50,635 bases of DNA from contig JBCCFN010000002.1 in the NCBI GenBank assembly GCA_039029715.1, positions 1 through 50,635 of the forward strand, given 5' to 3'. Position 1 is the first letter of the stretch; the number at the start of each line of letters is the position of its first letter. Source of the stretch: Actinomycetota bacterium (GTDB taxonomy: Bacteria; Actinomycetota; Acidimicrobiia; Acidimicrobiales; SZUA-35). The notes beneath the pieces were generated by a model. The model did not search any database, was not told the origin of the DNA, and saw nothing but the letters and a program-made list of their open reading frames with translations. The translations under genes were made by a program, and so were the position numbers. This document shows, piece by piece, positions 1 to 50,635 of the stretch.

Positions 1-624
1 CCGCTCGAACAGCGTGTCGTCGCCGTCGATGTAGTTTGCGATCTCCGGCTCCAGGACGAAGAACGCCCCGTTGATCCAACCCTCGGCGGCCTGGGGCTTC
101 TCCGAGAACTCGACGATCTGGTTGCCGTCGAGCTCCAGGTGGCCGTAGCGGGCCGGCGGCCGGACCGCGGTCAGGGTCGCCAGCTTGCCGTGGGACTTGT
201 GGAACTCCAGCAGGGCCTTGAGGTCCACCTTGCCGACCCCGTCACCCCAGGTCAGCATGAACGTCTCGTCCCCCATGTAGGGAATGAGGCGCTTGATCCG
301 CCCGCCGGTGTTGGTGTTGAGGCCGGTCTCGATCAGATCGACGGTCCAGTCCTCGGGTGCGGCGCCGTGGGACTCGACCGTTCCCTTTGCCGGCCGGACG
401 GTGAGGTCGGACGCCAGGTGGGCGTGGTCGAAGAACCAGCGCTTGATGTACTCGCCCTTGTAGCCGAGGGCGACGACGAACTCGTCGAAGCCGAACTCGT
501 AGTAGTAGCGCATGATGTGCCACAGGATCGGCTTGTTGCCGATCTCGACCATCGGCTTGGGCCGAAGGGTCGTCTCCTCGGACAGTCGGCTCCCGACGCC
601 GCCCGCCAACAGTCCTACCTTCAC
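1..624 (-). CDS. rfbF: glucose-1-phosphate cytidylyltransferase (N-terminal ~208 codons; C-terminus lies left of the window)
   Basis: Minus-strand translation from the GTG at 622-624 reads VKVGLLAGGVGSRLSEETTLRPKPMVEIGNKPILWHIMRYY...TGGRIKRL...INGAFFVLEPE. This is collinear with enterobacterial RfbF/DdhA as I recall it (GGxGxRL loop, KPMVEIGxKPILWHIM block). It is absent from the ORF track because it is truncated by the window edge. Confidence 0.9.
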   Translation of the reverse strand, partial: MKVGLLAGGVGSRLSEETTLRPKPMVEIGNKPILWHIMRYYYEFGFDEFVVALGYKGEYIKRWFFDHAHLASDLTVRPAKGTVESHGAAPEDWTVDLIETGLNTNTGGRIKRLIPYMGDETFMLTWGDGVGKVDLKALLEFHKSHGKLATLTAVRPPARYGHLELDGNQIVEFSEKPQAAEGWINGAFFVLEPEIANYIDGDDTLFER

Positions 625-707
625 CTGGACCACCTCATTCTGGCCGCCTTCCCTCGCTCATTGTGCTCATTCAACTCGTGGTTCCTGTCGGATCCGATCC
701 GTCGCCG

Positions 708-1304
708 TCAACCGCCGACCGACGCCCGCTCGCTCTGTTCATCGGCCCGGGAGATCCCGGCCAGGGTCAGCGCCATGGCCAACTGGGTGAAGCCGTCGGA
801 GATCCCGCCGTTTGCCAGATCCTGTCGAACCTCGTCCTCGGTCCGCCACGACACCGCCGCCGCCTCGTTGGCGTCGCTGGGATCGCCGCGGTGGACCGCA
901 TCGGTTGCCAGGTACAGATCGAAGGTCTGTCTCACCAGCCCGCAGGACGGGTGGTGCCGGCTCAGGTGCCGGGCCGGCCCGAGGGCCTCCCAGCCGGTCT
1001 CCTCCAGGCACTCCCGCCTGGCCGCCGCCTCGGCATCCTCGCCGTCGTCGACCATCCCGCCGGGGATCTCCCATCCCCAGCTGTCTGGCATGAACCGGTG
1101 GCGCCAGATCATCAGGAAGCCCTTGTCGGGATGATGGATGACCATGCCGGCGGCGTTCGGGCCATGGATGACCTCGTGCTCGACGGTCGTGCCGTCCGGC
1201 TTCTCGACCTCGTCGATCGTCAGCGACACCCACCAGCTGTCGTAGACCTCACGAATGGTCCCGTGGTTGATCCACTGCCCCGGGGTCCTGGTCGGCTCAG
1301 CCAT
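708..1304 (-). CDS. NUDIX hydrolase (possible nucleotide-sugar or ADP-ribose pyrophosphatase)
   Basis: Nudix box GGMVDDGEDAEAAARRECLEETG (Gx5Ex7REUxEExGU). GC3-rich frame. Its start overlaps the stop of the upstream GT4 gene by 8 nt. Confidence 0.85.
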   Translation of the reverse strand: MAEPTRTPGQWINHGTIREVYDSWWVSLTIDEVEKPDGTTVEHEVIHGPNAAGMVIHHPDKGFLMIWRHRFMPDSWGWEIPGGMVDDGEDAEAAARRECLEETGWEALGPARHLSRHHPSCGLVRQTFDLYLATDAVHRGDPSDANEAAAVSWRTEDEVRQDLANGGISDGFTQLAMALTLAGISRADEQSERASVGG

Positions 1305-2487
1305 GTCGGCTCCCGTCCGGGACCCGTCCGGCGGCCACCGCCCTGTACATGTCTGCGATCTCGTCGTACTGGGCTGCGAGGCCTCGGGCCGGGTTGGCGT
1401 TGGCGTAGGCCTTCTCGGTCATCTGCTCAACCAGGGCGGGATCGCCGAGCACCCGCTCGATCGCCCGGGCCATGGCCGGGGCGTCCGTCGGCGGGACCAG
1501 GAGGCCGGTGACCTCGTCCTCGACGAACTCGACCACCCCGCCGGCCCGGGTGGCGACCACCGGGGTGCCGACCGCCTGGGCCTCCAGGACGGTCAGGCCG
1601 AACGGCTCGGCGACCGAAGCGTTGACCAGGACGTCGACCGAGCGGAGGATCTCCGGGATGTCGGACCGGCGACCGGCGAACAGCACCCGATCGCCGAGAC
1701 GGGCGGCGGCATCGACCTTGAGCTTCTCGGCGAACTCGGCCGGGCCGGTACCGGCCTCCCCCACGACGATCAGACGAGCATCGGCCGCCGGGCCGCCGGC
1801 CAGAGCCATGGCCTCGACCAGGGTCTGGACGCCCTTGCGGACGTCGATGCGGCCGAGGATCGCAACCAGGGGTCGATCGACACCGCCACTCAGCTCGGCC
1901 CGCAGCGCCGGATCGGCCGGCCCTCTGGTGAACCGATCGAGGTCGACCCCGGGGTGGATCACGGTGACCCTGGTCTTCGGCTTCAGGACCGCGGCACTTG
2001 CCGCCGAGTTGGCGACGGTCAGGGTCGCAAGGTTGGCCGCCTGCTGCAGCACCCGCCGGCCGAGACCCGGCCGAACGATGTTGACCAGGTCGAGCGCAAC
2101 CGGGGTGCGGCTCAACCGACCGGCGACCGCCACCTCCATATGGGACCGGAGGGCGAACGAATGGAGCACGTCGTGGCCGGCGGCCGCCGACCGGACGACC
2201 CCGACACCGCGCCCGACCCCGAACGCAGACCGGAGAGCAGATCGAGGTCCGGGCCGTGCGGTCGTGTCCTGCTGGCGCAGGCCGTCGTGGAGTTCGAGCC
2301 GCAGGTCCTCGAGGGCGAACCCCCGCTCGACCCAGGCCTCGGCGAACGGTGAACCGGCCGGGGTACCGAGCGCGAGGTCGACCCCGCGCTCGGCCAACGC
2401 CTCGACCTGCTCCAGTAGATAGAGCTGTGCGCCCCAGACTTCGGACGGAGGGCTGACCACCAGGACCGAGGTGCGATGCGATGTCAT
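1297..2487 (-). CDS. GT4-family (GT-B fold) glycosyltransferase
   Basis: 396 aa. The C-terminal block EPFGLTVLEAQAVGTPVVATRAGGVVEFVEDEVTGLLVPP is the typical Glycos_transf_1 E-x7-E region. Confidence 0.85.
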   Translation of the reverse strand: MTSHRTSVLVVSPPSEVWGAQLYLLEQVEALAERGVDLALGTPAGSPFAEAWVERGFALEDLRLELHDGLRQQDTTARPGPRSALRSAFGVGRGVGVVRSAAAGHDVLHSFALRSHMEVAVAGRLSRTPVALDLVNIVRPGLGRRVLQQAANLATLTVANSAASAAVLKPKTRVTVIHPGVDLDRFTRGPADPALRAELSGGVDRPLVAILGRIDVRKGVQTLVEAMALAGGPAADARLIVVGEAGTGPAEFAEKLKVDAAARLGDRVLFAGRRSDIPEILRSVDVLVNASVAEPFGLTVLEAQAVGTPVVATRAGGVVEFVEDEVTGLLVPPTDAPAMARAIERVLGDPALVEQMTEKAYANANPARGLAAQYDEIADMYRAVAAGRVPDGSRHG

Positions 2488-2542
2488 CTCGACCTTCTTC
2501 TTCGTTCGGTGACCGGTGTGGCAGCAGGCCGACCGAGCAAGG

Positions 2543-3523
2543 TCAGCTGGTGGTGAGGAGTGACTTCTCGACCTGCTCGTGGACCCAGCGATAGGTCACT
2601 TCGAGACCGTCGACCAGCGAGGTCGACGGCTCCCAATCGAGCAGCTCCAGGATCTTGGTGTTGTCGCTGTTGCGACCCCGGACCCCCTGGGGAGCGGACA
2701 GGTCGTGCACACGCTTGACCTCGACACCTGCGATCGATGCGATGATATCGATCAGCTGGTTGATGGAGACCAGCTCCGACGACCCGATGTTCAGTGGCTC
2801 GTCGATGTCGGAGTGCATCAGCCGCTTGGTCCCCTCGACGCAGTCGTCGACGAACATGAACGACCGGGTCTGGAGGCCATCGCCCCACACCTCGATCTCG
2901 TTCGAACCGGTCACGGCGCAGGTGGCGACCTTCCGGCACAGGGCGGCCGGCGCCTTCTCCCGGCCACCGGTCCAGGACCCGATCGGGCCGTACACGTTGT
3001 GGTACCGACCGATCCGGGTGATGAGCCCGAAGTCCTCATGGAAGTGGCGAGCCATGCGCTCGCTGAACAGCTTCTCCCAGCCGTAGCCGTCCTCGGGCAT
3101 CGCCGGGTAGGCGTGCTCCTCCTTGAGGGCGGTCACGTTCGGATCGAGCTGGTGCTCGGCGGCGTACACGCAGGCCGAGCTGGAGTAGAACAACCGGCTT
3201 GCCTGATGGTGGACCGCGGCCTCAAGCATGTGGGTGCTGATCAGCACGCTCAGCATGCAGGCGGCCTTGTTGTTCTCGATGAAGCCCATACCGCCCATGT
3301 CGGCGGCCAGGTTGTAGATCTCGTCGACGCCCTCGGCGGCGGTGAAACAGGCGTCACGCCGCTGCAGGTCGACCTCGGCCGCATTCTCGGCCCCGTCGTG
3401 GACCTGCCACCATTCGTCAAGCGGCTTGACATCGACCGACAGGACGTCATGGCCGTCTGCAAGCAACGACTTCACCAGATGGCCACCGATGAATCCGCCA
3501 CCGCCGGCTACAAGAATTCTCAC
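2543..3523 (-). CDS. NAD-dependent sugar-nucleotide epimerase of the GDP-mannose 3,5-epimerase (GME) type
   Basis: GGGGFIGGHL Rossmann motif. Long collinear blocks match plant and bacterial GME as I remember it: NLAADMGGMGFI, SSSACVY, YGWEKL, IGRYHNVYGP.GSWTGGREKAPAA.CRK, WGDGLQTRSF, NIGS, GVRGRNSDN. I prefer the GTG at 3523, which sits 7 nt after the AGGAGGG Shine-Dalgarno, over the track ATG at 3577. Confidence 0.85.
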   Translation of the reverse strand: MRILVAGGGGFIGGHLVKSLLADGHDVLSVDVKPLDEWWQVHDGAENAAEVDLQRRDACFTAAEGVDEIYNLAADMGGMGFIENNKAACMLSVLISTHMLEAAVHHQASRLFYSSSACVYAAEHQLDPNVTALKEEHAYPAMPEDGYGWEKLFSERMARHFHEDFGLITRIGRYHNVYGPIGSWTGGREKAPAALCRKVATCAVTGSNEIEVWGDGLQTRSFMFVDDCVEGTKRLMHSDIDEPLNIGSSELVSINQLIDIIASIAGVEVKRVHDLSAPQGVRGRNSDNTKILELLDWEPSTSLVDGLEVTYRWVHEQVEKSLLTTS

Positions 3524-3682
3524 GCCATTCCCTCCTGCGCTTTGATTCGCTGTGGGTGTGTGTGCTCGGTCGCCCACTCGACTCGATTCGTCAGGGTATC
3601 GTCGACCCCAGATCCCATGAGTGAGTGAAAGTACACTGAACTAGGGCGGTTCGGACTAACTCCCGGGGTGCGAATGGCACAC

Positions 3683-4519
3683 TCAGGGTGTTGTCGTAGG
3701 GGTCGATTCATCACACCTGATCTCGGCCAGAATCGTCTCCGGTCCGGCCTCGTTCTCGCCGTCTCCAGCAGCAAAGAGACTGCTGGTATCTCTGGCGATC
3801 GTGGTGGCGTCCGAGTCGGAAACCACCGCCCCGTCGAGATAGGTCCAGGAGAGCTCCAGCCGGCCGTCCCGCTCCTCGATGATCAACTGACCGTCCGGGG
3901 CGACGGCCACGATCTGGGCCGGATCGAGTCGACAGACCGACGCCTGCACCGGGTAGGCGCCCCGGCCGGTGGTGACCGTGCCAGAGCCAACCGGGTCGGC
4001 CGGGGGCGGGAACGGGGCGGCACCGTCCGATGGCAACGCCTCGACCGCGACGAACTGGTCGATGGGGGCCGGGCCGTTGAAGGCCACGGTCAGGTCGACG
4101 GCCGAGCAGCCGGCTGCGACCTCTTCTCCGGGGGTGGTGAAGACCAGCGTCCCGAAGGCGTCCCCCCGGGAGAACTCCAGGGCCACATCGTCGTCCTCGA
4201 CCTCGACGACGTCGTAGTCGGCCAGGGTGTCGTCGAACAGCTGGGCCAGCAGGGCCGCAGCGTCCCCGGTCACGCCGGACAATGTATAGGTCCGTTCATC
4301 GACGTCGAATCGGGTGGCGGTCAGCGCCGAGGGCACCGCAACCGGCCACACGTCCGGTGGATCGGTGGGGGGCACACCGCAGTCGATCGCCGCCGGGCGG
4401 GGTAGCGGGGTCCCGACGTTGACCGGTGGATCGGCATTGTCGTCGGTGCAGGCCGCCAGGGCGGCGACGGCAACGACGAGCAGCAGCAGGAGCCGGCGCG
4501 AAACGAGGGGGATCGCCAC
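3683..4519 (-). CDS. lipoprotein of unknown function
   Basis: N-terminus (GTG start) AIPLVSRRLLLLLVVAVAALAAC has a signal peptide plus lipobox (LAAC). GC3-rich frame. No recognisable catalytic motif. Confidence 0.6.
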   Translation of the reverse strand: MAIPLVSRRLLLLLVVAVAALAACTDDNADPPVNVGTPLPRPAAIDCGVPPTDPPDVWPVAVPSALTATRFDVDERTYTLSGVTGDAAALLAQLFDDTLADYDVVEVEDDDVALEFSRGDAFGTLVFTTPGEEVAAGCSAVDLTVAFNGPAPIDQFVAVEALPSDGAAPFPPPADPVGSGTVTTGRGAYPVQASVCRLDPAQIVAVAPDGQLIIEERDGRLELSWTYLDGAVVSDSDATTIARDTSSLFAAGDGENEAGPETILAEIRCDESTPTTTP

Positions 4520-4692
4520 GAGGGCAATGTATCCCCTCCCATCCAGCCCCGGCCGTCGGCAAGGATGTCGGCGAGAATCGGGCGGCAGCGACCGGGTGAC
4601 CAGCCAGGTGACGGGCAGGCGACCGGCCAGGTGGCCGAGCCAGGTGACACTGCCCCGCCGATCCGGATCTGCCGCACGCTACGGTTTGCGGC

Positions 4693-5775
4693 GTGACGAG
4701 CGACATCGAAAACCACCCGTTCTGGTCAGGCAAGACCGTACTGGTCACCGGTCATACCGGGTTCAAGGGGACCTGGTTGAGCCTGTGGTTGACCAAGATG
4801 GGCGCCAACGTCCACGGCCTGGCGCTCGACCCGTCGACCGACCCGGCGATGTTCGACCTCGTCCGGGGCAACGAGCTGATCGACTCCCACATCGGGCCGG
4901 TGGCCGACGCCGCCTTCGTGTCCGAGACAATGGAAAAGGTCCGCCCGGACATCGTGTTCCACCTCGCAGCCCAGGTCCTGGTCCGGGCGTCCTACGCCGA
5001 CCCGCTGTACACGATCGAGACCAACGTGATGGGCACGGCCAATGTGCTCAACGCCGCCCGCACCGTTCCGAACCTCCAGGCCGTCGTGGTCATCACCAGC
5101 GACAAGTGCTACGAGAACGTCGAGTGGGAGTGGCCGTACCGGGAGAACGAGGCCATGGGTGGCCACGACCCCTACTCGGCAAGCAAGGGCTGCGCCGAGC
5201 TGATCACCTCCTCGATGCGGCGGTCCTACTACGAGGGCCCGGACACCGCCTGGGTGGCATCGGCACGGGCCGGCAACGTGATCGGTGGTGGCGACTGGTC
5301 CGCCGATCGCCTGATCCCAGACATCGTCAAGGCCTTCACCATCAATGAAGAGGTCATCATCCGCATGCCGGAGGCGATCCGCCCGTGGCAGCACGTGCTC
5401 GAGCCGCTTCGCGGCTACCTCACGTTGGCCGAGCGGTTGGCCTCCGGCGACGGCGCGGAGGCCGAGGGCTGGAACTTCGGTCCGGCGGACACCGATGCCC
5501 GCCCGGTCGGCTGGATGGTCGAGCAAATGGCCGAGCGGTGGGGCGAAGGCGCCGACTACCGAATCGAGCGCGACGGCGGACCCCACGAGGCCAGGCTGCT
5601 GAAGCTCGACTGCTCGAAGGCTGCGGCCCGGTTGGGCTGGCGGCCGGAGCTGACCCTGGATCGGGCGTTGGAGTGGGTCATCGACTGGTATCGGGCCCAG
5701 GTGGATGGCAAGGACATGCGAGCGGTCACCTTTGCGCAGATCCAGGCCTATCAGGAGCTCGTCGCTAAGGCGTAA
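4693..5775 (+). CDS. rfbG: CDP-glucose 4,6-dehydratase
   Basis: FWSGKTVLVTGHTGFKGTWLSLWL (the GxTGFKG motif characteristic of RfbG/DdhB), SDKCYEN, YSASKGCAEL (YxxxK), RPWQHVLEPL. The partner enzyme rfbF lies at 1-624. Confidence 0.9.
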   Translation: MTSDIENHPFWSGKTVLVTGHTGFKGTWLSLWLTKMGANVHGLALDPSTDPAMFDLVRGNELIDSHIGPVADAAFVSETMEKVRPDIVFHLAAQVLVRASYADPLYTIETNVMGTANVLNAARTVPNLQAVVVITSDKCYENVEWEWPYRENEAMGGHDPYSASKGCAELITSSMRRSYYEGPDTAWVASARAGNVIGGGDWSADRLIPDIVKAFTINEEVIIRMPEAIRPWQHVLEPLRGYLTLAERLASGDGAEAEGWNFGPADTDARPVGWMVEQMAERWGEGADYRIERDGGPHEARLLKLDCSKAAARLGWRPELTLDRALEWVIDWYRAQVDGKDMRAVTFAQIQAYQELVAKA

Positions 5776-5926
5776 GGCGGTGACGCGTGGGCTGTTTCGC
5801 CCACAAAAGGCCCGGAAACAAGGGGATCGACGCCGGCCGTACTGGGCAATCCTGACGGTGTTGGCGCCCTCGACCCACTCCTAACATGTTGATCAAGATC
5901 AGCGGATTGGCGGAGGGAATACGCCT

Positions 5927-7168
5927 GTGACTCGCGTGAGCCAACATATCGAACGAGTGGTCGTCCACGACTTCTCCGGGCACCCGTTCCAGGTGCAACT
6001 GGCGCGGGAACTCGCATCTCGGGGCTACGAGGCCACCCACCTGTACTGCCCGTCGTTCCAGACGCCGAAGGGCAATGTCGGCGACGAGGACACCAAGGGG
6101 TCGTTCGCCAGCATCGCCGTGCCGCTGTGGCGACCGTTCGCCAAGTACTCGACCGGCAAGCGGTTCCTCCAGGAGCTGGAGTACGGCGTCCGGATCTCGA
6201 TCGCCATCCTTCGCCGCCGGCCCCAGGTCGTGCTGACCGCAAACACGCCGCTGGTGGCGGCCGTCGTCCTCCAGCTGGCCCTGCTGATGCGCCGGATCCC
6301 CGTGGTCTTCTGGCAGCAGGACGTCTACAGCATCGCTATGGCCGGCCATCTTGAGCGCAAGCTCGGCACCCCCGGTCGCCTGGCCGGCAAGGCGCTGATC
6401 TGGTTCGAGAAGTGGCTGCTGCGCTCCAGTGAGAGGGTCGTCGTGATCAGCGAGGACTTCATCGACACGATCGCCGAGTGGGGAACAGACGTCGACCGGG
6501 TCGACGTGATCGAGAACTGGGCCCCGCTCGACGAGCTGCCGGCCGGCACCCGTCAGAACCCGTGGGCCGAGCGCCACGGCATCACAGACGAGCTGGTCTT
6601 CCTCTATGCCGGTTCGCTCGGCCTGAAGCACGAGCCGTCGATCCTGCTCGAGCTGGCCCGAGGCTTCAACAATCGATCGGACGTCCGAGTCATCGTGGCC
6701 TCCGAGGGCCGGGGGGCCAACTGGCTCAACCGCGAGCGTGAGCCCCACGACAACATCGAACTGCTGCCGTTCCAGGACTTCGAGGACATGCCGGACATGC
6801 TGGCCTCGGCCGACGTGCTGCTCGTCCTGCTCGAGCCAGACGCCGGCGGCTTCTCCGTGCCGTCCAAGGTCCTGACCTACCTCTGTGCCGGCCGACCGAT
6901 CCTCGGTGCGATGCCGGACGAGAACCTGGCCGCCCGGAACATCGAGCGGACCGGCACCGGCATCGTGGTCGGTCCCGGTGACGCCCAGCGGTTCGTGTCA
7001 GAGGCCAAGCGTCTGGCTGATGACCAGGGCCTCCGGGAGCGGATGGGTCGGTCCGGTCGGGCCTACGCCGAGTCGACCTTCGACATCGTCCACATCGGGG
7101 ATCGGTTCGAGCGGATCCTGGCCACAGCCCACGGGGATGTGCCGCAACCAGAGCTGGCCAAGCGGTAG
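5927..7168 (+). CDS. GT4-family glycosyltransferase, WcaI-like
   Basis: 413 aa from a GTG start. The C-terminal half (LLPFQDFEDMPDMLASADVLLVLLEPDAGGFSVPSKVLTYLCAGRPILG) follows the WcaI/WbuB pattern. Confidence 0.8.
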   Translation: MTRVSQHIERVVVHDFSGHPFQVQLARELASRGYEATHLYCPSFQTPKGNVGDEDTKGSFASIAVPLWRPFAKYSTGKRFLQELEYGVRISIAILRRRPQVVLTANTPLVAAVVLQLALLMRRIPVVFWQQDVYSIAMAGHLERKLGTPGRLAGKALIWFEKWLLRSSERVVVISEDFIDTIAEWGTDVDRVDVIENWAPLDELPAGTRQNPWAERHGITDELVFLYAGSLGLKHEPSILLELARGFNNRSDVRVIVASEGRGANWLNREREPHDNIELLPFQDFEDMPDMLASADVLLVLLEPDAGGFSVPSKVLTYLCAGRPILGAMPDENLAARNIERTGTGIVVGPGDAQRFVSEAKRLADDQGLRERMGRSGRAYAESTFDIVHIGDRFERILATAHGDVPQPELAKR

Positions 7169-7270
7169 ATTCGTTTCATCCTCCCGCCGCCGGTCGGCCG
7201 CCCCTGACGACGCACGCCGCCGGCCGGGCAAACCGGACCGCCAATTCGAAGCGCCCTGAGCAGGCTTCCC

Positions 7271-8206
7271 GTGAACGAACCAACCTTCACCCTCGCACTG
7301 TGCATAGCGACGTTCCGCCGGCCGGAGGGGCTGCGGCGTCTCCTCGACGGACTCGAGCAGATGGACCCGGTCGACGGCGTCGACACCACCGTGGTCGTGG
7401 TCGACAACGACGAGACCGGACCGGCGGCCTGGGCCGGGGAGCGGACAATCTTCGGTAACCAGGTCCGCTACGCGGTCGAGGAGCGGCGGGGCATCACCTT
7501 CGCCAGGAACCGGGCCCTCGACGAGGTCAAGACCCTCGGGACCGACTGGCTGGGCTGGCTCGATGACGACGAGGTCCCACGGCCGAACTGGCTCCGCGAC
7601 ATCATCGAGACGCAGCGCCGGACCGGGGCCGATGTGGTGGCCGGCCCGGCCGAGCCGGTCTTCGAACCCGGCGCCCCGGCCTGGATCGTCGACACCGGAG
7701 CGTTCGGCACCGAACGGTTCGAGACCGACCAGCCGTTCCCGTTCTTCCACACCCGGACCTCCGGGGTCATCCTCCGGAGTTCGCTTGTGCCGGACGGCGG
7801 CTTCGACAACCGGATGGCTCTGACCGGCGGGTCGGACCGAGTGTTCTTCACCCACATGCACCGGGCCGGCGGCGACTTCCGCTGGAACGACGAGGCCGTG
7901 GTCGACGAGTGGGTCCCGGCCAGTCGGGTCCGGGCGTCGTGGCTGCTCCGGCGGTGGTTCCGCATCGGGGTCACCCGCAGCCTGACCCTCCTCTACGTCG
8001 ACAGCCCGTCCCCGCTCCGCCGGCTCCGCCGGGCCGCCGGCGGTACCGCCATGGCACTCGGGGCGATGCCGGGCCTACTCCTGGCGGTGCCCGGCGGACG
8101 GACCGCCATACTGAACGCCAGCCGGCGAATGCTGCTCGGCATCGGCGCCGCCTGGGGTGTGACCGGGATCGGCTACAACGAGTATCAGAAGGTGCACGGC
8201 TCATGA
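7271..8206 (+). CDS. GT2-family glycosyltransferase
   Basis: FTLALCIATFRRPEGLRRLLDGL...VVVVDND...WLGWLDDDE (GT-A fold with DxD). The C-terminal part is hydrophobic. Confidence 0.8.
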   Translation: MNEPTFTLALCIATFRRPEGLRRLLDGLEQMDPVDGVDTTVVVVDNDETGPAAWAGERTIFGNQVRYAVEERRGITFARNRALDEVKTLGTDWLGWLDDDEVPRPNWLRDIIETQRRTGADVVAGPAEPVFEPGAPAWIVDTGAFGTERFETDQPFPFFHTRTSGVILRSSLVPDGGFDNRMALTGGSDRVFFTHMHRAGGDFRWNDEAVVDEWVPASRVRASWLLRRWFRIGVTRSLTLLYVDSPSPLRRLRRAAGGTAMALGAMPGLLLAVPGGRTAILNASRRMLLGIGAAWGVTGIGYNEYQKVHGS

Positions 8207-9138
8207 CGGCTGCAAACGGTCAGGCTCCGATCTTCATCCTCGGCATGCTGCAGCGGACGGGAACCAACCACCTGTGGGACCTCTTCGCCCTCCACCCGAA
8301 CGTCGAGACCGCGGCACCGGTGTTCGAGGACCACCTCGTCCGGTGGGCCCCGCACCTGGTGGCCTACGCCGATGACGTGTCCCGCGGCTGGTCGCCGGAG
8401 TGGAACGTGCCGCCCGAGGAGGCCGAGCAGCTGTTGCGCCACCTCGGCAAGGGCGTGCAGCAGTGGTTGGCCCAGCGATCGACCAAGCGGATCGTGACCA
8501 AGATGCCGACGGTCGAGCAGGCCCAGCACTACTTCTCGCTGTTCCCGGACTCTCCGCTGGTCGTGATCGTCCGGGACGGGCGCAGCGTGGCCGAGTCCGG
8601 GGTGAAGAGCTTCGGGTGGAGCTACGAGCGGGCGTTCCGGCGCTGGAACATGGCGGCCGAGATCGTGCTGCAGCTCCAACGGGACCACGGGGACCGGGAC
8701 GGGTTCGCCGTCGTCCGGTACGAGGACATCATCGACAAGCCGGGTGCCGTCATGCGGGACCTGTGCGTGGTGGCAGACCTCGACGTCGATCGCTACCCGA
8801 TCGAGGAGGTCGAGTCGCTGCCGGTCCGGGGGTCCTCGACCCTCAAGAGCGACGACAACGAGGCCCAGCTCCACTGGGCCCCGGTCGAACGGTCGGGGTC
8901 GTTCAACCCTCGGGAACGGTGGCGGTCCTGGGACGAGCACCTGCACCGCCGCTTCGCCGCGGTCGCCGGCGCATCCCAGGTGGCCCTCGGCTACGACCTG
9001 GAGCCGGTCGACGGTCGGGACTCGGTCCGGGACCGGCTGGCAGACCTCCGGGCCCACGTCGACGTCCGGTACAAGGAGCAGCGGGTGATCGCAGGCCGGG
9101 CCCGCCGTTCGCTGCGTCGAGTGCACGGGAGGATCTGA
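8203..9138 (+). CDS. PAPS-dependent sulfotransferase family protein
   Basis: I take the start as the ATG at 8203, an ATGA overlap with the GT2 stop. The track ORF from 7909 is an out-of-context extension. 5'-PSB-like loop ILGMLQRTGTNHL and 3'-PB-like VVIVRDGRSVAES. Confidence 0.8.
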   Translation: MTAANGQAPIFILGMLQRTGTNHLWDLFALHPNVETAAPVFEDHLVRWAPHLVAYADDVSRGWSPEWNVPPEEAEQLLRHLGKGVQQWLAQRSTKRIVTKMPTVEQAQHYFSLFPDSPLVVIVRDGRSVAESGVKSFGWSYERAFRRWNMAAEIVLQLQRDHGDRDGFAVVRYEDIIDKPGAVMRDLCVVADLDVDRYPIEEVESLPVRGSSTLKSDDNEAQLHWAPVERSGSFNPRERWRSWDEHLHRRFAAVAGASQVALGYDLEPVDGRDSVRDRLADLRAHVDVRYKEQRVIAGRARRSLRRVHGRI

Positions 9139-9140
9139 CG

Positions 9141-9965
9141 ATGACCGAGACGGGCCGTCTTCCCGACTGGATCATGATCGGGGCCATGAAGTCTGCGACC
9201 AGCAGCATGCATCGCTACCTGGCCGAGCATCCCCAGGTCGCAACGTCGACGCCGAAGGAGCTCGACTTCTTCGTCGAGCCGAAGTACAGCGAGCTCGGCG
9301 TCGACTGGTACCGGCAGCAGTTCAACGATCCATCCGACGCGGTCGTCGCCGGCGAATCCTCGGTCAACTACACCAAGTGCCACCAGTTCCCGGGCGTGGC
9401 GGAGCGGATGCATCGCCTCGTGCCGGACGTGAAGCTGATCTACATCCTGCGTGACCCGCTGCAACGGATCGAGTCCCAGTGGATCCATGCGGTCGGGGCC
9501 GGGAAGTGGCGAGGGGACTTCAGCTCCGCCCTGGCCGACCCGGACACCAGTCCGATGGTCCAGACCAGCTGTTACTGGACCCAGCTGGAGCAGTATCTGC
9601 AGTACTTCGACGCCTCCCAGATCAAGATCATGTCCTACGAGGACGTCTCGGCCGAGCCGCTTCGATCGGTCAACGAGTTCCTCGAGTTCGTCGGGCTCGA
9701 GCCGAACTTCGATCACCCGCTGATCGGCAAGCGGATCCATGACAGCAGCCTGAAGATGCGCCCGAACCGGCTCGGCCTGCTGTTGTGGGAGGACCGCAAG
9801 CGGCGGAGGCGGCTCCGGAAGTACCTGCCGTGGCTGGTGGCCAAGCCGATCGAGAAGCCGGTCTGGTCGACCGAGGACCGCAACCGGATCGCTGCCTACC
9901 TGCAGCCGGAGGTCGACAAGATCCGGGACTTCAGCGGCCTCCGGTTCGAGCAATGGCCGATCTGA
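9141..9965 (+). CDS. sulfotransferase (Sulfotransfer_1-like, heparan-sulfate-sulfotransferase-type fold)
   Basis: Starts at the ATG at 9141, 2 nt after the previous stop. 5'-PSB IMIGAMKSATSSMHRYL and 3'-PB KLIYILRDPLQRIESQW. Confidence 0.85.
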   Translation: MTETGRLPDWIMIGAMKSATSSMHRYLAEHPQVATSTPKELDFFVEPKYSELGVDWYRQQFNDPSDAVVAGESSVNYTKCHQFPGVAERMHRLVPDVKLIYILRDPLQRIESQWIHAVGAGKWRGDFSSALADPDTSPMVQTSCYWTQLEQYLQYFDASQIKIMSYEDVSAEPLRSVNEFLEFVGLEPNFDHPLIGKRIHDSSLKMRPNRLGLLLWEDRKRRRRLRKYLPWLVAKPIEKPVWSTEDRNRIAAYLQPEVDKIRDFSGLRFEQWPI

Positions 9966-10840
9966 GCGGCCCGGCCCCAACCGTCAGCATCGGGCTGCCG
10001 ATCTACAACGGCGAGCGGTTCATCGAACGGTCGGTCCGCAGCGTCCTCGACCAGGACTACGCAGACTTCGAGCTGGTCGTGTCTGACAACGGGTCGACCG
10101 ACCGGAGCCTGGAGATCATCGAAGAGGTTGCGGACGGCGACCCGAGGGTGGTCATCCTCCGGAACTCGGAGAATCGGGGCGCCGCCTGGAACTACAACAA
10201 CGCCTTCGATCACAGCCGGGGCCGTTACTTCCGTTGGCATGCCGACGACGACTGGTTCGAGCCCGAGTTGATCGGCAAGCTGGTCAAGGCGTTCGAGGCC
10301 GAACCGTCCGCCGTCATCGCCCACAGCTGGACCCGGTTCGTCGACGACGACGGCGCGATGACCCGGGAGTTCCAGGACGACCTCCGGGTCCAGGACGACA
10401 CCCCTCAGGACCGGCTCCGCTCGACCATCACCAACCTGACGTTCTGCAACCCGGTGTTCGGCCTGATCCGCAGCGATGCCCTCGGTCGGTCGGCCAAGAT
10501 CGGGGCGTTCCCCGGCTCGGATGCCATCCTGCTCTACGAGTTGGCCATGTACGGCACCTTCGCCGTGGTGCCGGAGCTGCTCTACAACCGCCGGCCCGGC
10601 AACTCGATCAAGACCAACAACAGCATGCAGGCGGTCGCCGAGTGGTTCGCCCCGACCGGCCGGGGCGGTCGGTTCCCGGCCGCCTATCGCAGTGCGGCCA
10701 TGGTCAACGCCATCCGCCGGGCCCCGCTGCCGGCCGGCGAGAAGGCGGCATGTCTCCAGACGTTCCTCCGGTACTGGCCGGTCGACTACGCCCGGAAGTC
10801 GCGACGGCGGGCTCGGCGCCGGAAGCGTCGGGCCCAGTGA
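9953..10840 (+). CDS. GT2-family glycosyltransferase
   Basis: Starts at the ATG at 9953, a 13-nt overlap with the sulfotransferase. VSIGLPIYNGERFIERSVRSVLDQDYADFELVVSDNGSTD...WHADDDW. Confidence 0.85.
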   Translation: MADLSGPAPTVSIGLPIYNGERFIERSVRSVLDQDYADFELVVSDNGSTDRSLEIIEEVADGDPRVVILRNSENRGAAWNYNNAFDHSRGRYFRWHADDDWFEPELIGKLVKAFEAEPSAVIAHSWTRFVDDDGAMTREFQDDLRVQDDTPQDRLRSTITNLTFCNPVFGLIRSDALGRSAKIGAFPGSDAILLYELAMYGTFAVVPELLYNRRPGNSIKTNNSMQAVAEWFAPTGRGGRFPAAYRSAAMVNAIRRAPLPAGEKAACLQTFLRYWPVDYARKSRRRARRRKRRAQ

Positions 10841-12036
10841 GCCGGCCCCGCTGGCTCTGGATCAGCGCCGAGGTCGCAGTCACCGAGAAGACCGGCCTGC
10901 TCGTCTACTCCGCTGGACTGAGCGGTGCGCTCGCCGCATCCGGCATCGACATCACCGTGGTTGCGCTCGGGCCGGCGGGGGTGACCCGGGCCGACGTCGA
11001 CCTCCGGGTGGTCCCGGGCGAGCTTCAGGGCGGGTGGCGAAGCATGCTGTCCTCGCTGCCGAACGTGAGCTATGCCTGCGCCACCCCCGAGCTCCGGGCC
11101 GCGATCGCCGAGCTGCTGGCATCGGAGCGGTGGGATGCGGTGGTGTTCGACCACCTCCAGGTCGGATGGGCGGCCGATCTGGTTCCGGACGGCCCGGAGC
11201 CGACAACGATCTTCGTCACCCACAACCACGAGGGGACGGTCCGGATGGCGGTGGCCCGGGAGTACGCCCCGTGGACGCCTCGGGGCCTCGTCCTGCGGTT
11301 CGATGCGCTGAAGGCAGCCCGGCTGGAGCGACGCACCGCAGCCCGGGCGGCCATCATCACCTCGATCACCGACGCCGACCGGCGTCTGTTCGAACGGCTG
11401 GCGCCGACCGCCCGTCACGTCACCCTCTCCCCCGGCTACAGGGACCCGATCCGGGATCGGGTCCCGCCGATGGCGGACCGCCCGAGACGGGTCGGCATCG
11501 TCGGGAGCTTCGAGTGGCACGTCAAGCAGGAGAACCTGGAGCGGTTCGTCACCGCAGCCGACCCGGTGCTGTCGGCCAACGGCATCGAACTGGTGATCGC
11601 CGGGCAGCTCCCAGCGCCGTTCCGGGAGCGGCTCCAGCGGCTCCCCTCCGTCGACGTCGTCGGTTGGGTCGACTCGGTGGCCGACTTCCTCGACCAGTGC
11701 CGGATCGGGTTGGTTGCCGAACCGCTCGGCGGCGGCTTCAAGCTCAAGACGCTGGAGTATGTGGCCAACCGGGTCCCGATCGCCTCGCTGACCGGTGGCA
11801 CCGAGGGCCTGCCGCTCGCTGCTCCGGACGCCCTGATCGAGGCCGGATCGATCGACGCCCTGGTCGAAGCCGTCGTTGCGGCAATCGACGACCCCGTTAG
11901 GCTCGAATCGGTGGCCGACGAGGCGATCCGCCTGGCGGCACCGATGATGCGGTGGGAACAGCAGGTCACTGCCCTGGTCGATGCCGTCGCAACGAGTGCC
12001 ACCCGTCGAGGGGACAGGGCGAGTGAAGTCGAGTAG
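10837..12036 (+). CDS. GT4-like (GT-B) glycosyltransferase
   Basis: Putative GTG at 10837 (GTGA overlap with the previous stop). Reads VSRPRWLWISAEVAVTEKTGLLVYSAGL... The C-terminal GT-B half is VGIVGSFEWHVKQENL...GGGFKLKTLEYVANRVPI. The start is uncertain. Confidence 0.75.
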   Translation: MSRPRWLWISAEVAVTEKTGLLVYSAGLSGALAASGIDITVVALGPAGVTRADVDLRVVPGELQGGWRSMLSSLPNVSYACATPELRAAIAELLASERWDAVVFDHLQVGWAADLVPDGPEPTTIFVTHNHEGTVRMAVAREYAPWTPRGLVLRFDALKAARLERRTAARAAIITSITDADRRLFERLAPTARHVTLSPGYRDPIRDRVPPMADRPRRVGIVGSFEWHVKQENLERFVTAADPVLSANGIELVIAGQLPAPFRERLQRLPSVDVVGWVDSVADFLDQCRIGLVAEPLGGGFKLKTLEYVANRVPIASLTGGTEGLPLAAPDALIEAGSIDALVEAVVAAIDDPVRLESVADEAIRLAAPMMRWEQQVTALVDAVATSATRRGDRASEVE

Positions 12037-12054
12037 CAACCAGCACCGCCGATC

Positions 12055-13476
12055 ATGATCCTCACCGTCTTCGTCGGGATCGTCGGACTTGCGGCCTTCA
12101 TCGGGCTGACGGCCTACTTCATCTCGCTGGAGAATCGGGGCGACACCCATCGGACGTTCCTGATCCTGATGACGGTGCTGCTGGTGGAAGCGACGCTGGC
12201 CGGCCACGCCGCGAACACCCCGACCGGGATCCTCCGGCCGACGATCGCCGGCCAGGACTTCCGGCCCCCGGACCTGATCATCCTCCCCGCGGTCCTGGCT
12301 CGACTGCTGGGCGGGACCCGGCGGCGATTCCCGATGGAGCAGCTGTACCTGTTCGCCTATCTCGGCTGGTATGCGTTCGGGATCATCCCCGGGATCGCCA
12401 ACGGATTCCAGCTGCAGCAGGCCCTGTTCCAGGGCAAGTCGGTGTTCTACCTGGCCGGCGGGATGCTCATCGCCTCCGGCGCCGACCTGCGGAAGCTGGC
12501 GGACCAGCTCGGCCGCTGGGGTCAGTGGCTGGCCGTGATCGTGGTGGCGACCACCATCTTCCAGTTGGCAGACATCTCGATCCGGATCGACACACCGGTC
12601 CAGCGGATCAACCGCCTGCTACAGCTCGGCAACGACAGCATCACCCTCTACAGCTCGATCGGTCTGGTGATCCTGGCCATCGAGGCCCACCGGGAACACC
12701 CAAGACTCCGGCAGTCGCTGGCCGGCGTGGTCATGGTCCTGGCACCGCTTGGCGGCTCCCAGCGGGCGTCCTACCTTGCGGTTGCGATGGCCATCTCGGT
12801 GATCGGCATCCTGCTGTTCACCCCGACCTTCGCCAGGAGACGGACGGTGACCCCGGTCCAGATCGGCCTGGTCGGCGCCGCCATCGCCGGGCTGATGATC
12901 GCCGCCCTGGCCGTCGGCCCCGGCCGGAGCGTGTTGACAAACCGAGTCGATGACGCGTTCGGCGGCGAGCAGGAGATCAACAGCGCCCTCGAACGGTTCG
13001 AGCTGGCCGATCAGGCCATCAGTCGCATCGAGGAGCGGCCGGTACTCGGCTGGGGTCTCGGCGTCACCGTCAACCGGACCGCACGGGGACGGACGATCAA
13101 CACCTCGGCCCACAACTTCATCCTCGACATCACGATGCGGGCCGGCGTGGTCGGGCTGGTCATGTTCACCCTTGTCATCGCCTCGATCATCCGGCGAGGC
13201 CTCATCCGTTGGCGGGATGAGCCGGACAACCTCGTTGCGGGGCTGAAGGTCGGGGCGGTGATCGCCATCGCCGTGTTCCTGGCCAAGGGCCTGGTCGAAC
13301 CGGCGGTCGACAAATACCGCCTGGTCCTGACTGCGGCCACCGCATTCGGGCTGATCCTGGCCCCGGGGGTCGGCCTGGATGACGACGACACCGACCCGGA
13401 CGATGCGTCGGCATCGCCGGCCGCAGCGGACCTCGCCCCCAGGCTCGGTTCGTCTGCGTCCTCGTCCTACTCGTAG
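12055..13476 (+). CDS. Wzy / O-antigen-ligase family polytopic membrane protein (putative repeat-unit polymerase)
   Basis: 473 aa with about 10 or more hydrophobic segments. Wzy_C-type block TSAHNFILDITMRAGVVGLVMF. Acidic, Ser-rich C-terminal tail. Confidence 0.75.
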   Translation: MILTVFVGIVGLAAFIGLTAYFISLENRGDTHRTFLILMTVLLVEATLAGHAANTPTGILRPTIAGQDFRPPDLIILPAVLARLLGGTRRRFPMEQLYLFAYLGWYAFGIIPGIANGFQLQQALFQGKSVFYLAGGMLIASGADLRKLADQLGRWGQWLAVIVVATTIFQLADISIRIDTPVQRINRLLQLGNDSITLYSSIGLVILAIEAHREHPRLRQSLAGVVMVLAPLGGSQRASYLAVAMAISVIGILLFTPTFARRRTVTPVQIGLVGAAIAGLMIAALAVGPGRSVLTNRVDDAFGGEQEINSALERFELADQAISRIEERPVLGWGLGVTVNRTARGRTINTSAHNFILDITMRAGVVGLVMFTLVIASIIRRGLIRWRDEPDNLVAGLKVGAVIAIAVFLAKGLVEPAVDKYRLVLTAATAFGLILAPGVGLDDDDTDPDDASASPAAADLAPRLGSSASSSYS

Positions 13477-14249
13477 CCCATCGAGACCAGCGTCCGCCGG
13501 AAGAGCAGATTGGCCAACCGGCGCTGGAACGACGTCATCTCGTCCTGTCGACGGGTACCGCCCCGGAAGTGGGAGCCGACCTTCGAGCGGGCGTTGTCCC
13601 CGGTGTAGGACACGGCGATCCGGTGGATCTCCTCGTCCTCGACCTCGATGGAGAGGTGCTCGCAGACCCGCCGCAGCACGTCCTCCGGCGTCGCCTTCAG
13701 ATCCTCGTAGCGGATGACCAACGTCGTCGGCTCACGGCGCCAGGCCTCATAGACCGGGATCTGCCGGATTCGCATCCACAGCAGTGACAGCGGCATCCAC
13801 CGCAGTCTGGCGAAGCTGTCCGACTTGCCTCGGGCCCGCCTGCGCTGCCCCCGCTGGTAGGCCGAGACCACGACGTCCCGAGGGTCCCGGTGGATATAGG
13901 TCGAACGGACCAGTCCCTCTGCGCCGAGCCGCTTGGCAACCGAGGTCGGCTTCTCGTGCGATTTCACGACGAAGGTGTGGCCGGCACCGACGACCGGGGC
14001 CAGCCGGTCCCAGGCTTCGTCTGTCAGCTCCCGGATGTTGCAATTGTCGAACCGGAGGACGTCGTCGAGGCCGTGCTCATCACGAAGACTGCGCACATCC
14101 CGCTGGCCGGCCGCCTGCAGGAGTTCATTCGTCATATTGAAGATCCAACCGCTTCCGGCGCTCTCCATCCCGGCCGAAATGACCAGCTGCCCGCTGCCAG
14201 TTGCAGGGGCTCCCTCCGCTAGACTGGAATCGTTCGGTTTCAGCTCCAC
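13467..14249 (-). CDS. sulfotransferase family protein
   Basis: 5'-PSB LVISAGMESAGSGWIFN and 3'-PB STYIHRDPRDVVVSAY. I use the GTG at 14249; the track ATG at 14471 would add about 74 poorly coding residues. There is a 10-nt convergent overlap with the Wzy-like gene. Confidence 0.75.
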   Translation of the reverse strand: MELKPNDSSLAEGAPATGSGQLVISAGMESAGSGWIFNMTNELLQAAGQRDVRSLRDEHGLDDVLRFDNCNIRELTDEAWDRLAPVVGAGHTFVVKSHEKPTSVAKRLGAEGLVRSTYIHRDPRDVVVSAYQRGQRRRARGKSDSFARLRWMPLSLLWMRIRQIPVYEAWRREPTTLVIRYEDLKATPEDVLRRVCEHLSIEVEDEEIHRIAVSYTGDNARSKVGSHFRGGTRRQDEMTSFQRRLANLLFRRTLVSMGYE

Positions 14250-14364
14250 GGGCTGAAATGTAGCAGAGCGGGTCGGAGCCACCCATGGGTCAAATCTTGA
14301 CCGTGCGTGGTCTCTCTGGACGGGCCGATCGTCGTCCGGAACCCCGATCGAGGAGAGCGGGTCG

Positions 14365-15357
14365 GTGAAGCAAATCCTGATGCTCGGGGTCGGCCTCGTC
14401 GTCGTGGCCCTGGTCACCGTGGGGTTCTGGGAGCGGGGCTCAGAGGCCCGGCTCGAGAGCATCCCCGTCAAAACCCAGAACTTCGGGATGCGGACGAATG
14501 GGGGCCTGTTCGACCCAGACAGCTTCGAGACGACCGAGGAGTGGCTCGGCCGGTCGATCGACTACACCGTCCAGTTCAGCGGCCGCCGCAGCCCCCATGC
14601 CATGAACAGCGCAGTGTTCGGCCTCATGGCGGCCGAGGACGCAAGCCTCCCGGCCTACGCCGACCGCCTGACGCTGGTCATCTCGGTCCCGCTCGCCTTC
14701 TCCGAGCCGGACGAGAACGGTCCCCTCGACGGGCGGGAGGGTCTGCTTGCCACCGCCGAGGGCCGTCACGACACCGCATACCTCCGCCTGGCCGAGCGCC
14801 TGATCGAGGGCGGCTACGGTGACGCCATTCTCCGCCTCGGTCACGAGTTCAACGGCGGGTGGCCGCCGTGGTCCTCGTTGGGTAACGAGGATGCGTTCAT
14901 CGCCGCCTATCGCCACGTCCATGATCTGTTCCAGGCCCAGTCGGCTGGGTTCGAGTTCGACTGGACCGCCATGCGGCCGGACTTCGCAACCACGGCCCCG
15001 GCGGCGTGGCCTGGCATCGACTACGTCGACTACATCGGGCTGGACGTGTACTGGAAGAGTGATCCCGGTGATGGCTGGGATTCGGACCGGTGGCAGAGCC
15101 AATTCCTCCCCCAACTCGAGGCCCATCTGGCCTTCGCGAAGGAGCGTGGATTGCCGGTAAGCTTCCCGGAGTGGGGCATCGAGGGCGACGATGTTCCGGA
15201 GTTCATCGAGCAGATGCATACGTGGTTCAACGGGCTACCGCCGAGCGGCCCGGGATCGCTTGGATACCAGGCCTACTTCAGTGGCGGGCGGGCGTTCTCT
15301 CTGGACAACTATGTGGATGCTCGCCGAACCTTCCGGCAGCTCTTTGGTGCACCCTAG
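14365..15357 (+). CDS. GH26-like (clan GH-A) glycoside hydrolase with an N-terminal membrane anchor or signal
   Basis: N-terminus KQILMLGVGLVVVALVTVGFW. LRLGHEFNGGWPPWS matches the H-E-x-N-G-x-W acid/base motif of GH26, and SFPEWGI is a candidate nucleophile motif. Confidence 0.75.
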   Translation: MKQILMLGVGLVVVALVTVGFWERGSEARLESIPVKTQNFGMRTNGGLFDPDSFETTEEWLGRSIDYTVQFSGRRSPHAMNSAVFGLMAAEDASLPAYADRLTLVISVPLAFSEPDENGPLDGREGLLATAEGRHDTAYLRLAERLIEGGYGDAILRLGHEFNGGWPPWSSLGNEDAFIAAYRHVHDLFQAQSAGFEFDWTAMRPDFATTAPAAWPGIDYVDYIGLDVYWKSDPGDGWDSDRWQSQFLPQLEAHLAFAKERGLPVSFPEWGIEGDDVPEFIEQMHTWFNGLPPSGPGSLGYQAYFSGGRAFSLDNYVDARRTFRQLFGAP

Positions 15358-15455
15358 GCGCGGGCACAATCGCAACCATTCAGTAAAGAATTCGACACAC
15401 GTGTCGATAGAGGTAGCAACGCCCCTATCCGCCTACCCCCAGTGAGGTACGGCCA

Positions 15456-17879
15456 ATGCCAGCCCGCCGCCGACTCTTCGTCGCCTATCTGCTTCTCGTC
15501 GCCTCGATTGCCGCACTGCTCCCGGCATCGGCCGGTGGTTCGACCCGGAGCCTCGATCCGAGCACGCTCGGGATGCGCCCCAACGGCAGCTTCCTGGATC
15601 GAGACCGCCTGGAATATTACGAAGAGCAGCTCGGTGGCTCGATCAACTGGTACGTCGGATTCGCCGGCCGCCACTCCCCGGAGCAGATGCGGAGCGCGGT
15701 CTACGGCCAGCTCCGTCACCCGGACGCCGTGCTGCCGGAGATCGCCGATCGGATGAACCTGGTCATGACCGTCCCGCTGGCCTTCGGCCGCCAGACCGCC
15801 AAGACCGAGGCCGAGCGCCGGGCGGTCGAGGTGCTGCTTGGCAAGACGGCGGCCGGTGCCTGGGACGAGCACTACCGGGCCGTGGCCCGCTCGTTGATCG
15901 AGGGCGGCTACCCGGATGCCGTCATTCGCCTCGGCCACGAGTTCACCGGCAACTGGTTCCCGTGGTCATCGCAGGGCAACGAAGATGCCTATATCGCCGC
16001 CTACCGCCATGTCCATGGTGTGCTCAAGCAGGAGTCGCCAGACTTCCGGTTCGAGTGGAATGCCTCGGTCCGGAGCTACGTGGAATTCGGCGAGCAGGCC
16101 TATCCCGGTGACGACGTCGTCGACGTCATCGGCATGGACCTCTACTACCGTCCGAACCGTGGCGGCCGGACCATGTCGGAGGGTGCATGGCAGCGGATCT
16201 ATCTGCCGTCGCTGTCGGCTCAGCAACGGTTCGCAGCCCAGCGGGGCAAGCCCCTCGCCTACTCGGAGTGGGCCAATGGGGATGTCGACGAGCCGGCGTT
16301 CATCCAGGAGATGCACGACTGGATGGCATCGCTCCCGGCCTCCGGCGGCGGGTCGCTGCTGTACCACTCCTACTTCAACGCATCGAACGCGACCTACAAC
16401 CTGGAGAACTATCCCAAGACCAAGCAGCGGTACCTGGACCTGTTCGGCAACGGCGGGAACGCATCGGCCTCCAGCCCGGCCGACCTGCTCCCGCCACCTG
16501 GGACCAACCCGGCGGATCCGGCCCCGGTCTCGGACCCCGCACCGACCACCACGGTGCCCGCCCCGGCCCCGACCACCCCGCCCCCGGCAACCAACGGCAG
16601 CTCCCGGCAGTTCACGTTCTATGACCAGTCGGTCGTTCATCGGTCGAACAGCTATGCCGAGCTCGACCATCAGGGCCCGACCAACTGGCGGAGCCCGGTC
16701 AACTACGTGGACGGCTCCACGTTCATCCGCCTGGCCATAACCGAGAAGCCGAGCGCCAAGCCGGTCCAGGTCCTGTCCTGTGCGTGGCGTGACCGCCTGG
16801 CCCAGGAGACCTGCATCCGCCTCGGGACCTTCGACCGGACCGGCATCCACTACATCGAGCTGAAGAACCCGAGGGGGTGGTGGAAGAAATCCAAGTGGGA
16901 CTTCGACCGGCCGATCGAGATCGCCCGGATCATGGTCAAGGATCCGGAGACCAACACCCTGCTGAACGATCACCGCTGCGGGCAGGCCTGCTACGGCGGG
17001 TCGGACGATCTGGACGACCACACCCCGATCTCGTTCGAGGCCGAGATGATCCTGGTGGCCAAGGGGGATGACCTGGTCGTCCCGGCCGACTGGATCGGCT
17101 GCCCAGCAGCCTGGGGTTGCGGGGCAGACGGGACCGTCCCGACCCCAACCCCGACGACGGCACCGACGCCGACGACGGCGCCGAGCCCGACCAGCCCGCC
17201 ACCGGAAACCACCGCCCCGGCCCCGACCCCGACCGGCGGCCCGACCCTGACGGCGCCGGCCACGGTCACCGTCCAGCCGGACACGCCGGTGACGATCGCC
17301 ATCGAGAGCGACGCCGACTCGTTCCAGTGGTGGAAGGTCTCCGGGCCCGGTTCGATCCATTGGGACGACCGGATGGTCAAGAACCCGACCGCCTCCTTCC
17401 CGAACGCCGGCGTCTACGAGGTGACCGTCCGGGCTCGTCGGGGTGGTGACACCGAACTGGCCCGGGTTCGGATCGTGGTCGACGGTGACGCAACCGGGGC
17501 GTCCGGTGCACCAGGGACGTCCGATCAACCGGTCGAGCCCGCCCAGCCGGCAGCCACCGGCCTACCGGAGCTCCGGGTCCGCTCGACTCAGGGCGCCGAG
17601 GGCGAGGTCCTGGTGTTCAAGGTGGTGCTCGATCGACCGGCACCAAACGACGTGACCGTCAGCCTCAGCACCCAGGACATCACCGCCCAGGCCGGGTCGG
17701 ACTACCGATCGCGGAACACGACGATCACCATCCCGGCCGGGGAGCAGCGGGCCTGGGTCGGTGTTCGGGCCCTGTCGGACAACGCCAGGGAATCGGCCGA
17801 GGCCTTCCGGCTCAAGGTCCAGTCGGTGTCTGGCGCGACGGTGTCCAACGGGACCGGCCGAGGCACGATCGTCTCCTGA
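15456..17879 (+). CDS. secreted multidomain protein: GH26-like catalytic domain, Pro/Thr linker, Cys-containing orphan domain, Pro/Thr linker, PKD/Ig-like domain, Calx-beta domain
   Basis: Signal peptide MPARRRLFVAYLLLVASIAALLPASAGG. IRLGHEFTGNWFPWS and AYSEWAN are paralogous to the 14365 gene. PT-rich linkers lie at about 16480-16600 and 17130-17240. The C-terminal LVFKVVLDRPAPNDVTVSLSTQDITAQAGSDYRSRNTTITIPAGEQRAWVGVRALSDN fits the Calx-beta pattern. Confidence 0.8.
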   Translation: MPARRRLFVAYLLLVASIAALLPASAGGSTRSLDPSTLGMRPNGSFLDRDRLEYYEEQLGGSINWYVGFAGRHSPEQMRSAVYGQLRHPDAVLPEIADRMNLVMTVPLAFGRQTAKTEAERRAVEVLLGKTAAGAWDEHYRAVARSLIEGGYPDAVIRLGHEFTGNWFPWSSQGNEDAYIAAYRHVHGVLKQESPDFRFEWNASVRSYVEFGEQAYPGDDVVDVIGMDLYYRPNRGGRTMSEGAWQRIYLPSLSAQQRFAAQRGKPLAYSEWANGDVDEPAFIQEMHDWMASLPASGGGSLLYHSYFNASNATYNLENYPKTKQRYLDLFGNGGNASASSPADLLPPPGTNPADPAPVSDPAPTTTVPAPAPTTPPPATNGSSRQFTFYDQSVVHRSNSYAELDHQGPTNWRSPVNYVDGSTFIRLAITEKPSAKPVQVLSCAWRDRLAQETCIRLGTFDRTGIHYIELKNPRGWWKKSKWDFDRPIEIARIMVKDPETNTLLNDHRCGQACYGGSDDLDDHTPISFEAEMILVAKGDDLVVPADWIGCPAAWGCGADGTVPTPTPTTAPTPTTAPSPTSPPPETTAPAPTPTGGPTLTAPATVTVQPDTPVTIAIESDADSFQWWKVSGPGSIHWDDRMVKNPTASFPNAGVYEVTVRARRGGDTELARVRIVVDGDATGASGAPGTSDQPVEPAQPAATGLPELRVRSTQGAEGEVLVFKVVLDRPAPNDVTVSLSTQDITAQAGSDYRSRNTTITIPAGEQRAWVGVRALSDNARESAEAFRLKVQSVSGATVSNGTGRGTIVS

Positions 17880-17908
17880 GCCAGCCTCCGTGCCGCCGGA
17901 CGCTGAGC

Positions 17909-17942
17909 CGGCCGGTCATCCGACACCGACGATGACCGGCCG
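17909..17942 (+). terminator. putative factor-independent terminator (I-shaped, no U-tract)
   Basis: Perfect 12-bp stem CGGCCGGTCATC / GATGACCGGCCG with a 10-nt loop, 30 nt after the stop at 17879. No T-run follows, so confidence is limited. Confidence 0.4.
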
Positions 17943-17955
17943 CTAGGGTCCCGAC

Positions 17956-18726
17956 ATGGACGGGACGACAGACGAGCCGGCGGCCACTGGCGCAGCGATC
18001 GTGACCGGGGCCGGTGGCGGCCTCGGGCGGGCGATCGCCATCCGGCTGGCCGCAGACGGCCACCCGGTCGCCGTCTTCGACGTCGACGACGGCGCTGCGG
18101 CTGCAACCGCGGCGGCGGTCGACGCAGCCGGCGGCCGGTCCGGTGCCTGGACGGTCGACCTTCGGGACGAAGCGGCGACGGCCGCAGCCATCACCGAGGC
18201 CGACACCCGGTTGGGTCCCATCACCGTCCTGGTCAACAACGCTGCGGTGTTCCCCGCCGGCTCGATGCTCGAGGTGACCGCCGAGGTCTACGACGACACG
18301 GTCGCGGTCAACCAGCGGGCCTACTTCCTGACGGCCAGAGTCGTCGCCGGTCGACTGATCGCAGCCGGGCGCCCCGGGGCGATCGTCAACGTCGGCTCGA
18401 TCACCCAGCACGGCGGCTGGTCTGACATGGTCCCCTACGCCACCACCAAGGGGGCGGCGGCCACGATGACCCGGGCGATGGCCACCGAGTTGGGACCGGC
18501 GGGCATCCGGGTCAACTGTGTGGCTCCCGGGGCGTTCCCGACCCCGGCCGAGGACATGCACGACGATCCCGAGGCCTACGCCCGGCGGATCATCGATTCC
18601 CAGGCGCTGAAACGTCGCGGCGACCCGGCCGAGGTGGCCTCGGTCGTGTCGTTCCTGGTCGGGCCGGACGCCTCGTTCGTGACCGGTCAGACCCTCAATG
18701 TCGACGGCGGCTGGATCATGGCCTGA
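17956..18726 (+). CDS. short-chain dehydrogenase/reductase (SDR) family oxidoreductase
   Basis: TGAGGGLGRAIA (TGxxxGxG), NNAA, YATTKGAA (YxxxK), and the typical tail FVTGQTLNVDGG. Confidence 0.85.
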   Translation: MDGTTDEPAATGAAIVTGAGGGLGRAIAIRLAADGHPVAVFDVDDGAAAATAAAVDAAGGRSGAWTVDLRDEAATAAAITEADTRLGPITVLVNNAAVFPAGSMLEVTAEVYDDTVAVNQRAYFLTARVVAGRLIAAGRPGAIVNVGSITQHGGWSDMVPYATTKGAAATMTRAMATELGPAGIRVNCVAPGAFPTPAEDMHDDPEAYARRIIDSQALKRRGDPAEVASVVSFLVGPDASFVTGQTLNVDGGWIMA

Positions 18727-18732
18727 GCGGCT

Positions 18733-18764
18733 GGATCACGGCCCGCGCCGGGCCGCAGTGATCC
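18733..18764. terminator. possible bidirectional hairpin between convergent genes
   Basis: GGATCAC-GGCCCG (loop CGC) CGGGCC-(GCA bulge)-GTGATCC, lying between the SDR stop (18726) and the EthD stop (18785). No U-tract. Confidence 0.3.
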
Positions 18765-18784
18765 GCTCCCCCGGCACCGGCCGG

Positions 18785-19075
18785 CTAGTGGGCGACCTCG
18801 CCGATCACCAGCTGTGGCGCGGTGTTGGTGTAGTTCGGCACGTCGCCCATGATCTTGGCGCCGTGCTCGGCCATGGCCGCATCGAAGGCCTCCTGGCTCT
18901 CGACCGTGCACCAGCCGATCGCCTCCCAGGGGCCGGCGGTGACGGTGGTCGCGCCCCAGGCCGTGCAGGCGTCGCCGATGGCGTCGGCAAGCATCGGCAT
19001 ATGGGTCGCGGTGTAGTAGGCCATGTCGAACGACGAATCGTCGGTCTTCGGGTACATGATGTGGACCGAAATCAT
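18785..19075 (-). CDS. EthD-family protein (TIGR02118-like)
   Basis: From the ATG at 19075: MISVHIMYPKTDDSSFDMAYYTATHMPML...IMGDVPNYTNTAPQLVIGEV. This matches the EthD family pattern. The track start at 19156 would overlap the purU 3' end. Confidence 0.7.
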   Translation of the reverse strand: MISVHIMYPKTDDSSFDMAYYTATHMPMLADAIGDACTAWGATTVTAGPWEAIGWCTVESQEAFDAAMAEHGAKIMGDVPNYTNTAPQLVIGEVAH

Positions 19076-19124
19076 GGCGCAAGTCTGGCAGGCCGGCCGC
19101 CAGCGATCCAGCGGGGGCCGACAC

Positions 19125-19973
19125 TCAGTCGAAGACGACGGTCCGTCCGTTGTCAAGCAGGAAGATCCGATCCTCGGCGTGGGCCCGGACCGCCCGGGAC
19201 AGGACCAGCCGTTCGATGTCCCGGCCGTTCGCCACCATCTGCTCCGGGGTGTCCCGATGGCCGACGGCGGTGACGTCCTGGGTGATGATCGGCCCCTCGT
19301 CGAGATCGGCGGTGACGTAGTGGGCGGTCGCCCCGATCAGCTTGACCCCCCGCTCCCACGCCTGGTGGTACGGCTTCGCCCCCTTGAACCCCGGCAGGAA
19401 GGAGTGGTGGATGTTGATGATCCGACCCGGCAGCTTTGCGCAGAGATCGTCGCTGAGGATCTGCATGTACCGGGCCAGGACCACCACGTCGATCCGGTGG
19501 CGGGCCACCAGGTCGAGCAGGCGCTCCTCGGCCACCGGCTTGGTGTCTGCGGTGACCGGAATGTGCTCGAAGTCGATCCCGTTGCGGAGCACCAGATCCC
19601 GCAGCTCGGGATGGTTCGACACCACCAGCGGGATGTCGATCGGCAGCTCACCGGTCTGGCGGCGGTAGAACAGGTCGACCAGACAGTGGTCGTACCGGGA
19701 CACCAACACCAGGGCCCGCCGATTGTGGTCTTCCCGGCGAACCCCCAGCGTCCCGTCGAGCGAGGTCACCACCGGACCGAGAGCGACCGAGATCTCCTCG
19801 GCGTCGAAGATGTCCGACTCGAACCGGGTCCGCATACAGAACGTCCCGGTCGCCGGGTCGCTGAACTGGGCGTTGGCCAGGATGTTGGCGTCGAGATCGA
19901 CCAGGGCGGCGGCCACGGCGGCCACGATCCCCTTTCGATCGGGACAGGACAGGGTGAGGACGTGGACGGGCAT
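19125..19973 (-). CDS. purU: formyltetrahydrofolate deformylase
   Basis: From the ATG at 19973: ACT domain MPVHVLTLSCPDRKGIVAAV, then the formyltransferase core INIHHSFLPGFKGAKPYHQA and GATAHYVTADLDEGPII. The track ORF extends spuriously to 20549. Confidence 0.9.
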   Translation of the reverse strand: MPVHVLTLSCPDRKGIVAAVAAALVDLDANILANAQFSDPATGTFCMRTRFESDIFDAEEISVALGPVVTSLDGTLGVRREDHNRRALVLVSRYDHCLVDLFYRRQTGELPIDIPLVVSNHPELRDLVLRNGIDFEHIPVTADTKPVAEERLLDLVARHRIDVVVLARYMQILSDDLCAKLPGRIINIHHSFLPGFKGAKPYHQAWERGVKLIGATAHYVTADLDEGPIITQDVTAVGHRDTPEQMVANGRDIERLVLSRAVRAHAEDRIFLLDNGRTVVFD

Positions 19974-19999
19974 GGCACCAGTGTGCCAAGGCGAAGCGC

Positions 20000-20833
20000 T
20001 CAGGTGGCGACTGGTGTGTGCCGCCGTGGCGCCTCGGTGCCGGCGATCGTCACCCGCTCCCCTCGGCGAGGATGGGGGGCGTAGTCCCAGACCGCGTAAT
20101 GCTGGGTGCAGCGGTTGTCCCACATGGTCAGGGTCCCCGGCTGCCAGCGGACCCGGCACTGGATCGCCGGGTTGTCTGCGATGTGGCGGAACAACAGACC
20201 GAGCATGGCGTCGCTCTCGGCGGTCGACAGCTCCTCGATACCGGAGGTGAACGCCTGGTTGACGAACAGGACCGGGCGACCGCTGTCCGGGTGGTCGACG
20301 ACCACCGGATGTGACCACGCCGGGTAGGTCTGCCCCGGGGCCGGCTCGATCCCGTACCAGCGGAGATCCTGGAGCCCGTCGTGGCGGGCGGTCAGCCCGA
20401 CCAGCAACTCCCGCACCGGGGCCGAGAGGGTCTCGAACGCCAGGTGCATGTTGGCGAACAGCGTGTCCCCGCCGTGGGGTGGGGCCTCGGTCAGCAGCAG
20501 GATCGAGCCGAGCGGTGGCACCTCCTCGCACGACACGTCCATGTGCCACCGACCGCCGTTGTTCCGGACCGAGCGATCATCGGTCTTGACGGTGAATATC
20601 TCCGGGTCACCCTTGGCTCCGAGATGCCGCTTCGACGGGTGGACGTGGAGTTCGCCGAACCGCCGACCGAACGCCTTGTGCTGCTCCCGGTCCAACGCCT
20701 GGTCCCGGAACACCAGTACGTGGTGATCGGCGAAGGCCCGGTCGATCCGGTCGGCATCGGTCTGACCGAGGGCGGCGAGATCGACCCCGGTGACCTCGGC
20801 GCCAAGGGCCGGCGTGATCGGCGTGATGTCCAC
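20000..20833 (-). CDS. TauD/TfdA-family Fe(II)/2-oxoglutarate dioxygenase
   Basis: ITPITPALGAEVTGVDL...HHVLVFRDQ...WHMDVSCEEVPP (HxD facial triad)...WDNRCTQHYA. The start is the GTG at 20833 or an ATG at 20872/20881 (uncertain). Confidence 0.8.
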   Translation of the reverse strand: MDITPITPALGAEVTGVDLAALGQTDADRIDRAFADHHVLVFRDQALDREQHKAFGRRFGELHVHPSKRHLGAKGDPEIFTVKTDDRSVRNNGGRWHMDVSCEEVPPLGSILLLTEAPPHGGDTLFANMHLAFETLSAPVRELLVGLTARHDGLQDLRWYGIEPAPGQTYPAWSHPVVVDHPDSGRPVLFVNQAFTSGIEELSTAESDAMLGLLFRHIADNPAIQCRVRWQPGTLTMWDNRCTQHYAVWDYAPHPRRGERVTIAGTEAPRRHTPVAT

Positions 20834-20921
20834 GCCACCGATGATCGCACCTGACCGGCACCGATACCGCATGCCAGACACAGCCTGACCGACCCCGCTG
20901 GGCGGCGTCGATGTCCTTCAC

Positions 20922-20927
20922 TATTCT
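20922..20927 (+). promoter_or_regulatory. candidate -10 hexamer (TATTCT) for a leaderless aldolase transcript
   Basis: A TANNNT-type hexamer ends 6 nt before the ATG at 20934. No Shine-Dalgarno lies in between. It sits in an AT-richer patch in the divergent region. Confidence 0.3.
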
Positions 20928-20933
20928 TGTCAC

Positions 20934-21761
20934 ATGACAACGACCGAGACGTCCACAGACCAACCCGTCCTGGCCGCGTCCGACTTCACGCCGAAGCAGG
21001 AGGACCTGGTCCTCGACCTGCCGAAGACGTTCGAGACGGCGGAGGAAGAGCGCAAGCACCGCAAGGAGCGGCTGGCCGCCGCCCTCCGGATCATCGGCGG
21101 CTTGGGTTTCGCCGAGGGTGTCGCCGGCCACATCACCGCCCGAGACCCGGAGCTGACCGACCACTTCTGGGTCAACCCGTTCGGGATGAGCTTCAACCGG
21201 GTGACGGTCAGCGACCTGATCCTGGTCAACCCGGAGGGGATCGTCGTCCACGGCAACCGCCCGGTCAACGCCGCCGCCTTCGCCATCCACCACGCCATCC
21301 ACGAGGCCCGACCGGACGTCATCGCCGCCGTTCACACCCACACCGTGTACGGCCGGGCGTTCTCCTCCCTCGGCAAGGATGTGGCGATGCTGACCCAGGA
21401 CGCCTGCATGTTCTACAACGACGTCGCTCTCCACGCCGACAGCGGCGGGGCGGTCGTGACCGGAGCCGAGGACGGGGCCGGTCTGGCCGCATCGCTCGGT
21501 GACAAGAAGGCACTGATCCACCGAAACCACGGGCTGATCACGGTCGGTGGCTCGGTCGACGCTGCGGCCTGGTGGTTCATCGCCCTCGAGCGTTGCTGCC
21601 AGGTCCAGCTGATCGCCGAGGCCGCCGGCGAGCCGATGATCATCCCGGACGAGTACGCCCAGACCTCGTGGGAGCAGACCGGGCACGAACTCGCCGGCTG
21701 GTTCCAGTTCCAACCCCACCTGGCCGACCTGCTGGCCGCCGACCCCTCGTTCCTCGGCTGA
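20934..21761 (+). CDS. class II aldolase/adducin-domain protein
   Basis: GHITARDP...FWVNPFG...AAFAIHHAIHEARPDVIAAVHTHTVYGRAFS (His-rich metal site)...HGLITVG. Confidence 0.85.
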   Translation: MTTTETSTDQPVLAASDFTPKQEDLVLDLPKTFETAEEERKHRKERLAAALRIIGGLGFAEGVAGHITARDPELTDHFWVNPFGMSFNRVTVSDLILVNPEGIVVHGNRPVNAAAFAIHHAIHEARPDVIAAVHTHTVYGRAFSSLGKDVAMLTQDACMFYNDVALHADSGGAVVTGAEDGAGLAASLGDKKALIHRNHGLITVGGSVDAAAWWFIALERCCQVQLIAEAAGEPMIIPDEYAQTSWEQTGHELAGWFQFQPHLADLLAADPSFLG

Positions 21762-21798
21762 CCCCTCGTTCCTCGGCTGGCCGGCGGGGCACCCCGGC

Positions 21799-22857
21799 TC
21801 AGTCGGCCACGGCCGCAAGGGCCCGGTCGAGCGCATCGGCCAGACCCCGGCGGGCCGCCGCCTTCCAGTCCGGATCCTCCGGGGTGAAACAGGCCCGGTA
21901 GGCCCGGCGGATGTCGGCATGGGCCGGTCGGTCGTCTCCGAAACGGTGGACCCACTGTTCTCGATGGGCGGCGGCCAGCTGCTTCGTGTCTGACACGGTC
22001 CCGACCTCGACGGTGACCGACCACCGCTCCGGGCCGGCGGCCAGCGCTGCCACACCGGGGCCGATCCGACCCGGCGTCCACGCTGCGGACGGGGTGGCGT
22101 GGCCGAAGATGGCACCGACCGCCTCGTTTGCCGGGCTGTCGACCGGTTCACCGGACAGGTAGGTCATCTCGCCGTAGGGTCCGGCCCCGGTGTGGAGGTC
22201 GAGCACGAGGACCTTGCCGAGCGGGGCCAGCATCGGTCCCAGCACGTCGGCCAGGATCTCGCAGGACGGTTCGGTCCGGTGGCCTGCGTAGTGCATCCCG
22301 TCCGGATGGTGGTACTGGCCGGCGGTGATCGCCCGTTCGACCCAGGCCAGCCCATGAGCCTCGGTGATCGGCGCCAGGGCCTCGAACATGGCCCGAGGAT
22401 CGGGCACGGTCGGCCCATCGGGGCACAGCAGGGGGTGCAGTTCGTCGTAGGGTTCGTTGCGGGGCGGGTCGATCCAGCCCCGATCCCAGCCCCGGTTGAG
22501 GTCGACGTTGGCCTCGTTCTGCCGCCGCCCCCAGGCCATGCCCCACGGGTTGACCGCATGTACAAGGATGATGCGGAGGCCGGGGCCGGCCGGGCGGGCG
22601 CCGAGGCCGGCCAGGAACGCCGTCTGGGCTGCGGCGGTGGCGAACCCCTCGACACCGTGGACGCCGGACAGCACGACCAACGCCCGCCGGGGGGCGTCAT
22701 CGCCGAGGGTGGCCACATCGATCGTGAGCTCCTCCCCTTCCGGGCCCGGCGCCTCGATCGGGTGGGCGGTGAGCGGCGCACCGACGGCGGCAGCGGTCGC
22801 CCGGAAACTCGCCCTCGACGCTGCGTAGGTCTGCGGCAGGGGGTCCGGGGACGACAT
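21799..22857 (-). CDS. DUF2817 / M14-like zinc carboxypeptidase-fold protein
   Basis: From the ATG at 22857: VVLSGVHGVEGFATAAAQTAFL...ILVHAVNPWGMAWGRRQNEANVDLNRGW...LDLHTGAGPYG. The track start at 23274 is an extension. Confidence 0.7.
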   Translation of the reverse strand: MSSPDPLPQTYAASRASFRATAAAVGAPLTAHPIEAPGPEGEELTIDVATLGDDAPRRALVVLSGVHGVEGFATAAAQTAFLAGLGARPAGPGLRIILVHAVNPWGMAWGRRQNEANVDLNRGWDRGWIDPPRNEPYDELHPLLCPDGPTVPDPRAMFEALAPITEAHGLAWVERAITAGQYHHPDGMHYAGHRTEPSCEILADVLGPMLAPLGKVLVLDLHTGAGPYGEMTYLSGEPVDSPANEAVGAIFGHATPSAAWTPGRIGPGVAALAAGPERWSVTVEVGTVSDTKQLAAAHREQWVHRFGDDRPAHADIRRAYRACFTPEDPDWKAAARRGLADALDRALAAVAD

Positions 22858-22944
22858 CGGGCCATGGTGGGCGCCGGGCCGAGATCCGGTCAACCCGGTT
22901 TGCCCGAGGCGAACCGGACCCCGGTCGTCTACCGTCGCCGGTGA

Positions 22945-23439
22945 ATGACCGGACGAACCCCGCTCCCTGCCCTGTCGGCGCTGCTGGCCGCAGCGGCGTT
23001 GTCGGTTGCGGCGTGCGGTACGGAGGTGGAATCCGGGCCGACCGCCGGCACCACCAACACCGCCCCGCCGGAACTGCTGGCAATTGAACAGACCGACCGG
23101 GAGCCAATTGCGGACGAACTGAAGCTCTGGGTCTCCAACCAGAGCTTCGACGACGACCCGGTCAGGATCACGATCTCGATCGACGGGGCGGTGGCGGTCG
23201 ACGATCGGTTCCCGGTCGAGGATCAGCACCACTGGGTCGGCTACCTGCTTGCGGACCTGCCGCCCGGGGATCACACGGTCAGCGTCGTCAGCGAGACCGG
23301 GGCCGAGTTCTCGACCGACATCACCCTGATCGAGGATCGGCCGCTGTGGCTCGTCGTCGAGTACTGGTTCGACGACCAGGAGGCCACCGGCCGGTTCTTC
23401 ACGGTCAAACGGTCGGACGAGCCGGTGGGGTTCGCCTGA
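22945..23439 (+). CDS. lipoprotein of unknown function
   Basis: MTGRTPLPALSALLAAAALSVAACGTE (lipobox). GC3-rich frame. Confidence 0.6.
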   Translation: MTGRTPLPALSALLAAAALSVAACGTEVESGPTAGTTNTAPPELLAIEQTDREPIADELKLWVSNQSFDDDPVRITISIDGAVAVDDRFPVEDQHHWVGYLLADLPPGDHTVSVVSETGAEFSTDITLIEDRPLWLVVEYWFDDQEATGRFFTVKRSDEPVGFA

Positions 23440-23449
23440 GGCCCCGAGG

Positions 23450-24112
23450 TCAGGAACCCCCGGGCCGGACCAGACCGTGCTCGTAGGCGAAGACCACCGC
23501 CTGGACCCGATCCCGCAGACCGAGCTTCGACAGCACGCTCGACACGTGGGTCTTGACCGTCGCCTCGCCGACGATCAACGCCTCGGCGATCTCCGCATTG
23601 CTGAGCCCCTGGGCCACCTGTTCCAGCACCTCCCGCTCCCGCTCGGTCAGCTCGTCGAGCCGATCGGACCGGGTCACCTTCGGCCCGGCGCCGGCGAAGG
23701 AGTCGATCACCCGGCCGGTGACGGTCGGGTCGAGCAGCGATCGCCCCTCGGCCACGATCCGGACCGCCTGGACCAGCTCCTCCGGTGGGGCGGTCTTCAG
23801 CAGGAAGCCGCTGGCCCCGGCCCGGAGCGCATCGAACAGGTAGGCGTCGCGCTGGAAGGTGGTGACGATCAGGATCCGAGCCCGGACATCGTCGTTGGCG
23901 GTGAGCGCGGCGGTGGCCTCGATGCCGTCCATGTCCGGCATCTGGACGTCCATCAACACCACGTCGACGTCGAGCTCCCGGCACAGGGCGATCGCCTGCT
24001 CGCCCGTCTCGGCCTCGCCGACGACCTCCAGATCTGGCTGGTTGTCGATCAAGAGCTTGAACCCGGCCCGGATCATGGCCTGGTCGTCTGCCAGGAGCAC
24101 CCGAATCGTCAT
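23450..24112 (-). CDS. NarL/LuxR-family response regulator
   Basis: From the ATG at 24112: MTIRVLLADDQAMIRAGF...DVVLMDVQMPDMDG (receiver domain), then the C-terminal LTEREREVLEQVAQGLSNAEIAEALIVGEATVKTHV HTH. Confidence 0.9.
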   Translation of the reverse strand: MTIRVLLADDQAMIRAGFKLLIDNQPDLEVVGEAETGEQAIALCRELDVDVVLMDVQMPDMDGIEATAALTANDDVRARILIVTTFQRDAYLFDALRAGASGFLLKTAPPEELVQAVRIVAEGRSLLDPTVTGRVIDSFAGAGPKVTRSDRLDELTEREREVLEQVAQGLSNAEIAEALIVGEATVKTHVSSVLSKLGLRDRVQAVVFAYEHGLVRPGGS

Positions 24113-25422
24113 TGCCCGACCACCTCGTACGGCAGCCGGGCCCGGACCAGCCACCCCGCGCCGTCCGGCCCGGCGGCGACCGTGCCGCCGTGGAGGGTCG
24201 CCCGCTCCCGCATGCCGACCAGGCCATGTCCGTGGCCGTTCGCCGGACCGCTGTCGGTGCCGTTGCGGGCCGGAGGGCGGCGGGCCGGGCCTCGATCGGC
24301 GACCCGGACCTCGACCTGCCGGTCGTCTGCGACGACGGACACCTCGGCCCGTCCGGCCGTGCTGTGCTTCATCACGTTGGTCAGCGCCTCCTGGACGATT
24401 CGATAGGCCGATACGTCGACCGACTGCGGGATGGCCCCGAGGTCGCCGCTGACGGTGACCTCGCAGTCGATGCCGACCCCGAGCGACGACCCGAGCGCAT
24501 CGAGGTGGCGCAGCGACGGGACCGGGGCCCGGTCATGACCATCTGGCGGGTCGTCGTCGCCGTCTCGGAGGAAGCCGAGCAGCCGCTGCAGTTCCAGCAC
24601 CGCGGTCCGGCCGGCCTGCTCGATCTGGTGGAGGGAGCCGGTGGCGGCCTCCGGGTCGGCGGCCACGATCTGGCGGGCCGCCCCGGCGTGGACGGTCATG
24701 GTGGTCACGTGGTGGGCGACGACGTCGTGGAGCTCCCGGGAGATCCGGACCCGCTCGTCGAGGACGGCCGCCCTGGCGGTTGCCGCTCGCTGCTCGGTCA
24801 GTTCCCGGTTGCGGACCGCCAGCTCGGCCGCCTGGGCGTCGAACCGGCGGACCAGGGCCGCCGCTCCGATCGCCACCGCCACCAGGATCACCGACTCCAA
24901 CGTCCCGACCAGCGATGTCAGGTCGACCAGCCGCTCCGGCGTCGCCTCGATCGTCGATGCACTGCTCAGGTTGGTGTTGACCCGATAGGCCGGCACGGTC
25001 ACCAGTGCGCCGACGGCGACGGCGACCAATGCCAGCGGCCGGAAACGGTCGGTCCGCCACAGGGCCCAGAAGACGGCGACGAGGAGCATGATCGTGGTGG
25101 CGAACTGGACCCGGATCACGAACGGGTACCGCCATTCGATCAGGAACACCACGACGCTGACCCCGACGAACGACGCGGTCGGATACCAGTGCCTAGCGAC
25201 CAGGATCGCCACCCCGACCAGGCCGAGGACTGCGGCGATGACCAGACGATCGTCTGTCTCGTAGAGGGCCAGGAAGAAGTTGCGGGTCCCGGGGGCGACG
25301 TCGGCCAGCGAGGCCCGGGCGGCCAGGAAGCCAACCGTCCACGACACGGTCAACACCGCAACCAGCACCACCTCGAACGGCCAGGACCAGACGCCGTGGG
25401 ACCGGACGGTCGACCAGGTCAC
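24109..25422 (-). CDS. sensor histidine kinase (HisKA_3 / NarX-LiaS type), polytopic N-terminus
   Basis: H-box ISRELHDVVAHHVTTMTVHAG. ATPase blocks QEALTNVMKHS and NGHGHGLVGMRERA. About five N-terminal TM segments. The start is the GTG at 25422 (GTGA overlap with the upstream gene), and there is an ATGA overlap with the RR gene. Confidence 0.85.
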   Translation of the reverse strand: MTWSTVRSHGVWSWPFEVVLVAVLTVSWTVGFLAARASLADVAPGTRNFFLALYETDDRLVIAAVLGLVGVAILVARHWYPTASFVGVSVVVFLIEWRYPFVIRVQFATTIMLLVAVFWALWRTDRFRPLALVAVAVGALVTVPAYRVNTNLSSASTIEATPERLVDLTSLVGTLESVILVAVAIGAAALVRRFDAQAAELAVRNRELTEQRAATARAAVLDERVRISRELHDVVAHHVTTMTVHAGAARQIVAADPEAATGSLHQIEQAGRTAVLELQRLLGFLRDGDDDPPDGHDRAPVPSLRHLDALGSSLGVGIDCEVTVSGDLGAIPQSVDVSAYRIVQEALTNVMKHSTAGRAEVSVVADDRQVEVRVADRGPARRPPARNGTDSGPANGHGHGLVGMRERATLHGGTVAAGPDGAGWLVRARLPYEVVGQ

Positions 25423-26741
25423 CGGCCGGCCTCCATCCGCTCCGCGGTGGCCACGGCCAACGCCGCCATGTCCGGCTCGTCCCCCCGGATCCCGAGGAAC
25501 TCCCAACCGAGCAGCTCGGTCCCGGTCCAGGTGACGGCGGTGATGCCGGCGACATCGATCTGGATGTCATTGTCCGGATCGATCGTCTGGGTCATCGAGA
25601 TGTCGAGCAGGAACACCCGACGCCCATCGACGTCGACCTCGGTCGCCTCACCACCGAGGTAGGCGACCTCGCCGAGCAGCTGATCCTTGATCCGGACGAA
25701 GATACAGGACGGCATCATGTCAGACATCGCGTCCAGGGCGGCCTCGGCCTCGGCGTCGCTCCCATAGGTCACCCCCCGCTGGATCAGCGCACTGATGCCC
25801 TGGTCGGTTGCCCACACCGGACCGCTGAGCTCGACCAGTCCGGCGTCCGGGCCGCCGCAGGTGCTGTCGAACGACGGGGTCAGCACCGCCGGCTGGAACA
25901 GCTCGTAGAACGCCGCCGGCGATTCCTCGGCCGGCACCGCAGTCCGCAGCCGATCGACAGCGGCATCGACGGTTGGGTCGGTCGGCGCATCGCCGGCCCA
26001 CTCGACCCCACCGGCAACCAGCTCGGTCAGTCGCTGATGGTCATCGCCGAGGAGGGAGACCTCGATCGTGATCACCGCATCGGCCTGGCGGTAGACGGTG
26101 GTGGTGACATCCAGCTCGAAGTCAGACCCGGGCCCGGTCAGGGTCAGGCTCCATCGACGGGTGAAGCCACCGCGGTCGGCGAGCAGGCTGGCCTCGACCC
26201 CCTCGGGTGGCCGCACGTCCAGTTCGTCATAGACCCCGTCGTCGATGACCGTCTCCCGCAGTTCGGCGAGGCCGTCGTCGATGCAACGGTCGTGGTCCGG
26301 GCCGAGCCGTTGCTCGATGGCGGCATCCGCCTCGGCCTCGCTCCGATAGAGGTCGACGTTGAGGGCCACCGTCTCCGAGGTCGCCGGGTTGAGATAGGTC
26401 CGCACCAGCTCGGCCGCCGGGTCGCCGAACCGACACGACGCCGGCGGGGCGTCCGGTTGGGCGAACGGCATCCAGGTCCCGTCGAGCGTGTCGTTGATCA
26501 TCACCGCCTCGGCGATGGCCAGTCCGGCGGCGCCCCCGCCGCCCCCGTACTCCAGGCGCCCCAGATCAGTGGCACCGGACGCCGCCCCGGTCGCGGTCGA
26601 TGCCCCCGCCTCGTCCGAGGACGCGGCGTCGGTCGACCCGCAGGCCGCGCCGACGACGGTGATGGCGATGACCACGACCGCGAACACCAGCCGACCCCGG
26701 CGACCGAAGCGGGCCGGGGTCGTTGGGTGGGCGGTCGCCAT
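25419..26741 (-). CDS. lipoprotein of unknown function, translationally coupled to the histidine kinase
   Basis: From the ATG at 26741: MATAHPTTPARFGRRGRLVFAVVVIAITVVGAACGSTD (lipobox). No catalytic motif recognised. Confidence 0.6.
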   Translation of the reverse strand: MATAHPTTPARFGRRGRLVFAVVVIAITVVGAACGSTDAASSDEAGASTATGAASGATDLGRLEYGGGGGAAGLAIAEAVMINDTLDGTWMPFAQPDAPPASCRFGDPAAELVRTYLNPATSETVALNVDLYRSEAEADAAIEQRLGPDHDRCIDDGLAELRETVIDDGVYDELDVRPPEGVEASLLADRGGFTRRWSLTLTGPGSDFELDVTTTVYRQADAVITIEVSLLGDDHQRLTELVAGGVEWAGDAPTDPTVDAAVDRLRTAVPAEESPAAFYELFQPAVLTPSFDSTCGGPDAGLVELSGPVWATDQGISALIQRGVTYGSDAEAEAALDAMSDMMPSCIFVRIKDQLLGEVAYLGGEATEVDVDGRRVFLLDISMTQTIDPDNDIQIDVAGITAVTWTGTELLGWEFLGIRGDEPDMAALAVATAERMEAGR

Positions 26742-26773
26742 GGCCGAAGCGTAGCCCCGGTCCCGACCGCCGT

Positions 26774-28090
26774 TCACGAGCGGAACGGGGCGCACCCGGT
26801 CACCAGCAGCTGGTCGCCCGCCGTCTCGACCGTCCGGCCATCGGCCCGGTCGGCCCAGGCATCGATCGGGGCCCGAAGTTCGTCCAGGTCGGCCGGGGTG
26901 TCCGCCGCCAGTGCCATCCGGATGCAGGACTCGGTGTCATCGCCCCACAGGACCGAACTCCCGCCGGCCCAGCCGTCGGCTGCGGTGAGCGCAGCGGTGA
27001 CGGCGGCCGGGCTCGGTTGGAGCGAGTCGCCGGCCAGCCAGACGACCAGGTCGGCTGCGCCGAACGAACCCTCCGACAGCACGTCGCCGTCGGCGGCGGG
27101 GACCGGGACCTCGATGATCGCCTCGTCGGCCGGCGTGTCCGGGAACAGGACGTGCTCGCTCGATGCCGGTTGCTCCTCGTAGTCGTCCCAGGTCTCGGCC
27201 GCCCCGCCGGTACTGACGATGTAGGCCTGACCGACGCCGTAGGGAAGCGTGAGTGCGTTCACGAAGGCCGGCGGGACGGCGGCGACCGTCTCCGGCACCT
27301 CGCCGAGCTCCGGGACGACCCCATTTGCCATCATCCAGGCGTTCTGGACCGCGGTGGCTCGACCCTCGATGATGGCGGTGGTGACGAAACCGGATTCGGT
27401 GTCGTCTGATGTCTCCAACTCGTCGATGAGCGCCCCGAGGTCGATGTACTGCCCGTCGAGGGCGTGCAACAGCTCGTGGACGACCAGGGAACGAAACGCC
27501 CCGTCGATGGTGACGTCGCCCGGGATGTAGACCGCATCGGTCTCGGGGTCGTAGTAACCGTTGATGGCGTCCGCGCTGGTGATGAACGCCTGCAGGTTTG
27601 CCGACAGCTCGTCAGGGGTCTGCTCGCTCAGCCCGAGCGCCTGATAGAACCGGGCCGACTCCTCCCCGTCCTCGACCATGCCGTCGACCTGGTCGCCGAA
27701 CCGGTCGGCGAGTCCCTGCTCGTAGGTGGCCCGGTCCTGGGCCACGATCGTCGGCGGGTAGCGGAACTCCCGCCCGGCCTCGGCCTCGATGAAGGCCATC
27801 ATGTCGTTGACCTCGCTGGTGGTCAGCGGCAGGACCCCGTCGAGCACGAACCGGGCCTCGACGGTCGCACCACCAGCGCCGGCCTGGTCGTCCGGCTCCG
27901 GCTCGGCCGCAACCGTCGTGGCGGTGGTCGCCACGGTCGTGGTGGCCGCAACCGAACCGGCCGTATCGGAGCTCTGGTCGGCCTCGGCGTCCGCGTCATC
28001 GCCGATGCAGGCCGTCGCCAACACGGCGATCAGGGCCGCCAGCAGGGCGACCGCACAGGACCCCCAATCCACTCGTCTCGAGCACCGCAT
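26774..28090 (-). CDS. lipoprotein with an HExxH...E (gluzincin-like) motif; putative metallopeptidase
   Basis: The ATG at 28090 is preceded by the GGAAGGAG Shine-Dalgarno. [32 protein letters not shown] (lipobox). [14 protein letters not shown]...AIIEGRA. Confidence 0.65.
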
Positions 28091-28170
28091 CCCGTCTCCT
28101 TCCGTCATCGCCCGTGACGAGCGCTGATCTCGCTGACCTCGAAGACGACGGTAGGAAACGGCGCGATCGG

Positions 28171-28228
28171 CCCACATCGGCCACACGACGGATGTGGGTT
28201 CTCCCCCTGGAGGCGGAGAACCCACATC
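28171..28228. repeat. three-part inverted repeat (8-bp and 14-bp alternative stems)
   Basis: CCCACATC (28171-78), GATGTGGGTTCTCC (28191-204) and GGAGAACCCACATC (28215-228). The middle element is perfectly complementary to both flanking elements. Confidence 0.6.
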
Positions 28229-28314
28229 GAGGCGGCACGTTGGTCCAGATTTCGACAACATCAATAGGCCTTTTGCTTATGGTCCGATACTCAACTGGAT
28301 CCCGACGTCGACCG

Positions 28315-29709
28315 ATGAACAGAACATGGGGAATTGCCGGCGAAGCACGAAGGTCGCAGCTGATGGGTAGGTGGCGACGGCCAGGAAACCGGCGGATACT
28401 TCGCGCCGTCATGCGGTCCCAGGCCAGGATCGTCTTCCGACCAGACGGGACGATCGTCGACGCCAACCGGGCCTTCCTCCAGACCGTCGGCTATCAGCGA
28501 TCAGACATCGTCGGCCGGAACCACTCGATGTTCGTCGACCCGATCGAGGCGGCCGGTGAGGACTACACCGAGTTCTGGAACGCCCTCCGCCGCGGCGAAC
28601 TCCAGGCTGCGGAGTTCCGTCGGCTCGGCCGCGGCGATCGAGAGGTCTGGATCCAGGCGACCTACACCCCGATCTGTGGCCTGCGGGGCCAGGTCCGCTA
28701 CATCGTCAAGTTGGCCACAGACGTCACCAAGCGCAAGCAGTCCCAGCGCCAGGTCCAGGATCGGTCCCAGGCCCTGATCGAGTTCAAGCCGGACGGGACC
28801 ATCCTCGGCGCCAACGACCTGTTCCTCTCCTGTGTCGGCTACCCGCTGGAGGAGATCCGGGGCGCCCACCACCGGATCTTCATGCCCCCCGGTCAGGCCG
28901 ACACGCCGGAGTACGCCGAGTTCTGGAGCCGGCTGGCGGCCGGCGAGTACCGGCAGGGCGAGTTCCAGCGGGTGTCGAAGGCCGGCGACGAGATCTGGCT
29001 CCGAGGCGTCTACAACCCGATCTTCGGGACCAGCGGTGAGGTCGTCCGGGTGGTCAAGGCGGTGTCGGACATCACCGAAGAGGTCAGCGCCAGACATGCC
29101 GCAGACGAGGTCGGCGCCGACATCGCCCGAGGGGTGACCGACCTGTCCACCTCGACCGATGAACTGGCAAACGCGTTCTCCCGGACCGCGGTCCTGGCCA
29201 GCGAGGTCGAGGCGGAGAGCGCATCGGCGGCCCAGACCGCCAAGGAGCTCGACACCAAGGGCGTCACGGTAGAAGCGGTCAGCCACACCATTCAGGCCCT
29301 GGCCAAGCAGACCAACCTGCTCGCCCTCAACGCGACCATCGAGGCCGCCAGAGCGGGCGCCGCCGGACACGGGTTCACCGTGGTGGCCAAGGAGGTCAAG
29401 CAGTTGGCAAACGCCACCAGCGCCGCGGCCAACGACATCGGGGCGACGATGCAGGACATCAAGAGCGGTATCTCGAACGTGACCTCGTCGATCACCACCA
29501 TCGCCTCGACCGCGACCGACGTGACCTCGATGGCGACCCAGGCCGCAACGGCGCTGGAGGAACAGTCGGCGGTCATGGCCGGGATGCGGCACTCGGCCCA
29601 GCGGCTCCTTCATGCCGATGAGATCGCCGTTGCGGTCCCGACCCCCGGTCCGACACCGAGCTCAGCAGCCGATGAGGCTGGACTCCTCCCGGCGGACGAG
29701 GCCAGGTAG
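28315..29709 (+). CDS. soluble PAS-PAS methyl-accepting chemotaxis-type signalling protein
   Basis: Two PAS repeats: [27 protein letters not shown]...[11 protein letters not shown] and [25 protein letters not shown]...[14 protein letters not shown] hairpin tip [33 protein letters not shown]. No TM segment. The start is uncertain (ATG at 28315 or 28363). Confidence 0.8.
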
Positions 29710-30324
29710 AACCGGTTCCACCTGATAGACGCCACAGCGGTCGGCGCCACCGTTCCCGCCGAAGGTGAAGTCCCAGATCTCGACCTCGACCCCCGCCCCG
29801 CCGACCCCCGGGCGAATGTCCGCCGCCTGCGGGCCGACCGACCAGGGTACGACGACGGCCAAGACGGTCAGCAGGAGCGCCGCCGCCCCGGCCGAGCCGA
29901 GGCGGAGACGGGCGGGGACCGATCGGCCCGGCGTCACCCGCCACAACACCAGGCCGACCAGCACGGCCTCCGCCACCAGGATGACCCACGGCGGGGGGCC
30001 GAGCAGCCGATAGGGGTTCATCGGCGCGTCCCGATGGGACAGGACCAGAGACCAGTAGGTCAACAACCGGAGCACGAGCAGTGCGGCCTGGACCAGCAGG
30101 CCGAACCGGCCGAGCCACACCACCGACGCAGCCACCGCGGTCAGGACGGCCCAGGACAGGACCAGCAGGTAGGCCAGCGAGACCCCGGCATCGTCCCGAG
30201 GCGCCACCCCGCCGAGCACCGCCAGTGCGAAGACCAGCTGCATCGCCACCAGCGCCACCAGCCCGGTGCGGCCCGACCTTGGGGACCGACCGACACCCTG
30301 GTCCTCCGCCTTGGTCTCGACCAC
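29662..30324 (-). CDS. integral membrane protein, unknown function
   Basis: GTG start with strong GC3 bias. About five hydrophobic helices followed by a short soluble tail. There is a 48-nt convergent overlap with the MCP 3' end. Confidence 0.6.
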
Positions 30325-30377
30325 GACCGAGAGCCTAGTGAGGGTCCTGGCAACCCGCCGGTCACCGCCGTGGCACG

Positions 30378-31031
30378 ATGGGCCCGATGTCTACCGAGGT
30401 CCGAGCCGCCTATGACGCCATGGCCGAGCGCTACGCCGCCCTCTTCCTGACCGACCTCGACCAGGATGACAACGCTCGGGCCTGGTTGGCATCGTTCGCA
30501 GCGCTGGCCGCCGGGCGCCGGGGCCCCGTCGCCGACCTCGGCTGCGGGCCGGGCCACGTGGTCGACCACCTGAGCGGGCTCGGCCTCGACGTCGTCGGCT
30601 ACGACCTCTCGCCGGGCCAGGTCGCCCAGGCCCGCCTGGCCTTCCCGGCCGAGCGATTCGACGTCTGCGACCTGACCGCCATCGATCGACCGGACCGCTC
30701 GCTTGGCGGGATCGTCTCCCGGTACTCGATCATCCACCTCGACCCGTCGACCATCGCGGGCACCTTCGGCGAGTGGTACCGGGTGCTGGAGCGGGGGGCA
30801 CCGGTCCTGGTCTCGTTCTTCGGCTCCCTCACCGCAGACGCCCACGGGACCCCCTTCGACCACAAGGTCGTCACCGCCCACGAACTGTTCCCGGCCGAGA
30901 TCGCCCGGTTGCTGACCACGGTCGGGTTCGGTGACGTCGAGGTCGGCGTCCTACCGGCACCGGACGATGCGCTCCGGCCGTTCGATCAGGCGACGATCAT
31001 GGCCCGCGTCCCCGGGCCGATTCGGCAGTGA
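30378..31031 (+). CDS. class I SAM-dependent methyltransferase
   Basis: Motif I VADLGCGPGHV and post-I VVGYDLSP, in a Methyltransf_11/25-like layout. Confidence 0.8.
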   Translation: MGPMSTEVRAAYDAMAERYAALFLTDLDQDDNARAWLASFAALAAGRRGPVADLGCGPGHVVDHLSGLGLDVVGYDLSPGQVAQARLAFPAERFDVCDLTAIDRPDRSLGGIVSRYSIIHLDPSTIAGTFGEWYRVLERGAPVLVSFFGSLTADAHGTPFDHKVVTAHELFPAEIARLLTTVGFGDVEVGVLPAPDDALRPFDQATIMARVPGPIRQ

Positions 31032-31919
31032 TCAGGAGTCACCCCGCCGGCGCTCCCGGACAGTCCGGAAGGCCTCGATCGTCTGTTGCCTCGCCGCCTC
31101 GACGATGGCCGACCCGGCGTCAGGCCGGGTCCGGGGGAAGCCGTCTGCCGCTTCCAATGCCGCAGCGTCCGGTCGGAGGACCAGGGTCCGACTCCCGGCC
31201 GCCCGAATCGTCCTGACCTCGTCGTCGAGGGTCCGGCGGGCCCGGGCCCGGATCGGTCCCCGGCCGGGCCTCGCCATCGGGGCGGCGATGAGCACGACAT
31301 CGTGGCCTTCGGCCGCGACGACATCGGCATGGGTCGAGGAGGCAACCGCCCCGTCGACGTAGCGGGCACCGTCGATCACCTTCGGCTGGAACACCGCCGG
31401 CACCGCCGAGGTGGCCTCGATGGCATCCCCAAGGGTGCACGGGATCGAATCCCGGCCGAAGACCACGACCTGACCGTCGTCGAGTCGAACGCTCGGGATC
31501 CACAGCGGGTCCGGCCACGGCACGTCAGCGCCGAACCGCCGGAGGAAGATCGTCGGGAAGAACCCGCCGGGCAGCATGCCGACCAGGGCGGTGACCACAC
31601 CGACCTGACCAACCCGGCGGACCAGGCCCGGCGCCACCGGCCGCAGGCTGGACAGCGGGTTGCGAAGTGCGTCGGAGCCGGCGCTCCGCATCCGCTCCTG
31701 GTCCTCACCGCTCGGCGGGGTCGAGATGAGGTCAAGGACCTTCTCGGTCGGGGTCCCGGTCAGCAGCGTGGCGGCGATGGCGGCCCCGGCCGAGGTCCCG
31801 ACGATGCGATCGGCGTTTGCCGGCTCCCGACCGATGGCGTCCCGGACCCCCTCGATGATCCCGAGGTGGTAGGCCCACCCGAGCGGGCCCCCGGCGCCGA
31901 GGACGATGGCGACCGTCAT
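31032..31919 (-). CDS. patatin-like phospholipase
   Basis: Oxyanion GAGGPLGWAYHLG (GxGxxG), nucleophile elbow GTSAGA (GxSxG), and the later DGA of the Ser-Asp dyad (YVDGAV). Confidence 0.85.
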   Translation of the reverse strand: MTVAIVLGAGGPLGWAYHLGIIEGVRDAIGREPANADRIVGTSAGAAIAATLLTGTPTEKVLDLISTPPSGEDQERMRSAGSDALRNPLSSLRPVAPGLVRRVGQVGVVTALVGMLPGGFFPTIFLRRFGADVPWPDPLWIPSVRLDDGQVVVFGRDSIPCTLGDAIEATSAVPAVFQPKVIDGARYVDGAVASSTHADVVAAEGHDVVLIAAPMARPGRGPIRARARRTLDDEVRTIRAAGSRTLVLRPDAAALEAADGFPRTRPDAGSAIVEAARQQTIEAFRTVRERRRGDS

Positions 31920-31944
31920 CGGTCGATCCGGCCCGTCCTGCCGA

Positions 31945-32709
31945 TCATGCGAAGTGGCTCGTCGGTCGAGGCTGGCGTTCCCCGTCGATGTCGATGTCGA
32001 CGATCTCGTTGTAGAAGCAGATCAGACCGGCGATCGGCGTCACCTCCGGCCGGGGCAGGACGTAGGTCCAGGCGATGTCGTCAACCGTCCGATCCCCGAC
32101 CCGGGCCGAGTAGAAGTCGGCGTCCCCTTTGTAGGGGCAGGACGCCCGGCGGCGACTGCGGGTCAGCAGCTCGAGGTTGACGTCGGTCATCGGCAGGTAG
32201 AACCGGGCCGGCGCGCCGGTCTCGAACAGCACGGTCGGCTTGCGGGAGTTTGCGAGCTCCACCCCGTCGAGGGAGACGACGACATGGCGGGACGATGCGA
32301 GTGCATCGACCCGCGTGTATGGGCTGCGGGGATGGACGAAGACCTCGACGTCCTCCTCGAACCAGTGGTCGAGGGCCTTGAAGTCGATCGTCACGTAGTC
32401 GGCGAGCTCGGGGTCGTCCGGGTAGCCGCGGGCGGCGCCGGCCAACACGCGATCTCCGACGACGAGGTCGTAGCGGACCGCACCCGCCGGGAGAGCGGGA
32501 CCGCGATCGGGCGCGGCCGCAGCCATCAGCTCGGCCGCGACGTGGTCACGGGGGAAGAACCACCACGGCCAGTACGGGAGCTCCCAGACGAACAGGTACC
32601 GCCGGGAGTCGACGATCGTCCGGCCGTCGAGCAGCCCCCGGATCCACTTGTCGCCGGGAACCAGCTGTGGGACCCCAGCCGGTGTGGTCGACGGTTCGTC
32701 AACGGCCAT
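31945..32709 (-). CDS. tandem DUF427 domain protein
   Basis: The C-terminal copy is canonical: VVVSLDGVELANSRKPTVLFETGAPARFYLP...CPYKGDADFYS...DIAWTYVLPRPEVTPIAGLICFYNE. The N-terminal copy is degenerate. Confidence 0.75.
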   Translation of the reverse strand: MAVDEPSTTPAGVPQLVPGDKWIRGLLDGRTIVDSRRYLFVWELPYWPWWFFPRDHVAAELMAAAAPDRGPALPAGAVRYDLVVGDRVLAGAARGYPDDPELADYVTIDFKALDHWFEEDVEVFVHPRSPYTRVDALASSRHVVVSLDGVELANSRKPTVLFETGAPARFYLPMTDVNLELLTRSRRRASCPYKGDADFYSARVGDRTVDDIAWTYVLPRPEVTPIAGLICFYNEIVDIDIDGERQPRPTSHFA

Positions 32710-32724
32710 CGCGCTCCTCCTCGA

Positions 32725-34656
32725 CTAGACGAGCGAAGCGTCTGCCACGATGTCGACCAGCGACGGCCCGTCGTAGGCAAGTGCCTCGGCCAGGGCGCCG
32801 GCCAGCTGGTCCGCCCGCTCGACCCGGAACCCTCGGGCTCCGCAGTTCTCGGCGAACTGGGCGAAATTGGGGTTGTGGAGGCTGGTCTGCCACACGTCCA
32901 GGTCGGCCGATCGCTGCTCCTTGGAGATCTTGCCCAGCTCCCGGTTGTCGAGCAGCACGTGGGTGATGTTCATGCCGTACTTCACCGCCGTGGTCAGCTC
33001 CATGGCGTACTGCCCGAACCCGCCGTCGCCGGACACGCTGACCACCTGCCGACCGGTCCTGGCCGCCCACGCCCCCATCGCAGCCGGGAACCCGAACCCG
33101 ATCGACCCCAGGTAGCCGGACATCAACACGGTGTGGCGGTCGACCTCGAAGTATCGGCCGAAGCTGTAAGTGTTGTTGCCGACGTCGACGGCGATGACGG
33201 CGTCTGGATCGACCGCATCGGTCAGGGCGGCGAAGATAGCGGCCGAGGCGACCCCGGCCCCCTTGTCATCTCCGAGGCGGGATGCCTTCTCGGCCCGCCA
33301 GATCGACCAGCGCGCCGCGACCTCGGCCGCATGATCCGTGGTCGCCACCTCGGCCGGGAGGGCGTCCTGCATGGCCGAGGCCACCACCCCGACGTGACCG
33401 AGGACGCCGACGGTGACCGGATGGAACCGGCCGAGGGCCATCGGGTCGTAGTCGACCTGGACGATCGGCTTGTAGGGCGCAATGCCGGTGTGGTTGGCGA
33501 ACGAGGCCCCGAAGGCGACGATCAGGTCACTCTCGTTCATGAACCAGCTGGCGATCGGGGTCCCGGACCGGCCGAGGACCCCACACCCGAGGGGGTGGTG
33601 GTCGCTGATCTGGCCCTTGCCCTTGAACGTTGTCGCCACCGGGGCCCCGAGCCGCTCGGCCAGGGCGATGATCGGCTCCATGTCGTGGCGGGCGCCGGGG
33701 CCGACGAGGCTCAGCGGCCGCTCCGCCCGGGTCAGCAACGCCTTGGCCTCCTCGAGCGCCTCGGCCGGCGGCGGAGTGGTCCGGACCCCGGTCCGGCCCT
33801 CCGGACCCGAGGCCGGGGCGTCGCTTGGCTGGATCTGGACCTCGTCCGGAAAGATGAGGTGGCTGACGTCTGCCTCGACCAGGGCGGTCTTGCACGCCAG
33901 GTTCATCAACTCGGTGTGGTTGGATCCGGCCAGCACCGTTTTGCTGTAGCGGGCGACGTCTGCGAACGCGGCCTCCAGGTCCAGGTCCTGGAACGCCCCC
34001 CGCCCCATGGTCGACGACGGGACCTGACCGGACAGGGCCAGCACCGGGGCCCGGTCGACCTTGGCGTCGTACAGGCCGGTCAACAGGTTGGTCGAGCCGG
34101 GGCCGGCGATCCCGAAACAGGCGGCCGGACGGCCGGTCAGCTTCCCGTAGCCGGAGGCGGCGAAGGCGGCCGCCCCCTCGTGGCGGACGCCGATGTAGAT
34201 CAGGTCGCCCCGACCCTCGGCCACCCGGAGGGCATCGCCGAACCCGAGATTGGAGTGACCGACGATGCCGAACACCGCGTCCACACCCCAGGCCGTCATC
34301 GTCTCGACCATCGCGTCTGACACGGTCCGGGCCGGGGTCTCCTCGTCCGGCAGGACGGCGTAGACCCCGTCGTCCCGGACCTCGACCTGGTACGAGGCCG
34401 GGGCATCATCGAACGGGGGCGGCGGCTTGCCAGTGAGCGGATCGTAGTCGTAGCCGTGCCACGGGCAACGGAGATGCCCGCCCTCGATCGAGCCCTCGCC
34501 GAGCGGGCCGCCCTGGTGGGGGCAGTGGTTGTCGAGACAGCCGTACTTGCCGTCGTGATGGGTGACCGCCAGCGTGTGGTGGCCGATCGTCACCGTGGTG
34601 ACCCGACCCTCGGGAAGCTCATCGTGATCGAGGATCTTGTGTGCGGTTTCGCTCAC
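32725..34656 (-). CDS. Rieske [2Fe-2S] domain fused to a thiamine-pyrophosphate enzyme (pyruvate oxidase / acetolactate synthase superfamily)
   Basis: N-terminal CPHQGGPL...CPWHGYDY (CxH...CxxH). Then the TPP Pyr domain GVDAVFGIVGHSNLGF...GPGSTNLLTGLYDA, a middle domain, and the PP domain with GDGGFGQYAMELTTAVKYGMNITHVLLDN (GDG-x24-27-N). Confidence 0.85.
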   Translation of the reverse strand: MSETAHKILDHDELPEGRVTTVTIGHHTLAVTHHDGKYGCLDNHCPHQGGPLGEGSIEGGHLRCPWHGYDYDPLTGKPPPPFDDAPASYQVEVRDDGVYAVLPDEETPARTVSDAMVETMTAWGVDAVFGIVGHSNLGFGDALRVAEGRGDLIYIGVRHEGAAAFAASGYGKLTGRPAACFGIAGPGSTNLLTGLYDAKVDRAPVLALSGQVPSSTMGRGAFQDLDLEAAFADVARYSKTVLAGSNHTELMNLACKTALVEADVSHLIFPDEVQIQPSDAPASGPEGRTGVRTTPPPAEALEEAKALLTRAERPLSLVGPGARHDMEPIIALAERLGAPVATTFKGKGQISDHHPLGCGVLGRSGTPIASWFMNESDLIVAFGASFANHTGIAPYKPIVQVDYDPMALGRFHPVTVGVLGHVGVVASAMQDALPAEVATTDHAAEVAARWSIWRAEKASRLGDDKGAGVASAAIFAALTDAVDPDAVIAVDVGNNTYSFGRYFEVDRHTVLMSGYLGSIGFGFPAAMGAWAARTGRQVVSVSGDGGFGQYAMELTTAVKYGMNITHVLLDNRELGKISKEQRSADLDVWQTSLHNPNFAQFAENCGARGFRVERADQLAGALAEALAYDGPSLVDIVADASLV

Positions 34657-34811
34657 CGTCGCAGACCTCCGTGGGTTGGGCGAGGCTGAGCAGGAACGTT
34701 ACCTCGCCGGTCCCGGTAGAAGCTCGACGACTCATGGTCGAATTCAGTCACGGGTGCGATCACCGCCGGCCGATTCGAGGTCATCGCCCGAGGCGCCGGA
34801 CGGTCGGGGCC

Positions 34812-34829
34812 ATGGGCCGATCGGCCCAT
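34812..34829. promoter_or_regulatory. perfect 18-bp palindrome ATGGGCCGATCGGCCCAT (candidate operator or hairpin)
   Basis: Verified by reverse-complementing by hand. A related site, GGGCCG-CT-CGGCCC, lies at 34870-34883. Both sit in the 282-nt divergent intergenic region. Confidence 0.4.
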
Positions 34830-34938
34830 CCGGAGAGGTGAGGTGTCCTCCGACCATGTGCTTCGGGCTGGGCCGCTCGGCCCGACCTCGGTCGAGTCCA
34901 TTGCCCGGGTTTGAGGGCCTCGGTACGTTCGGCGAAGG

Positions 34939-37089
34939 ATGAGCCAGAATCACCGCCTCCTCCGCCCGTTTGTCGTCCTCGTGGTCGTGGTCACCGCACT
35001 GATAGGCGTGACGCCGGCCTCGGCCGAGACCGAGAGCCGATGGGACGGCGAGCTGACCGTCGCCGATGCGGTCTCCCTCAGTGACGTCCCGGCCAACCGT
35101 TGGGGTCTGACAACCCTGGACCGAGGGTCGGAGTTCTTCCAGTACTACTCCCACGCCTTCGCCATCACCCAGATCGGCGACCGGCTCTACGTCGGCGGCA
35201 AGTTCCGCGACGTGACAAACGGTTCGCGGACCGAGTCCCAGCCGTTCCTGGCCGCCTTCGATGTCGACACCGGCCAGTGGATCGAGTCGTTCCGTCCGTC
35301 GATCGACTGGAGCGTGTTCGCCCTCGTCCCCTCACCCAACGGTGACCGGCTGTTCGTCGGGGGCGAGTTCACAACCGCCGGCGGTCCGAACACCGCGGCC
35401 TTCGCCGCCCTCGACCCGACCACGGGGCGGATCGATCCGACCTTCGACGTGCGGGTCACCCGGGAGTGGAGCGACGATGCGCCCCGCATTCACGCCATGG
35501 ACATCCAAGGCGACTGGCTCTACCTCGGCGGGGCGTTCTCCCACGTCACCGGCAACGGCGAGCGGATCCAGAGCTCCCGGGCGGCCAGGGTGTCGCTGAG
35601 TACCGGCCGACCGGATCGGGCCTGGCGGCCGAACGTGGCCGGCGGCTCGATCTGGGAGATCGAGGCCAGCGCCCGGGGCGACCGGGTCTATCTCGGCGGC
35701 ACCCACCTGATGACCCAGGGCCAGGTGACCAAGGGGTTCAGCGTGGTCGATGCGGCAACCGGCCAGCTGGTCCCTGGCATCCCGCTCGATTACGGCGTGA
35801 CCAACCACACCCATCGGGGTGGGGTCGAGGGCTACGTGTTCGTCGCAACCATCGTCGAGGTCGGCGATCGGGTCTTCACCGGCGGCCAGAAGCACAACCT
35901 GGTCTTCGCCGAGCGTGACGACATGGGCGTCCTCCGGACCCACCAGACCAACCGTTGGACCGCTCGCTGGGGCGGCGGTGACATGCAGGCCATGGCCCTG
36001 GCCGGGGATGTGTTGTTCGTCAGCTGTCACTGCTGGGGCCTGGTCCACGAGCTCGGCACCGACTACTACCGGGACGCCCGGGGCGTCCTGGCCTTCGATG
36101 CCCGGACCGGCGACCACCTGGAGGGCTATGCCCCGGAGATGGGCGGCGTCGACGGACCGTGGGCCCTCCACGTGGCGGACGACGACTGCCTGTGGATCGG
36201 GAGCGACATCACCCGGTCCGGTGGAGTCCGGACCAACGGCCTGATCAGGCACTGCCCGGCCGACGGTCCCCGGACCCCGGCCGATCGTCCGGCCCCCGCC
36301 GGTCCCCCGGCCGTCCCGCCGGCCCCGGCTCCGGCCGGCCCCCCGGCGGTCCCGAGCGGGTTGACCGCTGCGGCCGACAATGGGGCGGCCGCCCTGTCCT
36401 GGGACGCGGTGGCCGGCGCCCGGAGCTACCTGGTCTACCGGAACGGCGCCTACATCGGCTGGACCACGGACACCTCGTATCGGGACGCCGGCGTCCCGGC
36501 GGGGCCGGTGCAGTACCGGCTGCGGGCGACCAATGCCGACGGCCGAAGCGACCGGACCGAGCCGGTCACGGTCGTGGTTCAGGACCTCGCACCACTGACC
36601 GCCCCGACCGACGTGGTGGCGAGCGCGAACGGCGCAGACGCCGTGGTGACCTGGACCGAGGTTCCGGCCGCCCGTAGCTACCTCGTGTATCGCAACGGCG
36701 CCTACATCGGCTGGTCGGCGTCGCCGACCCTCCGGGATGTCCAGCCCCCGAACGGGACGCTCAGCTACCGGGTCCGGGCCGTCAACGGCGGCGACCGGAG
36801 CCCACGGTCGGAGCCGGCGGAGCTGACCCTGCGTCCGGCCGGCCCGCCTGCGGTCCCGACCGGCCTGACCGCCACGGTCGACGGCGGCGAGGTCACGCTC
36901 GGCTGGACCGGCGGTGAGGACGTCCGCTCGTACCTGATCTACCGCGACGGCGGCTACGTCGGTTGGACCGCCGGACCGTCCTTCGTCGACACCGGGGTGC
37001 CGGCCGGCGATCGGGTCTATGAGATCCGGGCCACCAACCGTCACGGCCGGAGCGACAAGTCGGCACCGGTCTCGGCGACGGTCCGCTAA
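34939..37089 (+). CDS. secreted beta-propeller (DUF5122/delta-60-repeat-like) protein with three C-terminal FN3-like repeats
   Basis: Signal peptide LLRPFVVLVVVVTALIGVTPASA. Repeated LYVGGxF...G...AAxD..TG blades. Three repeats of about 80 aa (about 36340-37086) share SYLVYRNGAYIGW / SYLIYRDGGYVGW cores. Confidence 0.75.
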   Translation: MSQNHRLLRPFVVLVVVVTALIGVTPASAETESRWDGELTVADAVSLSDVPANRWGLTTLDRGSEFFQYYSHAFAITQIGDRLYVGGKFRDVTNGSRTESQPFLAAFDVDTGQWIESFRPSIDWSVFALVPSPNGDRLFVGGEFTTAGGPNTAAFAALDPTTGRIDPTFDVRVTREWSDDAPRIHAMDIQGDWLYLGGAFSHVTGNGERIQSSRAARVSLSTGRPDRAWRPNVAGGSIWEIEASARGDRVYLGGTHLMTQGQVTKGFSVVDAATGQLVPGIPLDYGVTNHTHRGGVEGYVFVATIVEVGDRVFTGGQKHNLVFAERDDMGVLRTHQTNRWTARWGGGDMQAMALAGDVLFVSCHCWGLVHELGTDYYRDARGVLAFDARTGDHLEGYAPEMGGVDGPWALHVADDDCLWIGSDITRSGGVRTNGLIRHCPADGPRTPADRPAPAGPPAVPPAPAPAGPPAVPSGLTAAADNGAAALSWDAVAGARSYLVYRNGAYIGWTTDTSYRDAGVPAGPVQYRLRATNADGRSDRTEPVTVVVQDLAPLTAPTDVVASANGADAVVTWTEVPAARSYLVYRNGAYIGWSASPTLRDVQPPNGTLSYRVRAVNGGDRSPRSEPAELTLRPAGPPAVPTGLTATVDGGEVTLGWTGGEDVRSYLIYRDGGYVGWTAGPSFVDTGVPAGDRVYEIRATNRHGRSDKSAPVSATVR

Positions 37090-37898
37090 CCAACCCGCTT
37101 CCGGGCCCGATATGCGGACGGGCTGGTGCCCTCGACGGCCCGGAACCGCTTGTTGAAGTAGTGGGGATCGGCGATGCCGATCCGCCGCCCGATCTCTCCG
37201 ACCGGCAGGTCGGTCCCGACCAGCAGCTCCCTGGCCAGGGCCAGGCGCCGATCGAGGAGGTAGCGGTGCATGGTCACCCCGTGGACCCGGCGGAACTGGC
37301 GGGCCAGAAGGTTCTGGCTGACCCCGACTCGTTCGGCCAGCTGACCGACGGCCAACGGCCGGTCGAGGTGGAGGTCGAGGAAACGGGCCGTTGCCTCGAC
37401 CGCCTCTCGGATGTCGGCTCGGCCGGTCCCCGCCGCAGCCGCCGGTCTGGTCGCCAGCCAGAGCAGCAGGTTCTGCAGCCCGACGGACGAGGCAAGCCCG
37501 GCCAGCGGCTCCCGCCCGGCCACCCGGTGCTGGAACACGATCCGCTCGATCATCGACGCAGCGGCCGAGGCGTCCCGGCCCAGCCGGTGATGGACGGCCA
37601 GCGGCACGGTCGCCTGGCCGTCGGCCGGCAGGAAATGGACGACCAGGTGGCTACCCCCGCCGCCGTCGACGTCGTACCACGACGGCACCCGCCGAGGGGT
37701 CAGCGTGACGTCGCCCTGGCCGAAGCCGACCGTGCGGTCACCGATCCGGACCCGGCCCGGGTACCCGTGGACGTGGAGGGCGTAGTGGTCACCGAGGTAG
37801 CGGGTCGGGAAACCGGCATCGTCGATCGAGGCCCAGGTCGCGGTCCGGATCCTCGGTGGCCCATGGAGTCCGAGCTCGACCGCCCCGATGCCGTCCAT
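37086..37898 (-). CDS. AraC-family transcriptional regulator
   Basis: From the ATG at 37898. C-terminal double HTH: LAVGQLAERVGVSQNLLARQFRRVHGVTMHRYLLDRRLALARELL...IGRRIGIADPHYFNKRFR. The track start at 38819 is an extension. Confidence 0.85.
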   Translation of the reverse strand: MDGIGAVELGLHGPPRIRTATWASIDDAGFPTRYLGDHYALHVHGYPGRVRIGDRTVGFGQGDVTLTPRRVPSWYDVDGGGGSHLVVHFLPADGQATVPLAVHHRLGRDASAAASMIERIVFQHRVAGREPLAGLASSVGLQNLLLWLATRPAAAAGTGRADIREAVEATARFLDLHLDRPLAVGQLAERVGVSQNLLARQFRRVHGVTMHRYLLDRRLALARELLVGTDLPVGEIGRRIGIADPHYFNKRFRAVEGTSPSAYRARKRVG

Positions 37899-37991
37899 TC
37901 GCGAAAACGTACCAACGACAGCACGATCGGTCCGTTTTGCCGGCGACCGGCGGCGGGCAGCATCTGACGTACCGGACCGAGGAGTGAGCCC

Positions 37992-38789
37992 ATGACGACC
38001 AGTGACCAGGCCAGCATCGCCGACGGGTTTCGACGAGACGGCTTCCACCTCGCCCGGGGTCTGTTCACCCCGGAGGAGGCGGCGACGCTGCGGGGTGAGG
38101 CCCACGCCATCATCGACCGGCTTGGCAGACGCTACGACCCGAACGCCACCTGGCGGAGCGTCGACGCCGCCGGGGTCGACCCGGACGCGGTCCGGCTGCG
38201 CCACTGCCACGACGCCCATCTCCACTCGGCGGCGTTCACCCGGGCCCTGCTCGACCAACGGCTGGTCGACCTGCTTGCCCTGTTCCTCGACGGCGACGAT
38301 GTGCAGCTCCACCACAACAAGCTGTTCGTCAAACCGCCGCGGGAGGGAGCGCCGTTCCCGTTCCATCAGGACTGGCCGTTCTTCCCCCATCATGACGACT
38401 CGCTGATCGCCGCCATCGTCCACCTCGACGACGCACCGGCGGACCGGGGCTGCCTCGACCTGGTCGCCGGGTCCCACCTCGACGGGCGGCGGTCGCACGT
38501 CGGCCAGCCGGATTGGCATCTGCCGCAGGACTTGGTCGACATCGGCTCGGTGACAAGCGTCCCGGCCCGGGCCGGGGACGTGCTGTTCTTCAGCTACCTG
38601 ACCGTCCACGGCTCGGGACCGAACACCAGCGACAACGCCCGGACCACGTGGCTGATCCAGGTCCGCCGCCCGGACGACCTGCCGGAGATCGACCGACACC
38701 GGTCGCCGGGACAGGGAACGATGCTCCGCGGTGTGAACTCGGCCCAACCGCCACCACCGACCTCGCTCGGCGGCACGGCCATGGCCTGA
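37992..38789 (+). CDS. phytanoyl-CoA dioxygenase (PhyH) family Fe(II)/2OG oxygenase
   Basis: FRRDGFHLARGLFTPEE...FPFHQDWPFFPH (HxD)...GCLDLVAGSH...GDVLFFSYLTVHGSGPN. Confidence 0.8.
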   Translation: MTTSDQASIADGFRRDGFHLARGLFTPEEAATLRGEAHAIIDRLGRRYDPNATWRSVDAAGVDPDAVRLRHCHDAHLHSAAFTRALLDQRLVDLLALFLDGDDVQLHHNKLFVKPPREGAPFPFHQDWPFFPHHDDSLIAAIVHLDDAPADRGCLDLVAGSHLDGRRSHVGQPDWHLPQDLVDIGSVTSVPARAGDVLFFSYLTVHGSGPNTSDNARTTWLIQVRRPDDLPEIDRHRSPGQGTMLRGVNSAQPPPPTSLGGTAMA

Positions 38790-38917
38790 GCGATCGTTGG
38801 CCCGGAGTTGGTCTCCCATTGCCGCCCATGTCAGGTAGTCCTACCATCAGCGGAGACGGGGTCCGGCGAGCAGGCCGCCTCGACCCCGAACCCGGATGAG
38901 CCAACCACTGGTGGTCG

Positions 38918-39892
38918 GTGATGACGAGTAGGCAGAACCTGGTGGTCGTCGGCGCTGGACTGATCGGCCTGACCACGGCCGTTCGCCTGGTCGAGGCCGG
39001 CCATGACGTCACCGTCCTCACGGCCGAGGACCCGCTGCTGACCACGTCGACCTCGGCCACCGGCATGGTCGGGATGGGGTTCGGCCAGCCGTTCGAGCAG
39101 ATCGCCCGGTGGCGGGCGTCGACCGCGGCCGAGCTGTCGACGCTCTTCGACCGCGGGATCGGGGTCCGGACCCAGCCGGGGTTGCTCGCCGGCCGGGATC
39201 GGTTCGACGCCCCCCAGATACTCCACTCGCTGCCCGGGTTCCGGGTCGCAGACCAGGCCGAGGTACCGGACGGGTTCCTGCCCGGGTTCTGGGTCGACAT
39301 GATCGCGGTCGATCTCGACCGGTACCTGCCGTACCTGGTCGACCGGCTGGAGACCGCCGGTGCCATGATCGTCCGCCGCCGAGTCGACGACCTGGCCGCC
39401 ATCGATGCCGAGACGATCGTCAACTGCTGCGGCATCGGAGCGAAACGGCTGGTCGACGATCCGGCGCTCCGGGCGGACTGGGGGATGCACGTGATCCTGG
39501 AGAACCGGATCGGCCTGGATCACCACTTCATGGAGATGCCGTCCGGCATGCGCCAGTGGATCTCCTGGATGCCCCACGGTGATCGGATCCTGATCGGCGG
39601 CGCATCGATCCTGGATCGGCTAGACGCCGATCCCGATCCGCAGGTCCAGGCCGAACTCCTCGACATCCTCCGCCACACCTGGCCGGCCCTGGCCGACTGC
39701 CGGACCATCGGGACCAACGCCGGCGTTCGGCCACAGCGCAGCACGGTCCGGGTCGAGGCGGAGCAACTGCCGGACGGACGAACGCTGATCCACAACTACG
39801 GCCACGGCGGGTCGGGGCTCACCCTGTCCTGGGGCAGCGCGGACGACGTGCGCTCCCTGCTGGCCGGCGCGTCGGGGGTGACCGGTGGCTGA
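38918..39892 (+). CDS. FAD-dependent oxidoreductase of the D-amino-acid oxidase (DAO) family
   Basis: NLVVVGAGLIGLTTAVRLVEAGHDVTVL (GxGxxG) and the C-terminal DAO signature LIHNYGHGGSGLTLSWG. Confidence 0.85.
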   Translation: MMTSRQNLVVVGAGLIGLTTAVRLVEAGHDVTVLTAEDPLLTTSTSATGMVGMGFGQPFEQIARWRASTAAELSTLFDRGIGVRTQPGLLAGRDRFDAPQILHSLPGFRVADQAEVPDGFLPGFWVDMIAVDLDRYLPYLVDRLETAGAMIVRRRVDDLAAIDAETIVNCCGIGAKRLVDDPALRADWGMHVILENRIGLDHHFMEMPSGMRQWISWMPHGDRILIGGASILDRLDADPDPQVQAELLDILRHTWPALADCRTIGTNAGVRPQRSTVRVEAEQLPDGRTLIHNYGHGGSGLTLSWGSADDVRSLLAGASGVTGG

Positions 39893-40574
39893 GTCGACCG
39901 AATCCCAAGACTCCGGCGGCCCGCACCGGGCACTCCCGCTCACCCCCGGACGCTACGTCGACCACATCGTCTGGGGTGCCCCGGACACCGATGCGGCGAT
40001 CGAGACCCTCGAGGACCTGACCGGGGTCCGAGCCCGGATCGGCTCGATGCCGACCCATGCCGACTACCCGACCCGGAGCGCATCGATCGGCCTGGGGAAC
40101 GGGGCGTTCTTCGAGATCTATGGCCCGAACCCGAACTATCGGGGACCGGAGAACTTCTTCCACGCCCTGCTGACCGGCCTGACCGAGCCCCGCCTCCTCA
40201 CCTGGTTCGTCCGGGTCGACGATCTTCCGGCCGTGCTCGACCACCTGGCCGAGCGGGGCCATGACGGACGGCTCATGATCGACCAGTGGGAGCGGACCGA
40301 GGCCGCGTCGTTCCGGAACGCCCAGATCACCGCCCTGGCCCTGGATCCAGCCGCGCCCCGGATCATCGAATGGAACGATCGCCAGGGCATGGATGCCAAG
40401 CTCGGGGCCGAGTTGACGCTTCGCCGGCTCCGGATAGCAAGCGACGATGCTGCGGTCGGGCGGGTGCACGACGCCCTCGGTCTCGACGCAGCGACCGACA
40501 TCGACCTGGCACCCGGAGCGACGGCGTTCTCCGTCGAACTCCAGGGTCCCGGCGGGCCGGTCACCATCACGTGA
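39885..40574 (+). CDS. VOC / glyoxalase-like domain protein
   Basis: GTG start overlapping the DAO gene stop by 8 nt. VDHIVWGAPDTDAAIETLEDLTGV...GNGAFFEIYGPNP resembles Glyoxalase_3-type proteins. This is a family-level call only. Confidence 0.65.
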   Translation: MAESTESQDSGGPHRALPLTPGRYVDHIVWGAPDTDAAIETLEDLTGVRARIGSMPTHADYPTRSASIGLGNGAFFEIYGPNPNYRGPENFFHALLTGLTEPRLLTWFVRVDDLPAVLDHLAERGHDGRLMIDQWERTEAASFRNAQITALALDPAAPRIIEWNDRQGMDAKLGAELTLRRLRIASDDAAVGRVHDALGLDAATDIDLAPGATAFSVELQGPGGPVTIT

Positions 40575-40584
40575 GGTCGACGAG

Positions 40585-42054
40585 GTGACCGGTGCCCCGG
40601 TGGTCGTGATCGGCGGCGGATCGGCCGGGGCGGTGGTTGCTGCACGGCTTGCCGAGGCCGGTACCGAGGTCGTCCTGATCGAAGCCGGCCCGGACTACGG
40701 CCCGTTGGCCGACGGGGGTTGGCCAGGCGAGATCCTCGACGCCACTGCGCTGGCCACCACCCACGACTGGGGCTACGGGTCCGGACCGGTGGCGGGCCGA
40801 GACCCGTGGACGTGGGAGCGGGCCCGCATCATGGGCGGATGCTCGGCCCACAACGGCGCCATCGCCGCGGTCGGCCACCGCAGCGACTACGACGCCTGGG
40901 CGGTGCCGGGCTGGTCGACGGATGACCTCCGACCCTGCTTCGACACGGCGCTGCGGACGATGCGGGTCCGGGCCTACGACGACGCCGAGGCCACGCCACT
41001 CCATGCCCGCTGTCTCGATGCGGCTCGCCACCTCGGCTGGCACATCGCGAGCGACCTGTGCGATCTCGACGCCAACGAGAGCTTCGGCCTCGAGACCGTC
41101 AACGTGGTGGACGGAGTTCGTTGGAACACTGGATTCGCCTACCTCGATCCCGTCCGGCGGTCGGGCCGGCTCCGCATCGAGGCTGACACCCTCGTCGATC
41201 GGCTGATCCGAACGTCGACCGGTTGGGAGGTCGCAACGGTCGACACCGCCGGCCGGCCCGGGAGGCTCTCGGCCGATCTGGTCGTCCTCGCCGCCGGTGT
41301 CTACGGCACGCCGGCCATCCTCCAGCGATCCGGGATCGGGGCCCCGGAGCATCTGCGGTCGGTCGGAGTCGAGGTGGTTGTCGAGTCACCGCTGGTGGGC
41401 ACCAATCTCCACGACCACCCGATGATCAATGCCGGCAGGGACCTCGGACCCGAACTGCGGGCCGAGCTCGACGCCGCCATCGCAGAGGGTTTCGTGCCGG
41501 AGGAACAGACCCTCGGCAAGGCCCGCTCGAGCCGAGCCACCGACGGGGTGTTCGACCTCCACCTGTTTCCGGTCTGCGCCTCGGCCCAGGCCACCCTGAC
41601 CGGTGGCCGGGGCCTGGTGGAGGTGGCATGTATGACCCCGAGGAGTCGTGGTCGGGTATCGATCACGACGGCCGACCCGGCAACCGCACCGTTCATTGAT
41701 CACGGCTACCTCACCGACCCAGACGGCCACGACATCGCCGTCCTCCGTGACGGCCTGGAGATGGCCGAGGACCTGCTCGACCATCCGGCGCTGGCCAGCG
41801 TCCTCGAACCGGCGGCCAGGCGGGATCTGTCTGACACCGCCATCCGCCGGGATGTCCAGCACTACTTCCATCCGGTGGGCACGGCCCCGATGGGTACCGA
41901 TGCGACCACTTCGGTCTGCGGCCCGGACGGCGGGGTCTGGGGCACCGAGGGCCTGATGGTCGCCGACGTCTCGCTGATGCCGCAGATCCCCCGGGCCAAC
42001 ACCAACATCCCGGCGGTCGTGATCGGCGAACGGGTGGCCTCGTTCCTGACCTGA
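40585..42054 (+). CDS. GMC-family FAD oxidoreductase (choline/alcohol dehydrogenase-like)
   Basis: From the GTG at 40585: VTGAPVVVIGGGSAGAVVAARLAEAGTEVVLIEAGPD. C-terminal HYFHPVGTAPMG and VADVSLMPQIPRANTNIPAVVIGERVA. Confidence 0.85.
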   Translation: MTGAPVVVIGGGSAGAVVAARLAEAGTEVVLIEAGPDYGPLADGGWPGEILDATALATTHDWGYGSGPVAGRDPWTWERARIMGGCSAHNGAIAAVGHRSDYDAWAVPGWSTDDLRPCFDTALRTMRVRAYDDAEATPLHARCLDAARHLGWHIASDLCDLDANESFGLETVNVVDGVRWNTGFAYLDPVRRSGRLRIEADTLVDRLIRTSTGWEVATVDTAGRPGRLSADLVVLAAGVYGTPAILQRSGIGAPEHLRSVGVEVVVESPLVGTNLHDHPMINAGRDLGPELRAELDAAIAEGFVPEEQTLGKARSSRATDGVFDLHLFPVCASAQATLTGGRGLVEVACMTPRSRGRVSITTADPATAPFIDHGYLTDPDGHDIAVLRDGLEMAEDLLDHPALASVLEPAARRDLSDTAIRRDVQHYFHPVGTAPMGTDATTSVCGPDGGVWGTEGLMVADVSLMPQIPRANTNIPAVVIGERVASFLT

Positions 42055-42080
42055 CTCACCGGGACGTCGTGATCGAGCGA

Positions 42081-42833
42081 TCAGGGACGACGGGCCACCA
42101 TCCGGGTGAAGCAGAGGTTGGCTCCCCGGTCCGCCTCGAGCATGTCGTGGGTGTTCCGGCAGGCCTCGACCATCCATCCCCGGACGTGGGGCGCGGTTGC
42201 GTCGTTGAACCGGAGCCAGTCCTGCCACCCGTTGTCGACGACGTCGACGTGCTCGACCTCGACCTTGCCGGTCTTGGTCCAGTGATGCCGCCACCACGCC
42301 GGCGTGTGGAAGCAACAGAAGTCCCACTCCCAGTACGGGGCCAGGGTCTCGGGCACCGCCTCGCCGAGTTCGGAGGTGAGTGAGGGAACCACGATCCCCA
42401 ACCGTCCGCCCGGTTTCAGGAACTCGACGAGTTGGCCCAGGTACAGGTCGGCGGTCCCGAAGTACTGGTACGCATCGAGGCTCACGATCGCGTCGAAGGA
42501 TCCCCTGGCGAACGGGAGCGTGTGGGCCTCGGCGTTGACCGCCTGCACCAGGTCGGCCACGCCCGCCTCCTCTATCCGGGCCTGGTTGTCTGACGCCTCG
42601 ATCCACAGGTCGGCGGCGGTCACCGTGGCCCCGAACTCCCGGGCCAGGAAGATCGAACTCATCGCTCGGCCGCAGCCGAGGTCGAGCACCTTCATGCCCT
42701 CCTCGAGCGGGAGGACTTCGGTCAGGGACTCGGTCAGCCACAACGCGTTCGGCCCCATCTGGTTCTCGATCACCCAGGCCGGGTCGTAGCGGTTCGAGCG
42801 ACGGTAGCGATCGTGCTCGAGGGGGTTCGACAT
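42081..42833 (-). CDS. class I SAM-dependent methyltransferase
   Basis: Motif I KVLDLGCGRAMSSIFLA, post-I TVTAADL, and later DAIVSLDAYQYF and LKPGGRLGIVV. Confidence 0.8.
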   Translation of the reverse strand: MSNPLEHDRYRRSNRYDPAWVIENQMGPNALWLTESLTEVLPLEEGMKVLDLGCGRAMSSIFLAREFGATVTAADLWIEASDNQARIEEAGVADLVQAVNAEAHTLPFARGSFDAIVSLDAYQYFGTADLYLGQLVEFLKPGGRLGIVVPSLTSELGEAVPETLAPYWEWDFCCFHTPAWWRHHWTKTGKVEVEHVDVVDNGWQDWLRFNDATAPHVRGWMVEACRNTHDMLEADRGANLCFTRMVARRP

Positions 42834-42930
42834 GCCCCCTGTCTACTCGACCGCGGCGCCGCGCCCGGCGGAATTCCGATGCTGCGTGCGACCTGCCAAG
42901 AGATTCTATGAGGTGTAGATTTGTGTAGAT

Positions 42931-44694
42931 TTGATGGCCAGGATGACCACGACCGCCAGACCAGACCGGCCGCCGGCCTCGACCATGGACGCTGCGGCAC
43001 TGCTGCGCCTGCTGTTCGCCGACCGTCGCCGCCACGTCGTCGTCGGTGCGGTTGCCGGGGTGCTGTGGACCGGAGGCACGGCGTTGACGTCGATCGTGGT
43101 CGGCCAGACCATCAATGCAGCGATCGACGGCGCCGGGGCGGCTCGGATATCGCTGTGGATCCTGGCCATCTTCGGGGCGATCGGCGCCAGTGCGCTCGGC
43201 GGGGTGGTCAGGCATCGGGCCGCAACGCTGCTGTCGGTCGATGGCAGCCGGCTGGCCGAGCGGCAGCTGTCCGACCGGGTGCTCGACCGCCGGGGCGGGG
43301 TCGAGGCGCCGGCCGGTCGGCTCACCTCACTGGCCACCGGGGATGCGGACAAGACGTCCCAGGCGCTGGTGATCGCCACCCAGACCGCCGGCGGCGTGCT
43401 GACGCTGATCGGGGTGGCGATCTGGCTGTTGAGCGCCTCACTGTCGCTGGGACTGCTGGTGCTGGTCGCCGTACCGGCGACGATGGGCGTGATCTTCCCG
43501 CTGCTGGCCCGCTACAGCGAGCGGGCCGCAGACGAGCGCAAGGAGTTGGCAGAGGCGACCGCATCGGCTGCGGACGGCATCGAGGGTCTGCGGGCGGCAC
43601 ACGGCCTGGGCGGCGAGCCGGTGATCCAGCGGTGGTTCCGGAGCCGGTCGGCCCGGATGCACGGTTCGGCCCTGGCCCTGGTCCGGTTCGAAGCCCGGCT
43701 GTTCGCCGTCGGCGGCTTCGTGCCGTGGTTGACGTTGGTCCCGGTGCTGTGGGTCGGCGGCGGGCAGACGATCGACGGCACGATCCAGGCCGGGACCTTC
43801 GTGACCGTCGTCGCGCTGGCCCAGTTCATCTCGAACCCGGTGATGATCCTCGGCGAGACGCTCCGGATCTTCGCAAGCTCCCGGTCATCGGCTCGCCGGA
43901 TCACCGAGGTCGTACAGCGACCCTTCGTCGTTGCCGAGACCTCCCCCCGCACCAGGCCGACCGGACCGGTGGCCGCCACGGGCAACGGCGCCAGGGCAGC
44001 GATCGAGGTCGACCGCCTGACCGGGGCCGGCATCGGACCGCTGTCGTTCACCGTCGGCGAGGGGGAGACGGTCGGCATCACCTGCGTCGACGATCGCCAG
44101 GCCGGTTCGGTCGCTGCGCTGCTCGGTCGACGAGCCGAGGTGACCGGCGGGTCGATCCATAGCGGCGGAGTCGATCTGTCCTCGGTTGCGCTTGCCGACC
44201 GGCCAAGACATCTGGCGGTGGTCGACACCGAGCGGCCGTGGCTGCTGTCCGCATCCCTGCTCGACAACCTTCGGCTCGGCGGCGGGCCCGTCTCGGAGAC
44301 CGCGGCCCGGTCCGCATTGTGGGCCGCCGGGGCCGATGACCTCTTGCGGCGGGCCGAGGTCCTCGATCGTCCGCTCGGCGAGCGGGGGCTACGCCTCAGC
44401 GGAGGACAGCGGCAGCGGGTGGCGATCGCCCAGGCGCTGCTGATGGCTACCGAGGCGCTGGTCCTGATCGAGCCGACGAGCGCCCTCGATGCGATCACCG
44501 AGGCGGTCGTCGTCGAGCGCCTGCGGGACACGGCCAGACCACCGACCGTCATCATCACCACGTCGGCCCCGGTGCTCGCCAGCTGCGCCAGGGTCGTCGT
44601 GATCGCAGACGGAGTGGTCAGGGCGACGGGGACCCACCCCGAGCTGGTGGCGACCGTCCCCGCCTACGGCGCACTGGTCGGAACGGGCTCGTGA
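42931..44694 (+). CDS. ABC exporter half-transporter (TMD-NBD) with a degenerate nucleotide-binding domain
   Basis: Six-helix TMD. The NBD has an intact signature LSGGQRQRVAIAQALL, but Walker A reads GITCVDDRQAGSV (no GKS/T), Walker B reads LVLIEPTSALD (no Asp), and the H-loop reads ITTSAP (no His). The start is TTG 42931, ATG 42934 or ATG 42943. Confidence 0.85.
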   Translation: MMARMTTTARPDRPPASTMDAAALLRLLFADRRRHVVVGAVAGVLWTGGTALTSIVVGQTINAAIDGAGAARISLWILAIFGAIGASALGGVVRHRAATLLSVDGSRLAERQLSDRVLDRRGGVEAPAGRLTSLATGDADKTSQALVIATQTAGGVLTLIGVAIWLLSASLSLGLLVLVAVPATMGVIFPLLARYSERAADERKELAEATASAADGIEGLRAAHGLGGEPVIQRWFRSRSARMHGSALALVRFEARLFAVGGFVPWLTLVPVLWVGGGQTIDGTIQAGTFVTVVALAQFISNPVMILGETLRIFASSRSSARRITEVVQRPFVVAETSPRTRPTGPVAATGNGARAAIEVDRLTGAGIGPLSFTVGEGETVGITCVDDRQAGSVAALLGRRAEVTGGSIHSGGVDLSSVALADRPRHLAVVDTERPWLLSASLLDNLRLGGGPVSETAARSALWAAGADDLLRRAEVLDRPLGERGLRLSGGQRQRVAIAQALLMATEALVLIEPTSALDAITEAVVVERLRDTARPPTVIITTSAPVLASCARVVVIADGVVRATGTHPELVATVPAYGALVGTGS

Positions 44695-46469
44695 CGCCGA
44701 CGTCCCCGCTGCCGCTCGCCGATTCGGCCTCGCTCCGCCGCTGGACCCGCGCCCTGGTCAGGTCCCGGCTCCGTCCGCTGGCGCTGGTGCTCGGGGCGCT
44801 GGTGGTGGTCACTGCGGCCTTCGCTGCGATCCCGGCGATCGTCGGTTCGATCGTCGACACCGCCATCGACGGCGGTCAGCAGAGCGACATCATCCCACCG
44901 GTCGTGGCCATGGTCGTCGTGACCGTCATGGCCTCCGCCGGCGTGGTGGTCGGACGGTACCAGGCGGCGCGATTCGGCGAGTCGATCCTCGACGAGCTCC
45001 GGACCTCGGTCTACGAGTCGGCGACATCACTACCGGCGTCTGTCGTCGAGGAGGTGGGCACCGGCGAGCTCGTGGCCAGGGCAACCGGAGACGTCGAGAC
45101 CCTGGCCAATGCCACCCGTGACTCGATCCCCCTGGTGCTGTTCTCGACCGTCGCCGGCTCCGGCCTGATCATCGCGCTGGCCATCACCGATTACCGCCTG
45201 GCGCTGGCGGCCATCGCCGCCGCCACGATCGTGGCCGCTCCCGGTGTGATCTGGTACCTCCGCAACGCCGGGCCCCGGTACCACCGGGAGCGCCAGGCGG
45301 ACGCCGGCCGGGCCGCCGCCCTACTCGAGCACTACACCGGACGGGCCACCCTGGCGGCGCTGGGGGCCGACGCCGTGACCGCCGAGGCGCTCGAAGGCCA
45401 GGCAACCGAACGGCGGGCGGCCCAACTGTCGACCACGGCGGCTCGGAACCGGCTCCGCCCGTCGCTGCGGTTCGGCCAGGCCGCTGCGCTCGGGGCCGTG
45501 CTCGGGACCGGCACCTACCTCCTCGACGGCGGGTCACTCTCGGCCGGTGCACTCACCGCCGCCGCGCTCTACGTCCTCAACCTGATCGATCCGCTCAACA
45601 ACCTGCTCGAGCAGCTCGACGTCCTGCAACAGTCGAAAGCGGCGATGGAGCGGATCGTCGGGCTGATCGAGTACCGCGACGACGAGTCGGCGGCGACGGC
45701 CAGTCACCCGACCCCTGCCATGCCGGCGGAGGTGGCCCCGGCGTTGACGCTCCGGCAGGTGACCTTCGGCTACGAGCCAGACCTGCCGGTGCTGTCCGGC
45801 ATCGACCTCTCGATCCCGGTCGGGCAGCGGGTCATGATCGTCGGGCCGAGCGGGGCCGGCAAGAGCACGCTCGCCGGGTTGATGTCCGGTACGCACCAGC
45901 CATGGCGGGGCTCGATCCTGATCGACGGCCTACCGGCCGGGCAGCTCCCCGCTCCCGAGCTGCGGCGACGGATCGCCCTCGTCACCCAGGAGACCCACGT
46001 CTTCGCTCGCACCGTTCGTGACAATGTCACCATCGGTCGACCGGGCGCCACCGACGATCAGGTCGCTGCCGCCCTCTCCGCAGCCGGGGCCGCGCCCTGG
46101 ATCGAGGACCTCGACGGCGGCATCGACGCCGAGGTGTCGAACACCCATCCGGCCCTCAGCCCGGCGAGGGCCCAGCAGTTGAATGTGGCCAGGATCCTGT
46201 GCCTGGATCCGGCGATCGTCGTGCTCGACGAGGCCATGGCAGCACTGGACCCAGACGGCGCAGGCCAGGCCGAACGACGCCTCCGGATTGCGCTGGAGGG
46301 ACGGACCGTGATCTCGATCGCCCACCGCCTGGACGCCGCACCGTCGATGGACCGGATCCTGGTGGTCGACGACGGCCGGATCACCGCAGACGGCGACCAC
46401 GCCACCCTGCTCGCAGGGGACGCCGACTATGCCGGGCTCTGGACGACCTGGAGCAGCGCCCGGACCTGA
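44691..46469 (+). CDS. ABC exporter half-transporter (TMD-NBD) with a consensus ATPase site
   Basis: 4-nt overlap with the upstream ABC gene. Walker A GPSGAGKSTL, Q-loop VTQETHVF, Walker B IVVLDEAMAALD, H-loop SIAHRLD. The signature is degenerate: LSPARAQQLNVAR. Confidence 0.9.
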   Translation: MTPTSPLPLADSASLRRWTRALVRSRLRPLALVLGALVVVTAAFAAIPAIVGSIVDTAIDGGQQSDIIPPVVAMVVVTVMASAGVVVGRYQAARFGESILDELRTSVYESATSLPASVVEEVGTGELVARATGDVETLANATRDSIPLVLFSTVAGSGLIIALAITDYRLALAAIAAATIVAAPGVIWYLRNAGPRYHRERQADAGRAAALLEHYTGRATLAALGADAVTAEALEGQATERRAAQLSTTAARNRLRPSLRFGQAAALGAVLGTGTYLLDGGSLSAGALTAAALYVLNLIDPLNNLLEQLDVLQQSKAAMERIVGLIEYRDDESAATASHPTPAMPAEVAPALTLRQVTFGYEPDLPVLSGIDLSIPVGQRVMIVGPSGAGKSTLAGLMSGTHQPWRGSILIDGLPAGQLPAPELRRRIALVTQETHVFARTVRDNVTIGRPGATDDQVAAALSAAGAAPWIEDLDGGIDAEVSNTHPALSPARAQQLNVARILCLDPAIVVLDEAMAALDPDGAGQAERRLRIALEGRTVISIAHRLDAAPSMDRILVVDDGRITADGDHATLLAGDADYAGLWTTWSSART

Positions 46470-46499
46470 GCCACCACACCGAGAGCGATCGGTCGCCCG

Positions 46500-47114
46500 T
46501 TACCCGTCCCCGTCCCTGTCCAGCGAGGCTGCACCATCGATCAGCAACCCGGTCATCCGCTGGAAGCTGTCGTCCGGCGGATTGGCGGCGAGCATCGACC
46601 ACACGTCTGTCGGCGGCTCGTCACTGCCGGAAAGATCCGCCGTCATCATCTGGCGGGAGGTCAGCCACGTCCCCGAGTGCAGCACGTGGGAATACACGAT
46701 CACCAGCATGAAGTAGGCGTCTGCGACCGGCACCCCCTGGCTCGTCAGCTGCCCGTGGGCCCGCTCGAACCGCTCGGTGAAGCTCGGCGGCGGCTCGGCC
46801 AAGGAGTGGATGGCGGCGGTCAACCCGGGATGGTTCTTGAACATCTTGTACATCGCCATGGCCTCGGCCCGGACGAACGTCCCGACGCTGGCGATCTCAT
46901 CGATCGGCTCGAGGCTTGCCGCCATGGCCCACTCGATGGCGGCGACGACCAGATCGTTGCGGTCCTTCACGTGGTAGTACAGCGCCGCCGCCGTCACCCC
47001 CAGGCGCTCGGCAACCGCCGCAACGGTCAGGTTCTCGAACCCGAGCGCAACGGCGGCCTCGGCGGCCACTTCCCTGCTCAGCGTCCCGTACCGATGGCTC
47101 ACGACGTCCATCAT
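46500..47114 (-). CDS. TetR-family transcriptional regulator
   Basis: From the ATG at 47114: MMDVVSHRYGTLSREVAAEAAVALGFENLTVAAVAERLGVTAAALYYHVKDRNDL (TetR_N HTH). Confidence 0.85.
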   Translation of the reverse strand: MMDVVSHRYGTLSREVAAEAAVALGFENLTVAAVAERLGVTAAALYYHVKDRNDLVVAAIEWAMAASLEPIDEIASVGTFVRAEAMAMYKMFKNHPGLTAAIHSLAEPPPSFTERFERAHGQLTSQGVPVADAYFMLVIVYSHVLHSGTWLTSRQMMTADLSGSDEPPTDVWSMLAANPPDDSFQRMTGLLIDGAASLDRDGDG

Positions 47115-47231
47115 GGCAGATGCTGCCGCGACGCCTCGGGTAGGCCGACACGCGACCAACCCGACTCGCCGTGTGACGCTTGGTCCCGGCGCTTGCCGGG
47201 CGCTGCCACTCGGGGCGTGCGGAGCGCTAAG

Positions 47232-47261
47232 TTGCATTATTAGACCTACTGGCCGTAGGGT
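47232..47261 (+). promoter_or_regulatory. candidate promoter of the MFS gene (-35 TTGCAT, 18-nt spacer, -10 TAGGGT), probably leaderless
   Basis: The -10 ends 5 nt before the ATG at 47267, with no Shine-Dalgarno. A short inverted repeat, CCTAC-N5-GTAGG (47245-47259), overlaps the spacer and -10 and is a possible TetR operator. Confidence 0.35.
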
Positions 47262-47266
47262 GCCGC

Positions 47267-48661
47267 ATGGTCGATGTCGTACCCCCGGTGACCGCAAGAC
47301 GCCCGGAGCTCGTGCTGGGCGTTTCGTCGTTGGCGGTCCTGACCGTCTTCCTCGACACGACGGCCCTGTTCGTAGCGTTCCCCGACCTGGCCCAGTCCTT
47401 CCCCGAGGTCAGCTCGGCCCAGTTGTCCTGGGTGTTGAACGCCTACACCATCGTGTTCGCCGCACTGTTGGTGCCGGCGGGCAAGGTTGCCGACCGGGTC
47501 GGGCACAAGCGGTCGTTCCTGGTCGGTGTCGGACTGTTCATGGCCGGCTCGCTCCTGTCCGGGCTGGCCCCGAACCCCACCGTGCTGATCGGCACCCGCA
47601 TGGTGCAGGCCGTCGGCGCCGCCGTCCTCCTGCCTTCATCGCTGGCCCTGATCCTTCGGGCCTTCCCCCGGGAGCGGATCCCGGTGGCGGTGGCGATCTG
47701 GGGAGCCACCGGCGCCGTGGCCGCAGCACTCGGCCCGACGCTCGGGGCTGCGCTGGTGGAGTGGACCAGCTGGCGGTGGGTCTTCTACCTCAACCTGCCG
47801 GTCGGCCTGTTCGCCGTGATCGTCGGTTCCCGGGTCCTGCTCGACTCCCGCCAGCCCGAGACCCGGCTGCCGGCACCCGGCGGAGTCTCGCTCATCGCCG
47901 GCGCCGCCGCACTGTTGTCGTTCGGGGTGGTGCAGAGCGAGCAGTGGGGCTGGGTCGACGGTCGAACGGTGGCGGTGTTGGTGGCCGGCGCAGGCCTGCT
48001 GGTGTGGTTCGTTGCCTCCCAGCGCCGGAGCGAGGCGCCGGTGCTCGACCTGGAGTTGTTCAGGATCGGCAACTTCGCCTGGGGCAATGCTGCGACCCTG
48101 GCGTTCGGGCTGGCCTTCATCGCCATGTTCTTCGGGTCGATCCTGTTCCTGACCGAGGTGTGGGGATGGTCGATCCTTGCTGCGGGGTTCGGCATCGCCC
48201 CCGGCCCACTCCTGGTCGCCGTCCTGGCCCCGTTCATGGGCCGCCTTGCGGCGCGCCACGGCCAGCGGTCGCTCCTGATCGGCGGCGGGCTGTTCTTCGC
48301 CGCCGGCGGCCTGTGGCGCCTCGTCGCCCTCGACGGCACCGTCGACTACCTGGTCGACTACCTTCCGTCGATGGTGCTGACCGGATTCGGCGTAGCCATG
48401 TGTCTGCCACAGTTGTCGAGTGTCACCGCTCAGGCCCTTCCGCCGGACCGGTTGGGGGTCGGTGGGGCGGTCAACCAGGCCATCCGCCAGTTCGGGGGCA
48501 CGTTCGGCGTCGCCCTCACGGTCGCCTTCCTCGGACAACCGGCCGGAGTGGCAGAGGCGCTCGCCGGGTTCGATCAGATCTGGATGGTGCTGATCGTCGG
48601 CGGGATCGGCACCGCCCTGCTGTCGCTGCCGCTGCGGACCGAACCGGGGGCGGCACCGTGA
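47267..48661 (+). CDS. MFS transporter, DHA2 (EmrB/QacA, 14-TMS) type
   Basis: LDTTALFVAFPDLAQSF...LSWVLNAYTIVFAALLVPAGKVADRVGHKR (motif A-like)...MVQAVGAAVLLPSSLALI. About 14 hydrophobic segments. Confidence 0.85.
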   Translation: MVDVVPPVTARRPELVLGVSSLAVLTVFLDTTALFVAFPDLAQSFPEVSSAQLSWVLNAYTIVFAALLVPAGKVADRVGHKRSFLVGVGLFMAGSLLSGLAPNPTVLIGTRMVQAVGAAVLLPSSLALILRAFPRERIPVAVAIWGATGAVAAALGPTLGAALVEWTSWRWVFYLNLPVGLFAVIVGSRVLLDSRQPETRLPAPGGVSLIAGAAALLSFGVVQSEQWGWVDGRTVAVLVAGAGLLVWFVASQRRSEAPVLDLELFRIGNFAWGNAATLAFGLAFIAMFFGSILFLTEVWGWSILAAGFGIAPGPLLVAVLAPFMGRLAARHGQRSLLIGGGLFFAAGGLWRLVALDGTVDYLVDYLPSMVLTGFGVAMCLPQLSSVTAQALPPDRLGVGGAVNQAIRQFGGTFGVALTVAFLGQPAGVAEALAGFDQIWMVLIVGGIGTALLSLPLRTEPGAAP

Positions 48662-49110
48662 AGCGCAAGACCTTCGCCGAGATGGATTGCTCGGTGGCCC
48701 AGACCCTGGAGATCGTTGGAGACCCCTGGACCCTCCTGATCGTCCGGGACGCATTCTTCGGCATCACCCGCTTCGCCGACTTCCAACGCAGGCTCGGCAC
48801 CCCCCGCAACACCCTGACCGAGCGGCTCTCGCTGCTGAACGACCACGGCATCCTGGAACGCCACCGGTACCAGGACCGGCCGCCTAGAGATGAGTACCGC
48901 CTGACCGCCAAGGGTCGGGACCTGCACGGGGTGATCATCAGCCTGATGCTCTGGGGTGACCGATGGGCCGGCCTCGACGACGCCCCGGTCGAGATCATCG
49001 ACGAGACCACCGGTCAACCACTCGATCCCGTGCTGGTCGACCGGGCCTCCGGTGTGCCGATCGCCGAGCTCCCGGCTCGACCGCGCCGGCGGGACGAGAT
49101 ACCGGAGTAA
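48658..49110 (+). CDS. HxlR-family (MarR-like winged helix) transcriptional regulator
   Basis: The GTG at 48658 forms a GTGA overlap with the MFS stop. CSVAQTLEIVGDPWTLLIVRDAFFGITRFADFQRRLGTPRNTLTERLSLLNDHGILER...YRLTAKGRDL. Confidence 0.85.
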   Translation: MKRKTFAEMDCSVAQTLEIVGDPWTLLIVRDAFFGITRFADFQRRLGTPRNTLTERLSLLNDHGILERHRYQDRPPRDEYRLTAKGRDLHGVIISLMLWGDRWAGLDDAPVEIIDETTGQPLDPVLVDRASGVPIAELPARPRRRDEIPE

Positions 49111-49266
49111 CTGGTCGACGGTCACCAACCGGGCGGTCCGGCCATGACGTGGCCAGCTCGGCAACTACAACACAGACAACGGGCGACACCAGCTGCTCGG
49201 CGATATCGGCTTCGTGCCTCCGCCGGCCCTGATCGAGCACCGCCGACGCCGGAAGAGCAGGCGGCC

Positions 49267-49734
49267 ATGGACGCCTGGGCCAAGGTGCTGTCCCCGGGGA
49301 TCTCCCTCGACGAACGGCGGCCCCACATCGAAGACTTCGACACCCTGGAAACGATCATCGACCAGGCGGCCACGACGGCTGAAGCGCTCGGGGTGACGAT
49401 CACGCCGATCAGGGCCACCGTCACCGGTGACATCGCGATCGTCACCTTCGATGCCGGGCTCGGTGCGAGTGCCCTGAGCCCGAAGATCGCCTCGACGACA
49501 GATCTTGCAATGCCCCTGCCGGACCAAGGCCGCCCATTTGATGTAAGCGATGGCACCGGACGCACTAGATTCGATCCTATGGCCGGGACGAAACACCGAA
49601 GAACGCTCCGACGCCGGCTTCGGTCCCTGTGGCGCTGGTGGAAAGGCAAGCCACCGGAACCGACGGTGGCTCCAGGGGGTGTCCGGGCCAGGATGGAATC
49701 CGAAACGTTCGGCCGTCAAAGCGGTATGGGCTGA
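49267..49734 (+). CDS. hypothetical protein whose 3' part appears disrupted (possible pseudogene)
   Basis: GC3-rich codon usage runs from the ATG at 49267 (MDAWAKVLSPGISLDERRPHIEDFDTLETIIDQAATTAEALGVTITPIRATVTGDIAIVTFDA) to about 49500. After that the same frame uses atypical A/T-ending codons up to the stop at 49734. See the finding at 49267-49792. Confidence 0.3.
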   Translation: MDAWAKVLSPGISLDERRPHIEDFDTLETIIDQAATTAEALGVTITPIRATVTGDIAIVTFDAGLGASALSPKIASTTDLAMPLPDQGRPFDVSDGTGRTRFDPMAGTKHRRTLRRRLRSLWRWWKGKPPEPTVAPGGVRARMESETFGRQSGMG

Positions 49735-49788
49735 GCGCACACTCGGACATCACCCCTCGCTCGCACGCCGCCCATCTACGCTGTACTC

Positions 49789-50635
49789 GTGAAGAACCTC
49801 GGTGTTCTCCTGGCCGTATTGGTGGCAGGAACGGCGGCCTGTTCCCCGTCAACCCAGCCGAATGCCGCAGAGGCCCGGCCGGAACCGGCAACCGTCCGGG
49901 GTGAGCCACACGGCTGGGATCGGTTCTCGATCGACCAGGCCGAACGGCGCCTGACGGTCCACTTCGTCGGCGGGTCCGAGGGCTCACTCAATGACCCCTG
50001 CAACACGGCCCACGAGGCCGAGGCAGAGGAGTCGGCCGATCGGATCGTGATCACCCTGTACCGGCTCCGGCCGGTCGATCCGCCAGAAGATGTCATGTGC
50101 CTGGCCGTCGGCTACCCCCGCCAGGTCGACATCGGGTTGCAGGAACCGCTCGACGACCGCATCGTCGTCGATGGCTACCGCGGGGTGGCCCACCGGCCGA
50201 CCACCGACGCCCCACCAACGCAGCCAACCATCACCGTGGCGGCCGATGAGGTCATGACCACGACCACCAGCCGGTCCGACCCGGCAGCGGTACCGCAGCT
50301 CGAGGTCTGGCTGAGCAGCGTGCGGTACGAACCGTGGTACGACGGCTTCCAGTTCGAGGCCGGCGGCGGGGTCCTGGCGCTCGACCCGTCGGTCGACCCG
50401 CCGACGATCCCGGACGAGCTTCAGGTCCGGACCATCACCTCACGCCTCGGCCAGGAGAATTGGGACCGGCTGCTGTCGACGCTGATCACCGAGTTCGACG
50501 ATCTCGGCGTCCTCGATCTCCGGTACGACCCGTTCGCCGACACGGTGACCGTCAGCCTGAGCGAGGATGCACCGGAAGACACCGCAGCGATCGGCGGCGA
50601 GGTGCGATCGCTGCTCGGTCCGCCGTTCCAGGACG
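49789..50635 (+). CDS. lipoprotein of unknown function (3' end beyond the window)
   Basis: GTG start. VKNLGVLLAVLVAGTAACSPS (lipobox). The GC3-rich frame stays open to the window edge. Confidence 0.6.
   Translation, partial: MKNLGVLLAVLVAGTAACSPSTQPNAAEARPEPATVRGEPHGWDRFSIDQAERRLTVHFVGGSEGSLNDPCNTAHEAEAEESADRIVITLYRLRPVDPPEDVMCLAVGYPRQVDIGLQEPLDDRIVVDGYRGVAHRPTTDAPPTQPTITVAADEVMTTTTSRSDPAAVPQLEVWLSSVRYEPWYDGFQFEAGGGVLALDPSVDPPTIPDELQVRTITSRLGQENWDRLLSTLITEFDDLGVLDLRYDPFADTVTVSLSEDAPEDTAAIGGEVRSLLGPPFQD

Follow-up and report, generated by a model that had tools for sequence, protein, structure and literature searches.

Results

Organization of the gene cluster

The window, a stretch of 50,635 nt that constitutes an entire 50.6-kb contig, carries at positions 1-17,879 a cluster of 16 genes with predicted roles in nucleotide-sugar supply, glycan assembly, sulfation and glycan hydrolysis (Table 1). 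Genes were called by GC3 and families were assigned with Pfam and NCBIfam profile HMM scans; all 16 are intact ORFs without frameshifts, with GC3 values of 0.82-0.92, rfbF being truncated by the contig end. The order and family of every gene given in a first-pass annotation of this DNA were reproduced, each listed ORF keeping its assignment under the HMM searches, and the tight junctions that it described are exact at the nucleotide level. ATGA at 8203-8206 joins the GT2a stop to the StfA start, two nucleotides (9139-9140) separate the StfA stop at 9138 from the StfB ATG at 9141, StfB and GT2b overlap by 13 nt (9953-9965), and GTGA at 10837-10840 joins GT2b to GT4c. On the minus strand, the NUDIX start and the GT4a stop overlap by 8 nt. 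The region between the two divergent operons is presumed to hold the putative promoters of both. The whole is best read as belonging to a hypervariable island for a cell-surface polysaccharide or exopolysaccharide, of which it forms the right-hand part, in an uncultured, marine-type member of the Ilumatobacteraceae (Acidimicrobiia) related to Ilumatobacter.

Table 1 Features of the glycan locus, with positions in the window
Feature	Position	Strand	Evidence
rfbF, glucose-1-phosphate cytidylyltransferase	1..624	-	NTP_transferase 5.5e-17; TIGR02623 272 bits
NUDIX hydrolase	708..1304	-	PF00293 6.7e-19
GT4a, GT4 glycosyltransferase	1297..2487	-	Glycos_transf_1 5.7e-34
GDP-mannose 3,5-epimerase (GME)	2543..3577	-	PDB 8sg0 and 2c59, E 1e-99 to 1e-97
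Lipoprotein-like protein, first gene of the minus-strand operon	3683..4519	-	LAAC lipobox
Divergent intergenic region, 173 nt	4520..4692	.	Gene coordinates
rfbG, CDP-glucose 4,6-dehydratase	4693..5775	+	TIGR02622 480 bits, cutoff 278
GT4b, WcaI-like GT4 glycosyltransferase	5927..7168	+	Glyco_trans_4_4 and Glycos_transf_1
GT2a, GT2 glycosyltransferase	7271..8206	+	Glycos_transf_2 7.2e-13
StfA, Sulfotransfer_3 (TPST-like) PAPS-dependent sulfotransferase	8203..9138	+	PF13469 1.2e-18
StfB, heparan-sulfate 3-OST/NST-type carbohydrate sulfotransferase	9141..9965	+	PF00685 5.8e-15
GT2b, GT2 glycosyltransferase	9953..10840	+	Glycos_transf_2 2.8e-35
GT4c, GT4 glycosyltransferase	10837..12036	+	Glyco_trans_1_4 1.1e-13
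Wzy_C-family membrane protein	12055..13476	+	PF04932 5.1e-14; at least 8 hydrophobic segments
StfC, small sulfotransferase convergent with wzy	13467..14249	-	PF00685 2.9e-10
GH26a, GH26-like glycoside hydrolase	14365..15357	+	PF02156 22.8 bits, cutoff 20.2
GH26b, GH26 with C-terminal Calx-beta	15456..17879	+	PF02156 8.9e-10; Calx-beta 1.1e-10

Nucleotide-sugar supply and predicted repeat-unit assembly

RfbF and RfbG are predicted to form a CDP-4-keto-6-deoxyglucose branch. The TIGR02623 score of RfbF falls short of the cutoff of 300 bits only because about 48 residues of its C-terminus are lost at the contig end; its orthologs are 256 aa long and share 85-91% identity. The epimerase, first annotated as GME-like, stays in that family and can be placed more precisely. 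It scores 337 bits against plant GME, preserves the catalytic motifs SSACVY, YGWEKL and GGREKAPAA and retains the catalytic Cys, Tyr and Lys, and is, judged by its sequence, a true GDP-mannose 3,5-epimerase yielding GDP-L-galactose or GDP-L-gulose. The locus would therefore supply a second, GDP-linked sugar outside the CDP pathway, in addition to a CDP-6-deoxyhexose. The NUDIX protein, which adjoins rfbF also in the related loci L007, L086 and L087, is likely an NDP-sugar hydrolase with a role analogous to that of WcaH, and probably trims the NDP-sugar pool.

Of the five glycosyltransferases (three GT4, two GT2), GT4a has orthologs in L007 and L087 at 69-74% identity, and GT4b is 60-71% identical to its counterparts in L002, L004, L007 and L087. 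A WcaI-family GT4 is shared with the colanic acid (wca) cluster of E. coli, GT4b matching the family model at 126 bits, far below the cutoff of 276. As in our locus, a NUDIX NDP-sugar hydrolase (WcaH) lies there beside GDP-sugar-modifying SDR enzymes, and the cluster follows Wzx/Wzy logic, but wca lacks sulfotransferases, a CDP-sugar branch and GH26.

The lipoprotein-like protein has a hydrophobic N-terminal segment and gave no match in the Pfam scan; proteins about 35% identical to it occupy the same position in L007 and L087. Both hydrolases appear to be directed out of the cytoplasm. GH26a, which aligns with CelH GH26 at 4e-9 and contains HEFNG and PEWG motifs, begins with a hydrophobic membrane anchor or signal, and GH26b, with Pro/Thr-rich linkers and a signal-like N-terminus, is predicted to be secreted.

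We consider the Wzy_C protein to be the repeat-unit polymerase and, less likely, a ligase. PF04932 is the O-antigen-ligase domain common to Wzy, WaaL and PglL, and the HMM alone does not separate these types; the top NCBIfam match of the protein is an IctB-like model, far under its cutoff. A WaaL/PglL-type ligase would transfer a short sulfated oligosaccharide to a surface protein or cell-wall acceptor, so that only the last step of the pathway would differ. In the related islands L087 and L089 the glycan genes adjoin a gene for a giant, 2790-2795-aa surface protein (PKD, Fn3_assoc, CHB_HEX_C and Laminin_G domains), and the window has no chain-length regulator, as would suit such a transfer. 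However, no giant surface protein is present in the window, secreted GH26 hydrolases are more in keeping with a polymer than with a short protein glycan, and the L007 contig encodes a Wzz/GNVR/P-loop co-polymerase-like protein, which suggests polymerization. Protein O-glycosylation in actinobacteria, moreover, is usually of the Pmt type. Overall, we regard a ligase as quite improbable and retain the polymerase assignment.

Three sulfotransferases of different character

None of the three sulfotransferases carries a hydrophobic segment, unlike the GH26 proteins and the lipoprotein, in which one is present at the N-terminus. StfA, StfB and StfC are all predicted to be cytoplasmic PAPS-type enzymes. 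StfB groups firmly, by profile comparison, with heparan-sulfate 3-O- and N-sulfotransferases and not with Stf0 or cytosolic small-molecule enzymes. It matches 3rnl (7.6e-41), heparan-sulfate 3-OST-1, -3 and -5 (1e-31 to 1e-26) and the NDST sulfotransferase domain (1e-23), and the PAPS-binding Lys, the catalytic Glu of KE(L)xFF and the RDPxxRxxS motif are all invariant (K17, K39-E40, R104 and S112). With the animal enzymes (E 1e-31 to 1e-23) StfB thus shares the PAPS-binding and KExxFF catalytic Glu motifs, but it is a soluble bacterial protein whose acceptor would be a lipid-linked repeat unit rather than a Golgi glycosaminoglycan chain. The next tier of StfB homologues consists of cyanobacterial proteins (35-41% identity). 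Among 79 loci of GTDB genomes with more distant StfB relatives, 57 encode GT, Wzx, Wzy, PGT or PCP homologues within 10 kb. StfA is TPST-like by sequence, its GMLQRTGTN and VRDGRSVxES motifs are invariant across four orthologs, and its genomic context suggests a carbohydrate substrate.

The third sulfotransferase keeps its assignment as a sulfotransferase (PF00685), but is shorter than called, atypical and lineage-specific. Its homologues, of about 245 aa, align to residues 96-333 of the 334-aa call, which moves the most likely start to the GTG at 14249 (14282 being possible); at about 260 aa, the apparent overlap with the GH26a start disappears. StfC has a Ser in place of the canonical lysine of the 5'-PSB (PAPS loop), is transcribed separately, and has no ortholog in the L002, L004 or L007 loci.

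One or more of these enzymes could act off the polysaccharide, StfA on peptide or protein tyrosine (TPST/RaxST-like) and StfC on a small molecule or lipid (cytosolic-SULT-like), their place among glycosyltransferase genes being an accident of island assembly. The only solved relatives of StfA are TPST1/2 (3e-6, a weak match) and the CurM sulfotransferase (7e-4), those of StfC are retinol dehydratase and cytosolic SULTs (5e-5, a weak resemblance), a 55% identical StfB homologue lies outside any glycan context in L003, and StfC is unconserved in related loci. These points are outweighed, in our view, by the clade of StfB, by the coupling of StfA and StfB to the GT2 genes, which is preserved in four loci at 59-75% identity, and by Pfam scans that find no RaxX-like peptide, PKS or lipid-synthesis gene nearby; action off the polysaccharide is unlikely. 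As to a clustering with lipid or small-molecule sulfotransferases, which the first-pass annotation had named as a contrary sign, StfB falls with the heparan-sulfate enzymes, none of the three matches Stf0 (PF09037) in the Pfam scan, and only StfC leans, weakly, toward cytosolic SULTs.

A conserved core and genes absent from the contig

The core was compared in L002, L004 (an Ilumatobacter sp. MAG) and L007 (an Acidimicrobiales MAG). The block GT4b-GT2a-StfA-StfB-GT2b-GT4c-GH26(Calx) recurs in all three at 40-75% amino-acid identity, with GH26b standing after GT4c in each. In L004 the GH26 gene is followed by a 3'(2'),5'-bisphosphate nucleotidase (PAP phosphatase; TIGR01330 300 bits, cutoff 267). 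The earlier proposal that the repeat unit itself is the target of the two wedged sulfotransferases is strengthened by this retained block, and further by the StfB clade and the PAP phosphatase.

No wzx, priming transferase, chain-length regulator or LCP ligase gene lies anywhere on the 50.6-kb contig, and no PAPS-synthesis (cysDNC/cysC) or cysQ gene; the absence of the flippase, priming, chain-length and PAPS genes, noted at first, holds across the whole window. The relatives encode several of these functions: Wzx lies in or beside the counterpart locus in L002, L004, L087 and L007, and the L002 locus has a Bac_transf priming phosphoglycosyltransferase. In L007, the genome closest in synteny, wzx comes immediately after GH26b, along with a further sulfotransferase; an unrelated SDR gene occupies the position 3' of GH26b in the window. 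Gene order also differs from L007, wzy having been relocated. The locus could accordingly be read as a decayed or incomplete remnant that has lost wzx, lacks a priming transferase and makes no polymer. This we judge very improbable: the genes are intact, wzx sits at varying positions within the island among relatives, and the contig ends inside rfbF, which implies that much of the island is missing from the assembly. The part matching the missing left side spans about 25 kb or more in the L007 genome.

Discussion

Based on the above data, we propose, as the probable interpretation, that the locus directs synthesis of a heteropolysaccharide of the Wzx/Wzy type, with predicted cytoplasmic sulfation of the repeat unit while it is attached to its lipid carrier. 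Working at the cytoplasmic face of the membrane, the glycosyltransferases would assemble the repeat unit, an oligosaccharide, on undecaprenyl phosphate. StfB and StfA, whose genes show translational coupling to the GT2 genes on either side, would use PAPS to O-sulfate particular sugars of this lipid-linked unit; sulfation is placed at this stage because PAPS occurs only in the cytoplasm. The sulfated unit would be flipped by Wzx and polymerized by Wzy, and the GH26 enzymes could trim or release the polymer extracellularly, in the manner of the dedicated hydrolases of other exopolysaccharide systems. StfC may be a strain-specific accessory enzyme; it could contribute an additional sulfate, or its activity may be weak. 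Genes for the flippase, the priming phosphoglycosyltransferase, the chain-length regulator and the supply of PAPS would lie off the contig.

The initial statement that no comparable locus was known is too strong, given the close precedents of the synechan xss cluster, Vibrio and Cobetia capsules and Actinoplanes wps-1. The wps-1 cluster of Actinoplanes missouriensis (AMIS_7280-7380), described in 2026, likewise belongs to an actinomycetotal Wzx/Wzy-dependent system, with a GH26-family hydrolase inside the cluster, GT2 genes and a pair of sulfotransferases from different families, of which one is of heparan-sulfate type; there too, sulfation of the product is only predicted (PMC13390465). It differs in possessing its own Wzx and Wzz, a GT26, a methyltransferase and a kinase-like protein, in having no CDP-sugar or GME genes, and in its host, a sporangium-forming soil actinomycete of the class Actinomycetes rather than the Acidimicrobiia (PMC13390465). 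No Actinoplanes locus is found among the best 80 StfB relatives, so that WpsH, likened here by description, is at best a distant homologue.

The xss cluster of Synechocystis sp. PCC 6803 is also of the Wzx/Wzy type and encodes eight glycosyltransferases, with two sulfotransferases from separate subfamilies among them; sulfate in synechan was measured, and in the model of the pathway modification of the lipid-linked repeat unit precedes flipping (PMC8205485). Unlike our locus, xss serves a diderm host that requires OPX and PCP proteins, is under XssQ/R/S regulation, lacks GH26, GME and CDP-sugar genes, and encodes only distantly related sulfotransferases (PMC8205485). In the marine Gammaproteobacteria Vibrio sp. 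KMM 8419 (PMC11641403) and Cobetia marina KMM 1449 (PMC11766843), sulfotransferase genes again lie within polysaccharide clusters and the structure of the sulfated capsule was solved by NMR, but these Gram-negative systems use ABC-transporter-dependent export, in-cluster cysNDC for PAPS synthesis, and dTDP-rhamnose and UDP-glucose (PMC11641403, PMC11766843). Sulfated polysaccharide in bacteria is uncommon, yet no longer unprecedented, and the predicted product of this acidimicrobial locus is probably a sulfated surface- or exo-polysaccharide.

Gene content and architecture of the locus

Third-position GC allowed genes to be told from the many spurious open reading frames of the window (G+C 66-73%), and 16 genes were found to occupy positions 1-17879, each family being matched by Pfam and NCBIfam. 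Their order and families are those proposed in the first-pass annotation, and the junctions quoted there are exact: ATGA at 8203-8206, a stop at 9138 followed by ATG at 9141, a 13-nt overlap at 9953-9965 and GTGA at 10837-10840. From GT2a to the Wzy gene, every intergenic gap of the plus-strand run measures 18 nt or less. Three GT4 and two GT2 glycosyltransferases are grouped with the nucleotide-sugar genes RfbF, RfbG and GME and with a Wzy_C protein that has both the domain and the multiple membrane spans, features that do not separate a polymerase from a ligase role.

The G+C content falls to ~0.655-0.658 at 2001-4000 and 14001-16000 against 0.69-0.72 elsewhere on the contig, which fits a mosaic, exchangeable glycan island. 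A sigma-70 promoter scan returned 0 promoters and a terminator scan two weak sites, fewer than in shuffled sequences; in this high-GC host, these scans are uninformative on operons. Neither Rfam families nor tRNA genes were detected in the window.

Coordinates and assignments of the features discussed in the text
Feature	Position	Strand	Assignment
Glycan locus
RfbF	start most likely 624	minus	glucose-1-phosphate cytidylyltransferase; TIGR02623, 272 bits; C-terminus lost at contig end
NUDIX hydrolase		minus	after RfbF in locus order
GT4a		minus	GT4 glycosyltransferase
GME	2543-3577	minus	SDR epimerase; full-length plant GME homologue
Lipoprotein-like protein		minus	no family match
RfbG		plus	CDP-glucose 4,6-dehydratase; TIGR02622, 480 bits (cutoff 278)
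GT4b		plus	WcaI-like GT4
GT2a		plus	GT2
StfA	8203-9138	plus	Sulfotransfer_3
StfB	9141-9965	plus	Sulfotransfer_1
GT2b, then GT4c		plus	GT2, GT4
Wzy_C membrane protein		plus	PF04932, 5.1e-14; at least 8 hydrophobic segments
StfC	13467-14249	minus	sulfotransferase; convergent with Wzy_C gene
GH26a	14365-15357		after StfC
GH26b	15456-17879		C-terminal Calx-beta
Rest of the window
PurU	19125 to ~19990
TauD-family dioxygenase	20000-20881	minus
HisKA_3 histidine kinase	24109-25506
Two consecutive proteins	25419-28264	minus	~460-500 aa each; no Pfam match
Rieske/thiamine-pyrophosphate enzyme	32725-34656	minus
Related loci
L002, 722-aa product	7712-9880	plus	Wzy_C and Sulfotransfer_3
L003, StfB homologue	10001-10831
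L004, HAL2-type nucleotidase	15174-16169	plus	TIGR01330, 300 bits, above cutoff
L086, SDR and three paralogous C-methyltransferase-type genes	10768-15453
L087, SDR and three paralogous C-methyltransferase-type genes	10768-17105
L005, giant surface protein	2604 onward
L087, giant surface protein	18607 onward
L089, giant surface protein	11062-19434	minus

Between 18 and 50 kb the window carries unrelated genes, including an SDR, PurU, a TauD-family dioxygenase, an aldolase, a histidine kinase, a PAS-MCP protein, and ABC and MFS transporters. The dioxygenase, 2 kb downstream of the glycan locus, scores 240 bits with the taurine dioxygenase model (below its cutoff of 313) and adjoins PurU, with no link to the sulfation genes established. 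Elsewhere, a complete three-domain acetolactate-synthase-type thiamine-pyrophosphate enzyme carries a fused Rieske [2Fe-2S] domain at its N-terminus, an unusual combination, and two consecutive proteins lie upstream of, and overlap, the HisKA_3 histidine kinase gene.

The sulfotransferases StfA and StfB

A 26-sequence profile of StfB (Pfam 55.8 bits, cutoff 22; motifs MKSATSS and RDPLQRIES) finds the bacterial sulfotransferase structure 3rnl as its top match (7.6e-41), followed by the heparan-sulfate 3-O-sulfotransferases (3-OSTs) 1, 3 and 5 (1e-31 to 1e-26) and the NDST sulfotransferase domain (1e-23); cytosolic small-molecule SULTs are reached at ~1e-6 only. Its invariant elements are the lysine of the 5'-phosphosulfate loop (GAMKxxTS), the 3'-phosphate motif RDPxxRxxS and the stretch KE(L)xFF, which holds the catalytic glutamate of the 3-OSTs; K39 and E40 are unchanged in all 26 sequences. 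Based on these profile matches and invariant motifs, StfB is predicted to be a glycosaminoglycan-type carbohydrate sulfotransferase, and it is the only one of the three sulfotransferases with the characters of the heparan-sulfate 3-OST/NST type.

StfA (Pfam 68.6 bits, cutoff 27; motifs QRTGTN and RDGRSVAES) keeps the PAPS-binding motifs GMLQRTGTN and VRDGRSVxES unchanged across four orthologs. Among solved structures, only protein-tyrosine sulfotransferases (3e-6) and the CurM sulfotransferase are related to it; a sugar substrate for StfA is suggested by its gene context. Searches of metagenome contigs with the single protein and with a four-sequence alignment returned no relatives of StfA.

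A lipid or Stf0-like identity, which the first-pass annotation had named as the outcome that would overturn its proposal, was rejected: neither StfA, StfB nor StfC matches PF09037 (Stf0) at E<=0.01, and no Stf0 chain occurs among their PDB matches. None of these sulfotransferases is covered by an NCBIfam model.

The third sulfotransferase StfC

The originally proposed 334-aa reading of StfC had to be shortened, the 556 detectable homologues being typically ~245 aa long and aligning to residues 96-333. GC3 is ~0.6 just before the conserved domain, and the high GC3 of the first ~30 codons belongs to the opposite-strand GH26a gene, which led us to reject the long form. The likely start is GTG at 14249, possibly 14282, giving ~260 aa and separating StfC from the divergent GH26a gene by ~115 nt of intergenic DNA, where the long form overlapped it.

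StfC (Pfam 40.4 bits, cutoff 22) keeps the 3'-phosphate-binding motif RDPRDVVVS together with K170 and H172, and weakly resembles cytosolic SULTs. It shares with its closest homologues (47-61% identical) a serine at the position of the PAPS-loop lysine, with AGMESAGSGW against the family consensus AGMxKAGSxW; the catalytic histidine and the 3'-phosphate motif are retained. By these residues, the subclade may comprise atypical or weakly active sulfotransferases. No StfC ortholog was found in the related loci L002, L004 and L007.

Conservation in related loci

The three related loci were found by context look-ups and tblastn. Named homologues lie in metagenome-assembled genomes labelled Ilumatobacter sp., Ilumatobacteraceae and Acidimicrobiales, at 69-91% identity, which places the contig in an uncultured member of the Ilumatobacteraceae, class Acidimicrobiia, a monoderm, high-GC lineage. 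The genome-contig scan yielded a single close genome, that of L007 (an Acidimicrobiales assembly), the StfB relatives of the 78 other listed loci being at most 44% identical.

The first-pass annotation had described StfA and StfB as wedged between glycosyltransferase genes and had suggested a synteny comparison, which shows the pair retained between GT2 genes in L002, L004 and L007. This recurrence argues that the arrangement is a conserved functional unit. L007, with a 75% identical StfB, retains almost the entire locus: NUDIX, GT4a, GME and lipoprotein genes, then RfbG, GT4b, Wzy, GT2a, StfA, StfB, GT2b, GT4c and GH26b. Next come genes for a Wzx flippase, for a third sulfotransferase that differs from StfC and for a polyprenyl synthetase. 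This contig also encodes, ~20 kb leftwards, an ortholog of GH26a, a surface protein of 2790 aa and, beside ClpB, a weak Wzz/GNVR/P-loop co-polymerase-like protein. L004, from an Ilumatobacter sp. assembly, has the order Wzx, then GT4b, GT2a, StfA, StfB, GT2b, GT4c and GH26-Calx. Directly after GH26-Calx comes a HAL2-type 3'(2'),5'-bisphosphate nucleotidase, an enzyme that clears PAP, the by-product of PAPS-dependent sulfation, and at the opposite end of the locus a sulfatase and one more sulfotransferase are encoded. In L002, a Bac_transf priming transferase and Wzx adjoin the same core, and a third sulfotransferase follows Calx-beta.

L002 also encodes a single called product of 722 aa, to which tblastn aligns a Wzy part at 7706-8698 and a StfA part at 9092-9691; this could be a true polymerase-StfA fusion, or else result from a frameshift or from two genes called as one. 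In several relatives, the glycan or sulfotransferase genes adjoin genes for giant surface proteins (2790-4014 aa; PKD, Fn3_assoc, CHB_HEX_C, Laminin_G), which may serve as glycan acceptors or adhesins.

Among 79 loci with distant StfB relatives (30-44% identity), in cyanobacteria, Myxococcota, Rhodobacterales and other Actinomycetota, 57 have glycosyltransferase, Wzx, Wzy, PGT or PCP homologues within 10 kb, a count made without a control set. Members of the StfB clade are not all embedded in glycan loci: on the 433-kb contig of L003, a 55%-identical homologue is flanked by a P-type ATPase and by unrelated genes; another sulfotransferase lies at a distance of 5 kb, and glycosyltransferases are absent.

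The sugar supply

The CDP-6-deoxyhexose pair RfbF/RfbG is present, and neither an RfbH/E1 3-dehydrase nor an E3 reductase was found in the window. A 3,6-dideoxyhexose product was rejected because the window has no rfbH. After rfbF in L086 and L087/L088, whose RfbF proteins are 87-89% identical to ours, come an SDR gene and three NDP-hexose C-methyltransferase-type genes (PF08421/PF08484); in L087, Sulfotransfer_2 and Sulfotransfer_3 genes come next. By analogy, the end product of the CDP branch may be methyl-branched or multiply methylated.

The GME-like epimerase of the first-pass annotation stands as such, aligning over residues 19-339 with plant GDP-mannose 3,5-epimerase (337 bits, E 1e-99). 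The catalytic cysteine, the Tyr-x3-Lys motif and the second catalytic lysine are kept (SSACVY, YGWEKL and GGREKAPAA), and the counterparts in L007 and L087 show 81% conservation. A full-length enzyme with its catalytic residues would supply GDP-L-galactose or GDP-L-gulose besides the CDP-4-keto-6-deoxyglucose branch. To our knowledge, GMEs are uncommon in bacteria, as are L-galactose and L-gulose in bacterial glycans, and nothing useful came from a literature search for GME or L-galactose polysaccharides of bacteria.

The CDP and sulfotransferase modules occur together in the window, in L007 and, with other sulfotransferases, in L087. Each also occurs alone, the CDP module in L086 (between polyprenyl synthetase and ClpB) and the sulfotransferase core in L002 and L004, which suggests that they are separable cassettes of a hypervariable island.

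Assembly machinery

Domain scans of the 50.6 kb and tblastn agree with the initial observation that a Wzx flippase, a priming transferase, a chain-length regulator and PAPS genes are missing from the window. There is no Pfam match to Wzx, tblastn with the Wzx proteins of L087 and L004 was also empty, and neither a priming phosphoglycosyltransferase of the Bac_transf or WecA type nor a Wzz/PCP chain-length regulator or co-polymerase was found in the window. Syntenic loci do carry Wzx (L002, L004, L087 and L007), a CoA_binding_3+Bac_transf protein is encoded in L002, and a weak Wzz+GNVR+CbiA protein on the contig of L007. The locus is therefore incomplete on this contig, with the missing machinery existing in the islands of relatives. 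By analogy, an arrangement like that of L086 and L087 probably occupies the island to the left of position 1. The window spans its whole contig (50,635 nt), and this view of the left flank is drawn from relatives. The window's own NUDIX protein was found only on a 2.4-kb Logan contig.

Proposed mechanism

Everything past the family assignments in the following mechanism is inferred. PAPS is confined to the cytoplasm, so sulfation would precede flipping and modify the repeat unit while it is still lipid-linked, in line with the proposal for synechan. The sulfotransferases, which have no hydrophobic segment, would act on this unit inside the cell. N-terminal hydrophobic segments are found in the lipoprotein and in both GH26 proteins. 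The latter match the GH26 family partially (22.8 and 38.8 bits, cutoff 20.2), have the GH26 lichenase CelH as best solved match (4e-9) and retain both catalytic-glutamate motifs (HEFNG/HEFTG and PEWG/SEWA). Their extracytoplasmic location and their conservation next to the core make trimming or release of the polymer outside the cell a probable role.

The key prediction from the sequence of the locus is ester sulfate on the polymer. More specifically, we tentatively suggest, with somewhat less than even confidence, that Ilumatobacteraceae make a sulfated heteropolysaccharide of L-galactose or L-gulose and a CDP-derived 6-deoxyhexose, in which an HS-3-OST-like enzyme would act on the lipid-linked unit and secreted GH26/Calx-beta enzymes would remodel the product.

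Relation to known systems and significance

Sulfated polysaccharides are of industrial and ecological importance and, as far as we know, bacterial examples other than those of cyanobacteria still count as rare. The overall interpretation of the first-pass annotation, a sulfated-polysaccharide locus with Wzy logic, is supported in silico, with refinements concerning the StfC start, the TPST-like sequence of StfA, GME and closer precedents. The synechan cluster xss, which has been verified by experiment, is of the Wzx/Wzy type and includes two sulfotransferases (PMC8205485), and sulfated capsules with sulfotransferase genes are known from Vibrio sp. KMM 8419 and Cobetia marina (PMC11641403, PMC11766843). 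The precedent nearest to the window locus, reported in 2026, is wps-1 of Actinoplanes missouriensis (AMIS_7280-7380), a Wzx/Wzy cluster with two sulfotransferases, one of heparan-sulfate type, and a GH26 enzyme (PMC13390465); its authors state that no Wzx/Wzy cluster with GH26 had been characterised earlier and that sulfation awaits proof (PMC13390465). Likened by domain composition only, the window locus repeats this combination in another actinobacterial class and goes beyond it in having GME, a CDP-sugar branch and Calx-beta. Literature searches combining Ilumatobacter or Acidimicrobiia with sulfotransferase returned nothing relevant. The locus belongs with known sulfotransferase-bearing Wzx/Wzy polysaccharide loci and is not a new kind of system; since synechan has already established the logic, it widens the known distribution and adds no new principle.

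Acidimicrobiia are environmentally abundant and rarely cultured, and if the locus works as predicted, sulfated-glycan synthesis extends to this class. StfA and StfB form a compact, conserved pair of predicted bacterial carbohydrate sulfotransferases, one of them heparan-sulfate-type and soluble, of a kind sought for the enzymatic or microbial production of sulfated glycans. The locus also reinforces the association of an HS-type sulfotransferase with GH26 in an actinobacterial Wzx/Wzy cluster, seen earlier once, in Actinoplanes wps-1. Should Ilumatobacteraceae indeed make the sulfated heteropolysaccharide suggested above, monoderm Actinomycetota would gain their first chemically sulfated polysaccharide system; its sugar chemistry would recall that of algal sulfated galactans, and it would point to a source of sulfated glycans that has been overlooked among bacteria of aquatic habitats.

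Follow-up and report, generated by a model that had tools for sequence, protein, structure and literature searches.

To our knowledge, the characterised ThDP/flavin pyruvate oxidases deliver their electrons to O2 or to a membrane quinone, and among ThDP enzymes a connection to iron-sulfur centres is well known only for the PFORs, which are unrelated and mostly oxygen-sensitive. With pyruvate as substrate, PoxB and PQO form acetate and CO2, and the electrons go to an acceptor other than O2; in PFOR a proximal [4Fe-4S] cluster accepts electrons from the hydroxyalkyl-ThDP intermediate. Within the window, i.e. the whole stretch of 50,635 nucleotides that was analysed, we found a gene whose product joins a Rieske [2Fe-2S] domain to a ThDP enzyme resembling the pyruvate oxidases. 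The gene and its putative ribosome-binding site were located as follows:

32725..34656, minus strand, whole gene of a 643-aa Rieske + ThDP (POX/PoxB-like) fusion, GTG start at 34656-34654 and TGA stop at 32725-32727
34666..34670, minus strand, Shine-Dalgarno-like GGAGG, 9 nt upstream of the GTG, read from the sequence

Translation of the minus strand from 34656 to 32725 gave one unbroken open reading frame. The plus strand of the same interval contains a stop and was ruled out as a gene, and the plus-strand reading frame at 31906-34320 (804 aa) represents the antisense shadow cast by this high-GC gene. The initial annotation had described a single polypeptide in which a Rieske domain precedes a TPP enzyme, and had raised the possibility that a frameshift in the assembly had joined two separate genes. 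The first was borne out by the intact frame and by Pfam matches to Rieske followed by TPP_enzyme_N, M and C; the second was not the case, since hundreds of independent assemblies show the fused gene as one open frame. All 24 sampled genomes of the same genus (24/24) had a stop-free frame over query residues ~1-643, and the four Pfam domains were found in a single chain in 118 of the best-scoring 119 protein clusters, which together argue that the fusion is not an assembly artefact. The exception (cluster P0114, locus L107) comes from one MAG and carries an in-frame TGA in the conserved Trp66 codon. This locus is annotated as two genes, and a natural two-gene form was ruled out from the lone in-frame stop. 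The search for the Rieske+TPP_enzyme_N/M/C architecture that had been suggested, with its taxonomic spread, found the one-chain form in more than 120 protein clusters and at least 590 species genomes from Acidimicrobiia, Acidobacteriota, Myxococcota, Gemmatimonadota and Gammaproteobacteria.

The head of the protein comprises the following features:

34342..34656, minus strand, N-terminal Rieske [2Fe-2S] domain of the soluble ferredoxin type, residues 1-105 (Pfam match 7-77)
34501..34524, minus strand, Rieske box I CPHQGGPL, residues 45-52, ligands C45 and H47, from motif reading and alignment
34444..34467, minus strand, Rieske box II CPWHGYDY, residues 64-71, ligands C64 and H67, from motif reading and alignment

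The Pfam Rieske model (PF00355) matched with an E value of 2.8e-16 (59.6 bits against a cut-off of 20.3), and the full ligand set that had been read in the first ~100 residues lies within this match. The four ligands were kept in 180 of 181 aligned homologues, the remaining one having a gap there, so that all of the 180 covering sequences retain them and a lack of conservation, which would have spoken against the original reading, was not seen. Both cluster loops were at least 97% conserved in the 181 aligned sequences, and residues 1-105 were modelled by AF2 with pLDDT 86-97. The CPHQGG and CPWHG boxes lack the disulfide cysteine pair of the high-potential bc1-type Rieske proteins, and by sequence the head is of the soluble low-potential ferredoxin class. 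Its nearest solved relatives are the Rieske ferredoxins of oxygenase systems (T4moC, CarAc, NDO ferredoxin and BphF), to which it aligns over its full length (E values from 5e-9 to 4e-6) and with which it shares the CPH...C(P)xH boxes without bc1-type disulfide cysteines. These ferredoxins are free-standing shuttles between reductase and oxygenase, whereas the domain described here is covalently joined to a ThDP enzyme.

The remainder of the chain is a complete three-domain TPP enzyme, as had been proposed:

33976..34326, minus strand, PYR domain (TPP_enzyme_N, PF02776), residues 111-227, Pfam E value 7e-34
33373..33753, minus strand, middle domain (TPP_enzyme_M, PF00205), residues 302-428, Pfam E value 6e-29
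32749..33186, minus strand, PP domain (TPP_enzyme_C, PF02775), residues 491-636, Pfam E value 1.5e-36
32944..33030, minus strand, ThDP/Mg motif G543-D544-G545-x25-N571, followed by L574-G575-K576 and E580, from motif and alignment

The three domains occur in the order typical of the POX/AHAS superfamily and all score far above the Pfam cut-offs. Among the motifs quoted in the initial annotation, CPHQGGPL, CPWHGYDY, GIVGHSNLGF and GPGSTNLLTG are present, but the spacing in the motif given as GDG-x26-N is x25, which lies within the x(24-27) of the superfamily motif. The cofactor-activating glutamate of the PYR domain is Glu160 (codon 34177-34179). This residue, the G543-D544-G545-x25-N571 motif, F222, Q223, V492 and E580 were invariant or nearly so in the 181 fused homologues. 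The AF2 model of the whole protein had a mean pLDDT of 94.3 and a pTM of 0.91, and Foldseek returned TM values of 0.8-0.9 to POX, PoxB and PQO, with LpPOX, EcPoxB and CgPQO as the top matches.

The same three enzymes were the best matches in sequence (E values of 1e-66 for LpPOX, 1e-63 for EcPoxB and 5e-58 for CgPQO). LpPOX (SpxB type; EC 1.2.3.3; PDB 1POX, 1Y9D, 2EZ4, 4FEE) aligned over residues 114-638, has the same three-domain core (TM 0.83 by target), and the counterparts of its E59, F121, Q122, R264, V394 and E483 are conserved in the query family, E580 being aligned with Glu483. The identity is ~28%, however, and the two proteins differ at both ends. The query chain ends at the equivalent of LpPOX residue ~549 of 603 and thus lacks a C-terminal extension of ~55 residues, and it carries the extra N-terminal Rieske domain, which is why O2 is probably not the acceptor. 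EcPoxB (PDB 3EY9/3EYA) and CgPQO (PDB 9EV3-9EV6), both EC 1.2.5.1, have a ThDP/FAD core to which the query core, probably also FAD-containing, shows high fold similarity. EcPoxB extends ~41 residues beyond the end of the query, which therefore lacks the C-terminal membrane-binding peptide of PoxB, and the proposed electron outlet of the query is a fused iron-sulfur domain as opposed to the membrane quinone of PoxB and PQO. Gly35 of LpPOX is replaced by His134, part of a family-specific H134-S135 pair in the PYR domain, and Lys576 (in 179/181 homologues) replaces Phe479, the equivalent of EcPoxB Phe465; we take both phenylalanines to lie between ThDP and FAD.

The best NCBIfam model was the pyruvate oxidase PRK08611, and no curated NCBIfam equivalog cut-off was reached, either by the pyruvate oxidase models (NF006377, 384.8 bits against 742; TIGR02720, 306.6 against 637.85), by the PoxB/PQO model NF006591 (297.7 against 792) or by the AHAS models (283-292 bits; TIGR00118, 282.9 against 538.35). 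A full-text literature search found no paper on a Rieske-POX-like fusion family, and the possibility that the architecture had already been assigned a function was not supported by either search. As to the flavin site, the middle domain has G319-P-G321-A and a loop G362-R363-S364-G365 that aligns with N263-R264-V265-A266 of LpPOX; G319-x-G321-A, D377 and D402 are conserved and shared with EcPoxB. Two differences count against the reading proposed below: the AHAS stretch RFDDR reads SFANH in the query, and Lys576 takes the place of the Phe of LpPOX and EcPoxB. When used alone, the middle domain matched mostly FAD-binding members (AHAS, CDH, POX, Gcl, PQO), and the FAD-free catabolic ALS entries, which scored well with the whole protein, fell outside the top 60. 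The matches of the middle domain suggest that the protein is probably a FAD-containing enzyme of the POX/PoxB branch.

The nearest relatives of the family bear on the role of the head. In an exhaustive search combined with Pfam, 4/5 of the nearest full-length relatives without a Rieske domain had an N-terminal rubredoxin, and one relative (P0123) had a Fer4_19 and two zf-CDGSH domains ahead of its Rieske domain. The rubredoxin-fused and multi-cluster relatives (P0128, P0132, P0139, P0147 and P0162; P0123) have the same truncated POX-like core (39-46% identity). In the rubredoxin forms, too, the N-terminus is taken by a one-electron iron centre; they differ in having an Fe(Cys)4 head instead of the Rieske [2Fe-2S] and a Lys where the query has W371 of the predicted docking surface. 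A quick maximum-likelihood tree put ten Rieske-fused and two rubredoxin-fused cores (P0128 and P0132) in one clade (SH-aLRT 100, stem 0.93), with EcPoxB outside it.

A co-fold of residues 1-105 against residues 106-643, run with FAD and 2Fe-2S riding along as unscored small molecules, gave a score of 0.85, compared with 0.06 for the best of three controls. This mark was reached by 58/80 solved complexes and by 2/110 mismatched pairs, a calibration that holds only roughly here because our own alignment was used and small molecules were added. Three runs agreed in at least 95% of contacts, with a partner pLDDT of at least 91. The predicted interface comprises residues 43-44, 49-51, 54-56, 63 and 65-69 on the Rieske side and 362-374, 391/393, 452-459, 497/501, 579-587 and 641/643 on the body side, and most of these residues are at least 98% conserved. 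In this predicted pose the cluster loops rest on the opening of the active-site channel, where they meet invariant residues. Enzymes of this family act as dimers or tetramers and the docking was computed on a monomer, so the docked head could clash with a second subunit; if permanently docked on the channel mouth, it might also hinder substrate entry.

From these results we propose, with a probability of roughly 0.6, that the protein acts in the cytoplasm as a 2-oxo-acid dehydrogenase of the POX/PoxB branch that depends on ThDP and probably contains FAD, and that it carries a Rieske head instead of the C-terminal lid and membrane anchor. A small 2-oxo acid such as pyruvate is the most likely substrate, and the fused Rieske domain probably takes the electrons from its oxidation in place of oxygen or quinone. 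We infer each of these elements: the retention of FAD, the oxidative decarboxylation, the substrate, the direction of electron flow and the acceptor. In such a mechanism, ThDP activated by Glu160 would decarboxylate the 2-oxo acid to a hydroxyalkyl-ThDP carbanion, from which two electrons would pass to the flavin. The electrons would then leave singly through the Rieske cluster, with its ligand loops on the channel mouth, at the counterpart of the site through which, in the homologue AHAS, quinones and herbicides gain access to FAD. The reduced head would finally hand them to partner proteins, in many relatives probably to a neighbouring Rieske-fused glutamate-synthase-like FMN enzyme. The initial idea that the head is a built-in one-electron acceptor or relay has gained support, from the rubredoxin at the same N-terminal position and the extra iron-sulfur domains in one relative, as well as from the soluble and, by sequence, low-potential ferredoxin type of the Rieske domain and its co-fold docking at the channel mouth.

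The neighbourhood of the gene was compared across 80 loci. The genes and spacer next to it in the window are:

34657..34938, no strand, intergenic region of 282 nt between the gene and a divergent secreted-propeller gene, with no Rieske-GltS gene
31945..32709, minus strand, tandem DUF427 (PF04248) protein of 254 aa, downstream and co-oriented, 15-nt gap
31032..31919, minus strand, patatin-like phospholipase of 295 aa, next co-oriented gene, 25-nt gap

No neighbour was conserved across the whole family (80 loci). A gene for a fusion of Rieske and Glu_synthase (FMN) was adjacent in 23/80 loci, which represent several phyla. It usually overlaps the enzyme gene from directly upstream, and in the closest relatives it occupies the position of the intergenic region seen here. 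Two orthologues that have this partner, from L019 and G023, are 86-87% identical to the query protein. The query gene stands without this usual partner: the Rieske-GltS gene was not found in the query genome (77.6% complete), nor a remnant of it in the upstream intergenic region, and it was also absent from two further genomes that have the enzyme (G024, 98% complete; G013, 91% complete). The Glu_synthase-domain genes of the query genome were rejected as the partner, being unrelated (32-39% identity) and without a Rieske part. The tandem DUF427 and patatin genes are lineage-specific neighbours and not family-wide partners; the former was found only in the closest relatives (3/81 sequences scanned; L002, L019, L070, L107) and the latter in 1/81 sequences scanned, L003 and L107 being the only loci with it close to the gene. 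A 268-aa protein (unk268) recurred in 20/80 loci. It matched no Pfam or NCBIfam family, with a weak lead to DUF5996, and its homologue in genome G000 is not linked to the enzyme gene but lies on contig C131, with cobQ and a P450 as neighbours. In the same genome, 0/8 other Rieske-domain reading frames had more than one predicted transmembrane segment when a membrane haem/Rieske partner was sought. Separate ilvBN genes lie beside some homologues, and no ACT-subunit (AHAS small subunit) gene was adjacent to the query gene in the window. A scan of 30800-35000 for promoters and terminators with a simple sigma-70-like model found nothing, and such a scan is uninformative for a high-GC genome.

A more specific form of the proposal, which we advance tentatively and as less likely than not, is that the Rieske or rubredoxin head plugs into the ancestral quinone/herbicide channel and so makes an oxygen-tolerant, soluble 2-oxo-acid:iron-sulfur-protein oxidoreductase that hands single electrons, head to head, to further flavoenzymes with Rieske heads, the glutamate-synthase-like FMN protein being one example. 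If so, neither NAD(P)H nor free ferredoxin nor quinone would be needed for 2-oxo-acid oxidation to drive a reductive reaction, and the result would be an undescribed modular electron-transfer network of Rieske-tagged enzymes.

Other roles of the head were weighed against the same data. It is unlikely that the protein is a non-oxidative ThDP enzyme (an AHAS-like carboligase, lyase or decarboxylase in which FAD is vestigial or structural) whose activity is switched by the Rieske head as a sensor of redox state, O2, NO or iron. AHAS and glyoxylate carboligase do retain FAD without net redox chemistry, the AHAS models score well and some of the loci lie near ilvBNC. In AHAS, moreover, quinones acting at the herbicide site oxidise the FAD and thereby regulate the enzyme (PMC9188596). 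The best matches are nevertheless oxidases and dehydrogenases rather than AHAS, heads exchanged for rubredoxin or extended by CDGSH and 4Fe-4S domains resemble an electron wire more than a sensor, and electron exchange is suggested by how often the gene is paired with one for a second Rieske-headed flavoenzyme.

Rather improbable, too, is a PFOR-like short circuit in which hydroxyalkyl-ThDP gives up its electrons one by one straight to the Rieske cluster, the flavin site being vacant or only structural. The predicted interface includes residues near ThDP, namely R363 (LpPOX R264) and K579/E580 (beside and at LpPOX E483), and the Phe of POX and PoxB is replaced by Lys576, both of which are compatible with this idea. 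Against it, the invariant G319-x-G321-A loop and D377/D402, which EcPoxB also has, are present in the middle domain, and most of the best solved matches of this domain bind FAD. Like the query enzyme as proposed, PFOR/OFOR enzymes oxidatively decarboxylate 2-oxo acids with ThDP and release the electrons through protein-bound iron-sulfur centres, but PFOR belongs to another ThDP family, has [4Fe-4S] clusters and no flavin, uses CoA and is generally oxygen-sensitive. No PFOR family was among the Pfam or NCBIfam matches of the query, and on sequence grounds it is not a PFOR member, the resemblance being functional only.

We consider it very improbable that electrons flow inwards, the head receiving them from a partner and reducing the flavin so that a reductive reaction or a reductive activation can take place at the ThDP site. 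Feeding electrons to a catalytic centre is indeed the usual role of ferredoxin-type Rieske domains in fusions, but no reductase gene is conserved beside the fusion gene, and a Rieske ferredoxin at about -150 mV is too weak to drive the reductive carboxylation of an acyl group. The activity of AHAS depends on its FAD staying reduced (PMC9188596), which fits an activating role of this kind. Finally, that the fusion is an artefact of assembly or annotation, or the Rieske domain a cluster-less structural relic (NirD-like), can practically be dismissed, as a single TGA in place of the Trp66 codon accounts for the two-gene annotation of L107, hundreds of independent assemblies carry the fused frame without interruption, and all four ligands occur in every homologue covering them.

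If the proposed 2-oxo-acid dehydrogenase reading is correct, a covalent one-electron carrier in place of the membrane anchor would add a third means by which the oxidation of 2-oxo acids is coupled to electron transfer. As a single soluble polypeptide with cofactors that are predicted to be visible spectroscopically, the enzyme should be easy to test. The family offers a compact and probably oxygen-tolerant model for electron transfer from ThDP through flavin to an iron-sulfur centre, and it may explain a possible use of the vestigial quinone/herbicide site in AHAS-type enzymes.

The Rieske-TPP gene is a single unbroken ORF of 643 codons on the minus strand, with a GTG start codon at 34656 and a GGAGG sequence nine bases before it. 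The single polypeptide described in the initial annotation was recovered, with the strand corrected to minus; the plus-strand reading of 32725-34656 was rejected as a gene since its translation contains a stop. An antisense 804-aa ORF (31906-34320, plus strand) was likewise rejected as a high-GC shadow ORF. The GC content of the gene (0.69-0.70) is the same as in the remainder of the window, and neither a signal peptide nor a membrane segment was found in the 643-aa protein.

32725-34656, minus strand: Rieske-TPP gene
Residues 7-77: Rieske domain (Pfam, E 2.8e-16, far over cut-off)
Residues 45-52: Rieske box CPHQGGPL
Residues 64-71: Rieske box CPWHGYDY
Residues 111-227: TPP_enzyme_N (Pfam, far over cut-off)
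Residues 302-428: TPP_enzyme_M (Pfam, far over cut-off)
Residues 491-636: TPP_enzyme_C (Pfam, far over cut-off)
G543-D544-G545 to N571: ThDP motif GDG-x25-N

Both Rieske boxes, GIVGHSNLGF and GPGSTNLLTG were found in the translation as originally quoted, and the ThDP motif was present with a spacing of x25 instead of the x26 first given.

Our preferred reading, with a probability of roughly 0.6, is that the protein is a soluble 2-oxo-acid dehydrogenase in which electrons from the 2-oxo acid would pass from ThDP to FAD, from FAD to the fused Rieske cluster and from the cluster out to an external partner. The best solved sequence relatives were pyruvate oxidase of L. plantarum (LpPOX, E 1e-66) and the pyruvate:quinone oxidoreductases of E. 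coli (EcPoxB, 1e-63) and C. glutamicum (CgPQO, 5e-58), and the same trio gave the best Foldseek matches to an AlphaFold2 model (mean pLDDT 94.3, pTM 0.91, 62-sequence alignment). The top NCBIfam model was pyruvate oxidase PRK08611, which scored 385 bits where 742 are required, and none of the curated NCBIfam equivalog cut-offs was reached. The protein is POX/PoxB-like and lies outside every named equivalog. POX-like residues are kept in the active site; E59, F121/Q122, R264, V394 and E483 of LpPOX are kept in the fused family as E160, F222/Q223, R363, V492 and E580. In contrast, Phe479 of LpPOX (Phe465 of EcPoxB) is replaced by an invariant Lys576, and Gly35 of LpPOX (Asp at the aligned EcPoxB position) by an invariant His134. 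The chain stops at the end of the PP domain, whereas LpPOX runs about 55 residues further and EcPoxB about 41, the latter tail being a membrane-binding peptide.

Three independent lines point to the Rieske head (residues 1-105) being an electron-transfer module. When 1.84 billion cluster representatives were searched exhaustively with HMMER, the Rieske-fused family proved compact (representative clusters P0122, 68 %; P0123, 56 %; P0124, 54 %). Of the five full-length relatives that come closest to it from outside, four have, by HMMER and Pfam, an N-terminal rubredoxin where the Rieske domain stands (P0128, 46 %; P0132, 43 %; P0139, 39 %; P0147, 39 %); P0162 is a fifth rubredoxin-fused example. 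In the 873-aa P0123 protein (L105:6001-8622) the TPP core is preceded by zf-CDGSH, Fer4_19 (4Fe-4S), zf-CDGSH and Rieske domains, an arrangement that would string as many as four Fe-S centres along a single ThDP enzyme. A quick maximum-likelihood tree, built from the cores only, grouped ten Rieske-fused and two rubredoxin-fused proteins (P0128, P0132) in one clade on a long stem (SH-aLRT 100), separate from EcPoxB, and the weakly supported neighbours of this clade were the other rubredoxin forms and two unfused proteins. The PoxB tail is missing from all of these relatives. The protein could instead be a non-redox carboligase with the head as a sensor, but this seems fairly unlikely: acetohydroxyacid-synthase-type enzymes (AHAS) and catabolic acetolactate synthases rank below LpPOX, EcPoxB and CgPQO by sequence, and it is difficult to see why one catalytic core should occur with interchangeable one-electron iron centres if the head does not carry electrons.

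Direct transfer from ThDP to the cluster without a flavin, as in PFOR, is a further alternative, and the replacement of Phe by Lys at position 576 and of the AHAS stretch RFDDR by SFANH both counted against FAD retention. Counted for it were G319-x-G321-A, D377 and D402 of the middle domain, which are invariant and common to EcPoxB. The middle domain alone matched mostly FAD-binding structures (AHAS, cyclohexanedione hydrolase, POX, glyoxylate carboligase and PQO), and the FAD-free catabolic acetolactate synthases, which scored well with the whole protein, were absent among the 60 middle-domain matches listed. Retention of FAD is probable from these sequence features, and we regard the flavin-free route as quite improbable.

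The nearest relatives of the head were free-standing soluble Rieske ferredoxins of oxygenases (T4moC, CarAc, naphthalene dioxygenase ferredoxin and BphF), and the disulfide cysteines of high-potential bc1-type Rieske proteins are absent from it. Soluble oxygenase-type Rieske ferredoxins have potentials near -150 mV, low enough to take electrons from a flavin reduced by a 2-oxo acid and too high for the reverse reaction; an inward flow of electrons is very unlikely.

An artefact or a relic lacking the cluster can practically be dismissed given that the four-domain architecture was present in 118 of the best 119 clusters (69-90 % identity, 5.8 billion proteins searched) and that C45, H47, C64 and H67 were kept in 180/180 covering sequences in an alignment of 181 fused homologues. 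All 24 genomes sampled from the genus of the source genome have a matching frame free of stops; in four it is truncated by a contig end, split or weak, and in the rest it is nearly full-length. The frameshift and the unconserved ligands that the initial annotation had named as fatal to the fusion are thus both contradicted. In the alignment of 181 homologues, conservation in the two cluster loops is at least 97 %. Taxonomic spread was surveyed in one genome for each prokaryotic species, and at least 590 relatives were found. Among the best 80, all of them MAGs, Acidimicrobiia predominate, and the remaining labels are Acidobacteriota, Myxococcota, Gemmatimonadota, Gammaproteobacteria (Ca. Thiodiazotropha) and Nitriliruptoraceae; some other families within the order also carry the frame. 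Only one close relative lacks the Rieske part, P0114 (531 aa), and on its contig the conserved Trp66 codon is an in-frame TGA; the split reflects a point change or an error in sequencing and does not represent a natural form with two genes. This is the orthologue at L107:2156-4096 (ENA contig c_000002604065, 86 %), which has TGA for Trp66 (CP*HGYDY) and is therefore annotated as a 65-aa Rieske piece and a 531-aa TPP enzyme.

The head (1-105) was co-folded against the body (106-643) as a monomer with FAD and the 2Fe-2S cluster riding along. Enzymes of this core family work as dimers or tetramers, and the pose represents the monomer only. The score was 0.85 (best of three controls, 0.06), a mark that 58 of 80 solved complexes attained, as did 2 of 110 mismatched pairs; these counts are only rough here because a custom alignment was used and small molecules were included. 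The runs shared at least 95 % of contacts with partner pLDDT of at least 91, and the prediction supports a defined docking of head on body; since the arrangement is absent from solved structures, memory is an unlikely cause. On the head the predicted interface comprises the cluster loops flanking the ligands (43-44, 49-51, 54-56, 63, 65-69) and on the body 362-374, 391/393, 452-459, 497/501, 579-587 and the C-terminus (641/643). Across the fused family, conservation reaches at least 98 % at most positions of the interface (G362, R363, G365, P367, S370, W371, M373, N374, G391, W453, E456, Y497, R501 and K579), W371 of the Rieske forms being Lys in rubredoxin forms. R363/S364 align with LpPOX R264/V265 and A. 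thaliana AHAS M351/H352, and N388/H389 with AHAS D376/R377, AHAS residues that we take to line the herbicide pocket also. E580 is the counterpart of AHAS W574 by the motif register L-G-x-x-x-x-[W/E]. W574 lies in the substrate-access channel and in the herbicide pocket, the site where FAD is oxidised by soluble quinones (PMC9188596). The docked [2Fe-2S] loops would accordingly sit, in the model, at the mouth of the channel leading to flavin and ThDP, and the head would adjoin the C-terminus, whence the POX/PoxB lid and anchor would emerge. Were the head docked permanently, it might get in the way of incoming substrate, and so it may be mobile.

Two genes of the same orientation lie downstream of it in the window, one for a tandem-DUF427 protein after a gap of 15 nt and then one for a patatin-like lipase after a further gap of 25 nt; both are conserved as neighbours only in the closest relatives. 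On the upstream side, 282 nt of intergenic DNA separate Rieske-TPP from a divergent gene for a secreted propeller protein. The tandem-DUF427 gene (31945-32709, minus strand) has at least three paralogues in the source genome (51 %, 36 % and 32 %, on contigs C166, C14 and C416), and we know of no function for the DUF427 family. A 536-aa Rieske and Glu_synthase(FMN) fusion, Rieske-GltS, adjoins Rieske-TPP in 23 of the best 80 loci, mostly directly upstream and often overlapping its start, including loci labelled Acidobacteriota, Myxococcota and Gammaproteobacteria. The closest relatives (genome G023, 87 %; loci L019 and L107, 86 %) have the order Rieske-GltS, Rieske-TPP, tandem DUF427. The L107 cluster reads AraC, Rieske-GltS, Rieske-TPP, tandem DUF427, LigB, Ni_hydr_CYTB membrane cytochrome b, an 88-aa protein and patatin; the window retains Rieske-TPP, tandem DUF427 and patatin only, and looks like a reduced version of it. 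Rieske-GltS was not found anywhere in the source assembly (77.6 % complete). Rieske-TPP occurs without a Rieske-GltS match in genomes G024 (98 % complete), G013 (91 %) and G034 (97 %), and Rieske-GltS without fused Rieske-TPP in G016 (96 %), so the GltS-like partner is frequent and not obligatory. Two congeners have a Rieske-TPP with 80-82 % identity to that of the window, and there the directly upstream gene (G009:C5:143520-144752, G021:C29:12156-13382) matches only residues ~126-535 of Rieske-GltS; the N-terminus of this partner appears to be either different or absent.

A soluble protein of about 235 aa adjoins Rieske-TPP in 20 of the best 80 loci (e.g. L023:3272-3985); it matched no Pfam or NCBIfam family, a weak resemblance to DUF5996 being the only lead. 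Its homologue in the source genome (C131:1651-2361, 43 % identity) is unlinked, beside cobQ and a P450 gene. Other Rieske proteins of this assembly include a 106-aa free ferredoxin on contig C368 and a protein of about 580 aa on contig C312 (L018:832-2625, minus strand) with a soluble N-terminal Rieske head of the kind found in Rieske-TPP (CPHQG...CQWH). Its body of about 450 aa matched no Pfam family, and in an Atlas structure search its sole match was an actinobacterial 'Rieske (2Fe-2S) protein family protein' cluster (TM 0.91).

In some other Rieske-TPP loci ilvBNC lies nearby. A Peripla_BP_6 gene (Leu/Ile/Val-type binding protein) lies directly downstream at L013:9030-10388 and L102:3737-4852 and also in L103 and L104, that is, 3' of Rieske-TPP and of rubredoxin-TPP genes on unrelated contigs, and may hint at the substrate class. 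Both kinds of neighbour, seen only in other loci, are weak substrate hints.

The statement that no characterised example was known still holds: a literature search turned up no paper describing a ThDP enzyme fused to Rieske or rubredoxin, and names in public records are limited to 'thiamine pyrophosphate-binding protein' or 'Rieske 2Fe-2S domain-containing protein'. We class Rieske-TPP as an enzyme of the POX/PoxB type whose putative built-in electron outlet is new. New are the rubredoxin and multi-cluster sister forms with their tree, the invariant Lys576 and His134, the predicted docking with its interface conservation, mapped onto the AHAS herbicide/quinone pocket, and the presence in the source genome of the enzyme without its usual partner.
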